Part shown: positions 1-64,000 of the stretch, piece after piece
How positions within the stretch are numbered: the first letter of the stretch is position 1
Layout of the letters: every line of letters starts with the position of its first letter
Origin: Candidatus Aenigmatarchaeota archaeon
Lineage (GTDB): Archaea > Aenigmatarchaeota > Aenigmatarchaeia > Aenigmatarchaeales > Aenigmatarchaeaceae
Direction of reading: 5' to 3'
Length of the DNA stretch: 64,000 nt
Assembly (NCBI GenBank): GCA_043802485.1
Contig: JAZDKZ010000006.1
Location: 199,497 to 263,496, forward strand
The notes under the pieces: generated by a model
What the model was told of the DNA's origin: nothing
What the model saw: the letters and a program-made list of their open reading frames with translations, nothing else
Database searches by the model: none
Made by a program: the position numbers and the translations under genes

Positions 1-930
1 GGCATATCCAACCCAGTGGCTTACACCGCAGTCAACTATTCTTTGTTAATTATTCTCGGGATAGCTTTAGCGATAGCGTCATACGCCTTCCTGGACAGCT
101 ATCAGAAGATAAGGATAAGAAAGGACATAGAGAAGATAGAGGACGAGTTCTCAACAGCGCTTTTCCAACTAGGCAATTCGATATCAGGAGGTCTGCCGCT
201 GGAGCTGGCAATTGAAAAGGCCAGAGCCAATCTGAAAGAGATGAGGATATCGGAATTCTTCGACATAATATCGCTTAACATGAAAAGGTTCGGCTACACC
301 TTCGAGCAGGCCCTGTTCGACAAAGACGTGGGAGCCCTGTGGTTCTACCCCTCTAATCTCATACAGTCGATAATGCAGACGTTGATGCAGTCTGCCAAGA
401 AGAGCGTCACATCAGCCGCCAATTCCATGATAATCATATCCAGGTACCTGAAGGATGTCCATGAGGTCAAGGAGGAGATAAACGAGATACTGGGAGAAAC
501 TATAACAAGCATGAAATTCTTGGCAATGTTCCTGGCACCAATGGTTTCTGGTGTAACTCTTACACTGGCAGTTGTCATACTGAGAATACTTGAGAACCTG
601 GGAGGAACAATGGGCAACATCATGGCCTCTTCAGGCGGCATGAACAGCTATCAAACCGTTATGCTGGTGCCGTGGGCCATGGGAACCGGCGGAGAGCCCC
701 TGATAACTCCGGCAATATTCCAACTGGTGGTTGGCTTGTACATGATAGAGACAGCTGTTCTTCTGTCAGTGTTCCTCAATGGTGTTAAATACGGAAACGA
801 TCCAGTAGGAATGAGGGAAGGCATGTGGATGATAGTTCTCTTCGGAATACTCATCTACATATTGAGCTGGTTCATAACCTATGCAATGTTCGGCACATCC
901 ATAGAAACTCTGCTCGCTGTTCCGACATAA
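1..930 (+). CDS. Type IV pilus/archaellum-type assembly platform membrane protein (T2SS-F, TadC/FlaJ/PilC-like); 5' end lies outside the window
   Basis: The frame is open from nt 1, and the tool start at 16 is a GTG inside that open frame. A helical soluble segment (GGLPLELAIEKA...FGYTFEQALFD) is followed by several hydrophobic helices, as in T2SS-F platform proteins. It heads a cluster of pilin-like genes. Confidence 0.6.
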   Translation, partial: GISNPVAYTAVNYSLLIILGIALAIASYAFLDSYQKIRIRKDIEKIEDEFSTALFQLGNSISGGLPLELAIEKARANLKEMRISEFFDIISLNMKRFGYTFEQALFDKDVGALWFYPSNLIQSIMQTLMQSAKKSVTSAANSMIIISRYLKDVHEVKEEINEILGETITSMKFLAMFLAPMVSGVTLTLAVVILRILENLGGTMGNIMASSGGMNSYQTVMLVPWAMGTGGEPLITPAIFQLVVGLYMIETAVLLSVFLNGVKYGNDPVGMREGMWMIVLFGILIYILSWFITYAMFGTSIETLLAVPT

Positions 931-959
931 ATATAAGTAGACCCGACAATTTTTCTTAT

Positions 960-2477
960 ATGAAAGGTACTATGACAGTATATGTCATCGTTATCACTGT
1001 CTCCGTGATAATAATTCTTCTGATAGGCTCACAACTTTTAGACAAAGTGAAAGCAGCAGTCGATGAGGAAGACTTTGACGCTTTCAGACAGTTTGAGGTT
1101 CAGAGGCCTTACATCTTTGACATTAAAGACCTTATCGTGGATCCTAACGACGAAAAAGTTTGGGACTCCACAAAAGCGGCAGACTTCTATTCTGGCGCCG
1201 ACTCTGATTTTTGCAAAGCGATAAAAGACGGCATAGGAAAGAGCATAAAGACAGGCAAGTCCCAGGAGATAGAGTACAAGGTAAAGCCTCCCAACGCGGC
1301 CTTCAAGATAGAGCAATTAAGAAACGCCCTGGCTTCCTGCACCCCAAGCGTCATAGGCGACGAGCTCTACGGCGGAACGACGAGAAAGATATGCGACTTC
1401 AAGCCCATTGACAATTACAACGAATACAGGGAAGACAGCCTGTCTCTAATAAATTATCAGCCGTACATACACAACTGCCATCTTCCTGCCGAGCTAGAGT
1501 ACTCCAACATTGATGACGGCGAGGACGCGTTAAACTACTTATACAGCGGCAGGGGCAACTCCACAGAATACGGTTTCGAGAACGGAGGGACCGTGAGGAT
1601 AGTCGTTTCTAACGCGAAGGTCATGGAAGATTATGACGGCACATGCTCCTACAATATCTATGTCTGCGGCCAGAACGCCATAGCAGCCTCCGAGGCAGAG
1701 ACCGCTGTTGAAGTCTTCAAGAAGATAAGGCATCTGGACGATAGTAACCTCTACTATAGCGAAGCTATAGTCTGGAACGGTGAGCCGAAAGAACTGGAAG
1801 CGGATATAAAAATATGGGCTCTTTGTAGAGCTATTTTCAGCGATTTGATTCAGCAATTTTTATGTCCCGATGATGCAAGACCATCGGTACCTGCGGGTTA
1901 TAATATATATGGATATAATCCTCATTATTATGAATTCGAATTTTCCAGTGCTGTTCCCAGTCCTAGGCTAGCGCTAATAGACGCTGTTGACGCTGGCATG
2001 TGGGAATGGAGCAAAATCCACTTGGAAGACAGAAACGCGATGCAATATTTTTTGGATGAATACTATCATAGCATACAAAATATATATTTCAGCTACTCAC
2101 CTATAGGAAACGATGACATAGATGTTGACAACGGTCTATCTTTTGACTCTGGCTGCTGGAGAGATACTTACGAAACGGCTGATGTAGGAATAAGAACGCA
2201 GATTTTTGACAGCGCGGTAGAAAGCTTCTCTTATTCCCCATCTTTCAACCACAAATTCAAATTTGATAGTACAATAATTGGCGACAAGGTAAGGATGACG
2301 ATGGGAATAAAGAAACTATTTATTACAAAAAAGCCTATGATATTCAAAACATTAACAGAAACAAAAGAAATTAACGTACTCGAAGAAGTGATTAACAAAT
2401 ACGGTCTTGATGAAGATTTTGGATCTAGAGTTATACTAATTATGGACCCCATAACGTTTTGTAGTATCAGTGAATAA
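960..2477 (+). CDS. Secreted/anchored protein, member 1 of a five-gene paralogous Cys-containing family; pilin-like N-terminus
   Basis: An in-frame ATG at 960 gives MKGTMTVYVIVITVSVIIILLIG. It shares CSYNIYVCGQNAIAA, DSGCW and the C-terminal VRMTMGIKK...ITFC modules with the ORFs at 2632, 4525, 6103 and 9089. Confidence 0.7.
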   Translation: MKGTMTVYVIVITVSVIIILLIGSQLLDKVKAAVDEEDFDAFRQFEVQRPYIFDIKDLIVDPNDEKVWDSTKAADFYSGADSDFCKAIKDGIGKSIKTGKSQEIEYKVKPPNAAFKIEQLRNALASCTPSVIGDELYGGTTRKICDFKPIDNYNEYREDSLSLINYQPYIHNCHLPAELEYSNIDDGEDALNYLYSGRGNSTEYGFENGGTVRIVVSNAKVMEDYDGTCSYNIYVCGQNAIAASEAETAVEVFKKIRHLDDSNLYYSEAIVWNGEPKELEADIKIWALCRAIFSDLIQQFLCPDDARPSVPAGYNIYGYNPHYYEFEFSSAVPSPRLALIDAVDAGMWEWSKIHLEDRNAMQYFLDEYYHSIQNIYFSYSPIGNDDIDVDNGLSFDSGCWRDTYETADVGIRTQIFDSAVESFSYSPSFNHKFKFDSTIIGDKVRMTMGIKKLFITKKPMIFKTLTETKEINVLEEVINKYGLDEDFGSRVILIMDPITFCSISE

Positions 2478-2478
2478 A

Positions 2479-2601
2479 ATGAAAGGATTCCAAAAAGAAA
2501 TCATAATAGGCGTTATCCTCATAGTGCTGGCGTTTTTTGTAGCATTGCTCTTTCTTTCAGGCGTCTTGACATTTGACATGATGGGTCTGTCACCTGTCTG
2601 A
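2479..2601 (+). CDS. 40-aa hydrophobic micro-protein (MKGFQKEIIIGVILIVLAFFVALLFLSGVL...)
   Basis: The ORF is below the track cutoff. It starts 2 nt after the stop of the previous gene and has an MKG start plus one hydrophobic helix, like its neighbours. Confidence 0.3.
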   Translation: MKGFQKEIIIGVILIVLAFFVALLFLSGVLTFDMMGLSPV

Positions 2602-2631
2602 TATTTATACAGGGATTATAAAATAAATTTT

Positions 2632-4497
2632 ATGAGAGGACTGTCCGCCCTTATTATAGCGATTATCTTTGCGGTTGTCTGGGTATTGCTAGTGATACTT
2701 TTTTTAAGACATGTCAATACTTTCGTAGAACCTGCCGGAAATTCTGAGAAAGGGTCAGAACAGAGGATAATACCAAATGACGGCTTTGACTACACCACTT
2801 ACCTTCTAAGTGAGGATCCTGTCGACTTGGCTACTTACGACGAATGCGACAAGCTCAAGAACGCAATAAAGTACGCGATTATCAACGAAAGGCCTTATCT
2901 TGTGGACACAATAGCATACGGCAGCAACCTTGTAGACAAGGTGGACTTTCCGTTCATAGGTAACTGCCTAGACGAGGACCTTGTATTCGAGATAGGTGAG
3001 GGTCTTGAACAAGTCGTGTGCAGATTCAGGACTGCCACGCAGAATGAAAAAGTCGGCTTAGAATTCGGGGGCATATCGGACGCATCGATGCTCTATTTTG
3101 ACAACTGTGTATACGCTTTCGACAACCACAACATACTTCCCTCATTATCGTCAAAGAATATAATGGGACCTGCTGTCGAGGAAACGAGCACAGACGCCAG
3201 CACGGTAAAGGTCATCTACTCGCCTGACCACATGTACATAGAAAACGGGGACTATTCGCATTACCCTTTTGTACCAACCAACTCACCTGTTGCAGGCCTT
3301 AATCGCTTGTATTTGATGAACAGTAGCGCCTTTGACATGGCTTACAACGGCGGTGGCTGGCTGAACATCTACGTGGGCAAGGCCGAGTCAGTCAACGGCG
3401 AATGTAGGTATAATGTGTATTTCTGCCCAAGGCCTGCCATAGCTAGTGACATGCAGAGCAGGACGCTTGACGTCTTCAACATATTCAGAAAGCTTGAGAT
3501 ATATCCTGTATACTTCCCCTATTACATAAGAGACCTTTCGGACGATGCCCTTGACATGTCCGGTTATTCTAATGAAGTTTACCATTGGAACTACTATGAT
3601 GTCGATTTAGGCGATGAGGGGTATGATGTCGAGACTATAGTAAACGCCATAAAGGCTGGCCTTTATTTCAACGTTCACTCCAAGGGTTACGAGTTCGCCC
3701 ATCCACACTGGGACATAGAAAAGGATGACAGTATATCAATTTACGAGCTGGCTAACAAGATAGCATTGCACATAGGCGTTAAAACAGGTTCAGGGGAAAT
3801 ATGCGCCCAAAAGGTGTATTTAGGCCTTCCGTACGGAGACAAGTACTGCACCACAACATCACTACTGCTTTTTGTGGACAGGGACGACCCTATCAAATCT
3901 TACAGGTTTACCAGCAATCCCCTTGGTGATAGCTTCACCCGTTTCGAGGGGAGCTTCGGTACAATACCATCTTCTGTTTACACCAGAAACATCAACACGA
4001 ACAGTTATTTGAACGCTGTATTCGGGGCAGACGATGGTATGATTGCAATAGATATAGGAGTCAAAGAGGGCATGGGGGAGATATGCGTTGACGACCAGTG
4101 CACAGACACCTCGATGATAGTAAAGATAAACCCTGGTACAGAAGTAACCATAAGTGCAAAAGAAGACCCTGGTTACGAGTTCGCCTTTTTCGAAGGCTCT
4201 AGCACAACTTATGATTTAGATACGTTTGATAGGACGATAAACTACGGTGATTTTTTGAACGTCATATTTGTTCCTAATGACGGCGAGATAGGCGATTGCT
4301 GGTACCAGTCCTACAACGAAATGCTGAACGATGCTTCAGAATGGAAACGGACACGCTCGATAAGGTTCAACTGTGGCGGTGACAATGTGTGTAGTGGCAC
4401 CCTGAGGATAAAAATGGCAATAAGGAAGGACACGGATGTTGATGGCGAGGACAAGAAAACATACGTCTCAAGTGTGGTTTCATTCTGCGATACTTAA
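2632..4497 (+). CDS. Secreted Cys-containing protein, family member 2, with two tandem beta-repeat (InlB-B-repeat-like) modules
   Basis: The N-terminus is MRGLSALIIAIIFAVVWVLLVILFL. Family motifs are CRYNVYFCPRPAIA, GDCW and GTLRIKMAIRK...VVSFCDT. An internal repeat reads IGVKTGSGEIC... / IGVKEGMGEIC...EDPGYEFAFFEG. Confidence 0.7.
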   Translation: MRGLSALIIAIIFAVVWVLLVILFLRHVNTFVEPAGNSEKGSEQRIIPNDGFDYTTYLLSEDPVDLATYDECDKLKNAIKYAIINERPYLVDTIAYGSNLVDKVDFPFIGNCLDEDLVFEIGEGLEQVVCRFRTATQNEKVGLEFGGISDASMLYFDNCVYAFDNHNILPSLSSKNIMGPAVEETSTDASTVKVIYSPDHMYIENGDYSHYPFVPTNSPVAGLNRLYLMNSSAFDMAYNGGGWLNIYVGKAESVNGECRYNVYFCPRPAIASDMQSRTLDVFNIFRKLEIYPVYFPYYIRDLSDDALDMSGYSNEVYHWNYYDVDLGDEGYDVETIVNAIKAGLYFNVHSKGYEFAHPHWDIEKDDSISIYELANKIALHIGVKTGSGEICAQKVYLGLPYGDKYCTTTSLLLFVDRDDPIKSYRFTSNPLGDSFTRFEGSFGTIPSSVYTRNINTNSYLNAVFGADDGMIAIDIGVKEGMGEICVDDQCTDTSMIVKINPGTEVTISAKEDPGYEFAFFEGSSTTYDLDTFDRTINYGDFLNVIFVPNDGEIGDCWYQSYNEMLNDASEWKRTRSIRFNCGGDNVCSGTLRIKMAIRKDTDVDGEDKKTYVSSVVSFCDT

Positions 4498-4524
4498 ATA
4501 TATAAGAAAAATTAATTTTATAGC

Positions 4525-5148
4525 ATGACAAGTCCTTGGGCCAGTTTCACTTTCCGTGTTCTACTTATGGTTATATTGGTGCTTCTATTATTTATTTTTG
4601 TATCGTATATCCAACAGCTGCTGGCTAGGGGTGAGACACAAATGAATCCTGAGAAAGAGTACGAGGAGCCTCCGGAAGTAGAGGAGACCTACCTGAGCAT
4701 AGGCGAGGATGATGATCCTGAAACCATATTGTACAAGCTCTTTAGCGAATTTGACCCAGGCTTCCTGAATGAAAAGAGCGGAAACACGGCGCTGTACAAT
4801 CCATTCATACTTTACCTCAAGGGAAAAACTTATAGCCCGATTGACGCCAACGCGCTCATAGGCAACATAGTAGATGGCATTAACGAGTTTAATGACTTGC
4901 ACACATCTGCCCAGTTTGGCTTTAATCCTTCTATTGTCACATGTAACATCCACAGTTCGAGCAGCATAAACTATGACAGTGGCTGTTGGTCAAACACGCT
5001 CAGCACCTCGTCATATTGTAATATTTATGTTCATAGTAATACCAATATTTTTAGCGAAAGGATAAAGATAAGAGTATTGTTAACAAATCTGGGTCCTGTA
5101 ATGGGTAAGAGTATACTAAAAATTACTATAACGATGTGTGATGGTTGA
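4525..5148 (+). CDS. Short member 3 of the paralogous family
   Basis: It has an N-terminal hydrophobic helix. It retains DSGCWSNT, YCNIYVHS and ERIKIRVLL...ITITMCDG, the C-terminal module of the family. Confidence 0.6.
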   Translation: MTSPWASFTFRVLLMVILVLLLFIFVSYIQQLLARGETQMNPEKEYEEPPEVEETYLSIGEDDDPETILYKLFSEFDPGFLNEKSGNTALYNPFILYLKGKTYSPIDANALIGNIVDGINEFNDLHTSAQFGFNPSIVTCNIHSSSSINYDSGCWSNTLSTSSYCNIYVHSNTNIFSERIKIRVLLTNLGPVMGKSILKITITMCDG

Positions 5149-5446
5149 TGGCATGGAAATAAGAACAGCATTTTCAGTTATATTAGGCATAATGATGGTG
5201 GCGACTGTGATTATCGCCATGATTGCCCTGATGGGAGGACTAATGACAGTCTCGGTAGAGGAGTGCGAGCCTGCAGACTATTCTGCAGGAGGATATAGTG
5301 GGAAAGCATGTGGCACTTCAACCAGTGGGCAGCTGAGATGCCGTACAGGAGACACGTGCGTTGATTATAACAATGCTAGATGCTGCGAAGAGAATTATTT
5401 ACAGGAAATAAGGGATGGCCTATGTTGCAAGAGGGTAGAGGTTTGA
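5141..5446 (+). CDS. Small membrane-anchored Cys-rich protein
   Basis: The start is ambiguous (GTG 5138, ATG 5141 or ATG 5153) and overlaps the upstream stop. A hydrophobic helix is followed by 8 Cys (CEPAD...CGTSTSGQLRCRTGDTCVDYNNARCCEENY...LCC). Confidence 0.5.
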   Translation: MVDGMEIRTAFSVILGIMMVATVIIAMIALMGGLMTVSVEECEPADYSAGGYSGKACGTSTSGQLRCRTGDTCVDYNNARCCEENYLQEIRDGLCCKRVEV

Positions 5447-5450
5447 TTTT

Positions 5451-5630
5451 ATGAAAGCATTCGTTCAAAAGTATATAGCGATATTAATCGCGCTTTTGTT
5501 ATTCTTGAGTATAGTGGTTATATGGTTAGTTAACTTGAGACTGACAAGCGGACTTTTCGGAGACAAGACAACTGTAGTGATTATTGCAGGAGCTATAGCA
5601 ATGCTTTTAGGCATAAAGGGGATACCATGA
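5451..5630 (+). CDS. 59-aa two-helix membrane micro-protein
   Basis: MKAFVQKYIAILIALLLFLSIVVIW... The ORF is just below the track cutoff. Its stop overlaps the next start (ATGA at 5627-5630), which suggests coupling. Confidence 0.4.
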   Translation: MKAFVQKYIAILIALLLFLSIVVIWLVNLRLTSGLFGDKTTVVIIAGAIAMLLGIKGIP

Positions 5631-5845
5631 TTAAAAACATACCTTTAACTGTGGTGGTATTGATTTTGGCGTTACTGGTTACCAGTTTATTCATTTCGAT
5701 AGGTTATCGTGTCGCGACTGGCAAGAGCGCTAACGACGCTTGCAAATCTTTTGTAAGAGGAGAGTCAAAGGAGATATGGAACAGGGACGAGTTTAAGGTG
5801 TTCCATCCGGGCGATCTTGTTTGCGCCATAGTCGCCCCTTTTTAA
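5627..5845 (+). CDS. Small membrane-anchored protein
   Basis: N-terminal helix IPLTVVVLILALLVTSLFISIG. The start overlaps the upstream stop, and the gene is co-oriented in the island. Confidence 0.45.
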   Translation: MIKNIPLTVVVLILALLVTSLFISIGYRVATGKSANDACKSFVRGESKEIWNRDEFKVFHPGDLVCAIVAPF

Positions 5846-5854
5846 GGTGTTCAT

Positions 5855-6061
5855 ATGGAAACAGCTATGGAAGAGGAAGCATATACAAAGGTAGTAATAA
5901 TCATAGTAGGTATACTGGCAGTGGTATTGTTCGTAGCGCTTCTTGACATAATGACAGGCGGAACACTCTTCAGGTCTTTGATATGCTCTATGGTATGGTA
6001 TCTTCCTCTAACAGGAACGAACCTCGTAGCATACCTTAACTGTGGCGCAGTTCCCCTATAA
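5855..6061 (+). CDS. Small membrane protein
   Basis: Hydrophobic core VVIIIVGILAVVLFVALLDIM. I preferred it over the antisense ORF 5851..6099 on operon orientation only. Confidence 0.35.
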   Translation: METAMEEEAYTKVVIIIVGILAVVLFVALLDIMTGGTLFRSLICSMVWYLPLTGTNLVAYLNCGAVPL

Positions 6062-6102
6062 TATTTAGTTAATTTTATATTATAGGAATCTAAATTCATG
6101 GT

Positions 6103-9051
6103 ATGAAGGCGCTCACGCTGAACATAGTTCTCGTGCTAATAGGGATTGCTCTTTTGACGTTTTTGGCTGTGTCAGGTTTTTATGACCAAATAGTCAAAGC
6201 TGATATAGCTGCTTACATTACCTCGGGCTTCGAAGGCTGCGGCAGGGCAGGGCAGGAGTGCTGCAAAGGAGAGTGGTGCGTCGAGGGCCTTGACTGCTCA
6301 GGCGGCATTTGCATCGAGGAATTCGAAATAAATATCATAATACCAAAGGACTATCTGATATACAACACCACCGAAACTTTTTCTAGAAGCGAGATGGATG
6401 ATTATTTTAAATACAAAGAAGGCTTGGGTTGGGAGGACTGCTCCAACGGAGTGGGCTGCACAGAATGCAGAAAGCAGTTCGACATCCAAAACGCGATAGA
6501 TTGCGAGGAATGCGAACTTTGCGAGGACGGTCTTTGCAAAAAGTGTCTAAAGTGTCAGAGTGCGGAGACAGGCACTTACAACGATCTTTACGAGTGCTAC
6601 GAGTGCAGTGGGTGTGATATCACTGATATCGAAGGCCTTGTAGGTATCCAGAACGATATGTCTGACTCATGCTCAGCATGCGCTAGCTGCGACATAGCTT
6701 ACGAACCTTATATAAGTAGCGGCCTCTCGTGCGACAGCTGCTACCAGTGCGACCTTGAAAAGGTTTTGACACCTTCAGGAGAGTGCTACTCTTGCTGGGA
6801 CTGCGGCTCAGAAGAGATGGTATGCGATTCTTGTTCATCTTCTGTCAACACTGTTTGCGAAAAAAAGCATGACTATGTGCTGTGCAGAAATGTAAAAAAC
6901 TGCATTCTCTCCAAAAAGGGGGACATGTGCCAATTGGACGAGTTCCTTATACCAGATTTCCTGAGGCTACCCTGGCTCTATGACGATTCATACATATCCC
7001 AGATGACAAGCATCCTGAAGCAATGTGTGGAAGAGGATGTAAAAATAACTATTCCGGAATTATTGGAACGCAAGGTCTTTGAGTACGACAATTCTAAAAT
7101 AAACTTTATCCAGGACGATTACACGCTGCCGTCAGACGGAACGCTGCTCAAGATATATTTCGAGGCAGACGACGAATCGTACGTCCCGCCGGCAAGGCTC
7201 TTGGACATGTTGACGTCGGATTACCAGTATGGCGGCGTTACAGGCGAGACAAAAGGATTGCTCTTCAACGACTGTGGCGTCAGAAAGACTGAGCCCATCT
7301 CGAAGCCTGATACTGTTAATGAGATAGTTTACAACAACGACCCAGTACTTTTCGAATCTTCTACAACACCGAAAATGCCTAATGGTGACATACCTGTTAG
7401 CGTAAAGACAGTCGTGACTGACATCTCGTGGAACGAGCAGAATGACAACGACGGTTCCTACAGCCTTTACCTATGTGGCCAAGAGGCCATAGCAACAGGG
7501 GAAGAAGATCCCATATTAAATGTCTATGACTTTTTCGCTTACTTTAACGAATCAGAGGCAGACAACTTTGCATCATACAGGGAATGGAGCATTCCGTACA
7601 ATGATGCGATGGGCGCCTACCATGTCAACGTTACTGTAGTAAAGTACGTTCCGTTTGAGATGGACATAACAGGAAGAACAGCTGATATAGCCCATATAGC
7701 AAAGGCAGCGGTTGCAGGTATAAGGGATTATTTCGTATTCAACTCAGAAACCAACAGGACCATGAAATTCTTCTGCTTTTCCAGCGGAATTTATGATGAC
7801 TTTGACGACTGCTATGGAAACATCTCTGTGGTCTTGAACGACAGGATGCCTTGGAAATTAAAGGGGCTGTACTCATCGGTAAACATAGCAGCCAGTCCTC
7901 CCAGCCGTAAATTCATATACTATAATGATGAAAGGAACCTCTATTCTGGTACCTTCGAGATTGAACTAGCTTTCTTCATGTACACTACGAACTTCACAGA
8001 AATAAACAAAACCATCTTCGTTTCGCCTGTTTTAATTATAGATGGAAGCTCCATACCAGGCTCAACGGTTCTGGATTTCACACCATGTGAGCAAAGAGAA
8101 CTCCAGAACGGGTTTGTAGCCTATGGTTATCACAAAAACCTTGGAACTGTCTACGCGGTTGATTATGAATTATGGGGCACAGAGTACTACAAGGACCCAG
8201 AAGACATAAGACCGTCTCATATGAAAATATACGGAGTCAGCATGCTGTCAAAAACAGACTCTGACATAAGTTATCTGAACGAGGACCCGGACAACTGCAT
8301 CGCGCTGTGCGCTTCTGGAGCTGAGATGCGGGGCAGGATAACTGAAGACGATACAACGTGCTTGAACGCAGCAGCCAGGTGCTCTTATGAGGAAGGTTTT
8401 CTAAGACTCTTGGACATGGTTGAACTCCAAGCGAACAGGGTCGTATATGAAAACATGCAGGAAGATGCTGAAGAGGTTGAAGACTTCATAGAAGAAATCA
8501 AGCAAAAGGTGCTCGCTGTTCCCGTGACCTATACCATAGGCGTCATGGACGGGGGCGGATCGATATGCGCAGACAGCCTTGACATAGACCAGTTCTGCGT
8601 AAGCGACAGCCTGACAAGAGATTTTGAGTACTGCCAAGGGATGCTTTTCACCGCCAATCCAGATGAGGACTATACCTTCATGAGGTTTAAGAACAGCACA
8701 AACGTCTATTACGGCATAAATCCAATGCTAAACTTTGCGCGGGAAGGGGAGTACATATACGCAGATTTCAATCCGACATTATACTACACACTGGCAGTTG
8801 CAGAGGGTTCAGGGAGTCTATGCATTACAGGTATCGACTTTCCTGTCTCGGGCTGCGGCTATGACGCATCAGGAACCGTGGTACCAGTACCAAAGGACAT
8901 AATGGTGAGTCTCACAGCCACACCAGCACTAGGCTTTACATTCAATAACATAGGAACAGGCTACGAGGATATACCCCCTGTGACGGATAGAAGCACCGAT
9001 TTCATGACCATGATGAGTGCAAGTCTATACGCGTACTTTGACCCAGAGTAA
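6103..9051 (+). CDS. Giant secreted Cys-rich protein, family member 4 (knot-like module, CxxCxxC array, family core, two beta-repeat modules)
   Basis: N-terminus MKALTLNIVLVLIGIALLTFLAV. It contains six CxxCxxC heptads (aa 113-252), the family motif YSLYLCGQEAIATG, and C-terminal repeats GVMDGGGSIC... / VAEGSGSLC...LTATPALGFTF. Confidence 0.75.
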   Translation: MKALTLNIVLVLIGIALLTFLAVSGFYDQIVKADIAAYITSGFEGCGRAGQECCKGEWCVEGLDCSGGICIEEFEINIIIPKDYLIYNTTETFSRSEMDDYFKYKEGLGWEDCSNGVGCTECRKQFDIQNAIDCEECELCEDGLCKKCLKCQSAETGTYNDLYECYECSGCDITDIEGLVGIQNDMSDSCSACASCDIAYEPYISSGLSCDSCYQCDLEKVLTPSGECYSCWDCGSEEMVCDSCSSSVNTVCEKKHDYVLCRNVKNCILSKKGDMCQLDEFLIPDFLRLPWLYDDSYISQMTSILKQCVEEDVKITIPELLERKVFEYDNSKINFIQDDYTLPSDGTLLKIYFEADDESYVPPARLLDMLTSDYQYGGVTGETKGLLFNDCGVRKTEPISKPDTVNEIVYNNDPVLFESSTTPKMPNGDIPVSVKTVVTDISWNEQNDNDGSYSLYLCGQEAIATGEEDPILNVYDFFAYFNESEADNFASYREWSIPYNDAMGAYHVNVTVVKYVPFEMDITGRTADIAHIAKAAVAGIRDYFVFNSETNRTMKFFCFSSGIYDDFDDCYGNISVVLNDRMPWKLKGLYSSVNIAASPPSRKFIYYNDERNLYSGTFEIELAFFMYTTNFTEINKTIFVSPVLIIDGSSIPGSTVLDFTPCEQRELQNGFVAYGYHKNLGTVYAVDYELWGTEYYKDPEDIRPSHMKIYGVSMLSKTDSDISYLNEDPDNCIALCASGAEMRGRITEDDTTCLNAAARCSYEEGFLRLLDMVELQANRVVYENMQEDAEEVEDFIEEIKQKVLAVPVTYTIGVMDGGGSICADSLDIDQFCVSDSLTRDFEYCQGMLFTANPDEDYTFMRFKNSTNVYYGINPMLNFAREGEYIYADFNPTLYYTLAVAEGSGSLCITGIDFPVSGCGYDASGTVVPVPKDIMVSLTATPALGFTFNNIGTGYEDIPPVTDRSTDFMTMMSASLYAYFDPE

Positions 9052-9088
9052 AGTTGAAATTTATATGTAAAAACAAGGAGATAAGAAT

Positions 9089-11794
9089 ATGGGATTAGGA
9101 CCTGAAGCAAAATTAATACTGAAAATATTGTCCATTGTAATAGTCCTTGCTGTAATCATGTTGGTATTTCTTCCTTTATTCTTCGGTATCAACATAATAG
9201 GCTTGTTAACACAGACTCCTGACAACCTAGGAGACATTTTCCTAGCAAAGGATTTTGATGAAGCAGACATGTATGAGGGATACGAATTGATATATGACGG
9301 CATGGTGCTCCCAAAGGACGGTGGCGAGGACAGCATAAGCAATGAGTTGAGGTCTTACGAGGTTATTTCTGATTGCAGTGGCTGCACATCTTGCGGTACA
9401 AGGGACTTGGAAGGTATGCAGGCAGTAGGTTGTGATAGCTGTAGCGTGTGTAATGAGATAGACGAACCTGGGAGATTCGAAAATTGTTTAGGATGTCAAA
9501 GTGGAAGATGTATGTTCTGTGACGATGAGAACAAGTACGAGCTCTGTAAAGAAATAAAGTCGTGTATATTGGAGTACTATGGCGACAGCAACTATAAGGA
9601 CGTTCACGGCTGCTTCCTGAGACAGATACCGCATAACGACGGCACGTCATTTAACATAGACGTCTTGAAGAGCGTTCTCGACACGTGCGTCGGTGAGCCT
9701 ATAATGATCAACATGGGAAACGACTTTGTGAGAGAACTATGCTACTTTGACCCTAATTTCATAGCTTTCTACGATGTGAGCAGGCCCGAAGACTATTACA
9801 TGAAGCATGAGATGAATGCTATATATGGTGCCGCAAATCCAAGCAGAATTCCATCAATCTACAGAAATATTCTTGAATCTGATGTCATCACACCGTTTTA
9901 TATGGAAGACAACGAGGTACTAGACCGCTATAGAATTTACATTTCCTTTACAGGTACTCCAAACGGTGAATACAAAATATTAGGGGGCTATCTCGGTGCA
10001 AATTATGAGAAAGAATTTACTATGGTCACAACTGATTCGAATGGTCTATGGTACGGAGAACTAGGATTTCCAGAGGAATGGAGAAGTGATGTAGACGATG
10101 ATGAAAGCAAAAACAAATTTAATTTCATATGGGTTAGACAATGGGACAGTTCCAGTGTAGCTACGAATCTGAACGGAGCAGTCTATCTCAACGACCCAGA
10201 ATCAGGTTACATCTGGTCCCATGACCTAAGGTTTTCAAAGTGCAACTTCGAAACCAACCCCGAGCCCTATCTTGACCCTAGACCGTGGTGGGTATACGGC
10301 GACTTGACAGAATCGCCGTTAACTAAAAATCAAGGAAGCCAAGACTCTGCTATAAAGGTCTTCTATGATTCAAATATGCCTGGCGGAGGTAACAGCGACC
10401 TCAGAGGGAACATAAAGCTACAGATAGGAAGGCTGGACACTGACTTTCAAAGGAACTGTATGTTCGACATATACGTCTGCTCCCAAGATGCCCTTGCAGA
10501 GTATGAGGGAGAGAATATACTCAACATAAACGACTTTATGATAAACTTTGATCCATTGTATGTCAACAAGGTAATTGACGCCGGAAGCCATGAGATAATA
10601 CTCTATAATTATTTCGAACTAGAGCTTGACAGGGGCTACACAGCTGATGAGATAAGGTCAGCATTGAAATCCGGTTTTAGGGTTTGGGAGCACACATTTT
10701 TCCCTTACGCAAGCTTCTACGGCTCTACTGCGTGGATAGACCGAGTCAACAACGATGGCATATACCAGGGAACATGGTTGGAAAGGATGCCAGACGTCAG
10801 TTATGATAACGATTGTTGGAGCACTAGCGTTCAGAACCTCATGACGCAAGACTCAAGGTTCATCGTAGGAGGCTGCGAGGGCGACATGTGTACCGGAAAG
10901 TTAAAGATAAGGATAGCTTTCAAGTACGAGGATCCGAAAGACAATTTAGGAATTAGACAATTCCTTTACCCGACTGTCACTTTCTGCAGCTCAGAGGAAG
11001 AGACACCGCCAGAACCTCCGCAGATGTACCCAGGTCTGGTTGGTACTTGTGAAGAAGTTTATGACTACCACATATCCACTCCAGGCAATCCGGATTACTG
11101 CCAATTCAGCTGGGGCAAAGCCTCTTGCAATGCAGTAACAGGCGATTGCTCATGCGCACCAGGGGCAACAAGGCAGACGCTGGGCTCGTTCTTCACATAT
11201 CACAATACCGACTCTCCTCCTGGCAGCTGGCTTGCTCCTTTCTATGAAACAGACTTTAACGGCTATGGCTTTTTGATAGGCTGTGTTGAGACAACCAGCT
11301 CGATCATCGAAAGGCCTACAGGAGTATGCACATTGACTTATGACATAATATCCCAAAACATAAAATCTTGCGACGACCCGCCATCTCCACTATGCCAAGG
11401 CAGCGAAGCTAGTTCCCAATGTTTAGGAAGTCCAAGAGAGGTTTTCCAGAATTACAAGTGGGGCCCTGGAAGCAGTGGCTATAACGATCCAGTCTACGGC
11501 CATACCTACATGACAACTGCAGTTACTGGTTCAAATACAATATTGGGTACGTGCCAAGAGTACTGGAATGTTCCTCAATTCGGGGTTTATTCCTACGGCC
11601 GTCCCCCGACTCCGGTCCAAAAAACAGATTGCCGATGGAATTGGGGGTCGGCAGAATGCGATGAAGACACGCACGAGTGCTCGTGCCCCGAAGGCCCACC
11701 GACAGAAATTGTAAACGGTTACATATGGAATCCTGATGTAACAACCTCTTACCTAAAGCCAGGCTACGGCAGGCTCTACGCGTGCATAGGGTAG
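9089..11794 (+). CDS. Giant secreted Cys-rich protein, family member 5 (CxxC region, family core, duplicated Cys/Trp C-terminal domain)
   Basis: An N-terminal helix is followed by CSGCTSC/CDSCSVC/CLGCQSGRCMFC. Family motifs are CMFDIYVCSQDALA, NDCWSTS and GKLKIRIAFKY...TVTFCSSEE. Two roughly 85-aa C-terminal repeats follow (GTCEEV...CQFSWGKASC...CSCAPG and GTCQEYW...CRWNWGSAEC...CSCPEG). Confidence 0.75.
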   Translation: MGLGPEAKLILKILSIVIVLAVIMLVFLPLFFGINIIGLLTQTPDNLGDIFLAKDFDEADMYEGYELIYDGMVLPKDGGEDSISNELRSYEVISDCSGCTSCGTRDLEGMQAVGCDSCSVCNEIDEPGRFENCLGCQSGRCMFCDDENKYELCKEIKSCILEYYGDSNYKDVHGCFLRQIPHNDGTSFNIDVLKSVLDTCVGEPIMINMGNDFVRELCYFDPNFIAFYDVSRPEDYYMKHEMNAIYGAANPSRIPSIYRNILESDVITPFYMEDNEVLDRYRIYISFTGTPNGEYKILGGYLGANYEKEFTMVTTDSNGLWYGELGFPEEWRSDVDDDESKNKFNFIWVRQWDSSSVATNLNGAVYLNDPESGYIWSHDLRFSKCNFETNPEPYLDPRPWWVYGDLTESPLTKNQGSQDSAIKVFYDSNMPGGGNSDLRGNIKLQIGRLDTDFQRNCMFDIYVCSQDALAEYEGENILNINDFMINFDPLYVNKVIDAGSHEIILYNYFELELDRGYTADEIRSALKSGFRVWEHTFFPYASFYGSTAWIDRVNNDGIYQGTWLERMPDVSYDNDCWSTSVQNLMTQDSRFIVGGCEGDMCTGKLKIRIAFKYEDPKDNLGIRQFLYPTVTFCSSEEETPPEPPQMYPGLVGTCEEVYDYHISTPGNPDYCQFSWGKASCNAVTGDCSCAPGATRQTLGSFFTYHNTDSPPGSWLAPFYETDFNGYGFLIGCVETTSSIIERPTGVCTLTYDIISQNIKSCDDPPSPLCQGSEASSQCLGSPREVFQNYKWGPGSSGYNDPVYGHTYMTTAVTGSNTILGTCQEYWNVPQFGVYSYGRPPTPVQKTDCRWNWGSAECDEDTHECSCPEGPPTEIVNGYIWNPDVTTSYLKPGYGRLYACIG

Positions 11795-11938
11795 ATCATA
11801 CCGGTAGAGTCAGTCTAGGTGTTATGTATTCTCCCATCCATCCTGTTATCAAAGTTTGGATTTCGTCTAAGAAGAGAACAAAAATAACAAGTATCACCAC
11901 TACAATAACTGTTACGTATACCCAAGTTTCCATGCCCT

Positions 11939-12211
11939 TCATGACAAGCACCTGTTATCTACGCAGTCAAAGCTGCCGCAATCGGTATCATCGATACAGC
12001 CGCAGAAGTTCGAGCCTCCGTTTATGCTGAGGCATATGCCGTTGCCCCGTTCGCGGCATTCTGACGTTGTTTTGCACTCGTTGGAAGTCTGTGAAGAAGT
12101 GGCACCAATAGGTGCTGCGCGCGCCTGGTTAGAAAATAGGAAGCCAGAAAAAACAGACATCACTAACAAGAGGACAAACACCATCATCATCAAAATAAAG
12201 ACCAAGTCCAT
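11939..12211 (-). CDS. Small secreted Cys-rich (8 Cys) protein; the only minus-strand gene in the island
   Basis: A signal-like N-terminus (MDLVFILMMMVFVLLLVMSVFSGFLF) is followed by CKTTSECRERGNGICLSINGGSNFCGCIDDTDCGSFDCVDNRC. The overlapping plus-strand ORFs are low-complexity. Confidence 0.55.
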   Translation of the reverse strand: MDLVFILMMMVFVLLLVMSVFSGFLFSNQARAAPIGATSSQTSNECKTTSECRERGNGICLSINGGSNFCGCIDDTDCGSFDCVDNRCLS

Positions 12212-12274
12212 AATCTCTATTGTTTTTTTCCAATATATAAAACTTTAATAGCAAGCTTCGCTCTAAATAATTAC

Positions 12275-12592
12275 ATGGGTAAGGGTGCCAGTTTTGTAAT
12301 GAATATAATTATAATCGTGTTTATTGTGGTAATCATGGCACTTATCTACTTTCAGATTGTCAACCCGACGGTAAAGGCCCAAGAACAAGTGGTTTCAGAT
12401 ATGGATATAATGTGGTACTGCCCTGATTGGCAAAAGAACGGATGCTCGATTGTTAGCGCCGAAAATATCAAGATAAAAGATACTGACGACGGCTATCTCT
12501 CTGATCTCTGCGCAGAAAGATACGGTACTGCTTGGAGCAAAGATGTCTATGAGCAGTGCAAGGAGTTATGCAAAGGATGCACGAGTGAATAG
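12275..12592 (+). CDS. Pilin-like protein (small-pilin paralog A)
   Basis: MGKGASFVMNIIIIVFIVVIMALIYF has a KG followed by a hydrophobic helix. It has 4+ Cys and the tail DLCAERYG...CKELCKGC, shared with the ORFs at 18570, 18945 and 19890. Confidence 0.6.
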   Translation: MGKGASFVMNIIIIVFIVVIMALIYFQIVNPTVKAQEQVVSDMDIMWYCPDWQKNGCSIVSAENIKIKDTDDGYLSDLCAERYGTAWSKDVYEQCKELCKGCTSE

Positions 12593-12595
12593 GTT

Positions 12596-12910
12596 ATGAT
12601 TATGAAAGGTGTTTCGTTAGCAGTAACAGCTGTCATACTGATGGTATTAGCAGCAGTAGTCCTTTTAGCATACATATACTTTATATCAGGCAGCAAAGGT
12701 CAGATAGACATACTGCAATACCAGTCAGCACTGAGAAGCTGTTGCGGTGACAGGACAAAATACAAATGCGATGGAATTACCATAAACTGCAAGGTTCCGT
12801 GGAGCGATGAGCCTATGTCTATTGATAAACTTGCTGAGAAAGCCGGTATAACATGGGATTCTACTGAATTTGACAGTTTTTGTTTCTGTCCAGAACCAGC
12901 AGGTGCTTGA
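12596..12910 (+). CDS. Pilin-like protein (small-pilin paralog B)
   Basis: (MI)MKGVSLAVTAVILMVLAAVVLLAYIY. An alternative ATG at 12602 gives an MKG start. The C-terminal half is Cys-rich, and the gene sits 3 nt after the upstream stop. Confidence 0.6.
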   Translation: MIMKGVSLAVTAVILMVLAAVVLLAYIYFISGSKGQIDILQYQSALRSCCGDRTKYKCDGITINCKVPWSDEPMSIDKLAEKAGITWDSTEFDSFCFCPEPAGA

Positions 12911-15900
12911 ATGGTAGCAATTACACAGGCAATAGAAACTGCAATAGCAGTTATAATATTCGTATTCCTAGTAATGCTTTTCTTCATGATATTCGGCAAT
13001 TCTGAATGCGAAGGCATGTCTGACTCGACGGCAGCGCAGCTAGCTGACGCCGTAAACAAGGTCGTGCTGGAAGACGGCATCCAACCGTGGACAGGAGGAG
13101 GCGTTCCAGGCGACGATGACACTGACTACTACGAACCTGTTGCCATAAGGCTCTGCGAGGTAAACTCTATGAACGGGTTTGCAGCTCAGTTCATGGCGCA
13201 GCAGCCTACATACATGATTGTTTTTGAATCCTTTCCCGAAGGCACTGTTTCTTGGCACGAGACTCAACCCTGGAGCGGGGGCGCTGTCCAAGCAGTATTA
13301 GAGTATTCACAGATGAGATGGGGGCTTAAAGCATTGACTTTTGGCGGAAAGCTTACTGCGATATTGGTGAGAAGGGGTGGAGGGTTTGTCAAAAACGTTA
13401 TAACAAAATACTCGTGGGCGCTTTTAGGCAGAAAACTCACCAGAGCTTTGGACTATGTTAGGAACAGTCGGATTGTCAAATGGTTCATGGTCAAGTTGGG
13501 CAGATCAAACACCCAGACAACTATCGCCGATACAGCAGACGACTTCCTCAACCCGAGATATATGACTAACAATAATTTGGGGTTGACCAGCGAATACAAC
13601 AAATTCTTGTTGGTGTCTAAAAAAGGCAGAGACCATGCTCTGGTAGCTATGGGAGCAATAGAAGGAGTATTCGACTACAGTGCAAATGCTTTTGTCCCAA
13701 TACCAAACAAAGCAGGAAAGTATATTGTCAATGAAGGCTTCAGAGACTTTATGATTAATTTTGTAGACAATATGGGTGAAGACGGCAAGGTTCTGGGTGA
13801 TATGCTCCAGATACCATCAAGATTCCCAAAACTCGCTGAAAGACTAAGCAGTATCAAAGATCGTTTATGGCGCCCGCTCAAAGGAGCTGTAACAGACTGG
13901 TGGCACGATAGCAGCCTGAAAAGATACGTCTATGACGCACCGAGAGAACTCTACAGAAAGATAAGGGGAAAAACAGACGATGCAAAGAATGCGTTCAACA
14001 AAATATTCAACTATGGGAACGGCATGACCGATCCTAGGATAATATCCAAACAGGCAGGAGCTGCCAAAGAATACGCGATGAGGAACAGCGACAAGCTCAT
14101 GAAGGAGGTAGTCGACAATTTTGACGACCCGAAGATAGCAGACTTTGTAAATGATCTGCAAAAGGTTACAGGAAAGGTCTACGAGAGCGGTGCCGACATA
14201 ACTCAGACTGACATAATTTCGTACATAAACAAGTACAACAGATGGGAAAACATGCAGGACTTTGTAGAGTTCCTACCAAGGGAGCAGCTGGACCTGAGGA
14301 GTAATGCATACAAATGGATGGGGGGGGATATAAAGGACAGCGCTGAAAAATTGAAGAAAGGAGATATTTCATACGAGACTTTCATTGAAAGGTTTAAACC
14401 TTGGGACGATTTGGAGGGAAGACAAAGTGATTTGGTAAATGATTTCTCTAAAGGCTATACAAGGAATGGCCAAAAATTCACTATTGAAGTCGAACACGCT
14501 AAAGACGCATACGAGTACGCCAGATTAAGGGCAGCAGCAGAAGGGATATTTGACGCTGCAAATAGTGGTAGAACGAACTGGCTCGCAAACCAGGCTGACG
14601 AAATAGAAACCGCTCTAATAAGAGAGCAGTACAGACTGGACAAGTATGTTACAGACGATGTGAAAATAATAGACTATATAATGAAAAACTCCATATCAGA
14701 TTCTTCCCTGGATAAATTCCCCTTAGTGACAAATACCCTCAGTTATGGATGGCAGAGATTAAAGAGGGGAGTGTATCTGGACCTTAACAGGATAGGCGGG
14801 ATAGAGGGAGCCCCGTCATTAGCACCTTATAATTTAGTCCCAGGAGCCTACACGGCTGAGAGGGTGGTTGAAAAGGAGACTGAGATAAAAGAAGGCGGGT
14901 GCGCCAGCAATTCGATATGCAGGATAGTGAAAGGCCGTGCAGAGGGCCCGACAGAAACTGCCAGAGCATACTTACTTGATAGGAAGGTTCCAGAAGGTAT
15001 AGAAGTAAAGCTTTGGAGGGAAAACCCAGACATTGGTGTTGTCGGATCAGACAGAACTGTCGCAGGCGTTAACACGATATTAATGAGCATATTTCCGCCT
15101 CAGGAGAATCCTAATTTCTATGTGGTAAGCCCGTGCTTTGCAATTGCCAAGGTCTGGAAAGAAGGAAGCGAAGGGCCTGTTTACGTAGAGATAGACAAGA
15201 GCAAGAAATGTGATGTCAGCGGTTGCAATCAGCTAACCACCGACAACGTCGACACACCAAACTATTGCTATGCTAGCGAGGAGTTTGTATGGGGGGAGAG
15301 TGACGAACCCAACCAGTGGAGCTATGTGGCCGCTTATTTTGGATGCGTATTCGCTTGCGAAGGCGGTACAATAGGTCTAGGAACGCCCGAGTGCATAAAG
15401 ACTTGTAAATATAGCACTATAGGAGCATTGCTATTGCAAGCAACGGCTGCAACGCAGGAATATAGAAGCCCGAGCTGGGAAAGACAAGACACAGGCTGGG
15501 GCTATTGGAACTATCAAAAGGCAGAAGACGTATGCGACCTGATAGACATGGTATCCAGCATAGGCGGTGGAAAAAGTTTTACTAATGCTAAAGGCCTTGA
15601 CAAGCTAAAAGCAGCAAAGGGGCTGGGAGAAAAGTGGGATATTTTCAAACAACTGGGCAAGGGCGACGTGGCAAAATTCGTCGGAGGGCAGTTCTTCAAC
15701 CTTAACGACGTGTGCTACAGCCTGCTGCTTATGGGAGACACATCTTTGTCATGGCCTGTAAAGACACCGGCAGCCGAAGTTTGGAGAAAGGGAGCCATTC
15801 TAGGACAGGACTGCATGCAGCAGTCGGCAGGCAGTTGTGTATGGCTGAGAAAGTGCACCAACGCAGCAAATGATTGCCCAATAGGTTGGTATTGCGACAT

Positions 15901-15931
15901 GGATGCGAACATTTGCAGAAAGGGTGATTAG
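12911..15931 (+). CDS. 1006-aa membrane-anchored protein of unknown function with a six-Cys C-terminal module
   Basis: The ATG directly abuts the upstream TGA. N-terminus MVAITQAIETAIAVIIFVFLVMLFF, then a long charged helical middle. The C-terminus is C-x7-C-x5-C-x6-C-x5-C-x6-C (CMQQSAGSCVWLRKCTNAANDCPIGWYCDMDANIC). I recognised no family. Confidence 0.7.
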   Translation: MVAITQAIETAIAVIIFVFLVMLFFMIFGNSECEGMSDSTAAQLADAVNKVVLEDGIQPWTGGGVPGDDDTDYYEPVAIRLCEVNSMNGFAAQFMAQQPTYMIVFESFPEGTVSWHETQPWSGGAVQAVLEYSQMRWGLKALTFGGKLTAILVRRGGGFVKNVITKYSWALLGRKLTRALDYVRNSRIVKWFMVKLGRSNTQTTIADTADDFLNPRYMTNNNLGLTSEYNKFLLVSKKGRDHALVAMGAIEGVFDYSANAFVPIPNKAGKYIVNEGFRDFMINFVDNMGEDGKVLGDMLQIPSRFPKLAERLSSIKDRLWRPLKGAVTDWWHDSSLKRYVYDAPRELYRKIRGKTDDAKNAFNKIFNYGNGMTDPRIISKQAGAAKEYAMRNSDKLMKEVVDNFDDPKIADFVNDLQKVTGKVYESGADITQTDIISYINKYNRWENMQDFVEFLPREQLDLRSNAYKWMGGDIKDSAEKLKKGDISYETFIERFKPWDDLEGRQSDLVNDFSKGYTRNGQKFTIEVEHAKDAYEYARLRAAAEGIFDAANSGRTNWLANQADEIETALIREQYRLDKYVTDDVKIIDYIMKNSISDSSLDKFPLVTNTLSYGWQRLKRGVYLDLNRIGGIEGAPSLAPYNLVPGAYTAERVVEKETEIKEGGCASNSICRIVKGRAEGPTETARAYLLDRKVPEGIEVKLWRENPDIGVVGSDRTVAGVNTILMSIFPPQENPNFYVVSPCFAIAKVWKEGSEGPVYVEIDKSKKCDVSGCNQLTTDNVDTPNYCYASEEFVWGESDEPNQWSYVAAYFGCVFACEGGTIGLGTPECIKTCKYSTIGALLLQATAATQEYRSPSWERQDTGWGYWNYQKAEDVCDLIDMVSSIGGGKSFTNAKGLDKLKAAKGLGEKWDIFKQLGKGDVAKFVGGQFFNLNDVCYSLLLMGDTSLSWPVKTPAAEVWRKGAILGQDCMQQSAGSCVWLRKCTNAANDCPIGWYCDMDANICRKGD

Positions 15932-16651
15932 ATGAAGAGTATAACAGAGCATTTCTTGCTGTTCATAGTGGGCATATTCGTCATTGTTATAGTCATGACA
16001 ACAATATTCGGAAAAGGAATAGCCTACAATTATCTAAGCTACCTGTCGACCATCGAGCCGAGAGGCCTCCAAGAGAACATAAGAAACGTGCTGACTGTAG
16101 CATCCTATTCGCCAGGAGAGTTTGAGGCAAGGATTCCGATAAACGTCAAGCACAGCATAACCATAACAGACAACCCGAAGACCATTGTCATTCTACCCGA
16201 ATCGGAAAGCCAGCTGGCGCAGACAAATCCGCAGCCTTTCATGTCACAGTGCGACATGGTCAAGAGGTGCACAAAGGTCTGCAAGATGATAGGCGACAAA
16301 TGCGCTGGGCGTGAGGATTGCTGCGGCCTGCTCAGCTGCAATACAAGAGGCCGCTGCGAGAGCACCTTTGGCATGTGCGGCAACCAGATTCTTGAAGATG
16401 GAGAAGAGTGCGAGCCTGCAGACCCGGAAGGAGAACCACCCTTTGATGGTATTGATAATAATTGTGAAAGCCAGTGCAGCGAGGACTGTAGTTGTCCTGA
16501 TGAGTTAAAAACCACCCAGCCATGCACAAACAGTAACCAATGCTTCCATCAGATGGAATGCCTCACCTTCGTAAAGTTCTACGACGTGGGAGAGGTAATG
16601 ATTATAAGAAAGTATTTTGAGGGAGACCAATGCAAGATAACCATCGAATGA
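15932..16651 (+). CDS. Membrane-anchored protein with a knottin-spaced Cys module and a CGN...GEEC repeat
   Basis: The ATG abuts the upstream TAG. N-terminus MKSITEHFLLFIVGIFVIVIVMTTIF. CKMIGDKCAGREDCCGLLSCNTRGRC has C6C5CC4C5C spacing, and CGNQILEDGEECEPAD resembles the myxococcal Cys-rich repeat. Confidence 0.65.
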   Translation: MKSITEHFLLFIVGIFVIVIVMTTIFGKGIAYNYLSYLSTIEPRGLQENIRNVLTVASYSPGEFEARIPINVKHSITITDNPKTIVILPESESQLAQTNPQPFMSQCDMVKRCTKVCKMIGDKCAGREDCCGLLSCNTRGRCESTFGMCGNQILEDGEECEPADPEGEPPFDGIDNNCESQCSEDCSCPDELKTTQPCTNSNQCFHQMECLTFVKFYDVGEVMIIRKYFEGDQCKITIE

Positions 16652-17121
16652 AGGGGGCCTTCGCCCTTAGCGAGACTTTCATAAAAATACTGTCAACAGG
16701 AGTGTTGGCGATAATACTCCTGGCCATTTTTCTGTCGATAAACAATTATCACCTTATCTACGCGGAGAATGCAATCGACAGGGAGGCCCTTATTGTCGGC
16801 AACACTGTGCTGTCCAGCTGCATAGCGGAAGGCTACGACGAAGGAAAGCCTATAAAGGCCCTTTTGTCAGAGGAGAAGATAGTATACAAATATGATTCTG
16901 TAAGCGAATCAAACATAGACTGCTTGGAATATGAAAAGGGAATATACATAGAGATTTATGACGAGGATTCATTGTTGTACGGATTTGGAGACAGGCATGT
17001 GTGTAAAAGCCCGTCAAATACCATTTGTGAGGTGGACAGGGGCATGATGGTATTTCCCGCTGCGCTGAAAGGAGCAGCAATCGTGATACCTGTAACTGTG
17101 AACGTATATGTTGGTGATTAG
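16648..17121 (+). CDS. Pilin-like protein (minor-pilin candidate)
   Basis: The ATG at 16648 overlaps the upstream stop (ATGA). N-terminus MKGAFALSETFIKILSTGVLAIILLAIFL. Confidence 0.6.
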   Translation: MKGAFALSETFIKILSTGVLAIILLAIFLSINNYHLIYAENAIDREALIVGNTVLSSCIAEGYDEGKPIKALLSEEKIVYKYDSVSESNIDCLEYEKGIYIEIYDEDSLLYGFGDRHVCKSPSNTICEVDRGMMVFPAALKGAAIVIPVTVNVYVGD

Positions 17122-17682
17122 ATGAAAGGAATAGAGCTTTTGGCATCAATACTGGCGTTAATGATAATGATAGGTGTGGGTTCGCTTTTCGGAGGCATAA
17201 TAATATCAGTCATAAACCTCTCCGAACAGCCCAGTCTCGGTCCTATACACTATGAGATGTTCATGTTTCCCGCATACCCGCCGGTAAAGTACGAGACCAT
17301 GCTGCTCTCGTATCTGGAGACCACGGAGCCCTCTTCAGGCTTGCAGATAAAAAAGATACTGACCTACGCGGCCTATCAGAGGACCATTGACAGCATCTAC
17401 ATAGAAGGAGAGACCATAAGCAGAAGCGAGCTGGAGCAGGCGACCAGAGATGTTTTCGAGAAGTGGCTACCTGGAGGAGCGTACCTTATAGAGCTGAAGA
17501 TAGGAAAAGAGAACCATGTCATAGCGAAGAACTCTGACGTCCTGGGAAAGCTGTCAAAAGAAGTGTTGAGAATAAGGAAAATATCTGTGCCGCTGTTCAT
17601 TGATGAAGAGACTTACATTGCCAACTACCCCAAAAACAGCGAGCTGCCAATGAATATCATTCTTGATTTTTATGTCCAATAG
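17122..17682 (+). CDS. Pilin-like protein (minor-pilin candidate)
   Basis: The ATG abuts the upstream TAG. N-terminus MKGIELLASILALMIMIGVGSLF. Confidence 0.6.
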   Translation: MKGIELLASILALMIMIGVGSLFGGIIISVINLSEQPSLGPIHYEMFMFPAYPPVKYETMLLSYLETTEPSSGLQIKKILTYAAYQRTIDSIYIEGETISRSELEQATRDVFEKWLPGGAYLIELKIGKENHVIAKNSDVLGKLSKEVLRIRKISVPLFIDEETYIANYPKNSELPMNIILDFYVQ

Positions 17683-18520
17683 AAAAGGCATGACCATACC
17701 TGTGCTGGGAACCGTTTTGATAGTGATAGCTGTAGTCATCACTTCATTCGGAGGTGTCTTTAGCCAGCAGTTCGCGGTAGAGAAGCTACAGAGTGGAGGG
17801 CTGACAATGTCGTTGCAAAACCACGAAGAGTTCTGGATAAAGGCCTTTGATCAGAGCGTGGAAATAATAGCCAAGAGGTCTGCCTTCGAGTTAGCAAGAA
17901 CTGGAGGCTTCCAAAGCTCAGAACCTGCAACATGGTACAAAGACTATCCAACCATGGAAATACTCGAAAGCGAGCTGGAGAAGAAAATAAACAGGAATCT
18001 GCCGGTAGGCAATATAAACGCCAAGAGGAGCATAGAGTTCTACAACAGCATAATAGACGTCAGCGGCTATGACACGGACTGCCTTGTAAACTCAAAATCA
18101 GAATGCTTTATCGTTGACGGAGAAAAGTACTTTGCCATAAGTGACAAGTCAATAGAAGCAAAGATGTCACTTGACCCGCACACTTTCAGTTACAAGATAG
18201 GCTCCAACTACTTTAGGCTCATGAAAGCTGGAAGGATAATAATGGACGAGTACAACACCGAATTTGACAACGTGGCAGGCCTGCTGAACACGCTGAGAGC
18301 TGATTCAAGGTTTGACGGTCTACATCTGGAAACAGCCTTGGTGGACGGCCTGATAGAGTTCAGGATATCTGATAGGGAATGCGTAAGTAGCGGCAAGTAC
18401 TTTTGCCTTGCCCCGACAAAACATGACGAATATGGAGCAGTACTCGGAGGCACTAGAGTTCCTTATGACTTTCTGATACTCAAGTTCAGGGTGGACAAAG
18501 AAAACCTGTACCACGACTAG
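17672..18520 (+). CDS. Pilin-like protein (minor-pilin candidate)
   Basis: The ATG at 17672 overlaps the upstream gene by 11 nt. N-terminus MSNRKGMTIPVLGTVLIVIAVVITSF (RKG plus a hydrophobic helix). Confidence 0.6.
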   Translation: MSNRKGMTIPVLGTVLIVIAVVITSFGGVFSQQFAVEKLQSGGLTMSLQNHEEFWIKAFDQSVEIIAKRSAFELARTGGFQSSEPATWYKDYPTMEILESELEKKINRNLPVGNINAKRSIEFYNSIIDVSGYDTDCLVNSKSECFIVDGEKYFAISDKSIEAKMSLDPHTFSYKIGSNYFRLMKAGRIIMDEYNTEFDNVAGLLNTLRADSRFDGLHLETALVDGLIEFRISDRECVSSGKYFCLAPTKHDEYGAVLGGTRVPYDFLILKFRVDKENLYHD

Positions 18521-18569
18521 TCCTTCTAAATCTAAAAAGTTTATATGAGAGATACATCATAATTCTATC

Positions 18570-18893
18570 ATGGAACTCTCAATAAATGCTGTCATCATAA
18601 TTATAATAGCAATGATAGTTCTTTTGGCAATAGGTTCTTTGTTCACTGGAGTATGGAGCCCCCAGAAACGAGGGATCCAAGTCGAGATGGCAAAGAACAA
18701 CGCATGCCGCATGCTCTCATTATCCAACTGCGAAACAGAACTGGATAAGATAAAAATCAAGGACTTTGATGTGGACAATGATGGAGTTGTAGGAAATGAT
18801 GATGACGACACACTTAAACTGCTCTGCTCTAGTTATTACGGCATGGATGACGAGAACGATTGCAAAACGAAGATATGCGATTGTGAGGAATGA
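18570..18893 (+). CDS. Small pilin paralog C, lacking the KG leader
   Basis: MELSINAVIIIIIAMIVLLAIG. An in-frame TGA at 18546 prevents a longer leader. It has 4+ Cys, FDVDNDGVVGNDDDD and the tail LLCSSYYG...CKTKICDC. Confidence 0.65.
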   Translation: MELSINAVIIIIIAMIVLLAIGSLFTGVWSPQKRGIQVEMAKNNACRMLSLSNCETELDKIKIKDFDVDNDGVVGNDDDDTLKLLCSSYYGMDDENDCKTKICDCEE

Positions 18894-18944
18894 GCCAAAA
18901 GCTTATATATCCGGTTTATCAATAAAATTAAAAGGTGAAAAACA

Positions 18945-19367
18945 GTGAAAGGTATCGAATTACCAATAAACATTTTAGTGATAGTTGCAGTGGCTGTTAT
19001 CGTTTTACTAGGTCTGGTTGCTTTGTACTTTAGCGGCTTCATGGGCCCAGCAGGCGTCATGAATGCGCAGGCAACGAAACAGAAATATTGCGCATCCATA
19101 ATGAACAATCCAATGGGTTGCCAAGGCGGTGTGTATACAAGCAGTATACAGATAAACGATTTTGATGCAGACAAAGACGGGGTCTTAGGAACTTCGGACG
19201 GCGGCACAAGTTGGCATGAAACCGATGCTGTATGGGACAGCCAGTTACCGGTTGATGTTTGCACAGCAGACGACAACGTTCAAGACAACCTGGCATCATT
19301 GCTGGCTTGCTACTTTGGAGCAACATCCGAAAGAAACGCCCTGCAAATATGTGGCTGCACGATATAG
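18945..19367 (+). CDS. Small pilin paralog D
   Basis: The GTG start sits after AGGTGAAAAACA. N-terminus MKGIELPINILVIVAVAVIVLLGL, with FDADKDGVLG and the tail LLACYFG...QICGC. Confidence 0.7.
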   Translation: MKGIELPINILVIVAVAVIVLLGLVALYFSGFMGPAGVMNAQATKQKYCASIMNNPMGCQGGVYTSSIQINDFDADKDGVLGTSDGGTSWHETDAVWDSQLPVDVCTADDNVQDNLASLLACYFGATSERNALQICGCTI

Positions 19368-19507
19368 GAAAATAAGAGCCAAGACCTTTATGTCAGTTAA
19401 AACTGTGATAAAGTAAAGCCTTTTGAGTTTTTGACCCTTATTTTTATTCTTAATCACGTTCAACGGTTTACAACAAACCACTAATACAAAATCAAAGAGG
19501 TGAAAAA

Positions 19508-19804
19508 ATGGCAGAAAACACAAAAAAAGAAGCAGAGAGCAACGTGGTCTTTGTCGGCAAAAAGCCGGCAATGAGCTATGTTCTTGCATGCGTAACACAG
19601 TTCAACGAGGGAAATACTGAGATAATGCTGAGAGCAAGAGGAAGGGCAATATCTCACGCAGTGGACGTAGCAGAGATAGTGAAAAACAAGTTTGTGACAG
19701 ATACAGAGATCAAGAACGTCAAGATAGACACAGAGGAAGTCGAAACAGATAGCGGTGAGAAGCTGAACGTTTCCTCGATAGAGATTACGCTTGGCAAAAA
19801 GTGA
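19508..19804 (+). CDS. albA: Alba (Sso10b-type) DNA/RNA-binding protein
   Basis: The 98-aa sequence [21 protein letters not shown]...[24 protein letters not shown] is typical of Alba. There is a strong SD (GAGGTGAAAAAATG). Confidence 0.85.
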
Positions 19805-19889
19805 TTCAGTTTTCCAGGGGCTTTAGTTTTTTGCCCTTTGCAACCTTTCTTGGGTTATTTTTATATATGCGTTTCCTCAAATAGAAATT

Positions 19890-20246
19890 ATGAAGGGTAT
19901 TTCACTTCCGATAAATGTTCTGGTAATTGTCATTGTAGCAGTGATAGTTCTTTTGGGCGTGATGGCCCTGTTCATGGGAACTTGGTCTCCTTTCGGGACC
20001 TCAATGAGTGCGGAAGCTGCGAAATCAGCAGGATGCAGAAAAGTGATAAACAATTGTTATAAATCGGAGGAAGATCTTGATACTTATACCAAAACTATTT
20101 TGATATTCAATGGTCAAGATGGTCTGCCTAATTTTGACGTTGATGGTATTGATTATGTTGGTACTGGGGTGAATGGAGACAACATGTATAATTTATGTGT
20201 TAAATTTTATGGCGCAAAATGCAGAGATCTGTGCGGTTGCCAGTGA
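19890..20246 (+). CDS. Small pilin paralog E
   Basis: MKGISLPINVLVIVIVAVIVLLGV, nearly identical in N-terminus to the ORF at 18945. It has FDVDGIDYVGTG and the tail NLCVKFYGAKCRDLCGC. Confidence 0.7.
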   Translation: MKGISLPINVLVIVIVAVIVLLGVMALFMGTWSPFGTSMSAEAAKSAGCRKVINNCYKSEEDLDTYTKTILIFNGQDGLPNFDVDGIDYVGTGVNGDNMYNLCVKFYGAKCRDLCGCQ

Positions 20247-20297
20247 TTGCTTTTTCTAATATATATTTAAATTGAGTTATCTATAACAATTGAATAA

Positions 20298-20825
20298 GGG
20301 CTGGTAGATCAGCGGTAGATCGCTTGCTTTGCAAGAAACTTAAATAGAACCCTGCATATCTATATGATATGCCGTTTAAAGACACAAGGGTTCTAAAGAA
20401 ATACAAGCACGAATGGTACCTAAGAAAAAAGAAAGGCCTTCCGACAAGAACAAAACCAATTTTGTCCGATGCAGACAAAGCAAAAAGAAGGCTTGAAACC
20501 AAAAGGAGAACAAACGAGAAAGTTAGGGCAAGAAAAAGTAGCATTTTGAAAGAAAGGCTTGGTGACAAGTGTTACTTTTGCCTTTATGAAAAGAGGTTAA
20601 CTTGCCATAGGAAAGATGGAAAGGCTCACAAACAATTTTGTAGCATGAGTTTAGGTGCATTCAAAAATGAGCTTGACAAGAACGCTGACAAGTATGTCAG
20701 AGTTTGCTTCAAATGCCACAAAGCAATCCATTGGTGTATGGATAAGCTCAAGCTAGATTGGCGTGAAATAGAAAGAAGGTTTCCAAAGTAGCAAGAGGCC
20801 ATGGGTTCGAATCCCATCCAGTCCA
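20298..20825 (+). tRNA. tRNA-Ala(UGC) interrupted by a 456-nt intron (20334..20789) at canonical position 37/38
   Basis: The 5' exon is GGGCTGGTAGATCAGCGGTAGATCGCTTGCTTTGCA. The 3' exon is AGCAAGAGGCCATGGGTTCGAATCCCATCCAGTCCA. It has a G3:U70 pair and anticodon TGC at 20330-20332. A full helix-bulge-helix-bulge-helix motif surrounds both junctions (see finding). Confidence 0.9.
20369..20791 (+). CDS. HNH-type nuclease-like protein encoded inside the tRNA-Ala intron
   Basis: CYFC...LTCHRKDGKAH...VCFKCHKAIHW matches the CxxC...HxKDG...CxxCHxxIH layout of phage-type HNH endonucleases. The N-terminus is basic. The TAG stop (20789-20791) straddles the intron/3'-exon junction. Confidence 0.6.
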   Translation: MPFKDTRVLKKYKHEWYLRKKKGLPTRTKPILSDADKAKRRLETKRRTNEKVRARKSSILKERLGDKCYFCLYEKRLTCHRKDGKAHKQFCSMSLGAFKNELDKNADKYVRVCFKCHKAIHWCMDKLKLDWREIERRFPK

Positions 20826-20827
20826 CT

Positions 20828-21358
20828 CTAATATCTAGAACGAGGTTCTTTTACAAGACCTATTTTTTCTGCCTTTTTAAGCAACTCTTGTTTTTTATTG
20901 TATTCTTGTCTTGTCTTGTCTTGGTTCTGCTTTTCCATTTCCTTTGCTTTTCCAACAGAAATTCTATAGCCTTCTATCACCTTTTCAGAATTTTCTATCA
21001 AATACTTCATTTCGTTTTCCCATTCTCTGCTTGATGAAAGCATCTCTACTTTTGGCAGGTCTCCTTTTATTTGATACCAAAGCCTAAGAACAGGTAATAC
21101 GCCTTTTTTAATGCTTATTGAATTTCCCCCCATCATAGAATGGCCAGTTGAGTGTACTATATTAAATCCATAGAAATTCTTTATTTCCCTGTCAATTTCC
21201 GTGTTCCAAGCATGTTGTTCATATTTTATCCTTTCTCCTGCATCACTTACTTTGTCTACAAAATCAACAATGTTCCTATAGAATTTTTCCCTCTCATTAA
21301 CAGTCTGTTCTAAACCGCCTAAAGACATTTCTTCCAGTTCCTTTTTTGAAACTGTCAT
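20828..21358 (-). CDS. Hypothetical protein (176 aa)
   Basis: This is a clean ORF convergent with tRNA-Ala. I recognised no motif. Confidence 0.5.
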   Translation of the reverse strand: MTVSKKELEEMSLGGLEQTVNEREKFYRNIVDFVDKVSDAGERIKYEQHAWNTEIDREIKNFYGFNIVHSTGHSMMGGNSISIKKGVLPVLRLWYQIKGDLPKVEMLSSSREWENEMKYLIENSEKVIEGYRISVGKAKEMEKQNQDKTRQEYNKKQELLKKAEKIGLVKEPRSRY

Positions 21359-21429
21359 AATAATTTATTATATGGAAAAGGATTTAAGTCTGAAAAATCG
21401 GTTTTAGAAATTTACCCTTAATAACAGGT

Positions 21430-21627
21430 TCAGTACATTCTGCGAAAGCCTGTCTTGGCCTTTCTTTCAATGCTTGTATTTGTATTTGGGTCTGCCAGTG
21501 TAGCCAAACCGTAACCATCGACATTCTCTTCAGGTATAGAATGGTCAACCCTTTTTGGAATATAGGGGCTTCCGGAAATATCTACAATACTCGAAACAAA
21601 TATCTTTTTAATTTTTACTTCTTTCAT
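21430..21627 (-). CDS. Hypothetical small protein (65 aa)
   Basis: The ORF lies immediately downstream of the 16S with its own AT-rich upstream region (CTTTATATTTG). I recognised no motif. Confidence 0.35.
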   Translation of the reverse strand: MKEVKIKKIFVSSIVDISGSPYIPKRVDHSIPEENVDGYGLATLADPNTNTSIERKAKTGFRRMY

Positions 21628-21690
21628 AAAATCACGTATTAACTATTAATCAGTAACAAATATAAAGCTTACGCTAGGTTTGAAAAAATT

Positions 21691-21722
21691 GCTGATGCAG
21701 CATGACTAGCTCTAAAAATATT
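21691..21722 (-). other. 3' half of the 16S processing stem
   Basis: GCTGATGCAGCATGACTAGCTCTAAAAATATT is largely complementary to 23236..23273 (GCTGATG/CATCAGC, CTCTAAA/TTTAGAG, AATATT/AATATT) with internal bulges. Confidence 0.6.
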
Positions 21723-21723
21723 A

Positions 21724-23204
<1,481 letters not shown>

Positions 23205-23235
23205 TGCGGATCTTGCACTTTGATCGTTATCGTTT

Positions 23236-23273
23236 AATATTTATTTAGAGTCTGTCGTCATTACTACATCAGC
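23236..23273 (-). other. 5' half of the 16S processing stem
   Basis: AATATTTATTTAGAGTCTGTCGTCATTACTACATCAGC pairs with 21691..21722, which brackets the mature 16S as in archaeal pre-rRNA. Confidence 0.6.
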
Positions 23274-23451
23274 CAAAAAAAGCTCTTGACCTCATCTTTA
23301 GCCACAAGCAAAAAAGGTTTTTCATCTTGACCTAATGGTACATCCAAACCGAACGCCGTCTCGTGGCATTTAAAAGTCTATTCAGTTGTAACTATAAATA
23401 ATTACCTTAATCCTTTTAAAACTTATCTTTAAAGTTTTTTTCAGAATAAAA

Positions 23452-23940
23452 TCATTTCTTTATAGTCTTCATGAACCTTTGCGGGTTTTTTGGTGATATT
23501 ATGTACTTTTTTCCGTCCTTGGTCTTGATAAGAACAACATCCCTCATGTTGGTTATTATCACCCTGGTCCAGCCAAGGCTCGGAATGTAGTAAACTCCGC
23601 AATAGAAGCTGGCTCCCACTCGGAAGCCGAAAGGGAACATGGTCTTTTCAACGCTTTTGATATCGTCAAGCCTTATCTTGATGAACATGAACGGCGACCA
23701 GGATGTAAGCACACCACCCTTGATTCTATATTTGGTGTTGTAGAAGCTTCCTGTCACAATCAGGACCATCAAAAGCGTGCCAAGCATTATGGCGCCTACA
23801 AAATTCTGCCCTGCCTGCGACTCTAACCCGACATAATAGTAGACAAGAATGAAAATGAAAGCAGTGAACACTGTCAGAATTATGAACATCCTTCCTATCC
23901 AGTGGCTCTTGTAAGGATTATTGACGATATCTCTTTCCAT
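23452..23940 (-). CDS. Membrane protein with a bacterial-PH-like (YdbT/DUF304-like) C-terminal domain
   Basis: Two N-terminal TM helices are followed by YRIKGGVLTSWSPFMFIKIRLDDIKSVEK...VVLIKTKDGKKYIISP, which resembles bPH_2 domains. This rests on motif recall only. Confidence 0.45.
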   Translation of the reverse strand: MERDIVNNPYKSHWIGRMFIILTVFTAFIFILVYYYVGLESQAGQNFVGAIMLGTLLMVLIVTGSFYNTKYRIKGGVLTSWSPFMFIKIRLDDIKSVEKTMFPFGFRVGASFYCGVYYIPSLGWTRVIITNMRDVVLIKTKDGKKYIISPKNPQRFMKTIKK

Positions 23941-23970
23941 TATATAATCATTGCTGCCGGATGTTAAATA

Positions 23971-24237
23971 TCAGACTGATTTCACAAGCTGTCTTTTCGA
24001 AACAATGATGTCCTCTCTCATAACAGTCTTCCTCTTGGATACCTTGGCTATCTGGACAGCTCCCCTGAGCACGTCCATCGCAAACTTCTCTGTCATCCTT
24101 CTGATTTCCTTCTTGCCAATGTCTGATATCTTTATAGAGGGGTCTATCTTTTTCACCATTTTTTTGAAAGGAGCGATCGCAAGTTGTGGCACATAAATCA
24201 CCTTTTTAGACGCTAATACTCTCATTCTGGAAGTCAC
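23971..24237 (-). CDS. Archaeal histone-fold protein
   Basis: LAIAPFKKMVKK...ISDIGKKEIRRMTEKFAMDVLRGAVQIAKVSKRKTVMREDI parallels the HMf-type histone fold (LPIAP...RKT..EDI). Confidence 0.75.
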   Translation of the reverse strand: MTSRMRVLASKKVIYVPQLAIAPFKKMVKKIDPSIKISDIGKKEIRRMTEKFAMDVLRGAVQIAKVSKRKTVMREDIIVSKRQLVKSV

Positions 24238-24321
24238 TGCTTCTAAAAATCCAATAATAACTATTAAGACTCACAATTTAAAAGTCTTACGCTATGAGGC
24301 ATTTGAAAAAGCAGCGATAGA

Positions 24322-24330
24322 TTTAAATAT
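24322..24330 (+). promoter_or_regulatory. TATA-box-like element TTTAAATAT of micro-ORF cassette A
   Basis: It lies 53 nt upstream of the ATG at 24375. The same element sits at the same spacing upstream of the ATG at 24915, and the cassettes are about 77 percent identical over 60 nt. Confidence 0.5.
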
Positions 24331-24374
24331 CATTGATTCTCTTTTAAGATTAGTCAAGATTCGAGGTGAAAATT

Positions 24375-24440
24375 ATGGCAGAAATGAAATTCGATGATGA
24401 AGAAGACGACGACAATTGGGAAGACGAGGACGACGAGTAA
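24375..24440 (+). CDS. 21-aa highly acidic micro-ORF (MAEMKFDDEEDDDNWEDEDDE)
   Basis: GAGGTGAAAATTATG gives a canonical SD at the genome-typical spacing. The ORF is below the track cutoff. Confidence 0.35.
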   Translation: MAEMKFDDEEDDDNWEDEDDE

Positions 24441-24522
24441 GAAGTGATGTTGTTTCTTTCAACACAGGACAAAAAAAAACTTTCCTTTTGATTTTTGTTT
24501 ATTAAAAAATGAGGTGAAAAAT

Positions 24523-24558
24523 ATGGCAAAGAAGAAAGCAGCAAATAAAAAGAAGTAA
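24523..24558 (+). CDS. 11-aa Lys-rich micro-ORF (MAKKKAANKKK)
   Basis: GAGGTGAAAAATATG gives a canonical SD and spacing. A T-run and the hairpin at 24597 follow. Confidence 0.35.
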   Translation: MAKKKAANKKK

Positions 24559-24596
24559 TTTGAACCTATCGATTTCTAACTTTAGTTTTTATTTTC

Positions 24597-24614
24597 GGGT
24601 GTCTGATGACACCC
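24597..24614. terminator. Perfect hairpin GGGTGTC-TGAT-GACACCC after micro-ORF cassette A
   Basis: The hairpin has a 7-bp stem and a 4-nt loop, is preceded by TTTTTATTTTC, and recurs identically at 25009. Confidence 0.5.
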
Positions 24615-24861
24615 ACCATAATTTTTATGCGTGATTCAAATGGATTACAACCCGAGAACTCGGTCTCTAGTTACAAGGTCGCTTGCCGAATACAGGATAA
24701 GAAAATGGTTCAAGACAAAAAAGAGGATTGAACCGTCGCCTGCCAAACTTCTTAGCCAGCTGACAAAGCCGGACGACGGCAGAAGCCTGAAGCTGTTATT
24801 GTGTACAGAAGAATGATATACGAATGGACCAGAAATAATTAAGTTGTTATAACAGTATGAT

Positions 24862-24870
24862 TTTAAATAT
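24862..24870 (+). promoter_or_regulatory. TATA-box-like element TTTAAATAT of micro-ORF cassette B
   Basis: It lies 53 nt upstream of the ATG at 24915. The CTCTTTTAAGATTA block is shared with cassette A at identical spacing. Confidence 0.5.
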
Positions 24871-24914
24871 CCAAAATCCTCTTTTAAGATTATCCAATAT
24901 TTTTGGTGAAAGCT

Positions 24915-24989
24915 ATGGCAACAAAGAAGAAAAAAACAGCAAAGTCAAAGAAAAAGGCAAAGAAGAAAGGAAAGAAAAAGAAAAAGTAG
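24915..24989 (+). CDS. 24-aa Lys-rich micro-ORF (MATKKKKTAKSKKKAKKKGKKKKK)
   Basis: TGGTGAAAGCTATG gives an SD at canonical spacing. A T-run and the hairpin at 25009 follow. Confidence 0.35.
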   Translation: MATKKKKTAKSKKKAKKKGKKKKK

Positions 24990-25008
24990 GACTTTAATTT
25001 TTTATTTA

Positions 25009-25026
25009 GGGTGTCTGATGACACCC
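25009..25026. terminator. Second copy of hairpin GGGTGTCTGATGACACCC
   Basis: It is an identical 18-mer lying between micro-ORF B and the 3' end of the convergent tRNA-His, so it could terminate transcription in both directions. Confidence 0.5.
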
Positions 25027-25049
25027 GGTATAATTTTCTATGAAAAAAA

Positions 25050-25121
25050 GGCCGCAGCCGGGATTTGAACCCGAACCAGGGGCTCCACAGGCCCATATGC
25101 TACCATTACACCACTGCAGCC
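25050..25121 (-). tRNA. tRNA-His(GUG) with an encoded G-1
   Basis: The reverse complement is G-GCTGCAG...CCTGTGGAG...TTCAAATCC...CTGCGGC-C. The anticodon loop is CTGTGGA, and G-1 pairs with C73, the His identity feature. Confidence 0.85.
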
Positions 25122-25160
25122 ATTGATAAAATTTCTTTGTCTTGAGAATATAAAAACTTG

Positions 25161-25958
25161 TTATTTCTTTGCACTGACAAACCAGTCCCACATCTTGGGC
25201 TTGCCTGCGAATATCACATGGTCGCTTATCCCCTTCTTCCACGGGTAGAGGACCTTGGATATCTTGATGTTCTTGAAGCCCGCGTTCTTGAGCCGCAGTC
25301 TGAGCTCGAAGTTGTAATAGAACTTCTGTCTGCAACCATCATCATCGTATATACCTTTCACAAAATCGTACTTTCTCCTCTCCAATATCCTATTGGTCTT
25401 TGCCAAAACTCTCTTTTCATCACTGCAGCTTTTGAACTGCTCGTCCATTATTAGAATTCCCTGGTACAGGATGGAGCCCATTGACGGAAAGATGCCAAAA
25501 AATATACCACCTTTCTTGATTGTGCTGTTTATGGACTTTAGTGATTTTCTGATGGACCTCAAATCAGGGAACAGGACCGAGTTGGCCGATATGACCACAT
25601 CAAAACTTTCTCTGAATTCCTCAAGGTTTTTCATGTCACCTAGAACGAACTCTATGTTCTTTCTGGAGTTCTTCCTCTCAGCTATCCTCAGCATTTTGGG
25701 TGAAAAATCAATACCGTAAACCTTTTTGAAATCAGAAGCCAGGTAATCCAGTATCTCGCCCCTTCCACATCCTATGTCAGCCACCGTCTTTCTCCTCATA
25801 TTCTTGATGCCTTTCAATTTCTTGAACAAAGGATTACTTACACCCTTCTGAAAAGGACTGACAACCTCTTCATGATAGTTCTTCGCTCTTCTGTCCCAAT
25901 CACATCTGTTCATACTATAGAATAAGTTAAAACAATATTTATTGTTTGAAGATTTCAT
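25161..25958 (-). CDS. Class I SAM-dependent methyltransferase
   Basis: Motif I is VADIGCGRGEILDYL and post-I is VYGIDFSPKML, in a typical roughly 260-aa Rossmann-fold methyltransferase layout. Confidence 0.75.
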   Translation of the reverse strand: MKSSNNKYCFNLFYSMNRCDWDRRAKNYHEEVVSPFQKGVSNPLFKKLKGIKNMRRKTVADIGCGRGEILDYLASDFKKVYGIDFSPKMLRIAERKNSRKNIEFVLGDMKNLEEFRESFDVVISANSVLFPDLRSIRKSLKSINSTIKKGGIFFGIFPSMGSILYQGILIMDEQFKSCSDEKRVLAKTNRILERRKYDFVKGIYDDDGCRQKFYYNFELRLRLKNAGFKNIKISKVLYPWKKGISDHVIFAGKPKMWDWFVSAKK

Positions 25959-25980
25959 GTGTTCTTAAAATAAAAATGAA

Positions 25981-26107
25981 TGCGAGGGGCCGGATTTGAA
26001 CCGACGAAGGGACTAACCCACAAGGTTTCCCATGTGCTTCTGAGCATCGCATCCTAAGCTTCGCATCCTAAGATCTTGCGCCTTAGACCAGACTTGGCTA
26101 CCCTCGC
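25981..26107 (-). tRNA. tRNA-Leu(UAG), class II, with two predicted introns (26060..26074 at 30/31; 26027..26052 at 37/38)
   Basis: It has acceptor GCGAGGG/CCCTCGC-A, D arm GCCAAGTCTGGTCTAAGGC, T arm GTCGG-TTCAAAT-CCGGC and a long variable arm. Removing the two BHB-bounded segments gives the anticodon arm CAAGG-CTTAGGA-CCTTG. Confidence 0.75.
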
Positions 26108-26143
26108 ATGAAAATAACTTTCAGATTAGAATATTTAAAAGCA

Positions 26144-26599
26144 TTATATTTCCAGGGTCTCAAGCTCTTCCTTGAGCCTTATGACCTCTTCCTCGAGCTT
26201 TGAGATGGCGCTGTCAGCGACAGTCTCCTCCTTCAAGGGACCAGTGATAAAGTTCTTTACGCCTCTCAGATTGACAAACTCCCTGCTGAAATCACTGGTA
26301 GAAGAAGCAAAGCTGTGCAGAGCCTTTTCCATCCTATCGTCAGAGTCAAAGTTCATCCTGTGTATCTCCTTCCTGACATTCAGCAAACCCTTGAGGTTGC
26401 CAATGGATTTTTTTATGTCCTGCAGACCATAGAGAATCTCCTTGTACCTGTCAATCCTGACAAAGACAGGAGCTATCCTAGGAGCCTCATCTATAACCTT
26501 CTGCAAATCAACCACCTCATGAGGCAATGCAGGTGCTCCCATAGGCTCGTAGAACGGCCTTGCAGAAACAGCTTTTTTTATTTCTTCTAGATTATCCAT
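26144..26599 (-). CDS. Hypothetical coiled-coil protein (151 aa)
   Basis: It is a clean ORF with a C-terminal heptad-like segment (ISKLEEEVIRLKEELETLE). I recognised no family. Confidence 0.5.
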   Translation of the reverse strand: MDNLEEIKKAVSARPFYEPMGAPALPHEVVDLQKVIDEAPRIAPVFVRIDRYKEILYGLQDIKKSIGNLKGLLNVRKEIHRMNFDSDDRMEKALHSFASSTSDFSREFVNLRGVKNFITGPLKEETVADSAISKLEEEVIRLKEELETLEI

Positions 26600-26711
26600 T
26601 TAACCACTAAGAATATTTTCTCTATTCGGTATTTATTGTTTATGTATGGTCCATCTCATCAGTTTTGCCATTACCAAAAATCATAAAAGGCGGTAAACCC
26701 AAAAGAAAATA

Positions 26712-27848
26712 ATGGACCTTCATGAATACATGAGATCTACTGAGATAAACACCATATTCATTCTGGCAGTTTCCATGCTGAACCCAGTCCTTGCTCCTTA
26801 TGTAAAAAGTATAGGATTCAGCGATTTGCAGCTAAGCCTTCTTTTCGCAGTCAATCCGCTGATATTGATATTCTATTCAACTTTCATAGGGCGTCTTTCA
26901 GACTATACAGGAAGAAGGAAAGCCATAATATTAGGAATAATGGGCGAGTCTGTAGCCATGCTCATCTACATCTTTAGCACGAGCATGCTGATGTTCGTCG
27001 TTGCAAGGGTGCTGGACGCCATAGCAGGAACCACTGTAGCCATAGTGTCTCTTGCTGCCATCGAAGACAGCATAAAGAAGAAAAGAGGCAAGTACACTGG
27101 AATAAGCTTTAGCCTCGAATATGTCGGAAAATTATTAGGACCTGTTGTGGGCGGTCTGTTGGCAGATGTACTATTCATCAAAGCGCCTTTCGTTACAGCA
27201 CTTGTTGTGATTGCACTATTGCTCTTCTTGCTGCCAAAAGGAAATATAAGCAAAACAAAAGTAAAGAAAAAACTTGACTGGCTAGGAGGCATACGCCATT
27301 TTTTTTCCTTCAGGGAACTTAAAGGGATGGCAATAATAGGAATAGCCATGCATTCGGCCATACCAGCTTTTCTGGTTTTCCTACCACTCATGATCACAGA
27401 ACAAATGAATCTAAGCTATGTCTTTGTCGGGTATGCCATATTTGTTTTAGAGTCGCCACACATACTCCAGTTCCTGTTTGGTAAGTGGGCTGATAGGAAC
27501 GCGAAGAAGCTGATTCTGGCAGGAACATTGATATCAGGCATCTTGATGTCGCTGATGTCTCAGATCAATGTCTATACCGTGCTTCTCCTGGTTCTGTTCG
27601 TTAGAGGGATAGGCCTTAGCATGTGGAACATATCTGCATGGACGCTGATGTCAAACATAGGGGAAAAGAAAAGGATGGAAGGGGAAGTCATAGGATCTTA
27701 CATGTCCATAGTCAAGATAGGATCTTTTTTCAGCTTTATCCTAAGCGGGCTGTTCGTCTATTTGTACGGCATAAGCAGCCTGTTCTTGGTGAATGGCTTA
27801 ATAATAGTGTTGGGAGTGCTGCTTTCTTATCCGTTCTTAAAGAAATAA
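26712..27848 (+). CDS. MFS transporter
   Basis: About 12 hydrophobic segments, plus the loop motif GRLSDYTGRRKAIILG between TM2 and TM3. Confidence 0.75.
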   Translation: MDLHEYMRSTEINTIFILAVSMLNPVLAPYVKSIGFSDLQLSLLFAVNPLILIFYSTFIGRLSDYTGRRKAIILGIMGESVAMLIYIFSTSMLMFVVARVLDAIAGTTVAIVSLAAIEDSIKKKRGKYTGISFSLEYVGKLLGPVVGGLLADVLFIKAPFVTALVVIALLLFLLPKGNISKTKVKKKLDWLGGIRHFFSFRELKGMAIIGIAMHSAIPAFLVFLPLMITEQMNLSYVFVGYAIFVLESPHILQFLFGKWADRNAKKLILAGTLISGILMSLMSQINVYTVLLLVLFVRGIGLSMWNISAWTLMSNIGEKKRMEGEVIGSYMSIVKIGSFFSFILSGLFVYLYGISSLFLVNGLIIVLGVLLSYPFLKK

Positions 27849-27920
27849 TGCACCGACCGGGATTCGAACCCGGATCGCAAGCTTGGCAAGCTTGTATCCT
27901 AACCATTAGACTATCGGTGC
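27849..27920 (-). tRNA. tRNA-Gly(GCC)
   Basis: The reverse complement is GCACCGA-TA-GTCTAATGGTTAGGAT-A-CAAGC-TTGCCAA-GCTTG-CGAT-CCGGG-TTCGAAT-CCCGG-TCGGTGC-A. It abuts the MFS stop codon. Confidence 0.85.
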
Positions 27921-27979
27921 TCAATTATCTTATAATTTTGACAAGTATTTATATAAATTAAGAGAGGCTTAGAACTATT

Positions 27980-28615
27980 ATGGTCAAACTGGTTTCTTTT
28001 GGTCTTGGCGGCATTTTGATAAAAGAGGACAACGGCTGGGATATGATTAGGAAGAAGTACAAGATACCCAACCTATGGGAGAGCTATATGGACGGTGTTC
28101 TTACAAGGAACGAAGCAAAGGTTGGTGAATATATAATATGGAAGCTGCAAGGCGTCACCAAGAGCAAGCTGCAGAAAGATTTGAAGAATTTCAAACTGAT
28201 GAAAGGAGCCAAGCAAACCATAACAGCTCTAAAGAAGAGAAAAATAACTCCTGTCATTATTTCTGACAATCCGGAGTTTCTGGTGAAAGCTGTTGCCAAG
28301 AAACTGGGAATAAAACAGATAGCCTATGACACTATATTATTCGACAAGAAAGGCTATGCCTACGACACGAAACCGATACACCCGTCTAAAAACAGAATGG
28401 TATCAAAGCTTAAAGCTTTGAAGGACTTTGCCAAAAAGAAAAAGATATTATTGAAAGAATGCGCCGTTGTTGGCAACGGCTCCAGCGACGTCACTATTTT
28501 CAATAAAGCAGGATTGTCGATAACATTCAACGCAAAAGATGTAAAGGTCAAGAAAATTGCGGATAAAAATGTAAGTAGCAACAATCTTAGAAAAGTTCTG
28601 GACTATATTCTATGA
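27980..28615 (+). CDS. HAD-superfamily (SerB-like) protein with degenerate catalytic motifs
   Basis: The C-terminal VVGNGSSDVTIFNKAGLSITFNAK resembles GDGANDxxM..AG.GIAFNAK. Motif I reads FGLGGIL instead of FDxDxTL. Confidence 0.55.
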   Translation: MVKLVSFGLGGILIKEDNGWDMIRKKYKIPNLWESYMDGVLTRNEAKVGEYIIWKLQGVTKSKLQKDLKNFKLMKGAKQTITALKKRKITPVIISDNPEFLVKAVAKKLGIKQIAYDTILFDKKGYAYDTKPIHPSKNRMVSKLKALKDFAKKKKILLKECAVVGNGSSDVTIFNKAGLSITFNAKDVKVKKIADKNVSSNNLRKVLDYIL

Positions 28616-28625
28616 AATCATAAAG

Positions 28626-28709
28626 CGCCGACGGCAGGATTTGAACCTGCACGTCCTTGCGGACAGTAGTTTTCGAGACTACCGCACTACCAGATTATGC
28701 GACGTCGGC
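28626..28709 (-). tRNA. tRNA-Ser(CGA), class II
   Basis: The reverse complement is GCCGACG-TC-GCATAATCTGGTAGTGC-G-GTAGT-CTCGAAA-ACTAC-TGTCCGCAAGGACGT-GCAGG-TTCAAAT-CCTGC-CGTCGGC-G. Confidence 0.85.
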
Positions 28710-29164
28710 ATAATAGAAAATTATTTGGAATAATATTTAAAACAAGATTTATTCAGAACTAGGCACGATTAAACTTTTCTATCGGAACGGAAAATACCTT
28801 TACCGTCAATGGCGGATCGGATACCTGCCTTTAGCAATATTATTATATGGAGAGCCTCCACAAGGTCGCAGTGCAATCCGCCAAAGCGGTTGGTGATGAG
28901 TTGGTTTTTTTGATGGTCATCCAAAGAGAATAGAAGAAGTCAGGAGTCATCCCAAATTAACATCTTGTGAAGATTCCGTAGACTACTGCAAACATGTGCT
29001 TTGACCAAAGATTTTTAATAAAGTTTTGCATAGTCTCGGTACATTGTTTATGTTAACTAATAATAATGTTTTGTATTATTCAAAACATATTCTGTAGAAT
29101 ATAGGTTTTATTGACTTGGAGTTCACTCATATAATTTAAGTTCTAATATTTCTATATTCTTATT

Positions 29165-29596
29165 ATGGATAAGGGGAAAGTAAAGGATTTTCTAAAAGAC
29201 TTGGCTACTGGTTTAATAGCAGAGAGGGGTGTCAAGGCAGGAATATTAGGTGGTTTGGTAAATGGATTCTTCTTCTTGTTAGTTTATTTGTTTGCTGGTG
29301 TAAAAGAACTTCCTATAGGCATTTTTTCTTTTTCAGTAGCATTCCTTTTCATTATAACACATATAATAGAAGCTGCTGTTTTCGGATTAGTTTTTAGCGT
29401 TTTCTATATTTTTATACCTGTTGAGAAAGGCTTTCACAAGGCTATTCTGCTCTCTCTTGTATTTTGGTTTTTGTTAAAGTTAATACCGTTCTTTTCTTTG
29501 TTAACAACAAACCCGTTAATAGCCATAGAAACAGTGATACGTTATATTTTTATGGGTGTTTTGGTTTACATATTCTGGAACATGATTAAAGAATAG
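29165..29596 (+). CDS. Polytopic membrane protein, unknown function
   Basis: It has four hydrophobic segments and lies in an AT-rich region between tRNA-Ser and tRNA-Glu. Confidence 0.5.
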   Translation: MDKGKVKDFLKDLATGLIAERGVKAGILGGLVNGFFFLLVYLFAGVKELPIGIFSFSVAFLFIITHIIEAAVFGLVFSVFYIFIPVEKGFHKAILLSLVFWFLLKLIPFFSLLTTNPLIAIETVIRYIFMGVLVYIFWNMIKE

Positions 29597-29598
29597 AG

Positions 29599-29611
29599 TG
29601 CCCCCAGAGGG
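29599..29611. repeat. Partial copy of the tRNA-Glu 3' end (candidate distal att site)
   Basis: TGCCCCCAGAGGG matches TGCCCCCACAGGG at 30430..30442 at 12 of 13 positions, in the same orientation. Confidence 0.45.
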
Positions 29612-29671
29612 CTCTATGGAAATGGGTAAATCCCCTAAAGCCTTAAATTTTGGGTTTTCTATATTAAAGGT

Positions 29672-30145
29672 ATGAATAAATCTATGTTTGACATTGGAAT
29701 AGCGATGATAGTAATAGCAGCGATTAGTATTTTTGTTTATGTTGTATTTTTTTCAAATATCATTTCTCCACCTGTTCCAGAAATAATTGTAACAAATAGT
29801 GGTGGTTCTGCAATGTTGGCTGCTGAATGTGCAGATAAATCTTATCTCTATGATAATGCAGACATTGTCGTAATAGGTACTGTTAGTAAAGTCGAAACTA
29901 AACAGGAAAATCAGATTTATACATATTCAAGCATTCTTGTTGAAAGTTTTGAGAAAGGAGAGCTCAATTCTAATAAGTTAAAGATTAAAACACCTGGCGG
30001 ATGTATAGGAACAACTTGTATGCAAGTAGAAGATCAACCAATTTTTCATGAAGACGAATTAGTCAGAATTTATTTGAAACAAGATGAAAATGAATTCTCA
30101 ATAATTTGTGGTATAGCTGGAGTAGAAGAAGTTGGAAGAATTTAA
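29672..30145 (+). CDS. Membrane-anchored/secreted protein, unknown function (inside candidate integrated remnant)
   Basis: An N-terminal helix (IGIAMIVIAAISIFVYVVFF) is followed by a soluble domain with 4 Cys. Confidence 0.5.
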   Translation: MNKSMFDIGIAMIVIAAISIFVYVVFFSNIISPPVPEIIVTNSGGSAMLAAECADKSYLYDNADIVVIGTVSKVETKQENQIYTYSSILVESFEKGELNSNKLKIKTPGGCIGTTCMQVEDQPIFHEDELVRIYLKQDENEFSIICGIAGVEEVGRI

Positions 30146-30159
30146 ATTAGCCCAGATAG

Positions 30160-30372
30160 TCAAATTGGAAGCAATGGCTCAAAGTCCTTGTTTAGCCATA
30201 AAGCAATTTTGATTAAATGATTTACATATTTTGCTATTTTGCCCTTTGTTATTTCCTCTAACTCACAAGACTTTACAAATTCCTTGATTTTTTTCTGATT
30301 GTTAGAAGATAATTTTTCAGTTCTTTTCAAAGAATTTTCTAGAACTCTATTGTAATTGTGAATATCCCTCAT
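30160..30372 (-). pseudogene. N-terminal fragment of a tyrosine-recombinase/integrase-like gene
   Basis: The 70-aa ORF (LKRTEKLSSNNQKKIKEFVKSCELEEITKGKIAKYVNHLIKIALWLNKDFE) resembles, from memory, the N-terminal SAM-like arm of archaeal integrases. No catalytic domain follows, and it lies 58 nt from the tRNA-Glu 3' end. Confidence 0.4.
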
Positions 30373-30429
30373 AATCTAGAATGAGAAACTAATCTTTTTA
30401 TGTTTTATGGGATTTGACCTATTTGGTAA

Positions 30430-30504
30430 TGCCCCCACAGGGATTTGAACCCTGATTGCGAGGTCGAGAACCTCGCGTCCTTAACCGGGTTAGACGATGG
30501 GGGC
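30430..30504 (-). tRNA. tRNA-Glu(CUC)
   Basis: The reverse complement is GCCCCCA-TC-GTCTAACCCGGTTAAGGAC-G-CGAGG-TTCTCGA-CCTCG-CAAT-CAGGG-TTCAAAT-CCCTG-TGGGGGC-A. Confidence 0.85.
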
Positions 30505-30531
30505 TTTGAATATAATTCAATGGTATGTTTT

Positions 30532-31392
30532 TTAAATGTTATAAAAGTTCTTTTTGACAACACTATGAATCTCTTCTATCAAGTCTGTGGGAAGCATGCT
30601 CTCTCCATATCTTTTGGCAGCCAGCTCCCCTGCCTTGCCGTTGACATAGGCAGCAGCGCAGGCAGACAAGAACTTGTCATTTCCCCTTGCAAGATAAGCC
30701 CCACATAACCCGGTCATTGTGTCGCCGAAACCCCCCTTTGTCATCAACGTCGAACCTGTCTTGTTCAGCATCACCTTGCTACCATCTGATATGACGTCCA
30801 CATTGCCCTTGAGAATTATGACATTATTTATTTTTCCGGCTTCTGTCTTGACTGATTGAACCCTATGTTTCAGATTATTGGTAACACTAACTCCAGTAAG
30901 ATTCCTAAACTCGTCGGCATGCGGCGTGAGAACGCAATTCTTTTCTCTCAAAAGGCTCGCCTTTCCAGCAACAGCCCTTATTGCATCAGCGTCGATAACC
31001 ATGGGCAGGTCTATTTTCTCTATCAACTTGATGATGACAGCATTGGTCTCCTTCTTTCTCCACAGACCAGGACCTATCACAACAGCGGTCCCTCGAACCT
31101 CTTTAATCAAGGAAAGTATTTTCCTGACATGCCTCATTTCAAGTTTGTCTCCTTTCAAAGGCTCTGTTATTAGAGACGGAGAAAAAATAGCAGCAATGTC
31201 AGCAGACCTCTGCGGCGAGGCGATATAGACCAAATCGCAGCCAGCCCTGTACGCAGCCATGCCGACAAAGCAGGCAGAACCTGTGTGTCGCTCACAGCCT
31301 GCTATCACAACCAGCTTGCCGTACTGGCCCTTGTGCGACCACTTTTCTCGCCGCCCATATATTTTTTTCAGGAGATTCCTGCTAGTGTACAT
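30532..31392 (-). CDS. ADP/ATP-dependent NAD(P)H-hydrate dehydratase (YjeF C-terminal/carbohydrate-kinase family)
   Basis: HKGQYGKLVVIAGCERHTGSACFVGMAAYRAGCDLVYI and GGFGDTMTGLCGAYLARG match the Nnr dehydratase signature regions. Confidence 0.75.
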   Translation of the reverse strand: MYTSRNLLKKIYGRREKWSHKGQYGKLVVIAGCERHTGSACFVGMAAYRAGCDLVYIASPQRSADIAAIFSPSLITEPLKGDKLEMRHVRKILSLIKEVRGTAVVIGPGLWRKKETNAVIIKLIEKIDLPMVIDADAIRAVAGKASLLREKNCVLTPHADEFRNLTGVSVTNNLKHRVQSVKTEAGKINNVIILKGNVDVISDGSKVMLNKTGSTLMTKGGFGDTMTGLCGAYLARGNDKFLSACAAAYVNGKAGELAAKRYGESMLPTDLIEEIHSVVKKNFYNI

Positions 31393-31428
31393 GCTTAATC
31401 TATCGTATTACCAGAAGATAAAAATTTG

Positions 31429-31502
31429 TGAGCCCGGGGAGATTTGAACTCTCATCACCAGGTCCGAAGCCTGGCGCTCTATCCAGGTTGAGCTACGGGC
31501 CC
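31429..31502 (-). tRNA. tRNA-Arg(UCG)
   Basis: The reverse complement is GGGCCCG-TA-GCTCAACCTGGATAGAGC-G-CCAGG-CTTCGGA-CCTGG-TGAT-GAGAG-TTCAAAT-CTCCC-CGGGCTC-A. The T stem has one A.C mismatch. Confidence 0.8.
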
Positions 31503-31545
31503 ATCTAATTAAATAGTTTCCGAGAATGATTTAAAACGTTTGTGT

Positions 31546-32805
31546 CTAAGGGTAGACTCTATTAATGGTTCTCGGAAAAGGCAGCGTATCCATTATATGG
31601 TCTGCTCCACTGATCCACATCACCATCCGGTCTATGCCCATGCCGAAGCCAGAATGCGGAACGGTGCCATACTTTCTCAGATCAATGTACCATTCATAAC
31701 TTTTAGTGTCCAGCCCGAACAGTTCCATCGACTCTAGTAACTCATTTAAATCGGATATTCTCTCGCTCCCGCCTATTATCTCGCCCGCCCTCGGAACCAT
31801 CAGGTCCGATGCAAGGACAACGCTAGGGTCCTTGGGGTCAGGCTTCATGTAGAACGCCTTCTTCTTCCTCGGGTATGCCATGAGGAAGAAAGGCTTGTTG
31901 TCCAGCTTTTCTATCAGGTCTTTCAGGTCCTTGTCCGTGAGAACATCCTCGACATTCTTGCCAATCTTCTCAACAGCGTCCTTGTAGGTTATCCTTAGGA
32001 AAGGCCTTTTGATTTCCTCAAGCTCCTTGGTATCTCTACCCAATCCTTCCAACTCCTTCTTGCAGTTCTCAAGAACATGTTTCACAATGTAGACCACGAA
32101 TTCCTCCTCAAACTCCAGCAGCTCCTCGTGACCCATCCATGCAGCCTCCATCTCCTGGTGCCAGAACTCTGTAAGATGCCTCCTGGTCCTTGACTTTTCA
32201 GCCCTGAAGCTTGGAGCAAGTGTGTAGATGTTCTCAAGGGTCTGTATCATGGCCTCGAAATAAAGCTGGCCAGACTGGGAAAGAAAAGCCTCATCACCAA
32301 AGTATTTCACCTCGAACAGTGTCGTCCCGCCCTCGCACGCGCAGCTGGTGAACAGCGGCGGCTGCACCTCGTAGAATCCTTTTTCCTTATAGAAAGCATG
32401 AACAGCCCTAATGACTTCGGCCCTTATCTTGAATATCTTTAGAAGCTTCTGCGACCTTATCCACAAGTGCCTGACATCCCTTGTGTACTCCTCGCTCAAG
32501 TCCTTTGTCAAAGGGAAAGTCTCTGCCAGACCAACTATCTTCAACTCCTTGGTCTGCAACTCATAGCCACCAGGCGCTCGGCCGTCCTCCTTGACAGTTC
32601 CTGTGACCTCTATCGAGGACTCCATGGTGGCTTCCTCTGCCTCCTTTATGCCCTTGCAGGCCAGCTGGATAACTCCGGTCGAGTCCCTGAGCAGTATGAA
32701 GACCAGCTTCTTCTGGTCTCTCTTCCTGTATATCCAGCCTCTGAGGGAAACTTCCTTGCCTGTCATCTCCCCTGAAAGGACCTTGTTGATATGTATGAAA
32801 GTCAT
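31546..32805 (-). CDS. asnS: Class IIb aminoacyl-tRNA synthetase, most like asparaginyl-tRNA synthetase (AspRS not excluded)
   Basis: An OB-fold N-terminus (VSLRGWIYRKRDQKKLVFILLRDSTGVIQ), motif 2 FRAEKSRTRRHLTEFWHQEME, and a C-terminal GFGMGIDRMVMWISG...LPFPRTINRVYP. The FPRT ending favours AsnRS over AspRS. Confidence 0.65.
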   Translation of the reverse strand: MTFIHINKVLSGEMTGKEVSLRGWIYRKRDQKKLVFILLRDSTGVIQLACKGIKEAEEATMESSIEVTGTVKEDGRAPGGYELQTKELKIVGLAETFPLTKDLSEEYTRDVRHLWIRSQKLLKIFKIRAEVIRAVHAFYKEKGFYEVQPPLFTSCACEGGTTLFEVKYFGDEAFLSQSGQLYFEAMIQTLENIYTLAPSFRAEKSRTRRHLTEFWHQEMEAAWMGHEELLEFEEEFVVYIVKHVLENCKKELEGLGRDTKELEEIKRPFLRITYKDAVEKIGKNVEDVLTDKDLKDLIEKLDNKPFFLMAYPRKKKAFYMKPDPKDPSVVLASDLMVPRAGEIIGGSERISDLNELLESMELFGLDTKSYEWYIDLRKYGTVPHSGFGMGIDRMVMWISGADHIMDTLPFPRTINRVYP

Positions 32806-32854
32806 GTAATCACTATTGTTGTTATAATCTTATAAATAATAGTTTAAGAATTTT

Positions 32855-34258
32855 CTATTTCTTGTTCAGAATCTCGGCAACTTCCTTGGCATCAGCCCTT
32901 CCCTGGGTCTTGGCAATGACCTTGCCTATCAGATATGAAAGCGCCTTCTTGTTACCACTTTTCAGTTCTTCAAAGGCCTTGTTCTCATCTTTCAGAACTT
33001 TCATCACAATCTTCTCCAAATCTCCACTGTCTACCTTGCAGTATTTCGAAAGTAGCGAATCAAGATTTTCAGGCTTGAGTATTATCTCCCTGAGTATGAG
33101 CTCCCCTCCACGGTCGCTGACCATGCAGGATTCAACAGCACCAAGCAGCTTGACAAACGTATCGCTGTCAAGCTTTGTTTCATCCAGCTCCAGGTTGTTG
33201 TAGAACAGGGTCTTCTTCAGTATAATCATCCATGTGGCAGTAAGCTTGGGGTCAACTTTCTTGATAACATCCTCATAGAAGCTGGCTAGTGCTAAATCAG
33301 AAGTTATCGAAGCTGCAAGCTCGTTGGATATGCCAAAGCCTTTGATATATTTTTCAAACTTCTGCTGCGGAAGCTCTGGAAGGGTTTTCCTGATTTCCTC
33401 TACATAATCCTTCCCTATCTGAACTCTTGAGAGGTTGGGCTCGAATATGTAACCATAATCATCCTCAAACTCCTTCTTCCTCATCTCCTTTGTCTTTCTC
33501 TTGGCATTGTCCCACATCAGCGTCTTTCTCTCCACAGTCTCGCCTTTCTTAACCATCCTCTCCTGCCTCTTGACCTCATATTCAATGGCCTTGCCTATAT
33601 CCTCAAAGCTGGAGATGTTCTTTATCTCAACCCTTTCCCCGCCTTTCAAGGAAACATTAACATCAGTCCTCATGGACATCTCGCCCTTGACAAAAACCCC
33701 TAGATATTCAAGAATTGATGACAGCCTCTTCAAGAAGGTCCTCACCTCTTTTGAGGATGAAAAGTCAGGCTTTGTGACTATCTCGCACAGCGGGATGCCG
33801 GAACGGTTGTAATCGACAAGAACGTGGGTGGCAGTGGTGACATCGCCCCCGACATGATGCAGCTTGGCAGGGTCCTCCTCAAGATGTATCCTCTCTATGT
33901 TTATCGTCTTCTTATTGCCTTCAGCGTCTTGGGTCTCAAGCTTGCCGTTTCTAGCCAAAGGTATCTCGTACTGGGTTATCTGAAAGTTCTTTGCCATGTC
34001 CGGATAGAAGTAGGTCTTCCTGGAAAAGAAGAACTCTGGAAGCAGCTCAAAGTCAAGTGCCAAAGCAATCTTTATCCCAGCTTCAAGGGCAGCCTTGTTA
34101 AGCACAGGCTTGCTGCCAGGCATGCCAAGGCATATTGGGCAGCATCTTGTGTTGGGCTTCTCAGGCATGTCTCTTATGGAGCAGCCGCAGAATATCTTGG
34201 TCTTGGTGTTCAGCTGGACATGCGTCTCCAACCCTATCATCACTTCTACCATATTCAC
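32855..34258 (-). CDS. gatB: Asp/Glu-tRNA amidotransferase subunit B
   Basis: The N-terminal IGLETHVQLNTKTKIFCGCS and the YqeY-like tail are typical of GatB. It overlaps gatA by 4 nt. Confidence 0.9.
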   Translation of the reverse strand: MNMVEVMIGLETHVQLNTKTKIFCGCSIRDMPEKPNTRCCPICLGMPGSKPVLNKAALEAGIKIALALDFELLPEFFFSRKTYFYPDMAKNFQITQYEIPLARNGKLETQDAEGNKKTINIERIHLEEDPAKLHHVGGDVTTATHVLVDYNRSGIPLCEIVTKPDFSSSKEVRTFLKRLSSILEYLGVFVKGEMSMRTDVNVSLKGGERVEIKNISSFEDIGKAIEYEVKRQERMVKKGETVERKTLMWDNAKRKTKEMRKKEFEDDYGYIFEPNLSRVQIGKDYVEEIRKTLPELPQQKFEKYIKGFGISNELAASITSDLALASFYEDVIKKVDPKLTATWMIILKKTLFYNNLELDETKLDSDTFVKLLGAVESCMVSDRGGELILREIILKPENLDSLLSKYCKVDSGDLEKIVMKVLKDENKAFEELKSGNKKALSYLIGKVIAKTQGRADAKEVAEILNKK

Positions 34259-35604
34259 ACCTTATGATACTTTATCTCTCCTCTCTCTTTCTCGTAAGCA
34301 TGAGCAACGCTTATTATCTTCTTCTCCTGCAGATGGTCACCCATTATGTGCAGGCCAACCGGCAGGCCATCGACAAAGCCGCAAGGAATGGAAATGCAGG
34401 GCATGCCTGAAAGGTTTATCGGGACTGTGAGAACGTCTGCCTGGTATTCCTTCAAAGGATCAATATTGACCAGTTCCGAGAGCTTGGGCGGTAGCATGGG
34501 CATTGTCGGTGCAGCCAGCACATCAACCTTCTTGAAGACCTTCTTGAAATCCTGAATAACAAGGGTCCTCACCTTCATGGCCTTCAGGTAGAGCTCATCG
34601 CGGTAGCCAGCCATTCTAGAATAGGTACCAAGTATTATCCTCCTCTTGGCCTCTGTGCCAAAGTTGGCAGACCTTATGTCAGAAAAGTACTGGTTAAAGT
34701 TCCTGTCACCGATGTCAGAGCTGGCCCCGTACCTCATGCCGCAATACTTTGCCAGATTGGTAGAAGCCTCTGACATTGCTATTATGTAATAAGCAGCAAG
34801 AGCCTGCTTTGTAAGAGACATGGAGACCTCCTCATATTGGAAGCCTTTGCTTTCCAGGAGCTTTATCGCCTCCCAGACCCTCTTCTGGATATCCTCATCA
34901 ACATTATCAAAATATTCCTTTGGAACCCCTATCTTCAGTTTCTTATCATCAATTTTCGTATAGCCCTGCTTTTCTATGGCAAGACTAGTCGAATCCTTTG
35001 GATCATGACCAGCAATCAAGCCAAGGCCTTTGGCACAGTCCATAACACTTCTAGCCATCACACCTATCTTGTCAAGCGAGCCTGCGTATTCTATCAAGCC
35101 ATATCTGCTAACAAGGCCGTATGTAGGGGTTAACCCCACGACACCACAGAAAGAGGCAGGACATGATATCGAGCCGCCTGTTGACTCGGCTATTGTTATG
35201 TGCTTCGCGTCAAGGGCGGCTGTGATGCAACCGGAGCCACCGGAACTCCCGCCACAGCTTCTTTCAACATCCCAAGGGTTCTTGGGAACCTTGTAGGTGT
35301 TCTTGCAGAAAGTGCCGAAGCCGAACTCGTCCTGGCATGTCTTGCCTATGATAGAGCCTGCTTTCCTCAGTTTATCAACAACAGAAGCATCAAAGACAGG
35401 CTTGTAATTGGAAAGTATCCTGCTCCCAGAACCGGAAAGCATGCCCTTTGTACATATGCAGTCTTTCAAGGTAAAGACTCTGTCCTCACTACCTATGATG
35501 TCGGCTATTGCTGTGAAACAGCTCAATTTCTTGTCTATTCTCCTACATTCCTCTAAAATACCCATATCAAACAGCCCTCGGTCCTTTGAAAAAGCCTTCT
35601 TCAT
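34255..35604 (-). CDS. gatA: Asp/Glu-tRNA amidotransferase subunit A (amidase signature family)
   Basis: It has the amidase signature GGSSGGSG with conserved Ser/Lys context, and lies between gatC and gatB. Confidence 0.9.
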   Translation of the reverse strand: MKKAFSKDRGLFDMGILEECRRIDKKLSCFTAIADIIGSEDRVFTLKDCICTKGMLSGSGSRILSNYKPVFDASVVDKLRKAGSIIGKTCQDEFGFGTFCKNTYKVPKNPWDVERSCGGSSGGSGCITAALDAKHITIAESTGGSISCPASFCGVVGLTPTYGLVSRYGLIEYAGSLDKIGVMARSVMDCAKGLGLIAGHDPKDSTSLAIEKQGYTKIDDKKLKIGVPKEYFDNVDEDIQKRVWEAIKLLESKGFQYEEVSMSLTKQALAAYYIIAMSEASTNLAKYCGMRYGASSDIGDRNFNQYFSDIRSANFGTEAKRRIILGTYSRMAGYRDELYLKAMKVRTLVIQDFKKVFKKVDVLAAPTMPMLPPKLSELVNIDPLKEYQADVLTVPINLSGMPCISIPCGFVDGLPVGLHIMGDHLQEKKIISVAHAYEKERGEIKYHKV

Positions 35605-35848
35605 TCTGATCAGAGTTCCTGAGAGCGTCCTCCTGCGACAGGCATTCTTCTGACTCGTCCTCCCTGAAGACGTTCTTCACCTCAACAGGTTGGAAAGAAG
35701 GCTCAATGCCCTCTGTGTCAACATCCTTTATCGCAGAAAAGGCGTCTAGTATCTCGGAGATGTCCTTCGAGAATTTTTGGGTCTCATCATCTGTCAGGTT
35801 AAGCCTTGAAAGCTTGGCAACATGCCTTATGGTCTTTTCGTCAATCAT
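35567..35848 (-). CDS. gatC: Asp/Glu-tRNA amidotransferase subunit C
   Basis: I trimmed the start to MIDEKTIRHVAKLSRLNLTDDE (ATG at 35846-35848) because the longer ORF would overlap tRNA-Asn. The sequence is typical of GatC. Confidence 0.8.
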   Translation of the reverse strand: MIDEKTIRHVAKLSRLNLTDDETQKFSKDISEILDAFSAIKDVDTEGIEPSFQPVEVKNVFREDESEECLSQEDALRNSDQNEEGFFKGPRAV

Positions 35849-35860
35849 GAAATCACGGAG

Positions 35861-35933
35861 CGGCTGGGACAAGACTCGAACTTGCAACCTCCTGATTAAC
35901 AGTCAGGCATTCTACCTATTGAACTACCCAGCC
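35861..35933 (-). tRNA. tRNA-Asn(GUU), copy 1
   Basis: The reverse complement is GGCTGGG-TA-GTTCAATAGGTAGAAT-G-CCTGA-CTGTTAA-TCAGG-AGGTT-GCAAG-TTCGAGT-CTTGT-CCCAGCC-G. Confidence 0.85.
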
Positions 35934-35991
35934 ATTTATGTTCACTACTAGAGTGTTTGTCGTAAACCCTAATTATTGTTAAGGTTTCGAG

Positions 35992-36063
35992 CGCCCATGG
36001 TAGGGATCGAACCTACGACCTTCTGCTTAACAGGCAGCTGCTCTACCGCTGAGCTACATGGGC
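35992..36063 (-). tRNA. tRNA-Asn(GUU), copy 2 (divergent body)
   Basis: The reverse complement is GCCCATG-TA-GCTCAGCGGTAGAGC-A-GCTGC-CTGTTAA-GCAGA-AGGTC-GTAGG-TTCGATC-CCTAC-CATGGGC-G. Confidence 0.85.
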
Positions 36064-36189
36064 ATGGTATATCAAAATATCTTTCGAGTATTTATAAAAA
36101 TTAACCGGTTGTTTTTCTGACATGTACGTCTTGTGACGTAAAGCTTAAATATTTGTTTACTCAAAGTAAAGAGTAACAAAGGTGAAAAA

Positions 36190-36369
36190 ATGGAAGCGAT
36201 AATGAAACAAACAAGACCAATAGATAAGACAGATTTAGGAGATTACGAAGCAAGATCAGTAGGTGGTCTTTGCGCAGACATACCTTCAGAATGCTACAGA
36301 TGTCCTGGTATGGACTTTCCTAATTGTCCTAAAAATGATGGAAATAACATGAAACAATCAAGATATTAA
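36190..36369 (+). CDS. 59-aa 4-Cys small protein (not in ORF track)
   Basis: AAGGTGAAAAAATG gives a canonical SD. The sequence is MEAIMKQTRPIDKTDLGDYEARSVGGLCADIPSECYRCPGMDFPNCPKNDGNNMKQSRY. Confidence 0.45.
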   Translation: MEAIMKQTRPIDKTDLGDYEARSVGGLCADIPSECYRCPGMDFPNCPKNDGNNMKQSRY

Positions 36370-36646
36370 TTTTATTGTTTTTTCTAATTTATTCAAACAA
36401 ATATTTCTCAGAATATATAACTTTATAAATCACTTTCCTTATAGATAAAATACTCAGAAAGGTAATTTATCTTCATGTTACCTCTGGCAAGGTAATGTGA
36501 GCGTGTAATAAACTACCGTAAGGTTCAATTTCTAAACATAGTTAATATGGAATGCTTAAAAACATTTCGTGTTCACAACATATATTTCCGAAAAAACATG
36601 TGCAAGGCACATACACTAGAAAAAACAAAATATAGAGGTGAAATTA

Positions 36647-37795
36647 ATGGATACATTAATTCAATCTGCTTTTAACAGAGCTTTTAGTAGTGAAAAACCT
36701 ACCGTCGCAGCACCAGGAGTACAGGGTAGAATCGATGGTATGAATGGCATAGATTGGGAGGCTAAGGTTTCGGAGGAATTCGACATCGAGATGCATAAGG
36801 CAAAGATAATGGTTGTCGGATGCGGAGGAGCTGGTAGCAATACCGTCTCGAGACTGACCGAAATGGGCGCTTCAGGCGCTGACATAATAGCCTTGAACAC
36901 TGACGCAAAACACTTGTCAATAACAAAAGCTCATAAAAAACTGTTAATAGGAAAGGATACCACAAAAGGTCTCGGAGCAGGAGGCTATCCACAAGTAGGG
37001 GAAAAGTCTGCAGTAGAGCAGAGAACGCAGATCAAGCAAATGTTAGAGGGAGCCGACCTTGTTTTCGTCACAGCAGGTATGGGAGGCGGAACAGGCACAG
37101 GCGCAGCACCAGTCGTTGCTGAAATCGCAAAGAGCTTGGGAGCCATAGTAGTCGGTTCTGTAACAATGCCCTTCAGGATGGAGGGAACAAGAATACAAAA
37201 AGCCGAGGACGGTCTCTCAAAGCTAAGACAGGTAACAGACACAGTAGTTGTCATCGAAAACCAGAAATTGTTGGAATACGCCGGTTCAATGCCAATAGCA
37301 CAAGCATTCTCACTGGCAGACGAGCTTATTTCAATGATGATAAAGGGAATAACAGAGACAATAACAGTGCCTTCGTTAGTTAACCTAGACTTTGCAGACG
37401 TCAGGACGATAATGAAGTGCGGCGGAGTGTCCGCTATCTGCGTAGGAGAGAGCGACTCGCAATCCAGAATAAAGGATGCAGTACTGAAAGCATTGAACCA
37501 CCCGTTGTTGGAAGTGGACTACCAAGGCGCTTTGGGAGCATTGATACACGTGATTTGTGGTCCAGACTGCACACTTGCAGAGATAAACGAGGCAGGGGAG
37601 TTGATTTCAAAGAGACTGTCTTCGGAAGCACAGATAATCTGGGGAGCAAGAGTTTCGCCAGAGTATGCAGGAAAGGTTCAGGTCATCGCAATTGTAACAG
37701 GCGTAAAGTCGCCTTACATATTGGGACCTGTACAGAGAGGAGAAATGGCGAGGACTGCAGAAAGCGAATTAGGAATACCAGTCATCATGAGGTAA
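36647..37795 (+). CDS. ftsZ: Cell division GTPase FtsZ
   Basis: It has the tubulin signature GGGTGTGAAPVVAEIAK and NTDAKHL. The ATG at 36647 sits after GAGGTGAAATTA; the tool's GTG at 36638 lies inside the SD. Confidence 0.95.
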   Translation: MDTLIQSAFNRAFSSEKPTVAAPGVQGRIDGMNGIDWEAKVSEEFDIEMHKAKIMVVGCGGAGSNTVSRLTEMGASGADIIALNTDAKHLSITKAHKKLLIGKDTTKGLGAGGYPQVGEKSAVEQRTQIKQMLEGADLVFVTAGMGGGTGTGAAPVVAEIAKSLGAIVVGSVTMPFRMEGTRIQKAEDGLSKLRQVTDTVVVIENQKLLEYAGSMPIAQAFSLADELISMMIKGITETITVPSLVNLDFADVRTIMKCGGVSAICVGESDSQSRIKDAVLKALNHPLLEVDYQGALGALIHVICGPDCTLAEINEAGELISKRLSSEAQIIWGARVSPEYAGKVQVIAIVTGVKSPYILGPVQRGEMARTAESELGIPVIMR

Positions 37796-37949
37796 TTCCT
37801 ATGAGACCACACATGAAAGAGGTTAGAAAGGTAGAAATGGAGGACGCGCCTTTCTTCCTAATATTTTTTTCAAAGAACAATTAGGGAAAACACCCTCTTT
37901 CCTTTTTCTTTTTTTTAATTTTAAAAGCTGTAGCTCTATTTAAGCCGGA

Positions 37950-38714
37950 ATGCACAAAATTTACTCTATGGACTTTTTCCCTCTGCTGCTGACAGTTCTT
38001 GCAGGATTCTCAACAACCCTTGGAGCGCTTATCGCCATTTCAATAAAGAAGGCAAAGTTCTGCTATCTCTGCGTTGCCTTTGGCTTCTCTGCCGGAGTAA
38101 TGATATTCATATCATTCACAGAACTGCTTTCCCAAGGAATAAAAAGCACAGGCTTGACAACAGCCTTTCTAAGCTTTTTTGGTGGGATAATGGCAATATA
38201 CCTAATAGATGTCCTGATACCTCACACATATGAGGCAGAGACATGCAACAAGAAGGGAAAGGTAAAGAGGACTGCCCTTTTTCTTGTATTAGGAATAGCC
38301 ATACACAACTTCCCCGAGGGCATAGCGGTTCTTTTCTCATCAATGGCAGACGCTAGGTTAGGAATAATGATAGCTATTGCAATAGCTTTGCACAACATAC
38401 CTGAGGGCATCGCTGTCTCGATGCCAATACTGTACGCCACAAAGAGCAAGAAGAAGGCATTCTTTTATTCGGCGCTGTCAGGCGCGGCAGAACCGTTTGG
38501 GGCTCTGATAAGCATGGTATTCCTAGGACAGTTTATAGATCAGTCCACCCTTGGCATAATTTTGTCTGCTGTTGCAGGCATAATGGTCTTCATAAGCTTT
38601 GACGAACTTCTGCCATACGTATACAAGCAGAAAGAAGGAAATAACCACCACATGTCAATGTTCGGTCTGTTTTTGGGAATGTTTGTCATGGCAGCGTCCA
38701 TGCTGATTTTATAG
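37950..38714 (+). CDS. zupT: ZIP-family zinc transporter (ZupT-like)
   Basis: It has duplicated HNFPEGIAV / HNIPEGIAV motifs and about 8 TM segments. Confidence 0.8.
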   Translation: MHKIYSMDFFPLLLTVLAGFSTTLGALIAISIKKAKFCYLCVAFGFSAGVMIFISFTELLSQGIKSTGLTTAFLSFFGGIMAIYLIDVLIPHTYEAETCNKKGKVKRTALFLVLGIAIHNFPEGIAVLFSSMADARLGIMIAIAIALHNIPEGIAVSMPILYATKSKKKAFFYSALSGAAEPFGALISMVFLGQFIDQSTLGIILSAVAGIMVFISFDELLPYVYKQKEGNNHHMSMFGLFLGMFVMAASMLIL

Positions 38715-38758
38715 GCAGTAAGATAGAATTAAATAATTTATGTTTTATCTATCTTAAT

Positions 38759-38986
38759 ATGAGCGCATACGTAATGATAAACACGGAACCAGGAAGTGAA
38801 TTAAATGTCCAAAAAAAGTTAGGAGAAATAGAAAGTGTTAACGATGTTTACATAACATACGGAATCTATCACATTATAGCAACTGTTAATGGTAAAAATA
38901 TGGAAGATATGAAAAAAATAAAAGAAGATATAAGACATATAGATGGAGTCAAACAAATACTCTACCTTCTTAAGAAAACTGAATAA
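38759..38986 (+). CDS. Stand-alone Lrp/AsnC ligand-binding (RAM) domain protein
   Basis: The 75-aa sequence AYVMINTEPGSELNVQKKLGEIESVNDVYITYGIYHIIATV matches the RAM-domain pattern. No HTH is present. Confidence 0.7.
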   Translation: MSAYVMINTEPGSELNVQKKLGEIESVNDVYITYGIYHIIATVNGKNMEDMKKIKEDIRHIDGVKQILYLLKKTE

Positions 38987-39003
38987 AACAGTGTCTTAGA
39001 AAT

Positions 39004-39156
39004 TCAGACTATTTTTTCTTTTGGTGTGAAATATCTAAACCACAGGAACCAGACAAGCCAAAGTGCTTCAGCATATTCTCCATTCAGAAACCCGTGAATG
39101 CCCTTGATTCCCAGAAGGCCAAGAAAGCCCATAAACCAGTTTTTTCTCATAATCAT
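39004..39156 (-). CDS. 50-aa hydrophobic micro-protein
   Basis: MIMRKNWFMGFLGLLGIKGIHGFL... The start is preceded by AGTGATATT (a near-SD at canonical spacing). It lies 24 nt downstream of the nitroreductase stop. Confidence 0.35.
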   Translation of the reverse strand: MIMRKNWFMGFLGLLGIKGIHGFLNGEYAEALWLVWFLWFRYFTPKEKIV

Positions 39157-39179
39157 AATATCACTTTTAAAATCCTTTT

Positions 39180-39845
39180 TCACTGGAACTTTATATATGT
39201 GGGACTCTTCTCCTCTATGACATCCTTCAACTGATGCGTCTCGCCAAAGGACTCGTAATGAACATACTCTTTCATCTCCTGCTTCTTGGCATGAGGGGCT
39301 TCGTCTGCAGGGTAGCCCAAGGTTATGATTGCACAAGGTCTGACATACTCAGGGCATTGCAGTATCTTTGTTATTATTATCTCGGAAAAGGAACCAACCC
39401 AGCAAGTCCCAAGGCCCATAGAATGGGCAGTCAAAAGCAGGTTCTGTATTGCCGCTGCAACTGCCTGAACTCCGTACAACTTCAGACCCCTCTCTCCGTA
39501 GACAGCACCAGCAAGCCTGCAGTTCATACAGGCAACTATGAAGACGGGCGCTCCTAGCATCCATTTCTGGTTATAGCATCCCTCGGCAATGTCGTTCTTC
39601 AGAGACGGATTCCTCACAACAACAAACTCCCAAGGCTGGTAGTTGCCAGCAGACGGTGCATGTCTAGTAGACTCCAGAACTCTGTCAACAATCTTGTGAG
39701 GAACGTCCTTATCCTGGTATTTCCTTACAGATTTTCTCTCCCTTATTATGGTGGATAAAATCTCTGGAACGTCAATAATAGGTTCCACTGGCTCTTCCTT
39801 TATCTTGCTTCCCTTGCCGAATCTTGCTAAAGAATCAAAAGGCAT
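39180..39845 (-). CDS. Nitroreductase-family flavoprotein
   Basis: RKSVRKYQDKDVPHKIVDRVLESTRHAPSAGNYQPWEFVVV is the classic nitroreductase N-terminal motif. Confidence 0.8.
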   Translation of the reverse strand: MPFDSLARFGKGSKIKEEPVEPIIDVPEILSTIIRERKSVRKYQDKDVPHKIVDRVLESTRHAPSAGNYQPWEFVVVRNPSLKNDIAEGCYNQKWMLGAPVFIVACMNCRLAGAVYGERGLKLYGVQAVAAAIQNLLLTAHSMGLGTCWVGSFSEIIITKILQCPEYVRPCAIITLGYPADEAPHAKKQEMKEYVHYESFGETHQLKDVIEEKSPTYIKFQ

Positions 39846-39904
39846 AAAACTATTTAGATGGTCAAGTTAAAAAAGTTTTATATCATCATGTCCAATTGAT
39901 TTAT

Positions 39905-41605
39905 ATGAAGTATTCTGTGCTTGCCAAGGTCTACGAAGAGTTAGAGCAGACTCCGGCAAAGCTGGAGAAAGCCGACATAGTTGCCGCTCTGCTGAAGGAA
40001 ACATCCAGTGACCTGCTACCAGATGTAGTTCTGCTCCTAAACGGCAGGGTATTCCCTAGCTGGAGCGAAGAGGAGCTTGGAGTTGCCAATCAGCTGATGA
40101 TAAGAGCAATAGAAAAAGCGTATGGAATCAGTAACACGGACGTCACAAAAATGTTCAACAAGACAGGCGACCTGGGCCTGACAGTCAAGGAATTGTCAAA
40201 AGAGAAAAAGCAGGCAACTTTGAGAAAGAAGACACTAACAATAGAAAAAGTCTTTGAAAACCTCCAGCTGTTATCAAAGCAAGAGGGCAAGAGGTCGCAG
40301 GAGAGGAAGCTGAACCTAATAGCAGAGCTGCTTTCACAGGCAGGACCCATAGAAGCAGTATATGTTGTCAGGACTGTTCTGGGCCAACTAAGAATAGGGG
40401 TCGCGGAAGGGATTGTCAGGAACTCGATAGCAAAGGCCTTTGACGTCTCTCCAAAGGATGTCGAGAACGCATGGTTCCTGAACCCGGACTATGGAGAGAT
40501 AGCTCTTATAGCAAAGGAGAAAGGAGAGAAGGGGCTGAAGGGAGTCAAGATAAAGATTGGAAGACCGATAAAGGTGCAGCTGGCAGAGAAGGCACCGTCG
40601 CTTGAAGAGGCTCTGGAATCTTTTGATGAGCCTGCTCTTGAGTACAAGTACGACGGAGTAAGGATGCTGATACATAAGAAGGGAGACGATATACGAATAT
40701 TCACAAGAAGGCTTGAGGACATAACCAAAGCCTTTCCAGATGTTGTTGACATCTGCAAAAAGAGCCTGAAGGCAAAGGACTGCATCGTCGATGGAGAGGG
40801 TCTAGCAATAGACAAAAAGGGAAAGCCAATGCCTTTCCAGATGTTATCGCAAAGAATCAAGAGAAAGTACGACGTTAGGAAGACGGCCAAGCAGATACCA
40901 ATCGAGCTGAACCTGTTCGACATAATATACATGAACGGAAAAAGCTTTTTCGATACCACACTCAAGGAAAGAAGAATCATACTTACCAAGATAGTCAGGG
41001 AAATCCCAGGAAAGATACAACTTTCAAAGCAGCTGGTCACAAAAGACTTGAAAAAGGCCAAAAAGTTCTACAAGGATTCTCTTTCAAATGGACAGGAAGG
41101 CTTGATAGTAAAGAACCTTCAAGCCACATACCAACCGGGCAGGAGGGTTGCTGGAGGCTGGCTGAAGGTAAAGCCGACCCTAGAGTCGTTGGATCTGGTT
41201 ATATCAGGTGCTGTATGGGGAACTGGAAAAAGAGCTGGCTGGCTGGGCTCGTATAATCTGGCATGCAGGGACCCCAATACAGGCGAGTTCCTGGAATGCG
41301 GCATGCTTGGATCAGGGCTGAAGGAGAAGAAGGTAGAAGAGGACGACGTGACCTTGGAAGAACTGACAGAACTACTAAAGCCGCACATAGAGTCTGAGAA
41401 AGGAAACGAAGTGAGGATAAGGCCGCAGTTTGTCATAGAAGTCGCTTACGAGGAGATACAAAAAAGCCCGACATATTCCTCAGGCTATGCGCTTAGGTTC
41501 CCAAGGCTTTTGAGAATCAGAATAGACAAGGGACCTGAGGAATCCGATGATTTGAACAGGCTGGAAAAGGTATTCATGATACAAAAAGGCAAAAGAAAGG
41601 CTTAA
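39905..41605 (+). CDS. lig: ATP-dependent DNA ligase
   Basis: Motif I is EYKYDGVR, with downstream DGEGL, LIVK and WLKVK motifs. The length is archaeal Lig1-type. Confidence 0.9.
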   Translation: MKYSVLAKVYEELEQTPAKLEKADIVAALLKETSSDLLPDVVLLLNGRVFPSWSEEELGVANQLMIRAIEKAYGISNTDVTKMFNKTGDLGLTVKELSKEKKQATLRKKTLTIEKVFENLQLLSKQEGKRSQERKLNLIAELLSQAGPIEAVYVVRTVLGQLRIGVAEGIVRNSIAKAFDVSPKDVENAWFLNPDYGEIALIAKEKGEKGLKGVKIKIGRPIKVQLAEKAPSLEEALESFDEPALEYKYDGVRMLIHKKGDDIRIFTRRLEDITKAFPDVVDICKKSLKAKDCIVDGEGLAIDKKGKPMPFQMLSQRIKRKYDVRKTAKQIPIELNLFDIIYMNGKSFFDTTLKERRIILTKIVREIPGKIQLSKQLVTKDLKKAKKFYKDSLSNGQEGLIVKNLQATYQPGRRVAGGWLKVKPTLESLDLVISGAVWGTGKRAGWLGSYNLACRDPNTGEFLECGMLGSGLKEKKVEEDDVTLEELTELLKPHIESEKGNEVRIRPQFVIEVAYEEIQKSPTYSSGYALRFPRLLRIRIDKGPEESDDLNRLEKVFMIQKGKRKA

Positions 41606-41801
41606 ATCTTTATTTTTTTATCTATTCTTTATGAGTGAATTAATGCCACAAGATACGACGTTGTTTCAAATAACATTGAAAAACTATGCAAAAAACATGT
41701 TAGAAGGAGCACGAGATGCTTTTGTTATCTATGGTTCTGAAAACAAAAATAACCCATATAAGAGTTTCATTAATTTCTATAGAAGTTTAATCTGATACTA
41801 A

Positions 41802-42131
41802 CTATTCCACTTTTTTTGGAATCTTCTTGCTTATATCAAAAATCTGCCATTTCTTATAGTTGATTTTGACTGCCAGTATCGGAGCGGCTTTGCAAGCATT
41901 GGCAGCCTCAACCATGATATTAAGCTGCTCAAGATTCTCCTTGGTATAGTAGACCTTTTTTCTGGACTTGCACTCTATGAACTGGGGTTTGCCGCCTTTT
42001 ACTGCAACCAAGTCACAGATAGCTTCATGCCCCATGCCAGAACCGGCAACTCTGTGAACGATAAACCCCTCTTTAACGAGCTTTTCCAAGAGTTCTCTTT
42101 CTCTTCTGTATCCTTTGGAGCTTCTGGGCAT
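41802..42131 (-). CDS. hjc: Holliday junction resolvase Hjc
   Basis: I trimmed the start to MPRSSKGYRRERELLEKLVKEGFIVHRVAGSG...DLVAVKGGKPQFIECKS, which is the Hjc catalytic core pattern (E...D...E-x-K). Confidence 0.8.
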   Translation of the reverse strand: MPRSSKGYRRERELLEKLVKEGFIVHRVAGSGMGHEAICDLVAVKGGKPQFIECKSRKKVYYTKENLEQLNIMVEAANACKAAPILAVKINYKKWQIFDISKKIPKKVE

Positions 42132-42338
42132 AAAAATTAACTGGTTTTCGGCATTAATAAGTCTAAAGAAGATTAAAAGACCCAACTCGTCCAACATTGA
42201 GCCGCTGGGTCCAGAATAAGCCTCGATTAGAGGTAACCATTATATTAGAACATTCATTTAAAAGAATTCTGGTTATGGAAAAACCATATTGCAATAGAAG
42301 TTTTATATTTGCTGTCCGATTATTATCAAGAGATAAAA

Positions 42339-43178
42339 ATGAAAATGGTTGTTTCGATCATTGCAATGTTCCTGGTAACGCAGCTTCTGGGCCTCTATAT
42401 AGGCGTCCAGTACCTGGGCCTGATAGAGTACGGAGAGCTGCCGCCTGTTTTCGAGAACCCGGAAAGCTTCGGCAACCCCTTTATGCTCTTCATGTACATG
42501 ATGGTGTCGACTGCCGGCATCCTATTGCTGATAAAGTTCTGGAAGCCATCGATAAGGGCGCTTGAAGCCTTTGTGGTTTTCTTCTCGTCATGGCTGGCAT
42601 TTGACTTCCTACTTCCCATATCACTAGGTTATGTGTCGCTAGGCCTGCTTTTGGCAATAGTGTTAACTGTTTGGAAGGTTTTTAGGCCAACCATACTGAA
42701 CCAGAATATCGCTGCTATCATATCCGGAGCCGGAGTAGGAGCAATTCTCGGCTCCTCGTTCGGCATAGCTCCGTCCATACTTTTCCTAGTGCTGCTCTGC
42801 ACATACGACTTTATCGCGGTTTTTGTCACAAAGCACATGGTACTTATGGCCAAAGAACTGACCAAAAGACCGATGGCCTTCACCATAGCATCGCCGTACA
42901 AGTTCAAGAAGCCAACATATGTCGGCATAAAGGGCAAGAAGAAAATGTTCCACGTGTTCCAGTTAGGTGTGGGTGATATGGTAATACCCCTCATGTTCTC
43001 GGTTTCGCTTCTTAGATATTTCCCTGTGACAAGCTCCCTGATAACGATAGCCGGCTCCACAATAGCGCTGCTGTCGCTGATTCTTTTTATGAAGAAGAAG
43101 CCGATACCGTTGCCTGCAATGCCGTTCATTGCTGTTGGAACTCTTTCCGGCTTTCTGATATCGATGTTGTTAGTATAA
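42339..43178 (+). CDS. Presenilin/signal-peptide-peptidase homolog (A22 intramembrane aspartyl protease)
   Basis: It has the YD (TYDFIAVF), GxGD (LGVGDMVIP) and PAL-like (PLPAMPF) motifs in a polytopic membrane protein. Confidence 0.8.
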   Translation: MKMVVSIIAMFLVTQLLGLYIGVQYLGLIEYGELPPVFENPESFGNPFMLFMYMMVSTAGILLLIKFWKPSIRALEAFVVFFSSWLAFDFLLPISLGYVSLGLLLAIVLTVWKVFRPTILNQNIAAIISGAGVGAILGSSFGIAPSILFLVLLCTYDFIAVFVTKHMVLMAKELTKRPMAFTIASPYKFKKPTYVGIKGKKKMFHVFQLGVGDMVIPLMFSVSLLRYFPVTSSLITIAGSTIALLSLILFMKKKPIPLPAMPFIAVGTLSGFLISMLLV

Positions 43179-43187
43179 GAAAAAGAA

Positions 43188-43201
43188 GGGTGGTCACACC
43201 C
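43188..43201. terminator. Hairpin GGGTG-GTCA-CACCC between convergent genes
   Basis: It is a 5-bp GC-rich stem flanked by T/A runs. It lies 10 nt after the presenilin stop and downstream of the minus-strand micro-ORF. The stem sequence is related to the hairpins at 24597 and 25009. Confidence 0.45.
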
Positions 43202-43245
43202 AAAAGAAATTTATCATTTCTTTGTTGAGAAAGAATCTTCAAATT

Positions 43246-43299
43246 TTAGAAGTCATCTGCTTCTTCTTTCATTGGTTTCATTTGCTTCTTTTTGGCCAC
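43246..43299 (-). CDS. 17-aa Lys-rich micro-ORF (MAKKKQMKPMKEEADDF; GTG start)
   Basis: GGAGGTCGGTAATGTG places the GGT 10 nt before the GTG, the genome-typical spacing. TTTAAATA sits about 45 nt upstream, and the GGGTG...CACCC hairpin follows. Confidence 0.3.
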   Translation of the reverse strand: MAKKKQMKPMKEEADDF

Positions 43300-43386
43300 A
43301 TTACCGACCTCCTCGTTACATGACAGAGGAGCGCCGACTCTATTTAAACTTTAAATCGTTCTTAAACTTGACTTTTCACTGGGTGG

Positions 43387-43956
43387 TTATAAGAAAAAAG
43401 ACAGTATGAGATCTATTCCCCTGGCAGCTATGAAAAGTCCCATCACCTTTGATATTATATCTATTGTTCCCTTTCCCAGAATCTTGCCTACGAGGTTGTA
43501 CGCCCTTAAGAAAAGCCATATGACTAAAAGCGAAGCCAGCATCGCCATTGATGTTGCAAATATGCCTATGCTATTAGCAAAAAGTATCGCGCTTGTTATC
43601 ACTCCAGGCCCTGTTGTTATCGGGGTTGCTATGATAACAGCTGCCACGTTATAGTTCCTTGCCTTTTCTTTCGATATCTTGAAGTTTAGTATCATCTCCA
43701 GACCAAGAATAAAAAGAACAATACCGCCGACAATGGTAAAACTCCTGAGCGATATGCTGAATGCGTCCAGTATAGAGTTTCCGCCAAGTATGAAAATGAA
43801 TGCAAGGGTTCCTGCGACAATCACTGCCTTATTTATGCTCTTTATCTTATCCTTCTTGCTGAACTTTTTTGTCAGGTCAGCAAAAACTATGTAAGAAGAA
43901 AAGGGGTCCATGATTATAAAGAATATTATGAACGCCTGCAAAAAGTCGATGAACAT
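43387..43956 (-). CDS. MarC-family (UPF0056) integral membrane protein
   Basis: It has six hydrophobic segments and the N-terminal FIIFFIIMDPFSS motif typical of MarC. Confidence 0.65.
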   Translation of the reverse strand: MFIDFLQAFIIFFIIMDPFSSYIVFADLTKKFSKKDKIKSINKAVIVAGTLAFIFILGGNSILDAFSISLRSFTIVGGIVLFILGLEMILNFKISKEKARNYNVAAVIIATPITTGPGVITSAILFANSIGIFATSMAMLASLLVIWLFLRAYNLVGKILGKGTIDIISKVMGLFIAARGIDLILSFFL

Positions 43957-43998
43957 AAATTATATTCAGCTTAAGCGTCTTATAACCTTTTCTAAGAA

Positions 43999-44325
43999 CT
44001 ACTCGTACTCACGCCAAACATGATTGCACTTGACGCACCTGTAGAACCTTGTCGGTGCCTCGTCTGCTGCCCTCATCTGCTGCATCCACCAGAAAGCTAT
44101 CTTGTTGTCACACTTGGGACAGGCTGCATCAGTCTTTGGCAGAACGTCAATCTTGCTCTTCTTGTCCAGAACGATAATCTTGCTCTTTATCTTTTCAGAG
44201 GAAACTGTTATCTTGAACTTTTTCTCTTTAGGTGTCGTCTTCTTGCCACACTTTCTACAAACAAGAACGACTTTGCTCCCAGACTTTTTGGGAAGCATAA
44301 GACCGCCGCAATTACAGAATTCCAT
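43999..44325 (-). CDS. tfs: Transcription factor S (TFIIS-like cleavage factor / RpoM)
   Basis: An N-terminal CxxC...CxxC ribbon is followed by the C-terminal CPKCDNKIAFWWMQQMRAADEAPTRFYRCVKCNHVWREY. Confidence 0.9.
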   Translation of the reverse strand: MEFCNCGGLMLPKKSGSKVVLVCRKCGKKTTPKEKKFKITVSSEKIKSKIIVLDKKSKIDVLPKTDAACPKCDNKIAFWWMQQMRAADEAPTRFYRCVKCNHVWREYE

Positions 44326-44384
44326 TTTTTATACCTCAAGCTTTTACCTTTTATTTCTATCTTGAGAAATATTTAAAGGTATCG

Positions 44385-44852
44385 CTAAGCCAGTCCTGTA
44401 AGATCTACAAAAATTATTTTCACCCATCCGAGAAGCGGGAACTTTAGAATTGCCCTACCGTAGATGTCTCTCTGGCTTATTATCCACGGATCAACATAGA
44501 GATTGTTGTCACCCTTTGTCCTTATGCCGTCAGCATTAATCTCGTTAACCCTGTGAATTATGGGATAAGGCCTGTCCTTTACACTGAAAACAATTATGTC
44601 GCCTACAGCAACCTCCTCCACATGCTGGACAATGATCATGTCGCCCTTGTAGAAGGTCGGTACCATGCTGTTGGAAAAGACCGCCACCACAGGCGTGTTT
44701 GTATTGAGAAGGTTGCCCAACCCAGTGTTCACCATGTATGCTATGGCAAAACCTAGGAACAAGTAGACGATGGTCCCGAACCACCCGTCTGTAAATTTGT
44801 CCCATTTCTTCTTGTACTTTTTCCAAGTTTTGAGTTTTGCCATTCTTTTCAC
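44385..44852 (-). CDS. Signal peptidase I (archaeal Sec11/S26B type)
   Basis: It has a TM anchor, the catalytic box VFSNSMVPTFYKGDMIIV, and then IIHRV...GDNN. Confidence 0.8.
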   Translation of the reverse strand: MKRMAKLKTWKKYKKKWDKFTDGWFGTIVYLFLGFAIAYMVNTGLGNLLNTNTPVVAVFSNSMVPTFYKGDMIIVQHVEEVAVGDIIVFSVKDRPYPIIHRVNEINADGIRTKGDNNLYVDPWIISQRDIYGRAILKFPLLGWVKIIFVDLTGLA

Positions 44853-44969
44853 CTAAAGCAAAAATATTTCCTGTCAGGTAAGGGTTCTGTATTAAACTCA
44901 TGGTAGATGTTTCTTTTATAACTTTCGCACTATAAATTTTTCATTATAGAAGTTTTGCTTTGAAATTTA

Positions 44970-45236
44970 TTATTTGTCCAAAGCTCTTTTGAATTCTTCT
45001 GCGAACTCGTCGCATTGCTCCTGAAGAGCTTTTGTGGACTTTAGCAAAAGCTTTTCTGGCTTGCTTCCCTTGACAATCAGCTTTGGCTTTTCTATGAAAG
45101 GATGTTCTCTCACAGCGGCTGCCTCGCCGCCCTCGTTCCAGACCTGTGTGGCTAAAAGATTGGTTATTGTCTCTGTCTCATCCTCAAACTCTAGCTTGAG
45201 CAAATCCTTTTCACTTTCAAGAACTTTAATATTCAT
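44970..45236 (-). CDS. rpoL: DNA-directed RNA polymerase subunit L (Rpb11 homolog)
   Basis: I trimmed the start to MNIKVLESEKDLLKLEFEDETETITNLLATQVW...HPFIEKPKLIVK, which is the RpoL pattern. Confidence 0.8.
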   Translation of the reverse strand: MNIKVLESEKDLLKLEFEDETETITNLLATQVWNEGGEAAAVREHPFIEKPKLIVKGSKPEKLLLKSTKALQEQCDEFAEEFKRALDK

Positions 45237-45258
45237 ACTATCAGTATCTACTTGGCAG

Positions 45259-46125
45259 TTATTTAAAGTTTTCCATTTCATCTGGGTTCAAAATAGGCTT
45301 CTTGAACTCTGTCCTGTTCTCTATCGTTATTCTCGGGCACGCAGTGTTGATGTAGCAGTCCAGATCCATTCCTAGAAGTTTGTCAGGCTTTACCTCGTTG
45401 AAGACAAGTATGTAAGCCTTCTTTCCTTCTGTTTCCAAATCCTTTTTTATTTTTTTTGCCAGCTCGAGATTCTTCTGACCAGGCTTTACAGAAACCAGTA
45501 TGCCGAATCTTTTTGCGTCCATTGCCAAAGCTATGGCGACATATTTCTGCTTTTCGAACTTGCTCTTGTCAACTTCATAGATGTCATTTTTCTCTATGTC
45601 CAAAACAAAAACAGGCTTTTCTGTTTTCAGCGCCAATCCCAACGGATGGAATCTGCCAGAGCCTATGTAGAGAAAAGAGTCAACATTATTTTCGATTGAT
45701 TTGGCAGCAGAGACATCGCAACCAAGTATCTGCCCGTCATAATATTTTCCCTTTCCAATTACAACCTTCTTTCCTGCCTTCTCCAAGAAATTCTTTGCAG
45801 GTTTCAAAGAATCCAGAAACTGGACTGCAGACACCAATCCTATCCTTTCTCCTTTTAGCTTCTCGATATTCTTTTCCAGGACTGGGAAAGTATCATACTC
45901 CTGCCTCATCTCCACATACTCGACAGGAATGTCAGAATCGATAAGCTTGGAATGGCCGTAGTGAATTATCTTGTCGCATCCCAGAGCTTTAGCCTCGTCT
46001 ACGCACAGGTCGCAGGCTCCGTAACAGCTTTCGCAGTCTATCATCACGTCTCCCAATTCATCTGCTATTCCAAGAGCATTGTTCTTCAAACCGTCGGGTA
46101 TCTGCAAAATTTTCATTGCTATCAA
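45259..46125 (-). CDS. dph2: Diphthamide synthesis protein Dph2 (2-(3-amino-3-carboxypropyl)histidine synthase)
   Basis: MKILQIPDGLKNNALGIADEL...CESCYGACDL, with three conserved Cys regions, as in archaeal Dph2. Confidence 0.75.
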   Translation of the reverse strand: MIAMKILQIPDGLKNNALGIADELGDVMIDCESCYGACDLCVDEAKALGCDKIIHYGHSKLIDSDIPVEYVEMRQEYDTFPVLEKNIEKLKGERIGLVSAVQFLDSLKPAKNFLEKAGKKVVIGKGKYYDGQILGCDVSAAKSIENNVDSFLYIGSGRFHPLGLALKTEKPVFVLDIEKNDIYEVDKSKFEKQKYVAIALAMDAKRFGILVSVKPGQKNLELAKKIKKDLETEGKKAYILVFNEVKPDKLLGMDLDCYINTACPRITIENRTEFKKPILNPDEMENFK

Positions 46126-46161
46126 TATTATCTATCAAGGCAGAAGTTTAAAAGAGTTTAG

Positions 46162-46908
46162 TCAGCCAAAGACTTTTGACAGTAAACCCACGTAGTTGAA
46201 AAACTCTAAATAGTTGAAAATTATGAAAACAAAGGGCGTCAGAATCATCAGCAACAAAAGTAAAAGTAGCACGAGAAGACCTCTTCTGCTTCCCTCTTGC
46301 CTGAAACCGAAAATCATTCCTGCAATCAAACCTCCTATGTGGGACACATAAGAGACATTGGAGCTTGCGCCTATGGTTATGGCAACGAAGAACTCTGCAA
46401 GATTATACAACGTATAGATAAGGGCCACAAGTATCAACGGGACAGGTATCAGATAAGGATAGAAGATGAACTCGAAAGGTTTCGCCAGCATGCCTGTACC
46501 TACCAAGCCGAAGATGGCTGCCGACGCGCCGATGGTAGGTATGACGGCAGAGCCGTAGCCTATTATTGTGCTGGTCAGAACTGCAAGATTCCCAACAATA
46601 GCTGAAATGAAGAAAATCATGAGAAACTTTTTCCTTCCAAGCTCCAGCTCGATGACTCTGCCGAAAAAGTACAGGGCAACCATGTTCAGGATAAGGTGTG
46701 ACGCGTCACCATGCAGGAATATGGAAGTGAGGAACACCTCAACCTTGCCATCAAGCACGTTCTGAAGCGAGAAGCCGTATCTGCTGAATATCTCGTTGAT
46801 GAAATTCTCTCCGTATGAAAAACCAAAGTATACTTGAAGAACGAATATGACAATGAAAAGAATAATGAAGAAATATGTCAGGTTCGGCTTCTCGTACTTC
46901 TTTTTCAT
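46162..46908 (-). CDS. Rhomboid-family intramembrane serine protease
   Basis: It has HGDASHLILNM (the HxxxN region), GASAAIFGLVG (catalytic GxSxxxFG) and a later HIGG. Confidence 0.8.
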   Translation of the reverse strand: MKKKYEKPNLTYFFIILFIVIFVLQVYFGFSYGENFINEIFSRYGFSLQNVLDGKVEVFLTSIFLHGDASHLILNMVALYFFGRVIELELGRKKFLMIFFISAIVGNLAVLTSTIIGYGSAVIPTIGASAAIFGLVGTGMLAKPFEFIFYPYLIPVPLILVALIYTLYNLAEFFVAITIGASSNVSYVSHIGGLIAGMIFGFRQEGSRRGLLVLLLLLLLMILTPFVFIIFNYLEFFNYVGLLSKVFG

Positions 46909-46954
46909 AACAAGAATTTGATTATCTAACTTAAAAGTTTCGTGTTAGTAAAAA

Positions 46955-49186
46955 CTAACCTTCAATCTCAGAGACCCACTGCCTGACCTTGTTTATGGCA
47001 TCAATGTTCACTGACAAGGACTTTATTCCAGCTTTGATAAGAAACTCGACAGCGTCTCTTCTGTTGCTCGGCAGCTCCCCGCATATAGATGATTCAACAT
47101 TGTATTCGTTGCACACTTCGATAACATGCTTGAAAAGGAACTTCATGCCAGGATGCATCTCGTCGAACAATTCTATCAAGCGTTCGTTGTTTCTGTCAAT
47201 GCCTAGCGTAGTCTGCGTCAAGTCGTTCGAACCGAATGAGGCGAAAGCGATTCCTGCCCTGCAGAACTCTTCTATGTTCAATGCACAAGCAGGCGTCTCC
47301 ACCATTATGCCAAAATTATCCGGAGCGCCGACCTCCCTGGCAATCTCCTTGGCCTTTCTCAACTCATTAACATTAATTATGAATGGTATCTCCCACACAA
47401 CATTGTCCAAGCCCTTGTCGTGCAACATCTTCAAGGCTCTCAGTTCTGCTTTCAATATTTCCGGCTCATCCAGGCTTCTTCTAATGCCGTGCCAGCCAAG
47501 CATAGGATTGTCTTCGTGGGGCTCGTTCTCCCCGCCTTTCATGTTCCTGAACTCGTCTGTCCTTGCGTCAAGGGACCTAACCCAAACATGCTTTGGATAG
47601 AATGCCTGCGCAACCTTCTGAACATTCTCAAATATGATGTCAGTAAGCTCCTGGCTCCTTCCCTGCCTTACATATTCAATAGGATGCATGCCTGTCTTTG
47701 TGAGCATGTGTTCCAATCTCAGCAGACCCACACCGTCAGCATGCTTTGCCCTCTCAGCAGTCTCTGGGAATGCCAGATTGACTTTTACTTCTGTTTTGGT
47801 CTTTACATCAATAATCTCTTCCTTCGCTTCAGATTTTATCAGGACATCGCCTGCATAGACCTTGCCATTGGAAGCATCAACAGTTATTTTCATGCCTTCC
47901 TTCAGAACTTCTGTCGCCTTCTTTGTCCCGACGATGCACGGTATGCCAAGCTCTCTTGAGACAATGGCCGCGTGGCATGTCGAACCGCCAGAGTTGGTGA
48001 CAATGGCAACGGATTTCTCCATCGCAGGAACATAATCAGGCGAAGTCATCTCAGTGACAAGAACATCGCCGTGCTGTATCTTGTCTATCTCGTCCATGTT
48101 CTTGATAATCCTGACAATGCCGGTAGCAACACCTGGCGAAGCGCCGTAGCCTTCCAGAATTGGCGTCCCCTCGACCTTTTCTGTTATCTTCTCCTCCAGA
48201 GTTGTGACAGCCCTTGTCTGGAGTATGTATACCTTCTTCCTCTCGAAAGCCCATTCAATGTCCTGAGGCCTGCCATAGTGCTGCTCAATTTTCTTGCAGT
48301 ATGCGGCTAAAGCCAGAATCTCATAATCGCTAAGAAGCTGCGCGTTCCTCCTGTCAATGGCAACATCTTTCTTTATTGTAGCTTCTGTCATAGGGTCTCT
48401 TATCCTTTCCAAAGCCTTTTCCCCGATGTGCTTTTCAAGTATGTCTCCGTTCCCCTTGTCAACAACATACCTGTCAGGATCAACCTCGCCCTGCACCATT
48501 GTCTCTCCCAGTCCCCAGCATCCCTCTATGATGATGTGATTTGAGCCTTTCACAGGATTCGTTGGATCAATGGTGAAAGCGACACCAGCCTTTTCAGAAT
48601 TGACCATCCTCTGGACTATCACACCGATGGACGAGTCCTGCGGCTGGTTGTTCTTGTACCTGTAATACATAACGCGGGAAGTATAAAGCGAAGCCCAGCA
48701 CATCTTTATCTTGTCAATAACATCATTGTCCCCTCTCACGTTGAGGAAGGTCTCGTACTGGCCTGCGGATGACGCGTTCTCGATGTCCTCCATAACGCCA
48801 GAGCTCCTCACAGAAACAAAAGGCTTTTCCATGGGCCTTATCAGCGATATGTCTATCTCAGGAGCGCCGTACAGTTTTCTGTAGGCTGCCAGGACAGCTT
48901 TTCTTATCTCATCAGGCATCTCTGCCTCAATGATAAACTTCTTTATGATATCTGATGCTTTGGCCAGTAATCTCACATCAGCATAGTCTATCTTACCGAC
49001 GATATCCTGGATTTTTCCTCTCAGCTCGTTGTGCTCCAAAAACTTGTTGTATGCTTCAACTGTAACGAAGAAGACGTCAGGAACCGGGAAATCGGCGTTT
49101 ATCAGCTCTGCAAGGTTTGCGGACTTGCCGCCAATCTGTTTGACATCGTCCTTGCCCATATTCTTAGGTTCAAGTATGAACGGCAT
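46955..49186 (-). CDS. ppsA: Phosphoenolpyruvate synthase (pyruvate, water dikinase)
   Basis: It has an ATP-grasp N-terminus, the phosphohistidine swivel GGSTCHAAIVSRELGIPCIVG, and a PEP-utilising C-terminal TIM domain. Confidence 0.9.
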   Translation of the reverse strand: MPFILEPKNMGKDDVKQIGGKSANLAELINADFPVPDVFFVTVEAYNKFLEHNELRGKIQDIVGKIDYADVRLLAKASDIIKKFIIEAEMPDEIRKAVLAAYRKLYGAPEIDISLIRPMEKPFVSVRSSGVMEDIENASSAGQYETFLNVRGDNDVIDKIKMCWASLYTSRVMYYRYKNNQPQDSSIGVIVQRMVNSEKAGVAFTIDPTNPVKGSNHIIIEGCWGLGETMVQGEVDPDRYVVDKGNGDILEKHIGEKALERIRDPMTEATIKKDVAIDRRNAQLLSDYEILALAAYCKKIEQHYGRPQDIEWAFERKKVYILQTRAVTTLEEKITEKVEGTPILEGYGASPGVATGIVRIIKNMDEIDKIQHGDVLVTEMTSPDYVPAMEKSVAIVTNSGGSTCHAAIVSRELGIPCIVGTKKATEVLKEGMKITVDASNGKVYAGDVLIKSEAKEEIIDVKTKTEVKVNLAFPETAERAKHADGVGLLRLEHMLTKTGMHPIEYVRQGRSQELTDIIFENVQKVAQAFYPKHVWVRSLDARTDEFRNMKGGENEPHEDNPMLGWHGIRRSLDEPEILKAELRALKMLHDKGLDNVVWEIPFIINVNELRKAKEIAREVGAPDNFGIMVETPACALNIEEFCRAGIAFASFGSNDLTQTTLGIDRNNERLIELFDEMHPGMKFLFKHVIEVCNEYNVESSICGELPSNRRDAVEFLIKAGIKSLSVNIDAINKVRQWVSEIEG

Positions 49187-49246
49187 ATGATGTATATGTT
49201 TGGCATCCTCTTAAATATTTTTATTGTTATTTGTGCAATTATACAC

Positions 49247-50269
49247 ATGAAAATACTGGAAGTTGACCTGCCCAAGAAGGTCGTCATAGGCAACGGAGCC
49301 TTGGGAAAGCTGGGAGACATCTGCAAGGAACTGGATTTGAAAGGCTCTGTAACAGTCTTTACAGACAAGTCAATCATGGATTTGTACGGCAAAGGCGTCT
49401 CAGAGCTCTTGGAAAGCTATGACTACAAAGTCAATATGAAGGTTCTTCCCAAGAAGATTGAGATGAGCCAGCTCATGCTGAACGGATGCGACTTTACCAT
49501 AGGACTGGGCGGCGGCAGGTCGATAGACGCTGCCAAGATGGCAGCAAAGAAGAGCAATGTTCCTTTCATTTCTGTACCAACAGCCATATCGCACGACGGC
49601 ATAGCCAGCGACCGGGCTGTCATTGATGTTTACAGCATCCCTGCTGTTAATCCAACAGCAGTTGTCATTGACATGGACGTTGTCATGAAATCGCCGTACA
49701 GACTCATAGCTTCTGGTTGTGGCGACGCCATGGCCAAGTTCACAGCAGTGGCTGACTGGGAACTGTCGCACATGAAAACAGGCGAGTACATATCAGAATA
49801 TGCTGCTGCCATAAACAAGACTTCCGCTGAACTGATACTCAATTCTGCTGCTTCTATAAGGAACATGGAAAGGAAGGGTGTAAGAAATCTAGTAGAGGCT
49901 TTGGTATTCTCAGGCATATCCATGTCCATAGCTGGCTCAAGCAGGCCTGCCTCAGGCTCTGAGCACCTGTTCTCTCATGCATTGAAGGAGATATACCCGC
50001 AGAGAACAAGCCTTCACGGTGAGGAATGCGGTTTGGGCACAATCCTTTGCTCCTATTTGCACGAGATGGACTGGGAAAGAATTGTAAAGGCATTGAACGT
50101 GATAGGCTGCCCGACAAATGACGAAAAGATAAAAATACCCAAAGAAGTCATAATAAACGCACTATACAGGGCAAAAAGCTTAAGAAACGACAGATACACT
50201 ATCTTAAACTACAAGGACGTGAACAAGATAAAGGCAAAGGAAGCCGCAAGGGCGACCGGCGTCATATAG
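49247..50269 (+). CDS. egsA: sn-Glycerol-1-phosphate dehydrogenase
   Basis: I trimmed the start to MKILEVDLPKKVVIGNGALGKLG, because the longer ORF overlaps ppsA. GGGRSIDAAK and HDGIAS/...SGSEH are Fe-ADH/G1PDH-type motifs. Confidence 0.8.
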   Translation: MKILEVDLPKKVVIGNGALGKLGDICKELDLKGSVTVFTDKSIMDLYGKGVSELLESYDYKVNMKVLPKKIEMSQLMLNGCDFTIGLGGGRSIDAAKMAAKKSNVPFISVPTAISHDGIASDRAVIDVYSIPAVNPTAVVIDMDVVMKSPYRLIASGCGDAMAKFTAVADWELSHMKTGEYISEYAAAINKTSAELILNSAASIRNMERKGVRNLVEALVFSGISMSIAGSSRPASGSEHLFSHALKEIYPQRTSLHGEECGLGTILCSYLHEMDWERIVKALNVIGCPTNDEKIKIPKEVIINALYRAKSLRNDRYTILNYKDVNKIKAKEAARATGVI

Positions 50270-50283
50270 AAAGCAATTTAAAC

Positions 50284-51141
50284 ATGCCCTTGTTAATAGT
50301 GTCTAGTGAGCCTATGGAAGAGTGGAGAAAATGGAAGCATATTACAAAGCTTGATCCTGACAAGAAAATAAACGATAAGATTATCGAGGACATCATAGAA
50401 ACAGGCACGGATGCGATAATGATATCTGGGACACAGAACATCACCAAAGACAATGTCACAGACCTTCTTGCCATGCTCAAAGAGTACGACATACCAAAGG
50501 TTCTTGAACCGGCTTCGCCAAGAGGCATGGTCTACAAGAACATCGACTGGATGTTCGTGCCGTCTGTTTTCAACACATTCTACTCGCACTACATAAACGG
50601 CCTTCACAAGACATGGATCAAGGCGCACAAGGACCAAATAAACTGGGACATTGTAGTCCCAGAGGCCTACATAATCCTCAACCCCAAGTGCGCGGCAGCA
50701 AAGGTTTCCAAGGCATACGAGCTCACAAAGGAAGGGGCTGTTGCAACAGCCATCTGCGCAGAGAAATTCTTCAACTTCCCCATTATCTACATAGAGTACT
50801 CTGGGACTTATGGCGATCCGGAGATAGTAAAGGCAGTCAAAGATTCCCTGAAGAACGCTCACCTTCTCTACGGGGGTGGGATAAACACAAAAGAAAGGGC
50901 AGAGGAGATGTCCAATTGGGCAACCATTGTTGTCGGCAATACAATCTACGAGAACGGCACGCACTCCTTCATAGACACTGTTCGCGGTCGTCTGTTAAGG
51001 GAAATGTCTGATATACAGGGCAAGCTTGGAAAGCTCAAGAAGATGAGGAAGCAGCACAGGAACGAAAGGCCTTCTGAGGAAAAGGTTTTCAAGCCTGACA
51101 TCAAAGTTCCTTCAATCAAGGAAAAGAAAGAAAAAGATTAG
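50284..51141 (+). CDS. Geranylgeranylglyceryl phosphate synthase (PcrB family) with a Lys-rich C-terminal tail
   Basis: WRKWKHITKLDPDK and the GGGI...VVGN region match GGGPS/PcrB. About 40 extra C-terminal residues are Lys- and Glu-rich. Confidence 0.8.
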   Translation: MPLLIVSSEPMEEWRKWKHITKLDPDKKINDKIIEDIIETGTDAIMISGTQNITKDNVTDLLAMLKEYDIPKVLEPASPRGMVYKNIDWMFVPSVFNTFYSHYINGLHKTWIKAHKDQINWDIVVPEAYIILNPKCAAAKVSKAYELTKEGAVATAICAEKFFNFPIIYIEYSGTYGDPEIVKAVKDSLKNAHLLYGGGINTKERAEEMSNWATIVVGNTIYENGTHSFIDTVRGRLLREMSDIQGKLGKLKKMRKQHRNERPSEEKVFKPDIKVPSIKEKKEKD

Positions 51142-51278
51142 ATGCTGTTGCAGTAGACACAGTCCTTTTTGCAAAGTATTGCCCATTTTTTGCTGATTCT
51201 CTTGCATTTTCTGCAGTCCATTATTAGCGTTCAGCAAGAAGAATAATAAAAACGGTTTACCACCGCCGGTGGTGAAAA

Positions 51279-52457
51279 TCACCTTTTCTTGTATTCATCG
51301 AGCCATTTGGTAAAGTCCCTCTTCTCGACCTTCTTCATCGTTGACTCTAGGTCCTTCGGGGCTATGGCTCCGTAATGGTTCCTCATGACAGGCTTTACAC
51401 TGTCTATGACTATGATGCCGCTCTTTTTCATAAAGGACCTTACCTTGTCGTCCATGTCTGCTATGACTATCTTCGGTCCATTTTTCTCCAGAATCCTGGC
51501 AGATATCTTCGATGGGCTATAGTCCTCTATCCAAACAACCTTGTTTGTGACCTCGAACTCTTTCACAGCGTTTGAAACAGCCTCCCTTGAGAAATCAGGG
51601 ATTCTGACCACTGCGACCAGGCCCTCATCCTGTATCTCTATGACCTCCTCCTGCTTCCTTATCCTGTCCTCATAGACGCTTTTCAGCTTCTTCTGCTTTG
51701 AGAGCTCGAACTGGAACTGCTTTATCACAATCTCCATCTTTACAAGCTCCTTGTCCTTCATCAGCTTCCTCCTCACGCTCTCGTTCTTCTTTGTCTCCTC
51801 TTCCTGGTATATCTTCTTCTGCCTTTCAAGGGTCCTGACCTTTTCATCAAGCTTCTCGGCGTACAGCCTTGATATCTCGTACCTTCTTTCCAACTTCTTC
51901 AGCTTCTTCCTGTACTTTTTGGCCAGGTTCTTCCAGTCAAGGTTGACCTCCTTGAACTCGGTCTTCACCTCGATATCTTCCCCTGGCTTTATCATGTCAA
52001 TCGCTTCTGCTATGTTCTTGGCCTTGCCGATGACTAACAGCTTCTTGGCATTGTCCTTGTGCTGGCCCAGGTTCATGGTGTTCAGGGCGCGGTTTATGCT
52101 GTTGAAGACGCCCTCGTACTGTTTGTAGGCGAACGAAGCTGCTGCGAGCGCGTCCCTTTCATGAGCGTCCTTGATGTCAATCCTGAGAACCCCGTGCTTT
52201 TCCTCGACTGTAAGGTCGTGGTCAGGGCTGTATATCTTGCAGTTGAAAGAGGCGGCTATCTTCTTTATGCTGGGAGACACCTTCTTCTTGTCCGTAGCGA
52301 CTATGAGGGCGTTGCCGAAATTCATTATATCCTTGATTATGTTGTTCACAGAAAAATTCTTCCTGCTGCCTGTGTAGAGCAGGTTCTTGTCCAAATCATA
52401 AATAGCAAGACCTGAAGTGGTGCCCATGTCCACCCCGACTATCAAAGGCTTTGTCAT
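51279..52457 (-). CDS. DUF460/COG2433-type protein (RNase H-fold predicted nuclease with coiled coil)
   Basis: The N-terminal LIVGVDMGTTSGLAIYDLD is RuvC/YqgF-like, followed by a long Lys/Glu coiled coil and a C-terminal domain. The call rests on motif recall. Confidence 0.6.
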   Translation of the reverse strand: MTKPLIVGVDMGTTSGLAIYDLDKNLLYTGSRKNFSVNNIIKDIMNFGNALIVATDKKKVSPSIKKIAASFNCKIYSPDHDLTVEEKHGVLRIDIKDAHERDALAAASFAYKQYEGVFNSINRALNTMNLGQHKDNAKKLLVIGKAKNIAEAIDMIKPGEDIEVKTEFKEVNLDWKNLAKKYRKKLKKLERRYEISRLYAEKLDEKVRTLERQKKIYQEEETKKNESVRRKLMKDKELVKMEIVIKQFQFELSKQKKLKSVYEDRIRKQEEVIEIQDEGLVAVVRIPDFSREAVSNAVKEFEVTNKVVWIEDYSPSKISARILEKNGPKIVIADMDDKVRSFMKKSGIIVIDSVKPVMRNHYGAIAPKDLESTMKKVEKRDFTKWLDEYKKR

Positions 52458-52493
52458 GAAAATAATTATAAGTTTAAAGTGAAATATCTATCT

Positions 52494-53018
52494 ATGCAAA
52501 ATTCCAAAAAGTATGTCATATGCGGGGCGCCGTGCTCAGGCAAGTCCACCCTGATATCAGAACTCTCTAAAAGAGGCTTCAGAACTGTGGATGAGGCGGC
52601 CAGGATAATAATAAATCAAGGAATTAGTGAGGGTAAGACCGTTGAAGAAGTAAGGAGCAACCCGTTGGAGCACCAAAGAAAGGTGACAAAACTAAAGGTT
52701 GAACTCGAGGAAAGCCTTCCAGAAGACGAGATTTGCTTCCTCGATACTGGAATACCTGACAGCATAGCATACTACCGTCTGCACGGCCTTGACATCGGGG
52801 AGCTTCTCGAAATATGCAGGAAAGCCGCATACAAAAAAGTTTTCTTCCTAGAGCTGTTCGACTACAAGAGGGACTATGCTAGGTTAGAGAATAAGGAAAC
52901 AGCAGAAAAACTGAGCGAACTAATAAAGAACGCATACAAAGAAATGGGCCACGAAATTGTGATTGTCCCCAGAATGCATGTGAAAGAAAGAGCGGATTTT
53001 ATCCTATCAAACCTTTAG
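52494..53018 (+). CDS. P-loop ATPase (AAA_28/NadR-like predicted kinase/ATPase)
   Basis: It has Walker A ICGAPCSGKST and Walker B-like CFLDTGIPD. The protein is small (about 175 aa). Confidence 0.6.
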   Translation: MQNSKKYVICGAPCSGKSTLISELSKRGFRTVDEAARIIINQGISEGKTVEEVRSNPLEHQRKVTKLKVELEESLPEDEICFLDTGIPDSIAYYRLHGLDIGELLEICRKAAYKKVFFLELFDYKRDYARLENKETAEKLSELIKNAYKEMGHEIVIVPRMHVKERADFILSNL

Positions 53019-53020
53019 AA

Positions 53021-53656
53021 TCATTTGTAATTCTTTTCAAGTATCTTTCTAATATCCTTCGCAATCTTCTTGCCTATGCCCTTCACCTTTCTCAGGTCCT
53101 CCTCGGAAGCGTTGAGCACAGCCTGAGGCGTTTTGAAATGCTTCAGCAAGGCCTTGGCCCTTACAATCGAGATGTCAGGAAGGCTTGATATGAAGTACTC
53201 CTGCTTTTCAGTCATGCTGGCAGGAACCTTCTTGTTCTTCAGCACATTATTCCTCTTTTCCAGCAGCTGCTCCCTCATGGCTATCCAGTAGACCATCCCT
53301 GCTGTGTCTGTGATGTCCCTTGTCCAGATGATAGGAATGCCCAGGTCTATCGCTATGGCGGAAAGGGCCCCTCGTATGGCATTGGGCTGCAGGGTGCCAT
53401 AAAGGGTCTCAGTACCCTCTATTATGAGCAAAGGCTTTTCAAAGTTGTTCTTCATTGCATTGAGCTGCTGGAACATCCTCTTGTCAGTTATGCTCTTGAC
53501 AAAATCCTTGACAGTCTTCCTCTCTATGCAGGTCCTGTCAGAGACCAGAAAGTCCGCGCAGAGCAGCATCTTCCTCTGGACCTCGCAGTCATACTGCTTG
53601 AAATATTCCAGAATGTCCCTTTCCCTAGAATCAACGAAAATCAGAACCCTGTTCAT
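53021..53656 (-). CDS. XPF/ERCC4-family nuclease with a C-terminal HhH2 (Hef nuclease-domain equivalent)
   Basis: It has ERCC4 core VDSRER...ADFLVSDRTCIERKTVKDF and a C-terminal HhH (LRKVKGIGKKIAKDI). Confidence 0.8.
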   Translation of the reverse strand: MNRVLIFVDSRERDILEYFKQYDCEVQRKMLLCADFLVSDRTCIERKTVKDFVKSITDKRMFQQLNAMKNNFEKPLLIIEGTETLYGTLQPNAIRGALSAIAIDLGIPIIWTRDITDTAGMVYWIAMREQLLEKRNNVLKNKKVPASMTEKQEYFISSLPDISIVRAKALLKHFKTPQAVLNASEEDLRKVKGIGKKIAKDIRKILEKNYK

Positions 53657-53958
53657 CAGTTATAATTAACCTGCCCGATTTCTTAAAATTAATCATTGAC
53701 ATAAAAAAGATTTAAATTGATTGACTGTAATTATTTGAAGATGGCAAGAGGAGTGAGGGACTTTTTCCAAAGTTTGTTTTCAAAGAACGGACATGACGAA
53801 GATTTGTATTGTCCTAATTTTAAAAATAAAGATTGTGCTTCTGTAGCAACATTTAAGGGAAGAGTGTCCGAATATTGTAAAAGTGGTAATTTTTCTATTT
53901 GTCCCTCTAAAAGAATGCGTTCTTCTTTAGAAACTAAGGTTTACAAGCGCGACTGATT

Positions 53959-55491
53959 TCAAATAAAGTCTGATATGGTCTTGGTACCGCCGTTTTTTCT
54001 CATTTCCTTCAGAGTCTCCTTCATCATACTCTCCTTTCTTTTGGCAGTCCAATAATATGCTTCGTCCCTGGTTCCTCTGGTTATGAGAAATATTACCTTG
54101 CCGACCTTGGTCCTACCGACCCTTCCCCTTCTCTGTATGGACCTTATCTCCGAAGGGACAGTGTCATAGAATATGGCAATGTCAGTAGTGGGTATGTGCA
54201 GACCCTCCTCAGCAACCGGCGAACCTATCAGGCAGTTGTAGTAGCCGTCGTTGAACTCGCGTATTACCTCTATCTGCTGCTTCTGTGAAAGGCCCCTTTC
54301 TCCTGACTGGCCTATCAAGATGGCAGGCGAGCACATCTCTCCAAGGATCTCGTGTATCTTGTAGATGTTGTCCCTGAAATGAGAGAAGATGATTATCCTC
54401 GTGTCCTTGTTGCTGTCAAGCTCCCTCTTAACGACTTCCTGTAGCTTCATTATCTTCGGATGCTCTTCTGACTCTTCTATTATCTTCACAGCCTTCATGA
54501 ACTCGACGTCATTGAGTATGCCCTTGTCAGACTTTGTCTTCTTCAGCTTGACCTTCTCAAGATAGAGGCAGACAGCGCTGATGCTCTGCGTCTCCATCAG
54601 CTGCAGGGCGTGCCATATCTTTATCGACTCGACTATCAGCGATATCATGTAGAAATGAATGGGCTTCCTGTTGGTGGATATCTCCTTGCTCACCCTTCTC
54701 TGCGCTTCCAAAAGCTCCCCCTTTGTCCTGACATTGATGTTGTATCTCTTCAGCTTCTCGAGCCTCCTGTGCAGGGCCTTTTTCATATTCTCCTGCGCAG
54801 TCTTCAGGTTGTCAGGCAGATCCACTTTAATAATCTCTGTCTCTATCTCCTTGACATAGGGCTCAACATCCGGATCGCTCTCCGTCCTTATCTCGACAGA
54901 ATCTATGAAAAGGTTCTTGCATATGATCCTTATCTTGATCTCGTTCGAACCTGGGGAAGCTGTGAGGCCCAGGATTCTGGGATATTGGGACTTTTCCATG
55001 TACACCTTTGCCACAAACGGATAGGCGTACTTTTTCACAGAACGGTGGCACTCGTCAACAACCAGCAAAGAGAACTTTGAGAAATCAAGCAGGCCGCTCT
55101 TTATGTCGTTCTGAACGGTTTGCGGCGTTGCACTGATGACCTTGCAGCCATCATACAAATCCTCCCTGTCCCTGGGCGATGTCTTGCCTGTAATCAGAAC
55201 AATCTCCTCCTCTGGGATGTTCAGAAACTTTTGGAAAGACCTGAGGTGTTGCTCGCACAAGGGTCTTGTGGGAGCCATTATCAGAATCTTTGAGCCAGGG
55301 TTCTTCTCCATCCTGTGCGCTGCCAATAAAACAGCGATAGTGGTCTTGCCCATGCCTGTCGGTATGACGCACAGCGTGTTCTTCTTTGAGGCAGTCCCGA
55401 GAATAGCCTCCTGATAAGTCCTTGATTCAATGGTGTTGGGATTTATCAGAGGATGATCAATAAAAGACATAAAAAGTAATTGCGCTTCCAA
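53959..55491 (-). CDS. Hef/FANCM-like SF2 helicase (COG1111, ERCC4-related helicase) without a nuclease domain
   Basis: It has motif I IPTGMGKT, motif II VVDECH, motif III TASP and motif VI QRRGRVGR, and it ends without an ERCC4 domain. Confidence 0.8.
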   Translation of the reverse strand: MEAQLLFMSFIDHPLINPNTIESRTYQEAILGTASKKNTLCVIPTGMGKTTIAVLLAAHRMEKNPGSKILIMAPTRPLCEQHLRSFQKFLNIPEEEIVLITGKTSPRDREDLYDGCKVISATPQTVQNDIKSGLLDFSKFSLLVVDECHRSVKKYAYPFVAKVYMEKSQYPRILGLTASPGSNEIKIRIICKNLFIDSVEIRTESDPDVEPYVKEIETEIIKVDLPDNLKTAQENMKKALHRRLEKLKRYNINVRTKGELLEAQRRVSKEISTNRKPIHFYMISLIVESIKIWHALQLMETQSISAVCLYLEKVKLKKTKSDKGILNDVEFMKAVKIIEESEEHPKIMKLQEVVKRELDSNKDTRIIIFSHFRDNIYKIHEILGEMCSPAILIGQSGERGLSQKQQIEVIREFNDGYYNCLIGSPVAEEGLHIPTTDIAIFYDTVPSEIRSIQRRGRVGRTKVGKVIFLITRGTRDEAYYWTAKRKESMMKETLKEMRKNGGTKTISDFI

Positions 55492-55496
55492 AGTTT

Positions 55497-58079
55497 TTAA
55501 TAGGTGGCCTTCTCTTTCAAGGCAACCGGCGATGCGCCTGCGTGCCAGCTCTGCCTCGGCCTTACCTGTATGCTGAACAACCTTTCAGAATTGTCGTCGA
55601 GAACAACAGCAGCGCCCTTCATTCTAGGCAGACTAGATATCGACTTCCTTATGTCGAAAAGCAGGTAGGTCTGCATCACCGCCGATAATGCATCCAAGTC
55701 AGGCTTGGCTGTTAATCTATGCGAGATGACCATGTCTGACTGTGATATGGCATCGCCATGAAGCTTGTTGGGCCTCTGGGTTATCAGCACCAGGCTGATG
55801 CCAGGCTGCCTTCCCTGCTTTATCAGCGTAAGCATGTCGTTAGTGGCAGCAGTCTTGCCGTCGTCCGGAATAAAGTTATGCACCTCATCTAGTATTATCC
55901 AAGTCATTGGTACTTTTTTGATGTCCTCGCCGCCTATCACTGCCAGCTCCTCCTGCCTTCTCGCCGAGACTCGTGCCTGGTATATCTCCCTTGATAATAT
56001 ACCGACCAAAAGGTTCCTCACGTTCCACTCCTGTAAAGAGACGTCGAGGATGGTTGTGACGCCTGGCTCCAGTATCTCCTCTATGGGAGTTGCCTTTTCC
56101 GAGAATATGCCCCATCCTCTAGCTGAGACGAATCTGTTCTCCAAAGCCATCTTCTCCTTGTCGTCAGACCTCTTGTCGTCCTCTATCTGGTCTATAATGT
56201 CGTTAATAGAATAGTCGCCTGAAAGCTTCTTCAGCGTCCTTTCCAACAAAATTCCCAAAGGCTCGAAGATGTCTATGTTGAAAGTAAGGGCCCAGTCTGC
56301 TGCCGAAAGATCAGATGGCTTTATCGAGAACACGCCGTCATAGGCAATGCCGGCCTTTTCATAGAAATCGACCAGGCCGAAAGGCACAATGTTCTTGACA
56401 TTGAAGCCTTGGGGTTTCAGCCCCCATTTGTTCAGAAGCAACAGATCCTTGTCATTTGGGTTCTTCATTGACCAGAATATCCCCATAGTGTCTATCATCA
56501 GGCATGACAGGTTCAGCTTTACCTCGTCAGGCTGCTTCATTATCTCCTCTGCGATTATTGCAGCTGTGTAGCTGTTGTGAACTATTATGTCATTTGCAAT
56601 AAAGTTATGCAACTCTGGAACAGATATGTCATACACCTCAAATTCTCCTTCTAGGACTTCAATAAGAACTATCTCATCCCAAAAAATATCAGATGTTGCC
56701 AATTGATGTAGCATTTCACTGTTGTCAACCTCAGCTATTTGCAAAAGTTTCTGTCTTGAGGGGGAATAATTTATGCTGCTTCTTAGCGCCTTTGGTGTAG
56801 TATATCCAAGATGTCTGCCACATTCTGCCCAATTTTCCGGCCTGTAAATATCCCAAATATCCTTCGGGACAGTATCCACGTTAGGATTCCTGTTTATATC
56901 ATTAATCTCGTTCAGACATCTACTCTGCCTCTTTGTTTTCACGCTAAAAAACCCTATCTCCCGTATGAAGGTCTCTATGTTCCCAGATGATATCACTATC
57001 TCGAAAGAGACTATGACCTTGTTATTTATTTTGATATTTTTTTTCTTTATTTTTGACTGTATCCCGAACCTAAGTAGAAGATGTTGTACCTGTCTTATCA
57101 TTTTTTTTGAAGATGAACAATATGATATCTCCCAAACATACCCATTTTTTGTCTTGTAACGATATATGCTTCCATCACAGCTGAAAAGCCTGTTTAGGAA
57201 AAGTGAAAGCTGAGATTTTTCCAATCTAAATATGATATCGGGTATGAACTTGTCCTTTGAGAGCCTTCCATAGACGCCAATCTCTTCCAGCCATTCTCTT
57301 AAGGAGCTCTTTTTCATAGGCGTATACGTTCCTTTAGCAAACCCCTGTCCATCAAACACGAGTTTCATTTTTTTTCTGTCGACTTCTCTTTTAGATTTCG
57401 AAACCCTGTAGCAACCGTCTTTGCTGTGTCTCTCAATCTTCAAGGTAGAATCGAAGATCTTTACAGATTCGAAGAAATCTTCACAGATATATTTGTCGTT
57501 GTTGCTGAACAAGACGAAACTGTTTGACAGGTGCCCCTCAGCAAGAAGGTAGGCCAAAAGCTTAATTTTATGTTCCTCGACCATCTGATTGCCGAAACAT
57601 TCTATTTTTCTTGCCGCGGCTATCCTGCTGCCCACTGTAAGCTCTTTTGCGTCCTTCCATCCCTTTATTGTTAGTAGCGGATGTTCTGGAGTAAGTTTTA
57701 TCTCCCTGCCGCTCCTCAGCTTAACATGTAACAACCTATCAACCTTTCTTTTGAAGAAACCGTCTCTGTAGGCAGGCGCCGTCTTGAGTCTTTTGTTAAG
57801 AGCAAATATGGAATCGTCTCTGTCTTCAAGGTCTTTTATGGGAACCATTAAACCGTCGTTTAGGGGTATGAGAGTGTTGCCTTCAAGGCACTTGCCTTGG
57901 CCTCTCTTGCCTGTCACAAGCACTATATGGGGTCTGAGAACATCCATGAGAACGGGATTGGTCAGATGATAGTCACTGCCCTTGCCCACGATGTGCTTCC
58001 CGAGAAAGATGCAGCCCCTTTTGCCATAGGTTTTCATGTCCTCAGGGTCCCTTCCGACGACTATCTCCTCGACTGCCAT
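55497..58079 (-). CDS. HerA/DUF87-like ATPase interrupted by an intein in the Walker A loop
   Basis: The exteins read ...VLVTGKRGQGK / SYTAAIIAEEI..., which reconstitutes GKRGQGKS. Walker B is WIILDEVHNF, and ITQRPNKL is present. Confidence 0.75.
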   Translation of the reverse strand: MAVEEIVVGRDPEDMKTYGKRGCIFLGKHIVGKGSDYHLTNPVLMDVLRPHIVLVTGKRGQGKCLEGNTLIPLNDGLMVPIKDLEDRDDSIFALNKRLKTAPAYRDGFFKRKVDRLLHVKLRSGREIKLTPEHPLLTIKGWKDAKELTVGSRIAAARKIECFGNQMVEEHKIKLLAYLLAEGHLSNSFVLFSNNDKYICEDFFESVKIFDSTLKIERHSKDGCYRVSKSKREVDRKKMKLVFDGQGFAKGTYTPMKKSSLREWLEEIGVYGRLSKDKFIPDIIFRLEKSQLSLFLNRLFSCDGSIYRYKTKNGYVWEISYCSSSKKMIRQVQHLLLRFGIQSKIKKKNIKINNKVIVSFEIVISSGNIETFIREIGFFSVKTKRQSRCLNEINDINRNPNVDTVPKDIWDIYRPENWAECGRHLGYTTPKALRSSINYSPSRQKLLQIAEVDNSEMLHQLATSDIFWDEIVLIEVLEGEFEVYDISVPELHNFIANDIIVHNSYTAAIIAEEIMKQPDEVKLNLSCLMIDTMGIFWSMKNPNDKDLLLLNKWGLKPQGFNVKNIVPFGLVDFYEKAGIAYDGVFSIKPSDLSAADWALTFNIDIFEPLGILLERTLKKLSGDYSINDIIDQIEDDKRSDDKEKMALENRFVSARGWGIFSEKATPIEEILEPGVTTILDVSLQEWNVRNLLVGILSREIYQARVSARRQEELAVIGGEDIKKVPMTWIILDEVHNFIPDDGKTAATNDMLTLIKQGRQPGISLVLITQRPNKLHGDAISQSDMVISHRLTAKPDLDALSAVMQTYLLFDIRKSISSLPRMKGAAVVLDDNSERLFSIQVRPRQSWHAGASPVALKEKATY
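56574..57890 (-). mobile_element. 439-aa intein with a LAGLIDADG homing-endonuclease domain
   Basis: It starts CLEGNTLIPL (block A) and ends IIVHN followed by Ser +1. The two dodecapeptide motifs are LLAYLLAEGH and FLNRLFSCDGS. Confidence 0.85.
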
Positions 58080-58128
58080 GAAAAGAATTTAGTGAATCTT
58101 ATTTAAATAGAAATAATATATTATTCTC

Positions 58129-58482
58129 ATGGCAAAGGCCAAGAAAAGAAAATACACAGCCGGAACGTTCTGGTTTTTAGCAATATTCATAGTATCAATC
58201 TTGGGAACATTTCTCCCTAATACGATGATATTATGGCTCATACTAGGCATAAGCGGAGCCATAGTGGCCTACGAGAACATCCAGAGAAAGGAGGAGACAT
58301 CATTCCTCATAGCCATATCAAGCATACTCATAATAATAGTGATGTTCCTGCTCTTCCCCATGTTCAGCGGGGTGGACATGTCATTAATAGGTGACTTTCT
58401 GCTCAACCTGGGAGTGGCATTCGGAGTCGCAGGGTTTGTCGTATCTTTAGGCCTGATAACAAGGCTTGGATTAGAGAAATAG
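58129..58482 (+). CDS. Small polytopic membrane protein
   Basis: It has four hydrophobic segments. I recognised no motif. Confidence 0.5.
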   Translation: MAKAKKRKYTAGTFWFLAIFIVSILGTFLPNTMILWLILGISGAIVAYENIQRKEETSFLIAISSILIIIVMFLLFPMFSGVDMSLIGDFLLNLGVAFGVAGFVVSLGLITRLGLEK

Positions 58483-59028
58483 TCCTACAAGCGATACTGC
58501 AAAGGCTATAGCCCAGATTTTCTTGTTCCAGACAAGGATTTTCGAGCCGTCCAAAGGCGGTATGGGTATTAGGTTGAACATGGCCAGGAAGAACGATATT
58601 CTTGCTGTCAATGTAAGCAGCTGAAGAGGTATGAGGAAATTAACAGCCAGCATTGAGACGCCGATTATTATGTTTATCAGGGGCCCTATGAAGTTTATCA
58701 TGCCTCTCTGGTTCCTGGTCACACGGGCTACCTTGAAGGCGAAATCCCCCTTGTAGGGGGAGGTGTAGACTGCCCCTGGGGCGACAAAGGCAAAGCCGCC
58801 CAGAAGTGACATCACCAGACCTAAAATTATGCCCCACTTCCACATCCTGTACTCGGCCGAGAAGCCATAGTGCTGGGCTAAAAACTTGTGAGCCATCTCG
58901 TGGGAGAAGAAGGCGAATATGACTATGAACAGGGTCGTAGGTATCATGCCTATGTCAAAGGAGCTGAATATCAACGTCAATGCCAGAACTGATATCGTCA
59001 GATCAATTGCTTCCTTTCTCGAGAACAT
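58471..59028 (-). CDS. M50-family (site-2 protease-like) membrane metalloprotease
   Basis: It has HEMAH inside a TM helix and a later NLIPIPPLDG motif. Confidence 0.8.
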   Translation of the reverse strand: MFSRKEAIDLTISVLALTLIFSSFDIGMIPTTLFIVIFAFFSHEMAHKFLAQHYGFSAEYRMWKWGIILGLVMSLLGGFAFVAPGAVYTSPYKGDFAFKVARVTRNQRGMINFIGPLINIIIGVSMLAVNFLIPLQLLTLTARISFFLAMFNLIPIPPLDGSKILVWNKKIWAIAFAVSLVGLFL

Positions 59029-59114
59029 ATAGATTGTTTTTCCTCTGGATTATATAAAAATTATCAGTGGGCGAATATCTAAGTCCTTTTCTGATTCTTA
59101 ACGTCATAATACAA

Positions 59115-59540
59115 TCAATCGCCTAATTCTTTTTCTAAAACTTTTACAAGTTTAGAAACTATAGACAATATCGTAGCTTTGTTCCTTTTCCAATACTCCT
59201 TTTTCACAAAAAACCCTTTGTATGTGATGTTGTTTCTTAGTATTCTTGTCTGGTCTATAAATCGAACTTCGAATTCTGAAAATTCTTTATAATATTTCAA
59301 ATAGCCGACCAAGATTTCATGGCTCAGCGTCTTATAGCCGCGAATAGCCATTAATGCGGTAATAGACTCTTTGACAACCTCGTAATAGCCTTCCACTAAT
59401 AGGGACGTATATTTATCAGAATCAACGTGTTCAAGGTACTCTAATCGAAGTTTTACCATCTTCAAGATGGACCTTGCCATCTCCTTATCAGGTCTTACTT
59501 TTCTCACTTCTTCGGAATTCTCATCCCATTCTCTCATCAA
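59115..59540 (-). CDS. HEPN-domain protein (toxin-like partner of the upstream nucleotidyltransferase)
   Basis: It is about 140 aa and all-helical, with an R-x4-x-H-like segment (RILRNNITYKG region). It overlaps the MNT gene by 4 nt (ATGA). Confidence 0.6.
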   Translation of the reverse strand: MMREWDENSEEVRKVRPDKEMARSILKMVKLRLEYLEHVDSDKYTSLLVEGYYEVVKESITALMAIRGYKTLSHEILVGYLKYYKEFSEFEVRFIDQTRILRNNITYKGFFVKKEYWKRNKATILSIVSKLVKVLEKELGD

Positions 59541-60061
59541 AGCACCTTCAGGTATCCGTAGAGGACAACGCCGTTGATTATATTGTTCAGTAACTCCTTG
59601 CTCAGTTCAGATAAATCTTCTTCGAACAGCAGACTTATTTTTCTTTTCAGTTTGCCTTCAAAGCCTTTAAGGTCTATGTTTTCCCTCTTTGCCAGCAAAA
59701 ACAGGTCTATGTCGCTTGTTTCCACATCCTCTCCCCTGGATGCAGACCCGAACAAAGCAACTGTTGCCGGCATAAAGCTTTTCTCTAAAAAATCTATCAG
59801 ACCGGAATCGTAAATCCTCAAAACAATATCATTCCTTTTGTATACCTTAAACCTTTGGTCCTCCCGGTTGGCAGTAAAAGTTTGATAGATGTCCTTCTTC
59901 CCTTTTTTTACAAACCCCTCTTCTTCCAGTTTTTTAACGTGGTTTGAAACAGAAGGAAGCCCGATTTTTGCTAATCTCTCTATTTCCCTCAAGTGAAACT
60001 GTTTTGTAGGGCTGTCGAAAAACAGCTGTAAAATCTTATAGGTATTATAATTTCGTAGCAT
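59537..60061 (-). CDS. Minimal nucleotidyltransferase (MNT) with an N-terminal winged-helix domain
   Basis: It has the motif GSASRGEDVETSDIDLFLL (GSxxRGxxxxxSDxDL), with a wHTH-like N-terminus (HLREIERLAKIGLPSVSNHVKKLEEEGFV). Confidence 0.8.
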   Translation of the reverse strand: MLRNYNTYKILQLFFDSPTKQFHLREIERLAKIGLPSVSNHVKKLEEEGFVKKGKKDIYQTFTANREDQRFKVYKRNDIVLRIYDSGLIDFLEKSFMPATVALFGSASRGEDVETSDIDLFLLAKRENIDLKGFEGKLKRKISLLFEEDLSELSKELLNNIINGVVLYGYLKVL

Positions 60062-60117
60062 ATGATATAATTTTATATCAACTGATATATAAACATATCA
60101 GATAGAATTTATTCATG

Positions 60118-60420
60118 TCAGAAGGATGCGGTCTCAAACCTCTTCCTTGCTACCCTGTAGGCCTGGGCCCTTGAGAGGTTCTCTGCCTCCATTATCTCGT
60201 TGACAAGGTCCTTGAGCTTGCCGTATATCTTCTTCCTCGGAGTGACGGTCTTTGGTTTGCTGGCAGGTTTTTTCTTCGTTGCTACCCCAAGGGCAACATT
60301 CTTGGTCCTTTTAACAGTCTTTTGAGATTTCTCATGGTGAGATATCTCATCCAAGAAGCCCCTTATCTTCTTAAGATCGTCCTTTGTTTCCTGCTTGAAC
60401 TTGTGCCACAAATCTTCCAT
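60118..60420 (-). CDS. Hypothetical Lys-rich protein (100 aa)
   Basis: It is a clean ORF. I recognised no motif. Confidence 0.45.
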   Translation of the reverse strand: MEDLWHKFKQETKDDLKKIRGFLDEISHHEKSQKTVKRTKNVALGVATKKKPASKPKTVTPRKKIYGKLKDLVNEIMEAENLSRAQAYRVARKRFETASF

Positions 60421-60649
60421 GCTAAAAGTTAGGCGAACCTGCCTTTAAACTTTTCTGTTGACATCGAAATTTTTTTCCAACAACAGCCCCATGGTTTCCT
60501 GTCCAACACGCAAGGTTTACGAAAAAATATGGAAAACCCAGCGAAAATATTCTCTGTCTTATCCAAATCTTTATAATAAAAAATATACAATAATGATAAG
60601 CAACGCAGGATTACACTGTTGATAATCATCGACGGAACCCTAGATTATC

Positions 60650-60859
60650 ATGAACGACAAGAACGGAGTGAAAGGTAGAATTATCGCTACCCTTAGGGTT
60701 AACCCGGACGGCATGACGATTCTTGACATCTCGAAAAAAGTCGGGATGAGCAGGCATGCTGTGACAAAATACATCTATCAGCTTCTTGGCGAGAAAAAGA
60801 TTTCTCAGAGGCAGATCGGTTCTGCCAAGGTATGCTATCTGGAGAAGGGTAAAAAATGA
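60650..60859 (+). CDS. Small winged-helix transcriptional regulator
   Basis: The 69-aa sequence ILDISKKVGMSRHAVTKYIYQLLGEKKISQRQIG shows an HTH plus wing. Its stop overlaps the next start (ATGA). Confidence 0.65.
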   Translation: MNDKNGVKGRIIATLRVNPDGMTILDISKKVGMSRHAVTKYIYQLLGEKKISQRQIGSAKVCYLEKGKK

Positions 60860-61449
60860 AGTCAACAGTAGGCAAGGTATCGGCGATAATGGTTCTGGTA
60901 GCCTTTATGCTGGCCTCGGCGCTTGTCTTGAACGTTGCCTTGGCCCAGAATGATATGTTTGAGGCAAATGTATCTGAAAATATAATAATTGATTCTTCTA
61001 TAGACCAGATTGGAATTGATGCTTTACAGAATGTTACAACAGAAGCAGAGGACAGTGGAACTGTTTCTAAGGGTTCCGTCTTTGAAAATATTTCATTGGA
61101 TGACTCTGTCAAAGTTGTGACATTGATTAATAATGAGACATTCTCCTTAGAGGATGAGACATCTCTTAGTGTTACAGAACCGACTTTCAATGTTGAACTC
61201 GATTATCCGCAGAGGATAACAAGAGGGGAACTGATAGACATACAGGCTGTTCTTACCAGCGATGCTTTTGCAAAGAACGTGTACCTGAAATGGTTACTGC
61301 CCATAGGCTTTGAGATAGTCGCAGGCAATGCCATAGAGACCTGCGGCGACTTGAACAACACACAATGCGCTTCAGAGATATCTGTAAGGACTAACAACAC
61401 AAACATAGGCCTTGGCGAGATAAGGGTTGTGGTGGACTATGAAGAGTAG
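60856..61449 (+). CDS. Secreted protein with a signal peptide
   Basis: The N-terminus MKSTVGKVSAIMVLVAFMLASALVLNVALAQN is signal-like. The gene overlaps the next ORF by 11 nt. Confidence 0.6.
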   Translation: MKSTVGKVSAIMVLVAFMLASALVLNVALAQNDMFEANVSENIIIDSSIDQIGIDALQNVTTEAEDSGTVSKGSVFENISLDDSVKVVTLINNETFSLEDETSLSVTEPTFNVELDYPQRITRGELIDIQAVLTSDAFAKNVYLKWLLPIGFEIVAGNAIETCGDLNNTQCASEISVRTNNTNIGLGEIRVVVDYEE

Positions 61450-64000
61450 CACCAAAACCGGACAGAGCCAACTCCTGATTCCGCTAATCGTGATCATAAC
61501 GTCGGCCATAGTCTTTGCCACCAATGTTACTATGAACATGACCAACAGTCCTACGGGTTATGCAATAGGAATTCCTGACCAGACATTCTCCTTCCCGATA
61601 GAAGTGTGGGCCAACACCTCGATTGGTTTTGAAGTGAAAGGCGACTCGATCAAAGCGACTCTGCTATTGGATAATGGCAGCGTTATTTCAGATGGGAAAC
61701 TCAATTTCTATCTGAACGAGACGCCTTTGTATTCTGATTATACTGACAAGCATGGTAGGATTGATTTCCCGTTGCCGTTCAACGGAACCATCCGCGCAAC
61801 TTATGCTGGCGGGGAGTACACGAATCCATCTGAAAATAATCTCGATTTGAGATTAGATTCATCTGAAATCGAGACACTTTCAGATGAAAGTATCAAAAAT
61901 GAAAAAAGAGGATCTAACTGGATAGATTCATGCCAAGGTGATACCTGCTCAAGAAAAATATATGCAACTGATATAAATATCAAGAACGAGGAAGGTGAAT
62001 ACAGACCTTTCACAGAAGTCGTAAAAATGTCATGGAACGACGAATTACTGTCTTTCAATCTGTCTTGGTACGAGGGTTCTATCGAAATAAAGCCCTTCTT
62101 TGTCTATGACAATAAACACTACAATGTACAGCAGATAATGGAAATGCAGCCTGACATCAATATATCAGGCGAGCTTTTTGAAAGGGAATATAACTGGGAA
62201 TACGGCCTAAACATATTGAACATATCACCCAAGATATCAGACAAGCTTGACAATGTAGGCTTTTACATAGCAGAAACAAGGGGAATCTCTATAGACGATA
62301 TAGATAACTACAAGGACAAGCAGAAAATAAAGGACAAAATAAAGATTGGTTATCAAGACCTGATAGACAAGAACTATAGCTACGAGATTGTCAACAAGAC
62401 CCATGTCCTTATAGGAAAGGTAAAGAACAAAAGCGAGCTTCTCCTTGACCCGGTCGTGGAAGTGGACGGCAGCACCGAGGACGTCGCAGACATATGGGCC
62501 GGAGACGCTGTGGCAAACCATGACGACCATGTGCAGATAAAATGGAGCATAGACTCGTTGTATTCGGTCGCAGCATCATTGGTCAATGTCACTCAATGCT
62601 TCTACATAGGAACTGTAAACGGCGCGGGTGTTGACAGTGATGTGAGATTCTGGAGAATAAACGACCAAACATGGACAGAGGCGAGCATAACCACAACAAT
62701 ATATAACGGCCAGTCTGCGCTGAACCAAACTGAAGGCACTTGGAACTCTACCTCAATAAGCACTTGGACATGTACCAATGTCACTAACGCTGTAATCAAT
62801 GATTTCAACGCAGCAAACACCTATTCAACTATAAGGTTCGAAGACGTAGACAACGCTTGGGACGGCGGAATGTCGTCAGTCACCACAAGCAGCACTGGAC
62901 TGGCATTTGGTGACTCTAACAATAACGTGCTTTTCGTGGCCAAGGAATTCGGCTCATATTATCCCTTCCTTATAGTGTTCTTCAACCCCAAAGAGCCGAT
63001 CTTTTCAGAAGGTTCTGTCAACGGCACAGCCTTCGTGAACAAGGCAGTCAATCATACAATCAACATAGCTTATCCTGACGGTTACATCTTCTCATGGAAC
63101 GGAACATCCGACTGTTCAGGTGGCTGGAGCAACTCATCCTGGGTAGATGCTTCAGAGGATTCCACAACTGCATGGAATGTATCCATACCTTCCTCAGGCT
63201 GCGCTGGGAAGGCTGTCGCCTGGAAGTTCTATGCCAACAACAGCGGAGGCTGGAACAATTCAAGCACCTATACATATGACGTCTACAAGTACGGAACATT
63301 GGAGCTTAGTTGGACCGACGGCTCTCAGATAAATGATACTTGTTCATCAGGCAGTCTGTGTGAATTCAGCCAATATGATATATTCAAAACGAATGCCACT
63401 GTTACTTGCAGCGGCGGGGCAGGAGCATTGTGCGGCTCTGTTTCAGTCGATATAAGGTACAATTCTTCCAGTGCATTCCCAGATGATGTCATTAATACGA
63501 CAGCAGGGGCAACACCCTTCCATAACGACGAGCAAATGGACATAGAGAGGCTCTCGAACGGCACCAATTACATTGTCAACGGTGGACTCGAGTGGGGCAA
63601 CACAAGCGGATGGTATATTGTTACAGGGCTTGTGACACCGACCATAAATTCCAATGCAAAGTACGACGGCAGCTATGGTATTGGCTACAATTCCACAACA
63701 GCAACCACAACCTCCACTGCAAGCATATTATACTGGAGCATAATACAAAACTCGAGCTCAGGCTTTAACCCGGTAAACGTCACGGAAGATCTGTATTTTA
63801 CCATGTTTATTGGGGACCATATGTTTTTTGGCACCGCCGAGAACTATGTAGGCCTATATAGTGTAACTAATGTCATAATGGGCTTCGGCGATGGCACAGT
63901 AAAAACTGTATACACAACTAGAGGAAGTTGGTATCCTGGTTATGGCTGGCTTGGCGGCAATCCGTTGGGTTCTTGGAGAAGAATAACATCAAAGATAAGC
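61439..64000 (+). CDS. Large surface (S-layer-like/adhesin-like) glycoprotein candidate; 3' end lies outside the window
   Basis: I read this frame codon by codon from the ATG at 61439 to nt 64000 (854 codons) and found no stop. It is absent from the ORF track, presumably because no stop is reached. It has an N-terminal helix (LLIPLIVIITSAIVFA) and more than 30 N-x-S/T sequons by manual count. Confidence 0.8.
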   Translation, partial: MKSSTKTGQSQLLIPLIVIITSAIVFATNVTMNMTNSPTGYAIGIPDQTFSFPIEVWANTSIGFEVKGDSIKATLLLDNGSVISDGKLNFYLNETPLYSDYTDKHGRIDFPLPFNGTIRATYAGGEYTNPSENNLDLRLDSSEIETLSDESIKNEKRGSNWIDSCQGDTCSRKIYATDINIKNEEGEYRPFTEVVKMSWNDELLSFNLSWYEGSIEIKPFFVYDNKHYNVQQIMEMQPDINISGELFEREYNWEYGLNILNISPKISDKLDNVGFYIAETRGISIDDIDNYKDKQKIKDKIKIGYQDLIDKNYSYEIVNKTHVLIGKVKNKSELLLDPVVEVDGSTEDVADIWAGDAVANHDDHVQIKWSIDSLYSVAASLVNVTQCFYIGTVNGAGVDSDVRFWRINDQTWTEASITTTIYNGQSALNQTEGTWNSTSISTWTCTNVTNAVINDFNAANTYSTIRFEDVDNAWDGGMSSVTTSSTGLAFGDSNNNVLFVAKEFGSYYPFLIVFFNPKEPIFSEGSVNGTAFVNKAVNHTINIAYPDGYIFSWNGTSDCSGGWSNSSWVDASEDSTTAWNVSIPSSGCAGKAVAWKFYANNSGGWNNSSTYTYDVYKYGTLELSWTDGSQINDTCSSGSLCEFSQYDIFKTNATVTCSGGAGALCGSVSVDIRYNSSSAFPDDVINTTAGATPFHNDEQMDIERLSNGTNYIVNGGLEWGNTSGWYIVTGLVTPTINSNAKYDGSYGIGYNSTTATTTSTASILYWSIIQNSSSGFNPVNVTEDLYFTMFIGDHMFFGTAENYVGLYSVTNVIMGFGDGTVKTVYTTRGSWYPGYGWLGGNPLGSWRRITSKIS

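Follow-up and report, generated by a model that had tools for sequence, protein, structure and literature searches.

A probable type IV filament locus encoding pilin-like and giant surface proteins in a Candidatus Aenigmatarchaeota (DPANN) archaeon

Positions 1-20246 of the window, i.e., of the 64,000-nucleotide stretch of DNA which was analysed, can with good confidence be read as the part of a type IV filament locus (T4P/Tad-like) of a Candidatus Aenigmatarchaeota (DPANN) archaeon that lies distally and encodes the substrates. On this reading, it supplies the pilins and adhesins of a type IV pilus-like machine that is common to tiny symbiotic archaea. A first-pass annotation had described a pilus-like surface locus that unites a platform gene with numerous pilin-like proteins of class III type and with giant secreted paralogs, which is supported here, and had suspected a small-genome symbiotic archaeon as the source. 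The window indeed comes from a Candidatus Aenigmatarchaeota MAG, in which it forms part of an NCBI contig of 265 kb, and an archaeal 16S as well as Alba are found within the window. The additional suggestion of an unprecedented combination of genes has to be softened, as DPANN Tad/T4P-like loci, along with their ‘dark matter’ pilins, have already been noted (PMC11291902, PMC6393860, PMC9563170). The locus type thus was noticed earlier; it is its pilin and adhesin families which are undescribed. The island proteins are identical to V1818_03710..03815, all annotated as ‘hypothetical’, meaning that approximately 22 surface proteins of a previously noticed locus type still carry only that label.

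The island consists of a partial T2SSF/TadC-type platform gene, 22 genes whose products each possess exactly one N-terminal hydrophobic segment (20 on the plus strand, two on the minus strand), and one Alba gene. Layout, orientation and sizes, including large proteins of 505, 621, 982, 901 and 1006 aa, are as first described, except that the minus-strand genes number two rather than one (11796-11942 and 11939-12211), with the two translationally coupled to each other. All six coupled junctions previously pointed to, i.e., 5627, 12911, 15932, 16648, 17122 and 17672, check out. Three of these are direct abutments (12910/12911, 15931/15932 and 17121/17122). At 5627 a 59-aa ORF (5451-5630) and g06 share an ATGA overlap, at 16648 the g13 stop is overlapped by the ATG of the MKG-leader gene g14, and at 17672 the overlap is 11 nt. 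The more likely start of g05 is 5153 and that of g14 is 16648.

Upstream machinery is known from the loci of relatives; the window itself begins inside g01 (1-930, plus strand, as are all genes below unless stated otherwise). What is present of g01, its 5' end lying outside of the window, encodes the C-terminal 309 aa of a second platform protein (TadC/T2SSF-like) with at least 4 TM segments. By itself g01 matches Pfam T2SSF only below the cut-off (E=0.003, 17.8 bits versus 25.2). Members of its family do reach that threshold, with homologs P0015 and P0021 carrying precomputed PF00482 and the L035 homolog, at 28.7 bits, exceeding the T2SSF gathering score. Consistent with the platform assignment made originally, and as had been expected for the ATPase, a T2SSE ATPase along with a first platform half precedes g01 wherever upstream sequence is covered among 46 related loci (Aenigmatarchaeota, Nanohaloarchaea), including in the closest relative, L051, where g01 identity is 87%. 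The relatives’ ATPase scores 46.3 bits against T2SSE, and its best PDB matches are A. fulgidus GspE (1e-29), FlaI (2e-16) and CpaF (2.5e-15). In the closest relatives the platform is split into halves of 307-324 aa and 339-400 aa; in most related loci both halves are fused as one ORF of ~690 aa. The prepilin peptidase which also had been anticipated upstream is seen in one locus only, L030, where a Peptidase_A24 gene adjoins the platform (29.1 bits versus a 26.5 cut-off); in most relatives it is absent from the 10 kb upstream.

Gene order in relatives, which it had been proposed to check, is collinear with ATPase and platform across the two phyla. The full conserved locus begins with four polytopic membrane proteins and two divergently transcribed coiled-coil proteins, the latter with 34-36 tblastn matches covering both phyla, and continues with the T2SSE-family ATPase, the first platform half, the second half (g01) and then the genes seen in the window.

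Nine K/R-G leaders had been quoted, and each of them is there. A scan of the first 14 residues for [KR][GA] with a strongly hydrophobic stretch of 20 residues behind it recovers nine distinct island genes, including g08 with its MKA leader, and only spurious or internal-start ORFs from the other 44 kb. The MKG-leader gene g14 falls narrowly under the hydrophobicity cut-off of that scan, and three more small genes, g02b (MKG), g05b (MKA) and g09b (MKG, minus strand), possess leaders as well. The total thus is 13 island genes with leaders of 3-7 residues ending in K/R-G/A, and nine products (g04-g07, g09, g09c, g12, g13, g17) lacking one. In related loci the motif is seen in 114 of 421 cluster ORFs versus 6 of 291 ORFs that lie upstream of the ATPase and serve as controls. 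Among 132 leaders across loci, position -2 is K in 114 and position -1 is G in 105, with MKG the modal leader (63/132). The class III signal architecture proposed at the outset accordingly stands, with cleavage itself presumed.

The products are Cys-rich, as had been claimed, with Cys at 3.43% in the island versus 1.42% in ten housekeeping proteins from the same window. Cys counts furthermore are even in all 18 of the Cys-containing island proteins, and in 171 of 187 cluster ORFs of related loci versus 31 of 77 controls (Fisher p=1e-17). Such even counts are an extracytoplasmic signature. Both patterns, leader and even-Cys, exceed chance in related loci.

The genes g02-g09 represent a lineage-variable, fast-evolving accessory adhesin module which is found in some lineages only, where its order is collinear directly after the platform gene in several. 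Versus L051, surface genes including g02-g09 display 45-72% identity, as against 87% for g01; ATPase identity is 80% (L001 versus L051). A paralog set is formed by g02, g03, g04, g08 and g09. Of these, g02 (960-2477; V1818_03710, hypothetical) is a 505-aa MKG-leader protein with 10 Cys and has orthologs in L001, L005, L007 and L051; it shares a C-terminal module with g04 (4525-5148), which is an N-terminally anchored protein of 207 aa with 4 Cys. The 621-aa g03 (2632-4497; MRG leader, 14 Cys) has a weak InlB B-repeat-like segment (Flg_new_2 E=0.009, under the cut-off). The 982-aa giant g08 (6103-9051; MKA leader, 48 Cys) has the paralog core and carries 14 CxxC motifs as an array over residues 119-244 along with an InlB B-repeat-like segment at its C-terminus. 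Its 901-aa paralog g09 (9089-11794; 38 Cys) has an N-terminal anchor but no K/R-G leader. Interspersed are small products. The 40-aa mini pilin-like peptide g02b (2479-2601; MKG-FQKEIIIG, the putative cut following MKG) has orthologs of 40-43 aa in L001 and L051. Next come the N-terminally anchored, Cys-rich g05 (5153-5446; 97 aa, 8 Cys), the MKA-leader small membrane protein g05b (5451-5630; 59 aa), and two single-TM proteins with 2 Cys each, g06 (5627-5845; 72 aa) and g07 (5855-6061; 68 aa), the latter kept in core loci. On the minus strand are g09b (11796-11942), a 48-aa MKG-leader mini pilin-like peptide with counterparts of 46-52 aa in L001 (minus strand) and in L013 and L050 (plus strand), and g09c (11939-12211), an N-terminally anchored, Cys-rich protein of 90 aa with 8 Cys.

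The conserved core is g10-g20. Small pilins with 6 Cys each are g10 (12275-12592; 105 aa, MGKG leader), g17 (18570-18893; 107 aa, P0031), which starts at the +1 position and hence has no leader, g18 (18945-19367; 140 aa, GTG start, MKG leader, P0032), which contains a DxDxDG-like loop, and g20 (19890-20246; 118 aa, MKG leader, P0033, 100% identical). These four group as one family, with g10 aligning to A3 using hhalign at a probability of 93.9% (E=1.5e-7). The small pilin-like g11 (12602-12910; 102 aa, MKG leader, 6 Cys) aligns to A3 over its N-terminal 57 columns (probability 86.8%). The core giant g12 (12911-15931; 1006 aa) belongs to a family with only 88 representatives among 1.84e9 proteins, and its orthologs in L009 and L016 bear MKG/MRG leaders. 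Also found here are g13 (15932-16651; 239 aa, N-terminally anchored, 18 Cys), the MKG-leader pilin-like proteins g14 (16648-17121; 157 aa) and g15 (17122-17682; 186 aa), and g16 (17672-18520; 282 aa, MSNRKG leader), whose homologs are longer, one of them with CARDB and DUF4215 adhesion-type domains.

Pilin-like and giant island proteins have no match in Pfam or NCBIfam (pilin or class-III-signal families) or in the PDB. AlphaFold models predict pilin-type N-terminal helices, with heads that match no known folds. For g20 (AF2, pLDDT 85) an N-terminal helix at 8-31 and a helical head are predicted, the head lacking a PDB fold match and solved archaeal pilins having beta-rich heads; g20 is a candidate shaft subunit. 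The g12 model (AF2, mean pLDDT 77.6) has helices at 2-28 and 31-52 and then strands. Its pilin-type N-terminal helix leads into an alpha/beta domain of small size, after which come a long region of helical bundle, a beta domain at about 660-770 and a C-terminus that is helical and contains Cys. It has no fold match in the PDB or among viral folds.

From these features we infer the following possible mechanism. The N-terminal hydrophobic helix would insert the 22 products into the membrane, and those with an M-K/R-G/A leader would be trimmed by a prepilin peptidase of the A24 type, whose gene would lie elsewhere in the genome. ATPase and platform would then pull products out of the membrane and stack them via their N-terminal helices, giving rise to a surface filament or short stalk. 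The shaft might be built from disulfide-bonded 100-140 aa pilins (g10, g11, g17, g18, g20), perhaps along with the 40-60 aa mini-pilins, with g13-g16 serving as minor or priming pilins. The pilin-headed large proteins (g02, g03, g08, g09, g12) could then be displayed as adhesins for host-cell contact.

From a different perspective, ATPase, platform and peptidase might instead build a short, membrane-proximal stalk that anchors large binding proteins, i.e., a bindosome- or pseudopilus-like display. This reading is of clearly lower probability. At least 13 different pilin-like genes are present among which no obvious single major pilin stands out, five products of 500-1000 aa have pilin-type N-termini, and large class-III-signal substrate-binding proteins handled by TFF machineries have been discussed (Sivabalasarma & Albers 2026). 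A domain search finds a substrate-binding-protein domain in no island product, however, and the conserved small-pilin family, with its 4-5 paralogs, is as expected for a shaft.

That the N-terminal segments stay uncleaved and act as ordinary signal anchors, with these proteins tethered neighbours rather than substrates of T4P machinery, would fit with the unmatched pilin families, with several members lacking the K/R-G motif, and with head folds differing from those of known pilins. It nonetheless is improbable given the strong, cluster-specific conservation of K/R at -2, G/A at -1 and a 3-residue leader, collinearity with ATPase and platform across two phyla, peptidase A24 within one locus, and translational coupling along the operon. 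Least probable of all is an island of foreign surface proteins that was gained by horizontal transfer or is mobile (viral or plasmid). Restriction of the g02-g09 module to some lineages, and its fast evolution, could be so explained, but GC (0.42-0.46) is inside the range of the remaining window, no integrase, transposase, flanking tRNA or repeat is seen at the module’s borders, its order after the platform is shared by several lineages, and g12 has no viral fold match.

A type IV filament locus remains the preferred reading, and four known systems may be compared with it. Cluster-2 DPANN possess conserved CCP loci that are type IV pilus-like (Hamm et al. 2024, Nat Commun, PMC11291902), an arrangement which is conserved in Nanohaloarchaeota and Aenigmarchaeota and matches the coiled-coil genes beside a CpaF-like ATPase and TadC-like platform in the window’s relatives. 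The available portion of that paper labels only CCP, CpaF and TadC (one locus) and FlaF and PilA (the other locus), however, and describes neither the ~22 genes for pilin-like and giant proteins further downstream nor the g02-g09 module or the embedded Alba. Archaeal TFF ‘System 1’ or clade 1, to which the Epd pilus of Methanococcus maripaludis belongs, has been reported from some DPANN as well as from methanogens (Makarova et al. 2016, PMC4858521; Sivabalasarma & Albers 2026 preprint). It too combines an ATPase with two genes for the platform, a wide variety of pilins and accessory proteins, the split platform being shared by the window’s closest relatives. The differences are that window products have no match to Class_IIIsignal/DUF361 or another Pfam/NCBIfam pilin family, and that platform halves are fused in most related loci.

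With the bacterial Tad/Flp pilus there is in common the ATPase’s resemblance to CpaF, a platform split like TadB/TadC, and very small (40-60 aa) pilin-like peptides together with large pseudopilin-like proteins, the latter comparable to TadG. The G/XXXXEY Flp motif is absent from window products, however, and the relatives’ ATPase is closer to archaeal GspE. No secretin is to be expected, since the organism, an archaeon, has just one membrane. The Sulfolobus bindosome (Bas), reportedly proposed to be a short stalk anchoring binding proteins at the cell surface, likewise has large extracellular proteins with pilin-type N-termini and a T4P-like ATPase and platform. It differs in that window products lack solute-binding domains, and in that their Cys-rich and helical-bundle architectures have no known homologs (Pfam, NCBIfam, PDB).

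One gene stands apart. All of 1-20246 had been counted as surface island, which does not hold for g19 (19508-19804), a non-surface Alba chromatin protein (Pfam Alba E=5e-20). Its position among small pilin genes is kept in relatives of both phyla.

The island, at window positions 1-20246, is best read as encoding proteins that a type IV filament machine would assemble, i.e., pilins for the shaft, minor pilins, and large adhesins which are pilin-headed, much as the first-pass annotation had suggested in describing a pilus-like surface locus. Besides the partial gene g01 and the Alba gene g19, the island comprises 22 genes, every product of which possesses a single N-terminal hydrophobic segment. 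Twenty of these genes lie on the plus strand and two on the minus strand. The latter, g09b (11796-11942; 48 aa with an MKG leader, below the 60-aa ORF cut-off) and g09c (11939-12211; 90 aa and Cys-rich), are coupled to each other, and therefore the original statement that all but one of the genes are co-oriented becomes all but two. Also under the 60-aa cut-off, and on the plus strand, are g02b (2479-2601), encoding a 40-aa mini pilin-like protein with an MKG leader, and g05b (5451-5630), encoding a 59-aa protein with an MKA leader. The six junctions previously described as coupled are all true overlaps or abutments. In GC content the island does not stand out from the rest of the window, and TATA-like boxes are seen approximately 25-45 nt 5' of g02, g03, g04, g08, g09, g10, g17, g18, and g20, which suggests several short, putative transcription units that would be largely leaderless.

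The products of g17, g18, and g20 are identical to NCBI entries V1818_03800, V1818_03805, and V1818_03815, respectively, and those of g02, g03, g06-g09, g12, g13, and g15 to further V1818_037xx proteins. All of these entries derive from a Candidatus Aenigmatarchaeota MAG, from a contig of 265,076 bp (with proteins MFH0929435.1 to MFH0929451.1), and all carry the label 'hypothetical protein'. The organism therefore is a DPANN archaeon, in keeping with the earlier guess of a small-genome symbiont.

Thirteen island products, where at least nine had been counted previously, begin with a leader of 3-7 residues ending in K/R-G/A, with about 20 hydrophobic residues following. These leaders match the class III signal pattern and may be cleaved, and scanning the other 44 kb of the window for such leaders yielded no credible match. 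Among the related loci found in other genomes the motif is seen in 114 of 421 ORFs downstream of the platform gene versus 6 of 291 upstream of the ATPase gene, counts which are based on crude ORF calls. Across loci the -2 position is K in 114 of 132 leaders and the -1 position is G in 105 of 132, with M-K-G the modal leader (63/132). No island protein matches archaeal pilin HMMs (Class_IIIsignal/DUF361, Pilin_N, or the archaellin N-terminal domain) at E<=1, nor do any of 99 small-pilin family members match Pfam or NCBIfam pilin models at E<=0.01.

The island was also described as Cys-rich, which is borne out by a cysteine content of 3.43% for its products versus 1.42% for housekeeping proteins of the window. 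Cysteines, furthermore, come in even numbers in all 18 of the 18 Cys-containing island proteins, and across loci in 171 of 187 cluster ORFs versus 31 of 77 controls (Fisher p=1e-17). Even counts such as these are the signature of paired, extracytoplasmic cysteines. There is no enrichment of N-glycosylation sequons in island products (0.18 vs 0.23 per 100 aa).

The machinery that would assemble such proteins is represented in the window by g01 (1-930, plus strand), which encodes a partial polytopic membrane protein with at least four TM segments, is open at the left window edge, and was initially taken to specify a T2SS-F/FlaJ-like platform. Its own match to Pfam T2SSF is sub-threshold (E=0.003; 17.8 bits, under the 25.2 cut-off), but its family does reach the threshold: the homologs P0015 and P0021 carry precomputed PF00482 assignments and the nanohaloarchaeal ortholog of locus L035 scores 28.7 bits against T2SSF, with that match found in the g01-equivalent half. 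The gene encodes a polytopic T2SSF/TadC/FlaJ-family platform, which is a mark of the type IV filament (TFF) superfamily. A profile of this family, based on an alignment including fused full-length platform proteins, returned no match from the PDB.

Scanning of GTDB representative genomes yielded 46 related loci, from Aenigmatarchaeota and Nanohaloarchaea. An ATPase of ~740 aa along with a first platform half, the latter weakly matching T2SSF, precede the g01 equivalent in every related locus that reaches upstream. The relatives' ATPase scores 46.3 bits against Pfam T2SSE, and its best solved matches are A. fulgidus GspE (1e-29), FlaI (2e-16), and CpaF (2.5e-15). The window starts inside g01, and for the window's own genome an ATPase and a first platform half upstream of g01 are strongly predicted by synteny with these relatives. 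The platform is split between two genes in L051 (the closest relative), L001, and L002, whereas in most other loci it is one fused ORF of ~690 aa. Two divergently transcribed coiled-coil genes are found 5' of the ATPase gene in relatives, and tblastn matches to them number 34-36 over the two phyla. A Peptidase_A24 gene adjoins the platform gene in just one relative, L030 (29.1 bits vs a 26.5 cut-off); none is found in the window, nor in the flanks of most related loci as screened for multiple TM segments plus a GxGD motif.

Two further features of these upstream regions may be mentioned. The pilus ATPase gene contains one or two inteins in a number of loci, i.e., L008 (5076-8852; Intein_splicing and LAGLIDADG_3), L043 (2842-8673; two intein domains), and also L009, L016, L034, L038, and L050. 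In Aenigmatarchaeota loci, moreover, four conserved polytopic membrane proteins, of ~160-190 aa and with two of them paralogs, are encoded upstream of the coiled-coil pair (L001 3325-5569, with equivalents in L006-L010, L014, L016, L018, L020, and L050). These four may belong to the same system.

Conservation of gene order, which the first-pass annotation had named as a check, is seen in that the cluster is collinear with the ATPase and platform genes in two phyla, with the accessory module g02-g09 present in some loci only. That module directly follows the platform in L001, L005, L007, L011-L015, L020, L050, and L051. In L002, L006, and L008-L010 the platform is followed instead by a core of g07-, g12-, g14-, and g16-like genes, and in L002 and L009 small pilins and Alba come after this core. 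The locus of Nanohaloarchaea is compact, ~6 kb. In it the platform gene is followed by one of ~60 aa, by a pilin-headed one of 470-810 aa, and by several peptides of 40-80 aa, after which come three or four proteins of 110-200 aa, one of ~330 aa, and finally Alba. Identity to the closest relative is 87% for g01 and 45-72% for g02, g03, g04, g05, g07, and g08, with the ATPases of L001 and L051 80% identical. Divergence is therefore much more rapid in the surface genes than in the motor.

The distal Alba gene (g19; 19508-19804, plus strand; Pfam E=5e-20) has counterparts at the distal cluster ends of L002, L009, L016, L018, L035-L049, L052, and L053. This linkage is common to Aenigmatarchaeota and Nanohaloarchaea, and in Aenigmatarchaeota-type loci the gene is found among those for small pilins. 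The cassette following g09, which encodes a Cys-rich protein of ~90 aa along with a mini-pilin of ~47 aa, occupies the minus strand of both the window (11796-12211) and L001 (20666-21081). In L013 and L050 it is on the plus strand with its order reversed, a difference which looks like a local inversion.

The small pilins g17, g18, and g20 are paralogs, with g10 joining their family by hhalign (93.9%, E=1.5e-7) and g11 in part. A Pfam domain is present in none of the family's 373 database matches. Among the near-invariant residues are K2, G3, L6, P7, I8, N9, and several cysteines including a C-terminal C-x-C, with a DxDxDG-like loop visible in the alignment as well. The AlphaFold model of g20 (99 sequences; pLDDT 85) predicts an N-terminal helix at residues 8-31 and a small helical head, for which Foldseek found nothing in the PDB at E<=0.001. 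Spread of this family beyond DPANN archaea is not established, as a match labelled otherwise, P0034 ('Candidatus Heimdallarchaeaceae archaeon' at NCBI), lies in L052 (ENA k141_332414, 242,608 bp), where the gene-size series (666, 97, 67, 103, 94, 824, 152, ..., 167, with Alba and a pilin next) agrees with that of Aenigmatarchaeota-type L006 as far as L006 extends. The taxonomic label or the binning is therefore suspect.

Among the larger proteins, g02, g03, g04, g08, and g09 form a paralog set, with modules common pairwise. Of these, g08 has 14 CxxC motifs in a single array, and both g03 and g08 possess InlB B-repeat-like segments, though below the Pfam threshold; a profile of the g02/g03 family found no match in the PDB. 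The g12 family is narrow, with 88 representatives among 1.84 billion proteins. Its model (pLDDT 77.6) predicts a pilin-type N-terminal helix (2-28, 31-52), followed first by strands and a long stretch of helical bundle and then by a beta domain, with the C-terminus again helical. Foldseek with this model found nothing at E<=0.001 in the PDB or among viral structures, and a profile of the family matched only compositional coiled-coil or helical PDB entries. A homolog of g16 has CARDB and DUF4215 domains.

Not all pilin-type N-termini bear leaders. In L009 and L016 the g12 ortholog has an MKG or MRG leader, whereas g12 of the window begins straight at the hydrophobic helix. Indeed, g17 (18570), g12 (12911), and g13 (15932) all begin at the +1 residue of leader-bearing paralogs or orthologs (L002, L006, L009, L016), as illustrated by M-ELSIN of g17 versus MKG/IELPIN of g18 and by MVAITQ of g12 versus MKG/TEITTQ of L009, the slash here marking the predicted cleavage site. 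With g17 and g12 both starting at their relatives' +1 residue, leaderless variants thus arise repeatedly.

As a type IV filament, the system would operate by an A24 peptidase trimming the leader-bearing products, by ATPase and platform polymerizing the trimmed products, and by the fast-evolving giants contacting a host. The data fit either this or its main rival, in which the same machinery builds not a long pilus but a short display stalk, bindosome- or pseudopilus-like. Bindosome-type proteins with class III signals carry a solute-binding domain, and behind the pilin-type N-termini of the island there is no match to any SBP family. Alternatively, the N-terminal segments might be uncleaved signal anchors unconnected to the machinery, which is unlikely because positions -2 and -1 are conserved and the genes are collinear with that machinery across two phyla. 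That the island is a mobile element is very unlikely given its native composition, its collinear synteny, and the lack of an integrase at its module borders. Nor is the locus an archaellum, as Pfam matches to FlaB archaellins, FlaF/G, FlaH, or FlaC/D/E are found neither in the island nor in the related loci examined.

The kind of system involved is already known, since DPANN T4P/Tad-like loci have been published. Hamm et al. (2024; PMC11291902) describe two T4P-like loci, with coiled-coil proteins, CpaF, and TadC, as conserved among cluster-2 DPANN archaea, including Aenigmarchaeota and Nanohaloarchaeota, and the coiled-coil genes, CpaF-like ATPase, and TadC-like platform of these cluster-2 CCP/T4P-like loci are the same upstream context as seen in the window's relatives. 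Makarova et al. (2019; PMC6393860) regarded DPANN dark-matter genes beside FlaI and TadC as probably diverse pilins, a 2022 Microbiome study of Ca. Nanohaloarchaeota (PMC9563170) reported Tad clusters for which 'no pilins were annotated', and Sivabalasarma & Albers (2026) assigned 'System 1' loci, with two platform genes and many pilins, to methanogens and some DPANN archaea. Bacterial Tad/Flp systems have separate TadB and TadC platform proteins, as do L001, L002, and L051 but not the majority of loci, with their fused ORF. The Flp pilin motif G/XXXXEY, by contrast, is not found in the island, where positions +1 to +6 lack a conserved E-Y and +2 often is E, S, or A. Several things appear to be new: the pilin and adhesin families, which Pfam, NCBIfam, and the PDB lack; pilin-headed proteins of giant size; an accessory module that varies among loci; MKG leaders that are ultrashort, with some variants leaderless; and the conserved placing of Alba among pilin genes.

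Physical contact with a host is a requirement for DPANN archaea, and little is known of the molecules which mediate it. The window offers a candidate parts list, open to direct testing, in which a family of small pilins and a pilin-headed protein of 800-1000 aa are conserved. Also on this list are minor pilin-like proteins and a variable module of giant Cys-rich paralogs which evolve much faster than the machinery, as host-recognition proteins should. Tentatively, and with some doubt, the locus might be viewed as the host-attachment organelle of Aenigmatarchaeota and Nanohaloarchaeota, i.e., a type IV filament with giant (500-1000 aa), disulfide-knotted, rapidly diversifying pilin-headed proteins in the fibre or at its tip, their folds without known relatives, and with leaderless variants (g17, and g12 versus its MKG orthologs) entering without prepilin-peptidase cleavage. 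If so, then the adhesin arrays displayed on the pilus would represent a new class, and DPANN host recognition would have a concrete molecular candidate.

Elsewhere in the window is a complete archaeal 16S rRNA gene (21724-23204, minus strand), which along with Alba identifies the window as archaeal. No 23S or 5S rRNA gene is present in the 64-kb window, so the 16S gene appears to be unlinked from other rRNA genes. Between it and the last pilin gene a very basic protein of 140 aa with 7 Cys is encoded (20369-20791, plus strand). An 860-aa ORF (55497-58079, minus strand) has an intein (Intein_splicing, LAGLIDADG_3) within an apparent HerA-type ATPase, its C-terminal extein matching HerA structures at ~4e-8. 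A 127-nt Rfam tRNA match with no ARAGORN call (25981-26107, minus strand) is probably an intron-containing tRNA gene, and a tandem pair of tRNA-Asn(GTT) genes, with 57 nt between them, is found at 35860-36063 (minus strand).

Follow-up and report, generated by a model that had tools for sequence, protein, structure and literature searches.

What do the five neighbouring genes near the start of this 64,000-nucleotide stretch of DNA (hereafter the window) from an uncultured DPANN archaeon (Aenigmatarchaeota) encode, and what might their products do? A preliminary description had grouped the ORFs starting at nucleotides 960, 2632, 4525, 6103 and 9089 as paralogous secreted proteins sharing two short Cys-containing modules. 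The size range of 207-982 aa was correctly given, the ORFs measuring 505, 621, 207, 982 and 901 aa, and the quoted motifs lie where they had been placed (module 1 at four sites, the DxxCW motif of module 2 at four sites). All features discussed here are on the + strand.

The five-member family proved genuine by BLASTP, hhalign, HMM searches and a six-frame pattern count. BLASTP within the window linked 2632 to 960 (E 3e-7), 6103 to 9089 (E 1e-6) and 2632 to 9089 (E 3e-5), with E-values down to 1e-11 against orthologues of other paralogues. Comparison of orthogroup profiles by hhalign joined all five in a chain with probabilities of 97-99% and E-values of 1e-10 to 6e-20: 960 with 2632 (98.4%, 4e-15, 363 columns) and with 6103 (98.7%, 2e-16); 2632 with 6103 (98.4%, 8e-15) and with 9089 (97.8%, 1e-12); 6103 with 9089 (99.2%, 6e-20); and 4525 with 9089 (97.1%, 7e-11; aa 69-206 versus 480-634). 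ORF 9089 is the hub, through whose protein profile comparison ties 2632, 4525 and 6103. As a negative control, the adjacent ORF 5138 gave probabilities below 10% against all five paralogues, and no further family members were found among the window ORFs, reciprocal HMM matches being restricted to the five. Judged from these sequence comparisons, the paralogy of the five genes is ancient, and each has its own orthologues in related genomes.

Could the motifs be a chance or low-complexity likeness of unrelated Cys-rich secreted proteins? Short motifs do recur, [IVT][TS]FC alone having 10 chance occurrences in the six-frame translation, and ORF 6103's Cys-free module 2 falls short of significance by itself (E 0.03-0.4). 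However, a loose module-1 pattern has just 4 occurrences when the 64 kb are translated in six frames, all of them in family genes, the 97-99% hhalign matches extend across 134-363 aligned columns, far beyond chance, and two independent AF2 models (paralogues 1 and 2) agree in the order of their secondary-structure elements. The hhalign and reciprocal HMM/pattern results already refute this explanation, to which we give a negligible probability.

The homology spans a whole α/β domain of 300-420 aa, of which the two modules represent just the most conserved stretches; the motifs noted earlier are real, but equating the shared core with them was too narrow. A K-I-R-I strand and a terminal [TS]-[FM]-C were found besides module 1 and DxxCW. 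According to the models, the ectodomain is composed of an N-subdomain, a long β-hairpin plus helix (module 1) and a C-terminal helix/β-sheet subdomain (module 2). Module 2 is very probably held together by a Cys after DxxCW and the last Cys. The two module-2 Cys were lost jointly across the entire 6103 family. As had been suspected, the core is not a named domain: it matched nothing in Pfam, NCBIfam or PDB sequences, nor by Foldseek in PDB and BFVD, and a search of 1.84 billion representative proteins returned only 80 matches. The core appears to be a disulfide-rich surface domain with no known relative.

The spread in size arises from added modules, as proposed earlier and as seen in profile alignments, AF2 models and Foldseek searches. 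Paralogue 1 (960..2477, 505 aa) is the core-only full-length member, consisting of MKG plus a hydrophobic helix, a linker, the N-subdomain (aa ~80-190) and the core (aa ~190-505). Its ATG at 960 is the true start, in agreement with NCBI protein V1818_03710 and the orthologue alignment; its 34 orthologues share 35-53% identity, and their alignment (A1) shows 10 conserved Cys. The AF2 model (pLDDT 82, pTM 0.80) has a helix at residues 2-35 and disorder at 37-49. Module 1 (CSYNIYVCGQNAIAA, 1644..1688) forms the second strand of the long β-hairpin and the turn into the next helix (E228-239, then H248-257). The module 2 region (2145..2462) contains DSGCW (2145-2159), the KVRMTMGIKK strand (2286-2315) and the terminal ITFC strand (2451-2462), with modelled strands E443-447/450-455 and E498-503. 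Paralogue 2 (2632..4497, 621 aa), which has 30 orthologues and is linked by hhalign to 960, 6103 and 9089, begins with MRG plus a hydrophobic helix and an N-subdomain, followed by a core interrupted by a pair of Ig-like β-sandwiches (AF2 pLDDT 81.7, pTM 0.71). Its module 1 (CRYNVYFCPRPAIAS, 3403..3447) is modelled as strand E257-268, then H278-286, and its module 2 region (4291..4494) comprises GDCW (4291-4302), GTLRIKMAIRK and VSFCDT (E586-602 and E610-620). The insert (aa ~372-550, 3745..4281), all-β at 376-548 in the model, contains two Ig-like/B-repeat-like domains; Foldseek matched it to the Ig-like tandems found in sortase pilins, SdrD and cadherins (E 4e-5, prob 0.99), and Pfam gave a sub-threshold hit to Flg_new_2. 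Most orthologues of paralogue 2 lack the insert and have DxxCW directly after HPHWD, as seen from the hhalign gap and the orthologue at related locus L001.

Paralogue 3 (4525..5148, 207 aa) is minimal, with an N-terminal anchor lacking [KR][GA], an acidic linker and, from the core, just the C-terminal half (aa 69-207), with DxxCW at nt 4975-4989; the hydrophobic N-terminal segment is kept in 14 orthologues. The NCBI product call is shorter (168 aa). By profile alignment module 1 is absent from it altogether, and, contrary to the earlier claim, the two modules are not both common to all five. The string YCNIYVHS, earlier taken for a degenerate module 1 of this ORF, is a strand inside module 2, aligning with SRFIVGGC (9089), SIRFNCGG (2632) and HKFKFD (960). 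Paralogue 4 (6103..9051, 982 aa) has MKA plus a hydrophobic helix, a Cys-rich CxxCxxC array (nt 6439-6834), the N-subdomain, the core (aa ~430-646) and a C-terminal extension (nt 8050-9048), whose B-repeat-like domains are homologues of the paralogue 2 insert. In its module 1 (nt 7459-7497, by motif match) G replaces the first Cys in the window ORF, where all its orthologues have Cys. The Cys-free module 2 attributed to this protein is collinear with the others (nt 7837-7854, 7948-7983 and 8017-8040), NDRMPW corresponding to DxxCW with C→P, followed by GTFEIELAF and by FVSPVLII in place of DPITFC, although, as noted, it lacks significance alone. Paralogue 5 (9089..11794, 901 aa) carries a long N-terminal anchor without [KR][GA], a CxxC-rich region (nt 9374-9520), the N-subdomain, a ~200-aa insertion between this and the core (aa ~440-635), and a Cys-rich C-terminal extension (nt 11006-11791); module 1 lies at nt 10457-10501 (motif match) and module 2 at nt 10808-10993, with DxxCW at nt 10808-10819. 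A Cys-rich module is shuffled between the cluster proteins, and some orthologues contain PKD and B-repeat domains.

Decisive context, which the preliminary description had left out, comes from the neighbouring genes. The first paralogue gene is directly 3' of a gene for a FlaJ/TadC/PilC-like platform membrane protein (16..930), of which the window holds the C-terminal 304 of ~690 aa, the start being upstream. This ORF has a weak Pfam T2SSF match (E 0.003) and shares 66-79% identity with the C-terminal half of proteins of 690-699 aa at 18 related loci. These contain two T2SSF-like repeats, the N-terminal half matching T2SSF too (E 3.7e-5), and are preceded by a T2SSE/FlaI-like ATPase gene, which also precedes the cluster, in constant order, on at least 11 related Aenigmatarchaeota contigs. 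The ATPase matches Pfam T2SSE (4e-12), and its closest solved structures are afGspE (2OAP, 3e-30), FlaI and CpaF. Same-strand genes are tightly spaced. Two further operon genes lie outside the family: a 40-aa ORF with MKG and a hydrophobic segment between paralogues 1 and 2 (2479..2601), with a 40-aa gene at the equivalent position at L001, and ORF 5138 (5138..5446), a small Cys-rich anchored protein that is syntenic in related loci. The operon is type IV pilus-like, being made up of ATPase and FlaJ/TadC platform genes with numerous small pilin-like ones, and the five family genes are its conserved cargo.

The label "secreted" is apt in that all five proteins have a hydrophobic N-terminal export/anchor segment, but it is too loose. 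Families 960, 2632 and 6103 begin with M-[KR]-[GA] and ~22 hydrophobic residues, which is an N-terminus of the class III (prepilin) type, and families 4525 and 9089 have plain membrane anchors. With distant homologues included, [KR][GA] stands right before the hydrophobic segment in 58/71 960-like, 40/58 2632-like and 16/20 6103-like proteins (background 6.7% per 10-aa window). PibD can cleave leaders of no more than 3-4 aa (PMC4307647). A general preference at N-termini or translation starts could account for part of the M-K at positions 1-2.

Since the paralogues share a novel surface domain and a pilus-like operon, their most likely role is that of subunits or adhesins in a surface structure peculiar to the lineage (for host attachment). 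Our preferred explanation, which we hold to be reasonably probable, is that they are non-redundant minor-pilin/adhesin-like subunits of an Aenigmatarchaeota-specific type IV filament (TFF/T4P-like) surface structure. They would enter the membrane via the hydrophobic helix, and a prepilin peptidase would remove the minimal M-[KR]-[GA] leader in families 960, 2632 and 6103, the motif-free families 4525 and 9089 probably remaining as membrane-anchored partners. Driven by the ATPase/platform motor, the paralogues would be assembled with the small pilin-like products of downstream genes to give a surface structure, with the five forming a tip or base complex or a bindosome-like array. The shared core may serve as scaffold and the variable grafted modules (tandem Ig-like domains, CxxCxxC arrays, Cys-rich C-terminal modules and, in some orthologues, PKD domains) as binding surfaces, plausibly for host-cell attachment.

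In favour of a filament are the fixed order 960-2632-4525-5138-6103-9089, in separate orthogroups, at 11/11 related loci reaching far enough, the MKG-type start of at least 8 further cluster genes, and the AF2 models of paralogues 1 and 2, in which an N-terminal helix is followed by a confident globular domain. Against it, proteins of 500-980 aa cannot serve as bulk filament subunits, Foldseek found no pilin-like fold for the core, and [KR][GA] is at the hydrophobic edge in 0/15 9089-like and 1/15 4525-like proteins. Pilin, archaellin and class III-signal profiles matched none of the cluster proteins even at E≤1, and neither the window nor the fetched flanks encode an A24 prepilin peptidase. 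In both models a low-confidence linker follows a short N-terminal helix (about 25-34 aa), which does not pack on a β-sheet as in classical pilins. The missing profile matches and peptidase, the two motif-free families and the order helix, disordered linker, ectodomain, typical of signal-anchored proteins, would also suit ordinary Sec-inserted envelope proteins (wall/S-layer-like or a membrane-proximal scaffold) with an uncleaved signal anchor, the pilus neighbourhood reflecting co-regulation or coincidence. We consider this unlikely, given [KR][GA] exactly at the hydrophobic edge in 69-82% of proteins of three families and their distant homologues versus 6.7% background, the invariant order after ATPase and platform genes across related loci, and the abundance of small MKG-type pilin-like genes in the rest of the cluster. 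Similarly doubtful is that the proteins are ligand-binding, scavenging or enzymatic ectoproteins rather than pilus parts, using the class III signal and PilB/PilC-type machine for display only, as do the Sulfolobus Bas sugar-binding proteins. The precedent (PMC4371748), the large non-pilin ectodomains behind a minimal class III-type N-terminus and flexible linker, and the dedicated ATPase, platform and small pilin-like genes of the cluster are consistent with this, but the core resembles neither substrate-binding proteins nor any enzyme family, the grafted modules are adhesin-type (Ig, PKD, Cys-rich), and five paralogues that diverge from one another and keep a constant order point to a hetero-oligomer over interchangeable binding proteins.

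The filament subunits that we favour have counterparts in the minor (pseudo)pilin sets (FimU-PilVWX, GspHIJK and the Methanococcus Epd type, PMC4858521), where several non-redundant mutual paralogues likewise adjoin ATPase and platform. Archaeal T4P loci often carry at least five minor pilins plus large Cys-rich adhesin-like proteins (PMC4858521). Minor pilins, too, carry a [KR][GA]-type site ahead of an N-terminal hydrophobic helix, exceed the major pilin in size and complexity, and are believed to make a tip or priming complex; the set here numbers five, in an order that is fixed behind the platform gene. In contrast to minor pilins, the globular part here is 3-10 times larger and lacks a pilin fold or sequence signature, a linker parts helix from ectodomain, and two of the five families have no cleavage motif. 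In the Sulfolobus bindosome, PilB/PilC homologues assemble large non-pilin proteins with class III signals (PMC4371748), which are also several-fold pilin size and bear N-termini of the prepilin type. They require small pilin-like proteins and a PilB/PilC pair of their own, as our proteins may, and are recognisable ABC-transporter solute-binding proteins, whereas our core matches no binding-protein family. In Streptococcus sanguinis PilB/PilC (PMC8179133) a pilin-type helix similarly bears large functional modules; in the same way the constant scaffold here has Ig-like tandems, PKD domains and Cys-rich modules grafted onto or inserted into it. There the extra module comes after a complete pilin module, while here the scaffold is a novel domain with no recognisable pilin module. 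The same genomic logic underlies the DPANN dark-matter islands, in which uncharacterised signal-peptide proteins adjoin a secretion ATPase and TadC and were read as diverse pilins (Makarova, Wolf & Koonin 2019, PMC6393860). That prediction is generic and does not describe the five-paralogue family, its shared core and motifs, the division into class III-type and anchor-type members or the lack of structural relatives, all of which are also absent from a 2026 survey of archaeal TFF systems (10.64898/2026.04.22.720090).

The preliminary description had proposed that five secreted proteins, whose ORFs are named here by their first nucleotide (960, 2632, 4525, 6103 and 9089, of 505, 621, 207, 982 and 901 aa), form one paralogous family sharing two conserved Cys-containing modules. 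We confirmed the sizes and located all of the quoted motifs at their expected coordinates. When all 64 kb were translated in six frames, a loose pattern for module 1 turned up at four sites, each within a paralogue gene, and BLASTP between several pairs of the paralogues gave E values of 3e-7 to 3e-3. The protein database supplied 34 orthologues for ORF 960 and 30 for ORF 2632; a homologue search with ORF 4525 returned only 2 proteins. From one contig look-up together with scans of genome and metagenome contigs we assembled 22 related loci, which gave orthogroups of 22, 21, 14, 12 and 11 sequences for genes 960, 2632, 4525, 6103 and 9089, respectively. An exact search for the window proteins in the contig index gave no match. 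All five paralogues were linked by profile-profile comparison: 960 with 2632 (98.4%, E 4e-15, 363 columns) and with 6103 (98.7%, E 2e-16, 240 columns), 2632 with 6103 (98.4%, E 8e-15, 249 columns) and with 9089 (97.8%, E 1e-12, 191 columns), 6103 with 9089 (99.2%, E 6e-20, 317 columns), and 4525 with 9089 (97.1%, E 7e-11, 134 columns). The syntenic ORF 5138, a small Cys-rich anchored protein of the operon that served as negative control, was unrelated to the five by profile comparison, and the orthogroup HMMs, run on all ORFs of the window, matched only the five. The profile comparisons and HMM searches show that the paralogy is genuine and that the window holds exactly five members; chance similarity is excluded as the cause of the motif sharing. 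Among 1.84 billion representative proteins, the ORF 960 family profile found only 80 at E≤1e-3, all falling into the same paralogue classes, and a relative was present in only 4 of 185,579 species-representative genomes.

The alignments revised the extent of the homology, which is not confined to the two modules and covers a whole domain. Common to the paralogues are a helix following module 1 (VEVFKKIRHLD, LDVFNIFRKLE, LYKLFSEFD, LNINDFMINFD), a strand (YYEFEF, YYDVDL, FILYL, YFELEL) and a long helix (ALIDAVDAGMWEW, ETIVNAIKAGLYFN, ALIGNIVDGINEF, DEIRSALKSGFRVW). The YCNIYVHS segment of ORF 4525, formerly read as a degenerate module 1, aligns instead with the strand that lies in the other proteins between the DxxCW and K-I-R-I elements of module 2; the alignment of ORF 4525 (aa 69-206) with ORF 9089 (aa 480-634) is confined to the part of the core after module 1. 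For the Cys-free module 2 ascribed to ORF 6103, the segments NDRMPW, GTFEIELAF and FVSPVLII are indeed collinear with module 2, but the similarity is not significant on its own. Trp and Pro of the module are retained there, and both Cys are replaced in every orthologue. This joint loss suggests that in the other families the DxxCW Cys and the terminal Cys pair as a disulfide. Window ORF 960 lacks the pair Cys 91/Cys 102, which 90% or more of its orthologues carry, and window ORF 6103 has Gly at aa 452 (nt 7459) in place of the first module-1 Cys, which is near-invariant in the orthologues. In these window copies C91 and C102 have gone together, and the first module-1 Cys has gone alone, leaving an odd Cys.

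AF2 models built with orthologue alignments reached pLDDT 82 and pTM 0.80 for ORF 960, and pLDDT 81.7 and pTM 0.71 for ORF 2632. Both are predicted to have an N-terminal helix (residues 2-35 and 4-28, respectively) and then a linker with pLDDT below 50, followed by an alpha/beta ectodomain whose order of elements is identical in the two models. In both, module 1 supplies the second strand of a long beta-hairpin together with the turn that leads into a helix, and module 2 forms the loop before a short helix, the central strand and the last strand. In the ORF 2632 model an all-beta insert (aa ~372-550), absent from most orthologues, also separates the two halves of the C-terminal subdomain. Searched with Foldseek, this model hit only Ig-like tandems, in sortase pilins, SdrD and cadherins (E 4e-5, TM about 0.2), and these hits are attributable to the insert. 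The insert-free ORF 960 model found nothing in PDB or BFVD (best E 0.27-0.29, TM ≤0.1), and the family profiles had no match among PDB sequences. We scanned the five proteins, sets of 25 and 29 orthologues, and the small proteins of the cluster against Pfam and NCBIfam; no recurrent family emerged, only sub-threshold B-repeat matches and PKD in single orthologues. Flg_new_2 (divergent InlB B-repeat) scored 16.5 bits on the ORF 2632 insert and 17.5 bits on the C-terminus of ORF 6103, both below its gathering threshold of 23.6 bits; one orthologue scored E 3.3e-5. The modelled fold of the ORF 2632 insert is consistent with tandem Ig-like beta-sandwiches. Gram-positive sortase-assembled pilins combine Ig-like (CnaB/CnaA-type) domains with a C-terminal LPXTG sorting signal. 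We rejected this identity for ORF 2632, where the resemblance is one of insert fold only, the protein ends in VSFCDT with no LPXTG, and the organism is an archaeon.

Other additions to the core are rich in cysteine. ORF 6103 contains seven C-x2-C-x2-C triplets spaced ~15-25 residues apart (nt 6439-6834, aa 113-244), an array conserved in the orthologue from the related locus L001, and ORF 9089 has a shorter version (nt 9374-9520, aa 96-144). The array matched no Pfam family; on a surface protein it could serve as a disulfide ladder or bind metal. A different Cys-rich module, C..GC.WCP.CSGYKVN.W...C..., sits on different cluster proteins in different genomes: at 14640-15008 of L001, at the C-termini of proteins P0030 and P0032, and at the C-termini of the products of L001 15820-18219 and 18315-20582. 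It was found in an ORF 5138 orthologue and in C-terminal extensions of ORF 960 orthologues (E 3e-21 and 9e-17), and more weakly in orthologues of ORF 6103 and ORF 9089 (3e-5 and 8e-4). Judged from these sequence matches, domains are shuffled among the surface proteins of the cluster. BLAST did not bear out a suspected internal repeat in the ORF 9089 C-terminal extension.

The window is archaeal, as it includes a complete archaeal 16S rRNA gene at 21724-23204 (-), and some of its proteins are identical to V1818_03710, V1818_03720 and V1818_03725 of a 'Candidatus Aenigmatarchaeota archaeon' MAG, on a contig of 265 kb. The 16S gene is solitary: the rRNA genes are unlinked, as neither 23S nor 5S rRNA was found in the 64 kb. 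An Rfam tRNA match of 127 nt and 37 bits at 25981-26107 (-), not called by ARAGORN, is probably an intron-containing archaeal tRNA, and two tandem tRNA-Asn(GTT) genes lie at 35860-36063. From nt 16 to ~20250 nearly all genes are on the + strand with tight spacing, and almost every product starts with a hydrophobic segment. At nt 16-930 the window carries the C-terminal half of a FlaJ/TadC/PilC-like platform protein (~690 aa) with two weak T2SSF repeats. In related loci this protein is preceded by a 744-aa T2SSE ATPase (Pfam 4e-12), whose nearest solved relatives are 2OAP (a secretion ATPase of Archaeoglobus), FlaI and CpaF. ATPase and platform genes lie directly upstream of the paralogue genes in all related loci, so that the paralogues show the gene linkage expected of pilins, next to an ATPase of PilB/FlaI type and a platform of PilC/FlaJ/TadC type. 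The order ATPase, platform, 960, a 40-aa ORF, 2632, 4525, 5138, small membrane ORFs, 6103, 9089 was invariant in every related locus extending far enough. A viral or mobile-element origin was rejected, the locus being chromosomal, syntenic beside housekeeping genes in many genomes and uniform in composition.

The 40-aa MKG protein between large genes (2479-2601) and the small membrane ORFs of 59, 72 and 68 aa (5451-6061) have counterparts of similar size at the same positions in L001, and are likely additional parts of the apparatus. On its upstream side, outside the window, the ATPase gene is adjoined in all related loci by three small polytopic membrane proteins of ~160-190 aa with ~5 TM each (L001 2741-4415 and equivalents in L003-L022); they showed no Pfam family and no GxGD motif, and may belong to the same system. 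A 90-aa Cys-rich secreted ORF at 11939-12211 (-) lies on the opposite strand amid the + strand operon and is conserved at the equivalent position of a related genome (L001 20737-21015 (-)). The pilus-like cluster runs on for another 8 kb (12275-20246) with many more anchored proteins: small paralogues at 12275 and 12596 (E 2e-4), a 1006-aa anchored protein (12911-15931), ORFs 15932, 16630, 17122 and 17663, and three small paralogous pilin-like genes at 18570-18893, 18945-19367 and 19890-20246 (E 2e-9 to 4e-5). Most of these products begin with M-K-G and a hydrophobic segment and are candidates for the major pilin or pilins; none matched a known family. At 4525-5148 the public annotation V1818_03725 (168 aa) begins 39 codons too late, omitting the N-terminal hydrophobic segment kept in all 14 orthologues.

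Type IV pilin or class III signals have a charged residue at -2 and Gly or Ala at -1, followed by a ~20-residue H-domain at the extreme N-terminus. N-termini of this kind were found in ORFs 960 (MKG), 2632 (MRG) and 6103 (MKA). Counting distant homologues, M-[KR]-[GA] directly precedes ~22 hydrophobic residues in 58 of 71 (82%) 960-type, 40 of 58 (69%) 2632-type and 16 of 20 (80%) 6103-type proteins, against a background of 6.7%; [KR][GA] bordering the hydrophobic segment was seen in only 1 of 15 4525-type and 0 of 15 9089-type proteins. The starts of the three families show the same pattern as archaeal class III processing sites such as KGQV, RALS and RAVS (PMC4371748). Cleavage there would remove a leader of just 3 residues, the shortest that PibD is known to accept and cut (PMC4307647). 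Neither the five proteins nor any of the small cluster proteins matched pilin, archaellin or class III profiles (e.g. Pfam Class_IIIsignal and the NCBIfam archaeal flagellin N-terminal-like profile) at E≤1. In the pilin fold, the C-terminal half of a long N-terminal alpha-helix packs on a beta-sheet head domain. Judged from the AF2 helix spans, the linker pLDDT and the Foldseek searches of PDB, which gave no pilin match, this fold was not found; the cluster models differ from it in their helix-linker-ectodomain architecture. Neither the 64-kb window nor the 10-kb flanks of related loci were found to encode an A24-family prepilin peptidase; a search among their multi-TM ORFs turned up a presenilin-type SPP, a rhomboid, an M50 peptidase, and ZIP, MarC and MFS proteins.

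The best-supported reading takes the five paralogues as large, non-redundant subunits, minor-pilin or adhesin-like, of a structure on the cell surface. This structure would be assembled by the type IV filament machinery encoded next to them; three paralogues would be processed like prepilins, and the other two would probably stay membrane-anchored. The common core would then act as scaffold and the variable grafted modules (Ig-like tandems, CxxCxxC arrays, the shuffled Cys-rich module and, in some orthologues, PKD) as binding surfaces. An alternative is a bindosome-like display of functional ectoproteins; however, the bindosome (Bas) implies ectodomains like ABC-transporter substrate-binding proteins, of which we found no match in Pfam/NCBIfam, among PDB sequences or by fold. 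The five could also be plain signal-anchored wall proteins, a rival against which speak the conserved [KR][GA] motif of three families and the invariant gene order after the ATPase and platform.

Aenigmatarchaeota are uncultured DPANN archaea, presumed to be host-attached. By analogy with ultrasmall episymbiotic bacteria, in which type IV pili serve attachment (e.g. PMC9894109), and from the DPANN lifestyle, the five proteins may have a role in host attachment. We consider it unlikely, if worth stating, that the five paralogues, ATPase, platform and ~15 small anchored proteins of this 20-kb cluster build a previously unseen hetero-oligomeric Aenigmatarchaeota host-contact organelle, in which the filament motor would erect a large disulfide-locked complex of new fold rather than a simple pilus, and recognition of the host, or even metal or redox exchange with it, would be determined by the CxxCxxC arrays and the swappable modules (Ig-like, PKD and Cys-rich).

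In the literature searched we found no description of this five-paralogue set, of the core domain, which is without sequence or fold relative, of the family's split into class III-type and anchor-type members or of its narrow lineage distribution. The cluster offers a concrete, conserved candidate attachment apparatus for Aenigmatarchaeota that is open to testing: a type IV filament motor together with five large surface proteins that co-evolve, share a confidently modelled, uncharacterised fold and bear exchangeable modules of adhesin type. It also provides a new domain family for databases and the correction of at least one gene start. Current ideas are not overturned, because an abundance of fast-evolving pilin-like proteins that defy annotation was already familiar from archaeal and DPANN pilus loci, as were large Cys-rich adhesin candidates from type IV filament loci. 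The cluster has the same layout as archaeal type IV filament loci (PMC4858521) and corresponds to the 'dark-matter pilin islands' of DPANN archaea (PMC6393860).

Follow-up and report, generated by a model that had tools for sequence, protein, structure and literature searches.

A family of small pilin-like proteins specific to Aenigmatarchaeota, with members encoded without a cleavable leader

Three genes, here called C, D and E, at the end of a type IV filament operon encode small proteins of a large, previously unannotated family specific to Aenigmatarchaeota. One of them, C, begins where its paralogs would be cleaved and has no leader, and leaders have been lost in this family on at least two independent occasions. 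Together with a fourth copy elsewhere in the genome (on contig C7), C, D and E are probably alternative filament subunits (major-pilin candidates) of a type IV system, forming a lineage-specific family with heads held together by Ca2+ and disulfides, and with C in a pre-matured form. To our knowledge, the production of subunits as precursors that a dedicated aspartic peptidase then cleaves is regarded as a hallmark of all type IV filaments. The term "leaderless pilin" was not found in any paper in a full-text literature search.

The source organism is a tiny symbiotic archaeon, and DPANN archaea as a group are dependent on host-cell contact. The analysed genome (G000; Aenigmatarchaeota, DPANN) is cited by its contigs C3, C4, C6 and C7. 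The window is the whole 64,000-nucleotide stretch of DNA that was analysed, and positions refer to it unless a contig is named (Table 1).

Table 1. Features of the window and its upstream flank; arrows mark the predicted leader cleavage site.
Feature	Position	Strand	Remarks
Secretion ATPase gene, 743 aa	G000:C6:196119-198350		Just upstream of the window; Walker A, GTRGAGKTS
T2SSF/FlaJ-like platform gene, 3' part	1..930	+	Whole product 691 aa
Protein A, 105 aa	12275..12592	+	Start MGKG↓ASF; six Cys in a similar framework; LCxxYG...C..C module
Protein B, 104 aa	12596..12910	+	Start MIMKG↓VSL; head without detectable relation to C/D/E
TATA-like box of gene C, TTTATATG	18540..18547	+	AAAAAG precedes the box, which lies exactly 30 nt upstream of the ATG
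Pilin C, 107 aa, without leader	18570..18893	+	Begins M-E-L-S-I-N; paralogs MKG↓[IVM]-E-L-P-I-N
Acidic loop of C, FDVDNDGVVGNDDDD	18765..18809	+	Residues 66-80; DxDxDG motif plus family-invariant Asp80
Promoter-like TATA of gene D, CTTATATAT	18902-18910	+	Ahead of the GTG start of D
Ribosome-binding site of gene D, GGTGA	18934-18938	+	Ahead of the GTG start
Pilin D, 140 aa, leader MKG	18945..19367	+	Shifted Cys pattern (LLAC)
Loop of D, DADKDGVLGTSD	19161-19199	+	Canonical 12-residue loop; long insertion in loop
Alba chromatin/RNA-binding protein	19508..19804	+	Pfam PF01918, 5e-20
Pilin E, 118 aa, leader MKG	19890..20246	+	TATA box at 19860-19867
Loop of E, FDVDGIDYVGTG	20133-20168	+	Degenerate

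The C/D/E family and its genomic context

A preliminary description of the window had grouped five ORFs (A to E) into a single family of "4-Cys" pilins. All five ORFs, and every peptide string quoted from them, are present in the window, but each of the five proteins has six cysteines, and only part of the grouping stands. In a search of all 6200 ORFs of the genome with an HMM built solely from the globular parts of relatives, C, D and E were recovered as clear paralogs (E-values of 8e-21, 3e-17 and 3e-13, respectively), together with a fourth paralog that had gone unnoticed on another contig (G000:C7:15456-15881, minus strand; 7e-18). This HMM also matched the C-terminal domain of a DUF2330 polytopic membrane protein encoded on contig C4 (6e-11). 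In the same search, protein A reached an E-value of only 0.02 and protein B gave no score. Profile-profile comparison (hhalign) against C/D/E gave a probability of 59% for the A group, confined to the C-terminal LCxxYG...C...C module, and of 18% for the B group. A is, by these profiles, probably a distant relative of the C/D/E head, albeit a borderline case; B was rejected as a member, the globular HMM being silent and the hhalign probability so low. A and B form a conserved adjacent gene pair with orthologs of their own in relatives, and the acidic loop described below is absent from both. They would be separate, conserved minor-pilin-like proteins preceding a protein of 1006 aa, with B sharing only a pilin-type N-terminus with C/D/E. 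The stop codon of B and the start codon of the gene for this protein overlap (TGAATG).

The C/D/E family yielded 306 profile-search hits and 1107 clusters at 50% identity (E<=1e-3), and every one of these clusters is annotated as "hypothetical". Tandem arrays of C/D/E-type genes are present in 38 of 41 related genomes. The leader is exactly MKG in 101 of the 121 family members, Glu+2 and Pro+4 are each at least 90% conserved, and the +1 to +5 motif xELPI beside the KG site is nearly invariant. D and E begin MKG↓I(E/S)LPIN and, like A and B, have the features of a class III signal peptide, which C, starting at position +1, lacks. Some members (P0038, P0202) carry large C-terminal extensions, as in modular pilins. 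Scans of the five proteins and 116 homologs against Pfam and NCBIfam gave nothing above threshold and no pilin model (Pilin_N, Class_IIIsignal or N_methyl).

The description of these proteins as pilins is supported indirectly, by their KG↓hydrophobic N-termini, a predicted helix and head (see below), an operon with ATPase and T2SSF genes, and a prepilin peptidase. The genes for the ATPase and the T2SSF protein head a same-strand operon that ends in the C/D/E array, an order from ATPase and platform to pilin array that is also found in relatives, and at least eight further proteins of the operon have KG↓hydrophobic N-termini. An A24 prepilin peptidase gene (G000:C3:5668-6489) matches PF01478 with 46.7 bits, above the cut-off, and has the GxGD motif (GGGD). 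This gene sits elsewhere in the genome, away from the filament operon. The Alba gene does lie between D and E, as had been reported, and adjoins the pilin array in 16 of 19 loci from relatives; the linkage is thus conserved, but Alba is no part of the pilus. A typical family member would be made with the three-residue leader M-K-G, inserted into the membrane by a hydrophobic helix of about 25 residues and cleaved after the Gly by the A24 peptidase. The ATPase/platform motor, whose genes open the operon, would then polymerize the subunits through their N-terminal helices of about 50 residues. The family provides a name and a profile for the probable major surface-filament subunits of Aenigmatarchaeota; in DPANN archaea, the latest survey found few type IV filament systems (PMC13705601).

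Members encoded without a leader

The claim that C has no cleavable leader was borne out by an upstream stop, the same start in an ortholog and at least two independent origins of leaderless members. The in-frame stop 24 nt upstream of the ATG is the TGA at 18546-18548. A longer leader from an upstream non-ATG start was rejected, because the seven codons between stop and ATG are not conserved (EIHHNSI in C, ALYSNSN in the ortholog) and encode no K/R-G. The ortholog, P0002, is 57% identical to C and has the same leaderless start, on five contigs from five assemblies; it also keeps the same TATA box at the same spacing (locus L022). The start of C at this ATG, without a leader, is thus strongly supported. 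The position of the box predicts that the mRNA itself is leaderless and starts at the ATG. Gene E carries the same box, again at the same distance from its start as in gene C.

Leader loss is documented here within a single family, beside leader-bearing sisters and with the deletion visible in the DNA. In a sister species (G001), comparison with G002 shows a precise 9-nt deletion that has removed the leader, and a stop codon directly precedes the ATG of the leaderless gene. The tree requires two independent losses, with a single loss in 0% of bootstrap trees. Two further members, P0159 and P0171, start M-P-ELP and are genuine at the DNA level, the KG codons being absent upstream. Two other apparent cases were discarded as database artefacts: TTG-AAA-GGC, encoding MKG, lies upstream of P0165, and ATG-AAA-GGA-CTT-GCA upstream of P0212.

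C is probably the same subunit made in its mature form: with the three leader codons gone, the initiator Met occupies position +1, the mRNA is predicted to start at the ATG, and no prepilin peptidase would be required. By extension, it is possible, although we stop short of calling it probable, that some pilins are made and assembled without a leader or a peptidase step, their leader codons having been deleted at least two or three times and the pre-matured subunits (Met-Glu-Leu, or Pro-Glu-Leu after removal of Met) being kept under purifying selection beside leader-bearing paralogs. If leaderless pilins do assemble, membrane insertion and polymerization require neither the leader nor its cleavage in at least some type IV filament systems. 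Sister genes differing by a precise 9-nt leader deletion, together with an older leaderless lineage under purifying selection, provide a natural experiment on this question.

Alternatively, C may be a pilin that no longer assembles, either a decaying gene or a membrane-retained regulator or competitor, in which case the loss of the leader would be a defect. This seems rather unlikely, although only 5 of the approximately 250 members examined are leaderless, and the P0001/P0002 clade, whose stem branch is long (0.89), no longer has the Pro+4 that is conserved elsewhere. Having lost the Lys of the leader, C carries no net positive charge at its N-terminus, and K33/R34 lie after the helix, such that correct N-in insertion is not guaranteed. 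Against this alternative stand a dN/dS of 0.25 between C and its ortholog, equal to that of neighbouring genes, and the retention of all six cysteines, the loop and the promoter across the approximately 43% protein divergence accumulated since the loss. The losses have, moreover, occurred at least twice, in addition to the M-P-ELP lineage, and C has its own consensus TATA box where a leaderless mRNA would be expected to have one. Selection, repeated loss and the promoter thus exclude decay of C, but are compatible with a non-assembling role.

The head domain and its acidic loop

In the AlphaFold2 model of C (pLDDT 88), residues 5-51 form a helix (5-28/30-51), followed by a compact head at residues 52-107, and a model of the head only had a pLDDT of 86 and a pTM of 0.71. 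The predicted head consists of three helices and loops with a single beta-bridge, and the canonical beta-sheet (alpha-beta roll) is absent. The preliminary description had proposed a check for a pilin fold by structure prediction; the N-terminal helix of about 50 residues with a compact head agrees with such a fold, whereas a beta-sheet head and a Foldseek neighbour are missing. The alpha-beta roll is not universal among pilins, ComGC and Flp having no beta-sheet. A Foldseek search of the PDB gave 0 matches for either the full or the head-only model of C. Since there is neither a match to a pilin model nor a beta-sheet or Foldseek neighbour, the case for the term "pilin" is made by the operon context together with the N-terminus and the helix.

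The cysteines of C are at positions 46, 54, 86, 98, 103 and 105. The number of cysteines is even in 113 of 116 members, C86 and C98 are lost jointly, and C88 is gained together with one cysteine of the loop insertion; three or four disulfides in the head are suggested, as judged solely from this covariation. The exposed head would be a small three-helix domain held by these disulfides and most likely also by Ca2+, for which the conserved Dx[DN]xDG loop and the invariant Asp opening the next helix would supply the ligands. It would represent a new head domain, compact and disulfide-knotted, which probably has a Ca2+ site and for which Foldseek found no relative in the PDB.

A resemblance of the acidic loop to EF-hand and dockerin sites had been noted from the window sequence, and strong conservation, together with repeated sub-threshold matches to these domains, supports it; the copy in E is degenerate. 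The loop columns across 116 homologs are Phe (94 of 116), Asp (113), Asp or Asn (113), Asp (100) and Gly (93), followed by the invariant Asp (116/116), which lies 9-55 residues past the first Asp and occupies loop position 12 in the shortest members. Dx[DN]xDG is present in 79 of the 116. The pattern D-x-[DN]-x-[DN]-G, in which position 8 is hydrophobic, is matched by 79-80 of the 116 as well as by C (DVDNDGVV) and D (DADKDGVL). Conservation of this kind indicates that the loop is not a chance feature, and the loop with its invariant Asp is probably a Ca2+ site. It is doubtful that it is merely a structural or adhesive acidic turn or a site for another ligand, since calcium sites of the DxDxDG type require just such a pattern, D-x-[DN]-x-D-G-x-[IVLM] plus an invariant Asp, and Ca2+ loops (EF-hand proteins and dockerin) are the only recurrent weak matches. 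Several observations do favour a site without calcium: a complete loop of 12 residues, with an acid at position 12, occurs in only 18 of the 116 members, the AF2 model has no entering helix before the loop (and thus no helix-loop-helix), and E persists despite the loss of two loop positions (DVDGID). The EF-hand and dockerin matches are, in addition, all sub-threshold, with Pfam hits in only 3-6 of 116 members (E of about 0.01, below the cut-offs) and non-significant PDB profile matches to S100-A16, lanmodulin and calmodulin (E-values of 0.17-3.3).

The presence of the same head at the C-terminal, extracellular end of the polytopic DUF2330 protein suggests a portable extracellular module that is not restricted to pilins. 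It is quite improbable that the family consists of helix-anchored surface proteins, with this Ca2+/disulfide-stabilized module serving envelope organization or host contact and the pilin-like N-terminus doing no more than anchoring the protein or marking it for processing, as it does in archaeal substrate-binding proteins with class III signals: the head of the DUF2330 protein and the lack of any matching pilin model or fold fit such proteins, and a leaderless member is no less expected of a simple membrane anchor than of a pilin, but the linkage of the family to the type IV filament operon is tight and widespread, its genes stand in tandem arrays, the motif beside the KG site is nearly invariant, the 50-residue predicted helix is far longer than a membrane anchor needs, and modular members with grafted C-terminal domains exist.

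Comparison with known systems

The pilus protein PilY1 has an EF-hand-like site. Unlike EF-hands and dockerins, the C/D/E loop has no entering helix, usually has 1-44 residues inserted before the distal Asp and gives matches below curated thresholds. It resembles them (EF-hand_1/5/6/7, Dockerin_1) in the pattern D-x-[DN]-x-D-G-x-[IVLM], in the acid at position 12 of the shortest members and in the helix after the loop. A Ca2+ site is conserved in GspG/PulG, the major endopilins of type II secretion (PMC13081927). In GspG the head is alpha-beta and a C-terminal loop, rather than a DxDxDG loop, makes up the site, but a calcium site as a conserved stabilizer of a filament-subunit head, predicted only in the case of C/D/E, is common to both.

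ComGC, the competence pilin of Gram-positive bacteria, is small, with a helical head lacking the usual beta-sheet (PMC5572924; PMC7212644). The C/D/E head is likewise helical without a beta-sheet, whereas ComGC is bacterial and has neither the disulfide framework nor the acidic loop. ComGC was not retrieved by Foldseek with either model of C.

Archaeal type IV pilins with class III signals include Aap/Ups of Sulfolobus, EpdE/MMP1685 of Methanococcus and PilA1-6 of Haloferax. The C/D/E proteins differ from them in having no match to a pilin model, a leader of three residues, conserved Glu+2 and Pro+4, an all-helical head with a predicted three or four disulfides and a DxDxDG loop, and in the existence of leaderless members. 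A 2026 survey found type IV filament systems to be largely missing from DPANN (PMC13705601). The likeness of the C/D/E system to archaeal class III pilins lies in the short basic leader ending in Gly, the hydrophobic helix, the operon with an ATPase and a platform protein, the A24 peptidase and the paralogous subunits.

The C/D/E family and its limits

ORFs C, D and E (coordinates are listed in the table below) represent a family of archaeal pilins that has gone unannotated; its head domain, a small Cys-rich globular part, is new, and some members are naturally leaderless. The preliminary description, in which they were grouped with ORFs A and B as five small pilins with four cysteines each, was partly confirmed as an observation and partly supported in its interpretation; all five ORFs and all the quoted peptides were found in the window, but each of the five proteins has six cysteines. 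An HMM of the globular part, built solely from homologs of other genomes and searched against all 6200 ORFs of the source genome (G000), matched C (8e-21), D (3e-17) and E (3e-13), together with an unnoticed fourth copy on contig C7 (7e-18) and the C-terminal 70 residues of a polytopic DUF2330 membrane protein on contig C4 (6e-11). The proposed family of five therefore holds for C, D and E, but not for A as an equal member (E=0.02 only) or for B, which obtained no score in this search. In profile-profile comparison with the C/D/E family, the A orthogroup reached a probability of 59%, confined to the C-terminal LCxxYG...C...C module, and the B orthogroup 18%. A and B form a conserved adjacent gene pair with its own orthologs in relatives, and the acidic loop of C/D/E is absent from both proteins and from these orthologs. 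We read A and B as separate minor-pilin-like proteins; A may be a remote homolog of the C/D/E head without the loop.

The family is present in 38 of 41 related genomes, mostly as tandem arrays of 2–8 genes. A profile search, scoring the 8000 candidates with most words in common, identified at least 306 family proteins, and an exhaustive comparison with 1.84 billion cluster representatives yielded 1107 at E≤1e-3, of which 462 reached E≤1e-10. The proteins from the profile search have no Pfam domain on record; few carry a source name, nearly all of these being "hypothetical protein", with a generic membrane-protein or pilus-assembly label in three cases. The leader is exactly M-K-G in 101 of 121 members, and an alignment of 116 of them shows conservation of at least 90% for both Glu+2 and Pro+4. 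Within this alignment, the globular part has four invariant cysteines (46, 54, 103 and 105 in C numbering), the cysteine count is even in 113 members, C86 and C98 disappear jointly, and C88 is accompanied by exactly one cysteine in the loop insertion. Such joint loss and gain of cysteines points to disulfides and hence to an extracellular head. In C, the predicted pairs are C86 with C98, and C46/C54 with C103/C105. Some members are composite: P0004 (268 aa) has two pilin modules within one reading frame, whereas P0038 (220 aa) and P0202 (646 aa) combine a pilin module with a long Cys-rich C-terminal extension and look like modular pilins.

Leaderless members

The claim that the C product has no cleavable leader was upheld, with an in-frame TGA (18546–18548) upstream of its ATG. 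A TATA-like box, AAAAAG-TTTATATG, begins exactly 30 nt 5' of this ATG, and the same spacing in gene E suggests leaderless mRNAs; gene D, by contrast, starts at GTG and is preceded by a TATA box and a GGTGA site. The closest ortholog of C (P0002, 57% identity) also begins MELSIN. It occurs on five contigs, drawn from five assemblies; its stop and TATA box are placed as in C, and the surrounding genes follow the order seen in the window (257-aa protein, C, D, Alba, E). The dN/dS of C versus P0002 genes is 0.25, similar to that of D, E and a neighbouring 285-aa gene, and purifying selection on the C lineage has therefore been maintained since leader loss.

A maximum-likelihood tree from the mature parts alone, with the leader excluded, requires two independent leader losses (forced by the starred branches), a single loss occurring in 0% of bootstrap trees. 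P0001 and P0002 form a 100/99 clade with a long stem and a leader-bearing sister group, and P0019 lies within other leader-bearing proteins. In the older leaderless lineage (P0001/P0002) the conserved Pro+4 is replaced by Ser, which would fit release from peptidase recognition. In the sister species G001, the first array pilin reads ATG-GAG-CTT-CCC right after a stop codon, whereas in G002 its close relative has ATG-AAA-GGT-ATG-GAG-CTT-CCC; at the nucleotide level, the two differ by a 9-nt deletion that removes M-K-G precisely. P0159 and P0171 begin M-P-E-L-P, with a TATA box 27–30 nt upstream and, in a DNA-level check, no in-frame K-G codons in their genes; methionine aminopeptidase alone could expose their mature end. 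Two other apparent leaderless members were rejected as gene-calling artefacts. A full-text literature search returned no paper using "leaderless pilin" or variants of this term.

The main uncertainty concerns the fate of C, which may either assemble into filaments without the peptidase or be retained in the membrane for a different function. No net positive charge is present at its N-terminus, and Lys33 and Arg34 come after the helix, which may affect its membrane topology.

Genomic setting and associated modules

The source is a DPANN genome of 0.77 Mb, which the NCBI names of homologs place in Aenigmatarchaeota, and the window covers positions 199497–263496 of its contig C6. Within DPANN, a survey of archaeal type IV filaments (2026) found such filaments to be scarce (PMC13705601). 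Positions 1–20246 of the window are a single gene block on the same strand.

Features of the window and of related loci in the source genome
Feature	Location	Strand	Description
Secretion ATPase	Immediately ahead of platform gene		743 aa; Walker A GTRGAGKTS
T2SSF-type platform gene	3' part opens window gene block		691 aa in full
Cys-rich protein	11939–12211	-	90 aa; pilin-like N-terminus; weak Pilin_N match (E 0.009)
A	from 12275	+	Paired with B
B	from 12596	+	Paired with A
Large protein	12911–15931		1006 aa
C	from 18570 (ATG)	+	Leaderless pilin
D	from 18945	+	Pilin
Alba	19508–19804		Chromatin/RNA-binding
E	from 19890	+	Pilin
16S rRNA gene	21724–23204	-	Archaeal
A24 prepilin peptidase	Contig C3		PF01478 above cut-off; GGGD motif
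DUF2330 protein	C4:71381–73024		535 aa; DUF2330 1e-10; several membrane helices
Fourth family member	C7:15456–15881	-	Pilin

In relatives, a homolog of the 90-aa Cys-rich protein is kept beside the A/B pair, sometimes on the same strand, with the motif ...CGCIDDxDCG.... In 16 of 19 loci from relatives in several genera (tblastn, L002–L020), Alba is located within or adjacent to the pilin array, and by this count its linkage to surface-filament genes is unusually stable; on one relative's metagenome contig (L035), LAGLIDADG endonuclease genes (1258–2031 and 3137–3586) flank Alba beside the array. The gene of the 1006-aa protein has an ATG overlapping the B stop (TGAATG), and its product begins M-VAITQAIETAIAVIIFVFLV, running straight into a hydrophobic helix with no K-G site; this could represent a further leaderless pilin-like N-terminus, here carried by a very large protein. 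On C7 (1–15881), the fourth family member ends 3 nt within the start of a giant Cys-rich ORF (>5153 aa, MISRKSFLIVLILF...) that continues past the contig end, so that this pilin gene and the gene of a huge surface protein are coupled in translation. The DUF2330 protein ends in a copy of the head, GCMQYLRNNC...IDANQNGRMDSGDTLQALAEIYYGC...CGCNV, which is therefore a portable extracellular module.

Predicted head structure and acidic loop

The AlphaFold2 model of C, made with a 116-sequence alignment (pLDDT 88), has a helix (5–28/30–51) followed by a small head, in which a single beta-bridge between residues 62 and 81 closes the acidic loop and helices span 82–89 and 95–102; a model of the head alone agrees (pLDDT 86, pTM 0.71). 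The pilin "lollipop", whose absence the preliminary description had named as refuting, is predicted in overall shape, but the modelled head is all-helical, without the beta-sheet of classical pilins. Foldseek searches of the PDB gave no matches for either the full-length or the head-only model.

In the 116 homologs, the loop columns are F(94) D(113) A/V [DN](113) x D(100) G(93) x [IVLM], with Dx[DN]xDG in 79 members, and an invariant Asp at a variable distance downstream opens the motif D-N-L-x-x-L-C. The first Asp and the invariant Asp are 9–55 residues apart, with peaks at 11–12, placing the latter in the shortest members at or beside loop position 12, where EF-hand and dockerin loops have their acid (P0071, FDANQDGEVNSED, is a short-loop example). 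E of G000 has a degenerate loop, but its ortholog retains FDADLDG. Ca2+ loops are the sole recurring weak database matches of the family, none being significant: S100-A16 (E 0.17), lanmodulin, an EF-hand kinase and calmodulin in the PDB, and Dockerin_1 and four EF-hand models in Pfam (3–6 members each, E ~0.01). The acidic loop is likely to bind Ca2+.

The nearest known analogy to the C model is ComGC (PMC5572924, PMC7212644), which Foldseek did not return. The endopilins of type II secretion are known to have a conserved Ca2+ site (PMC13081927).
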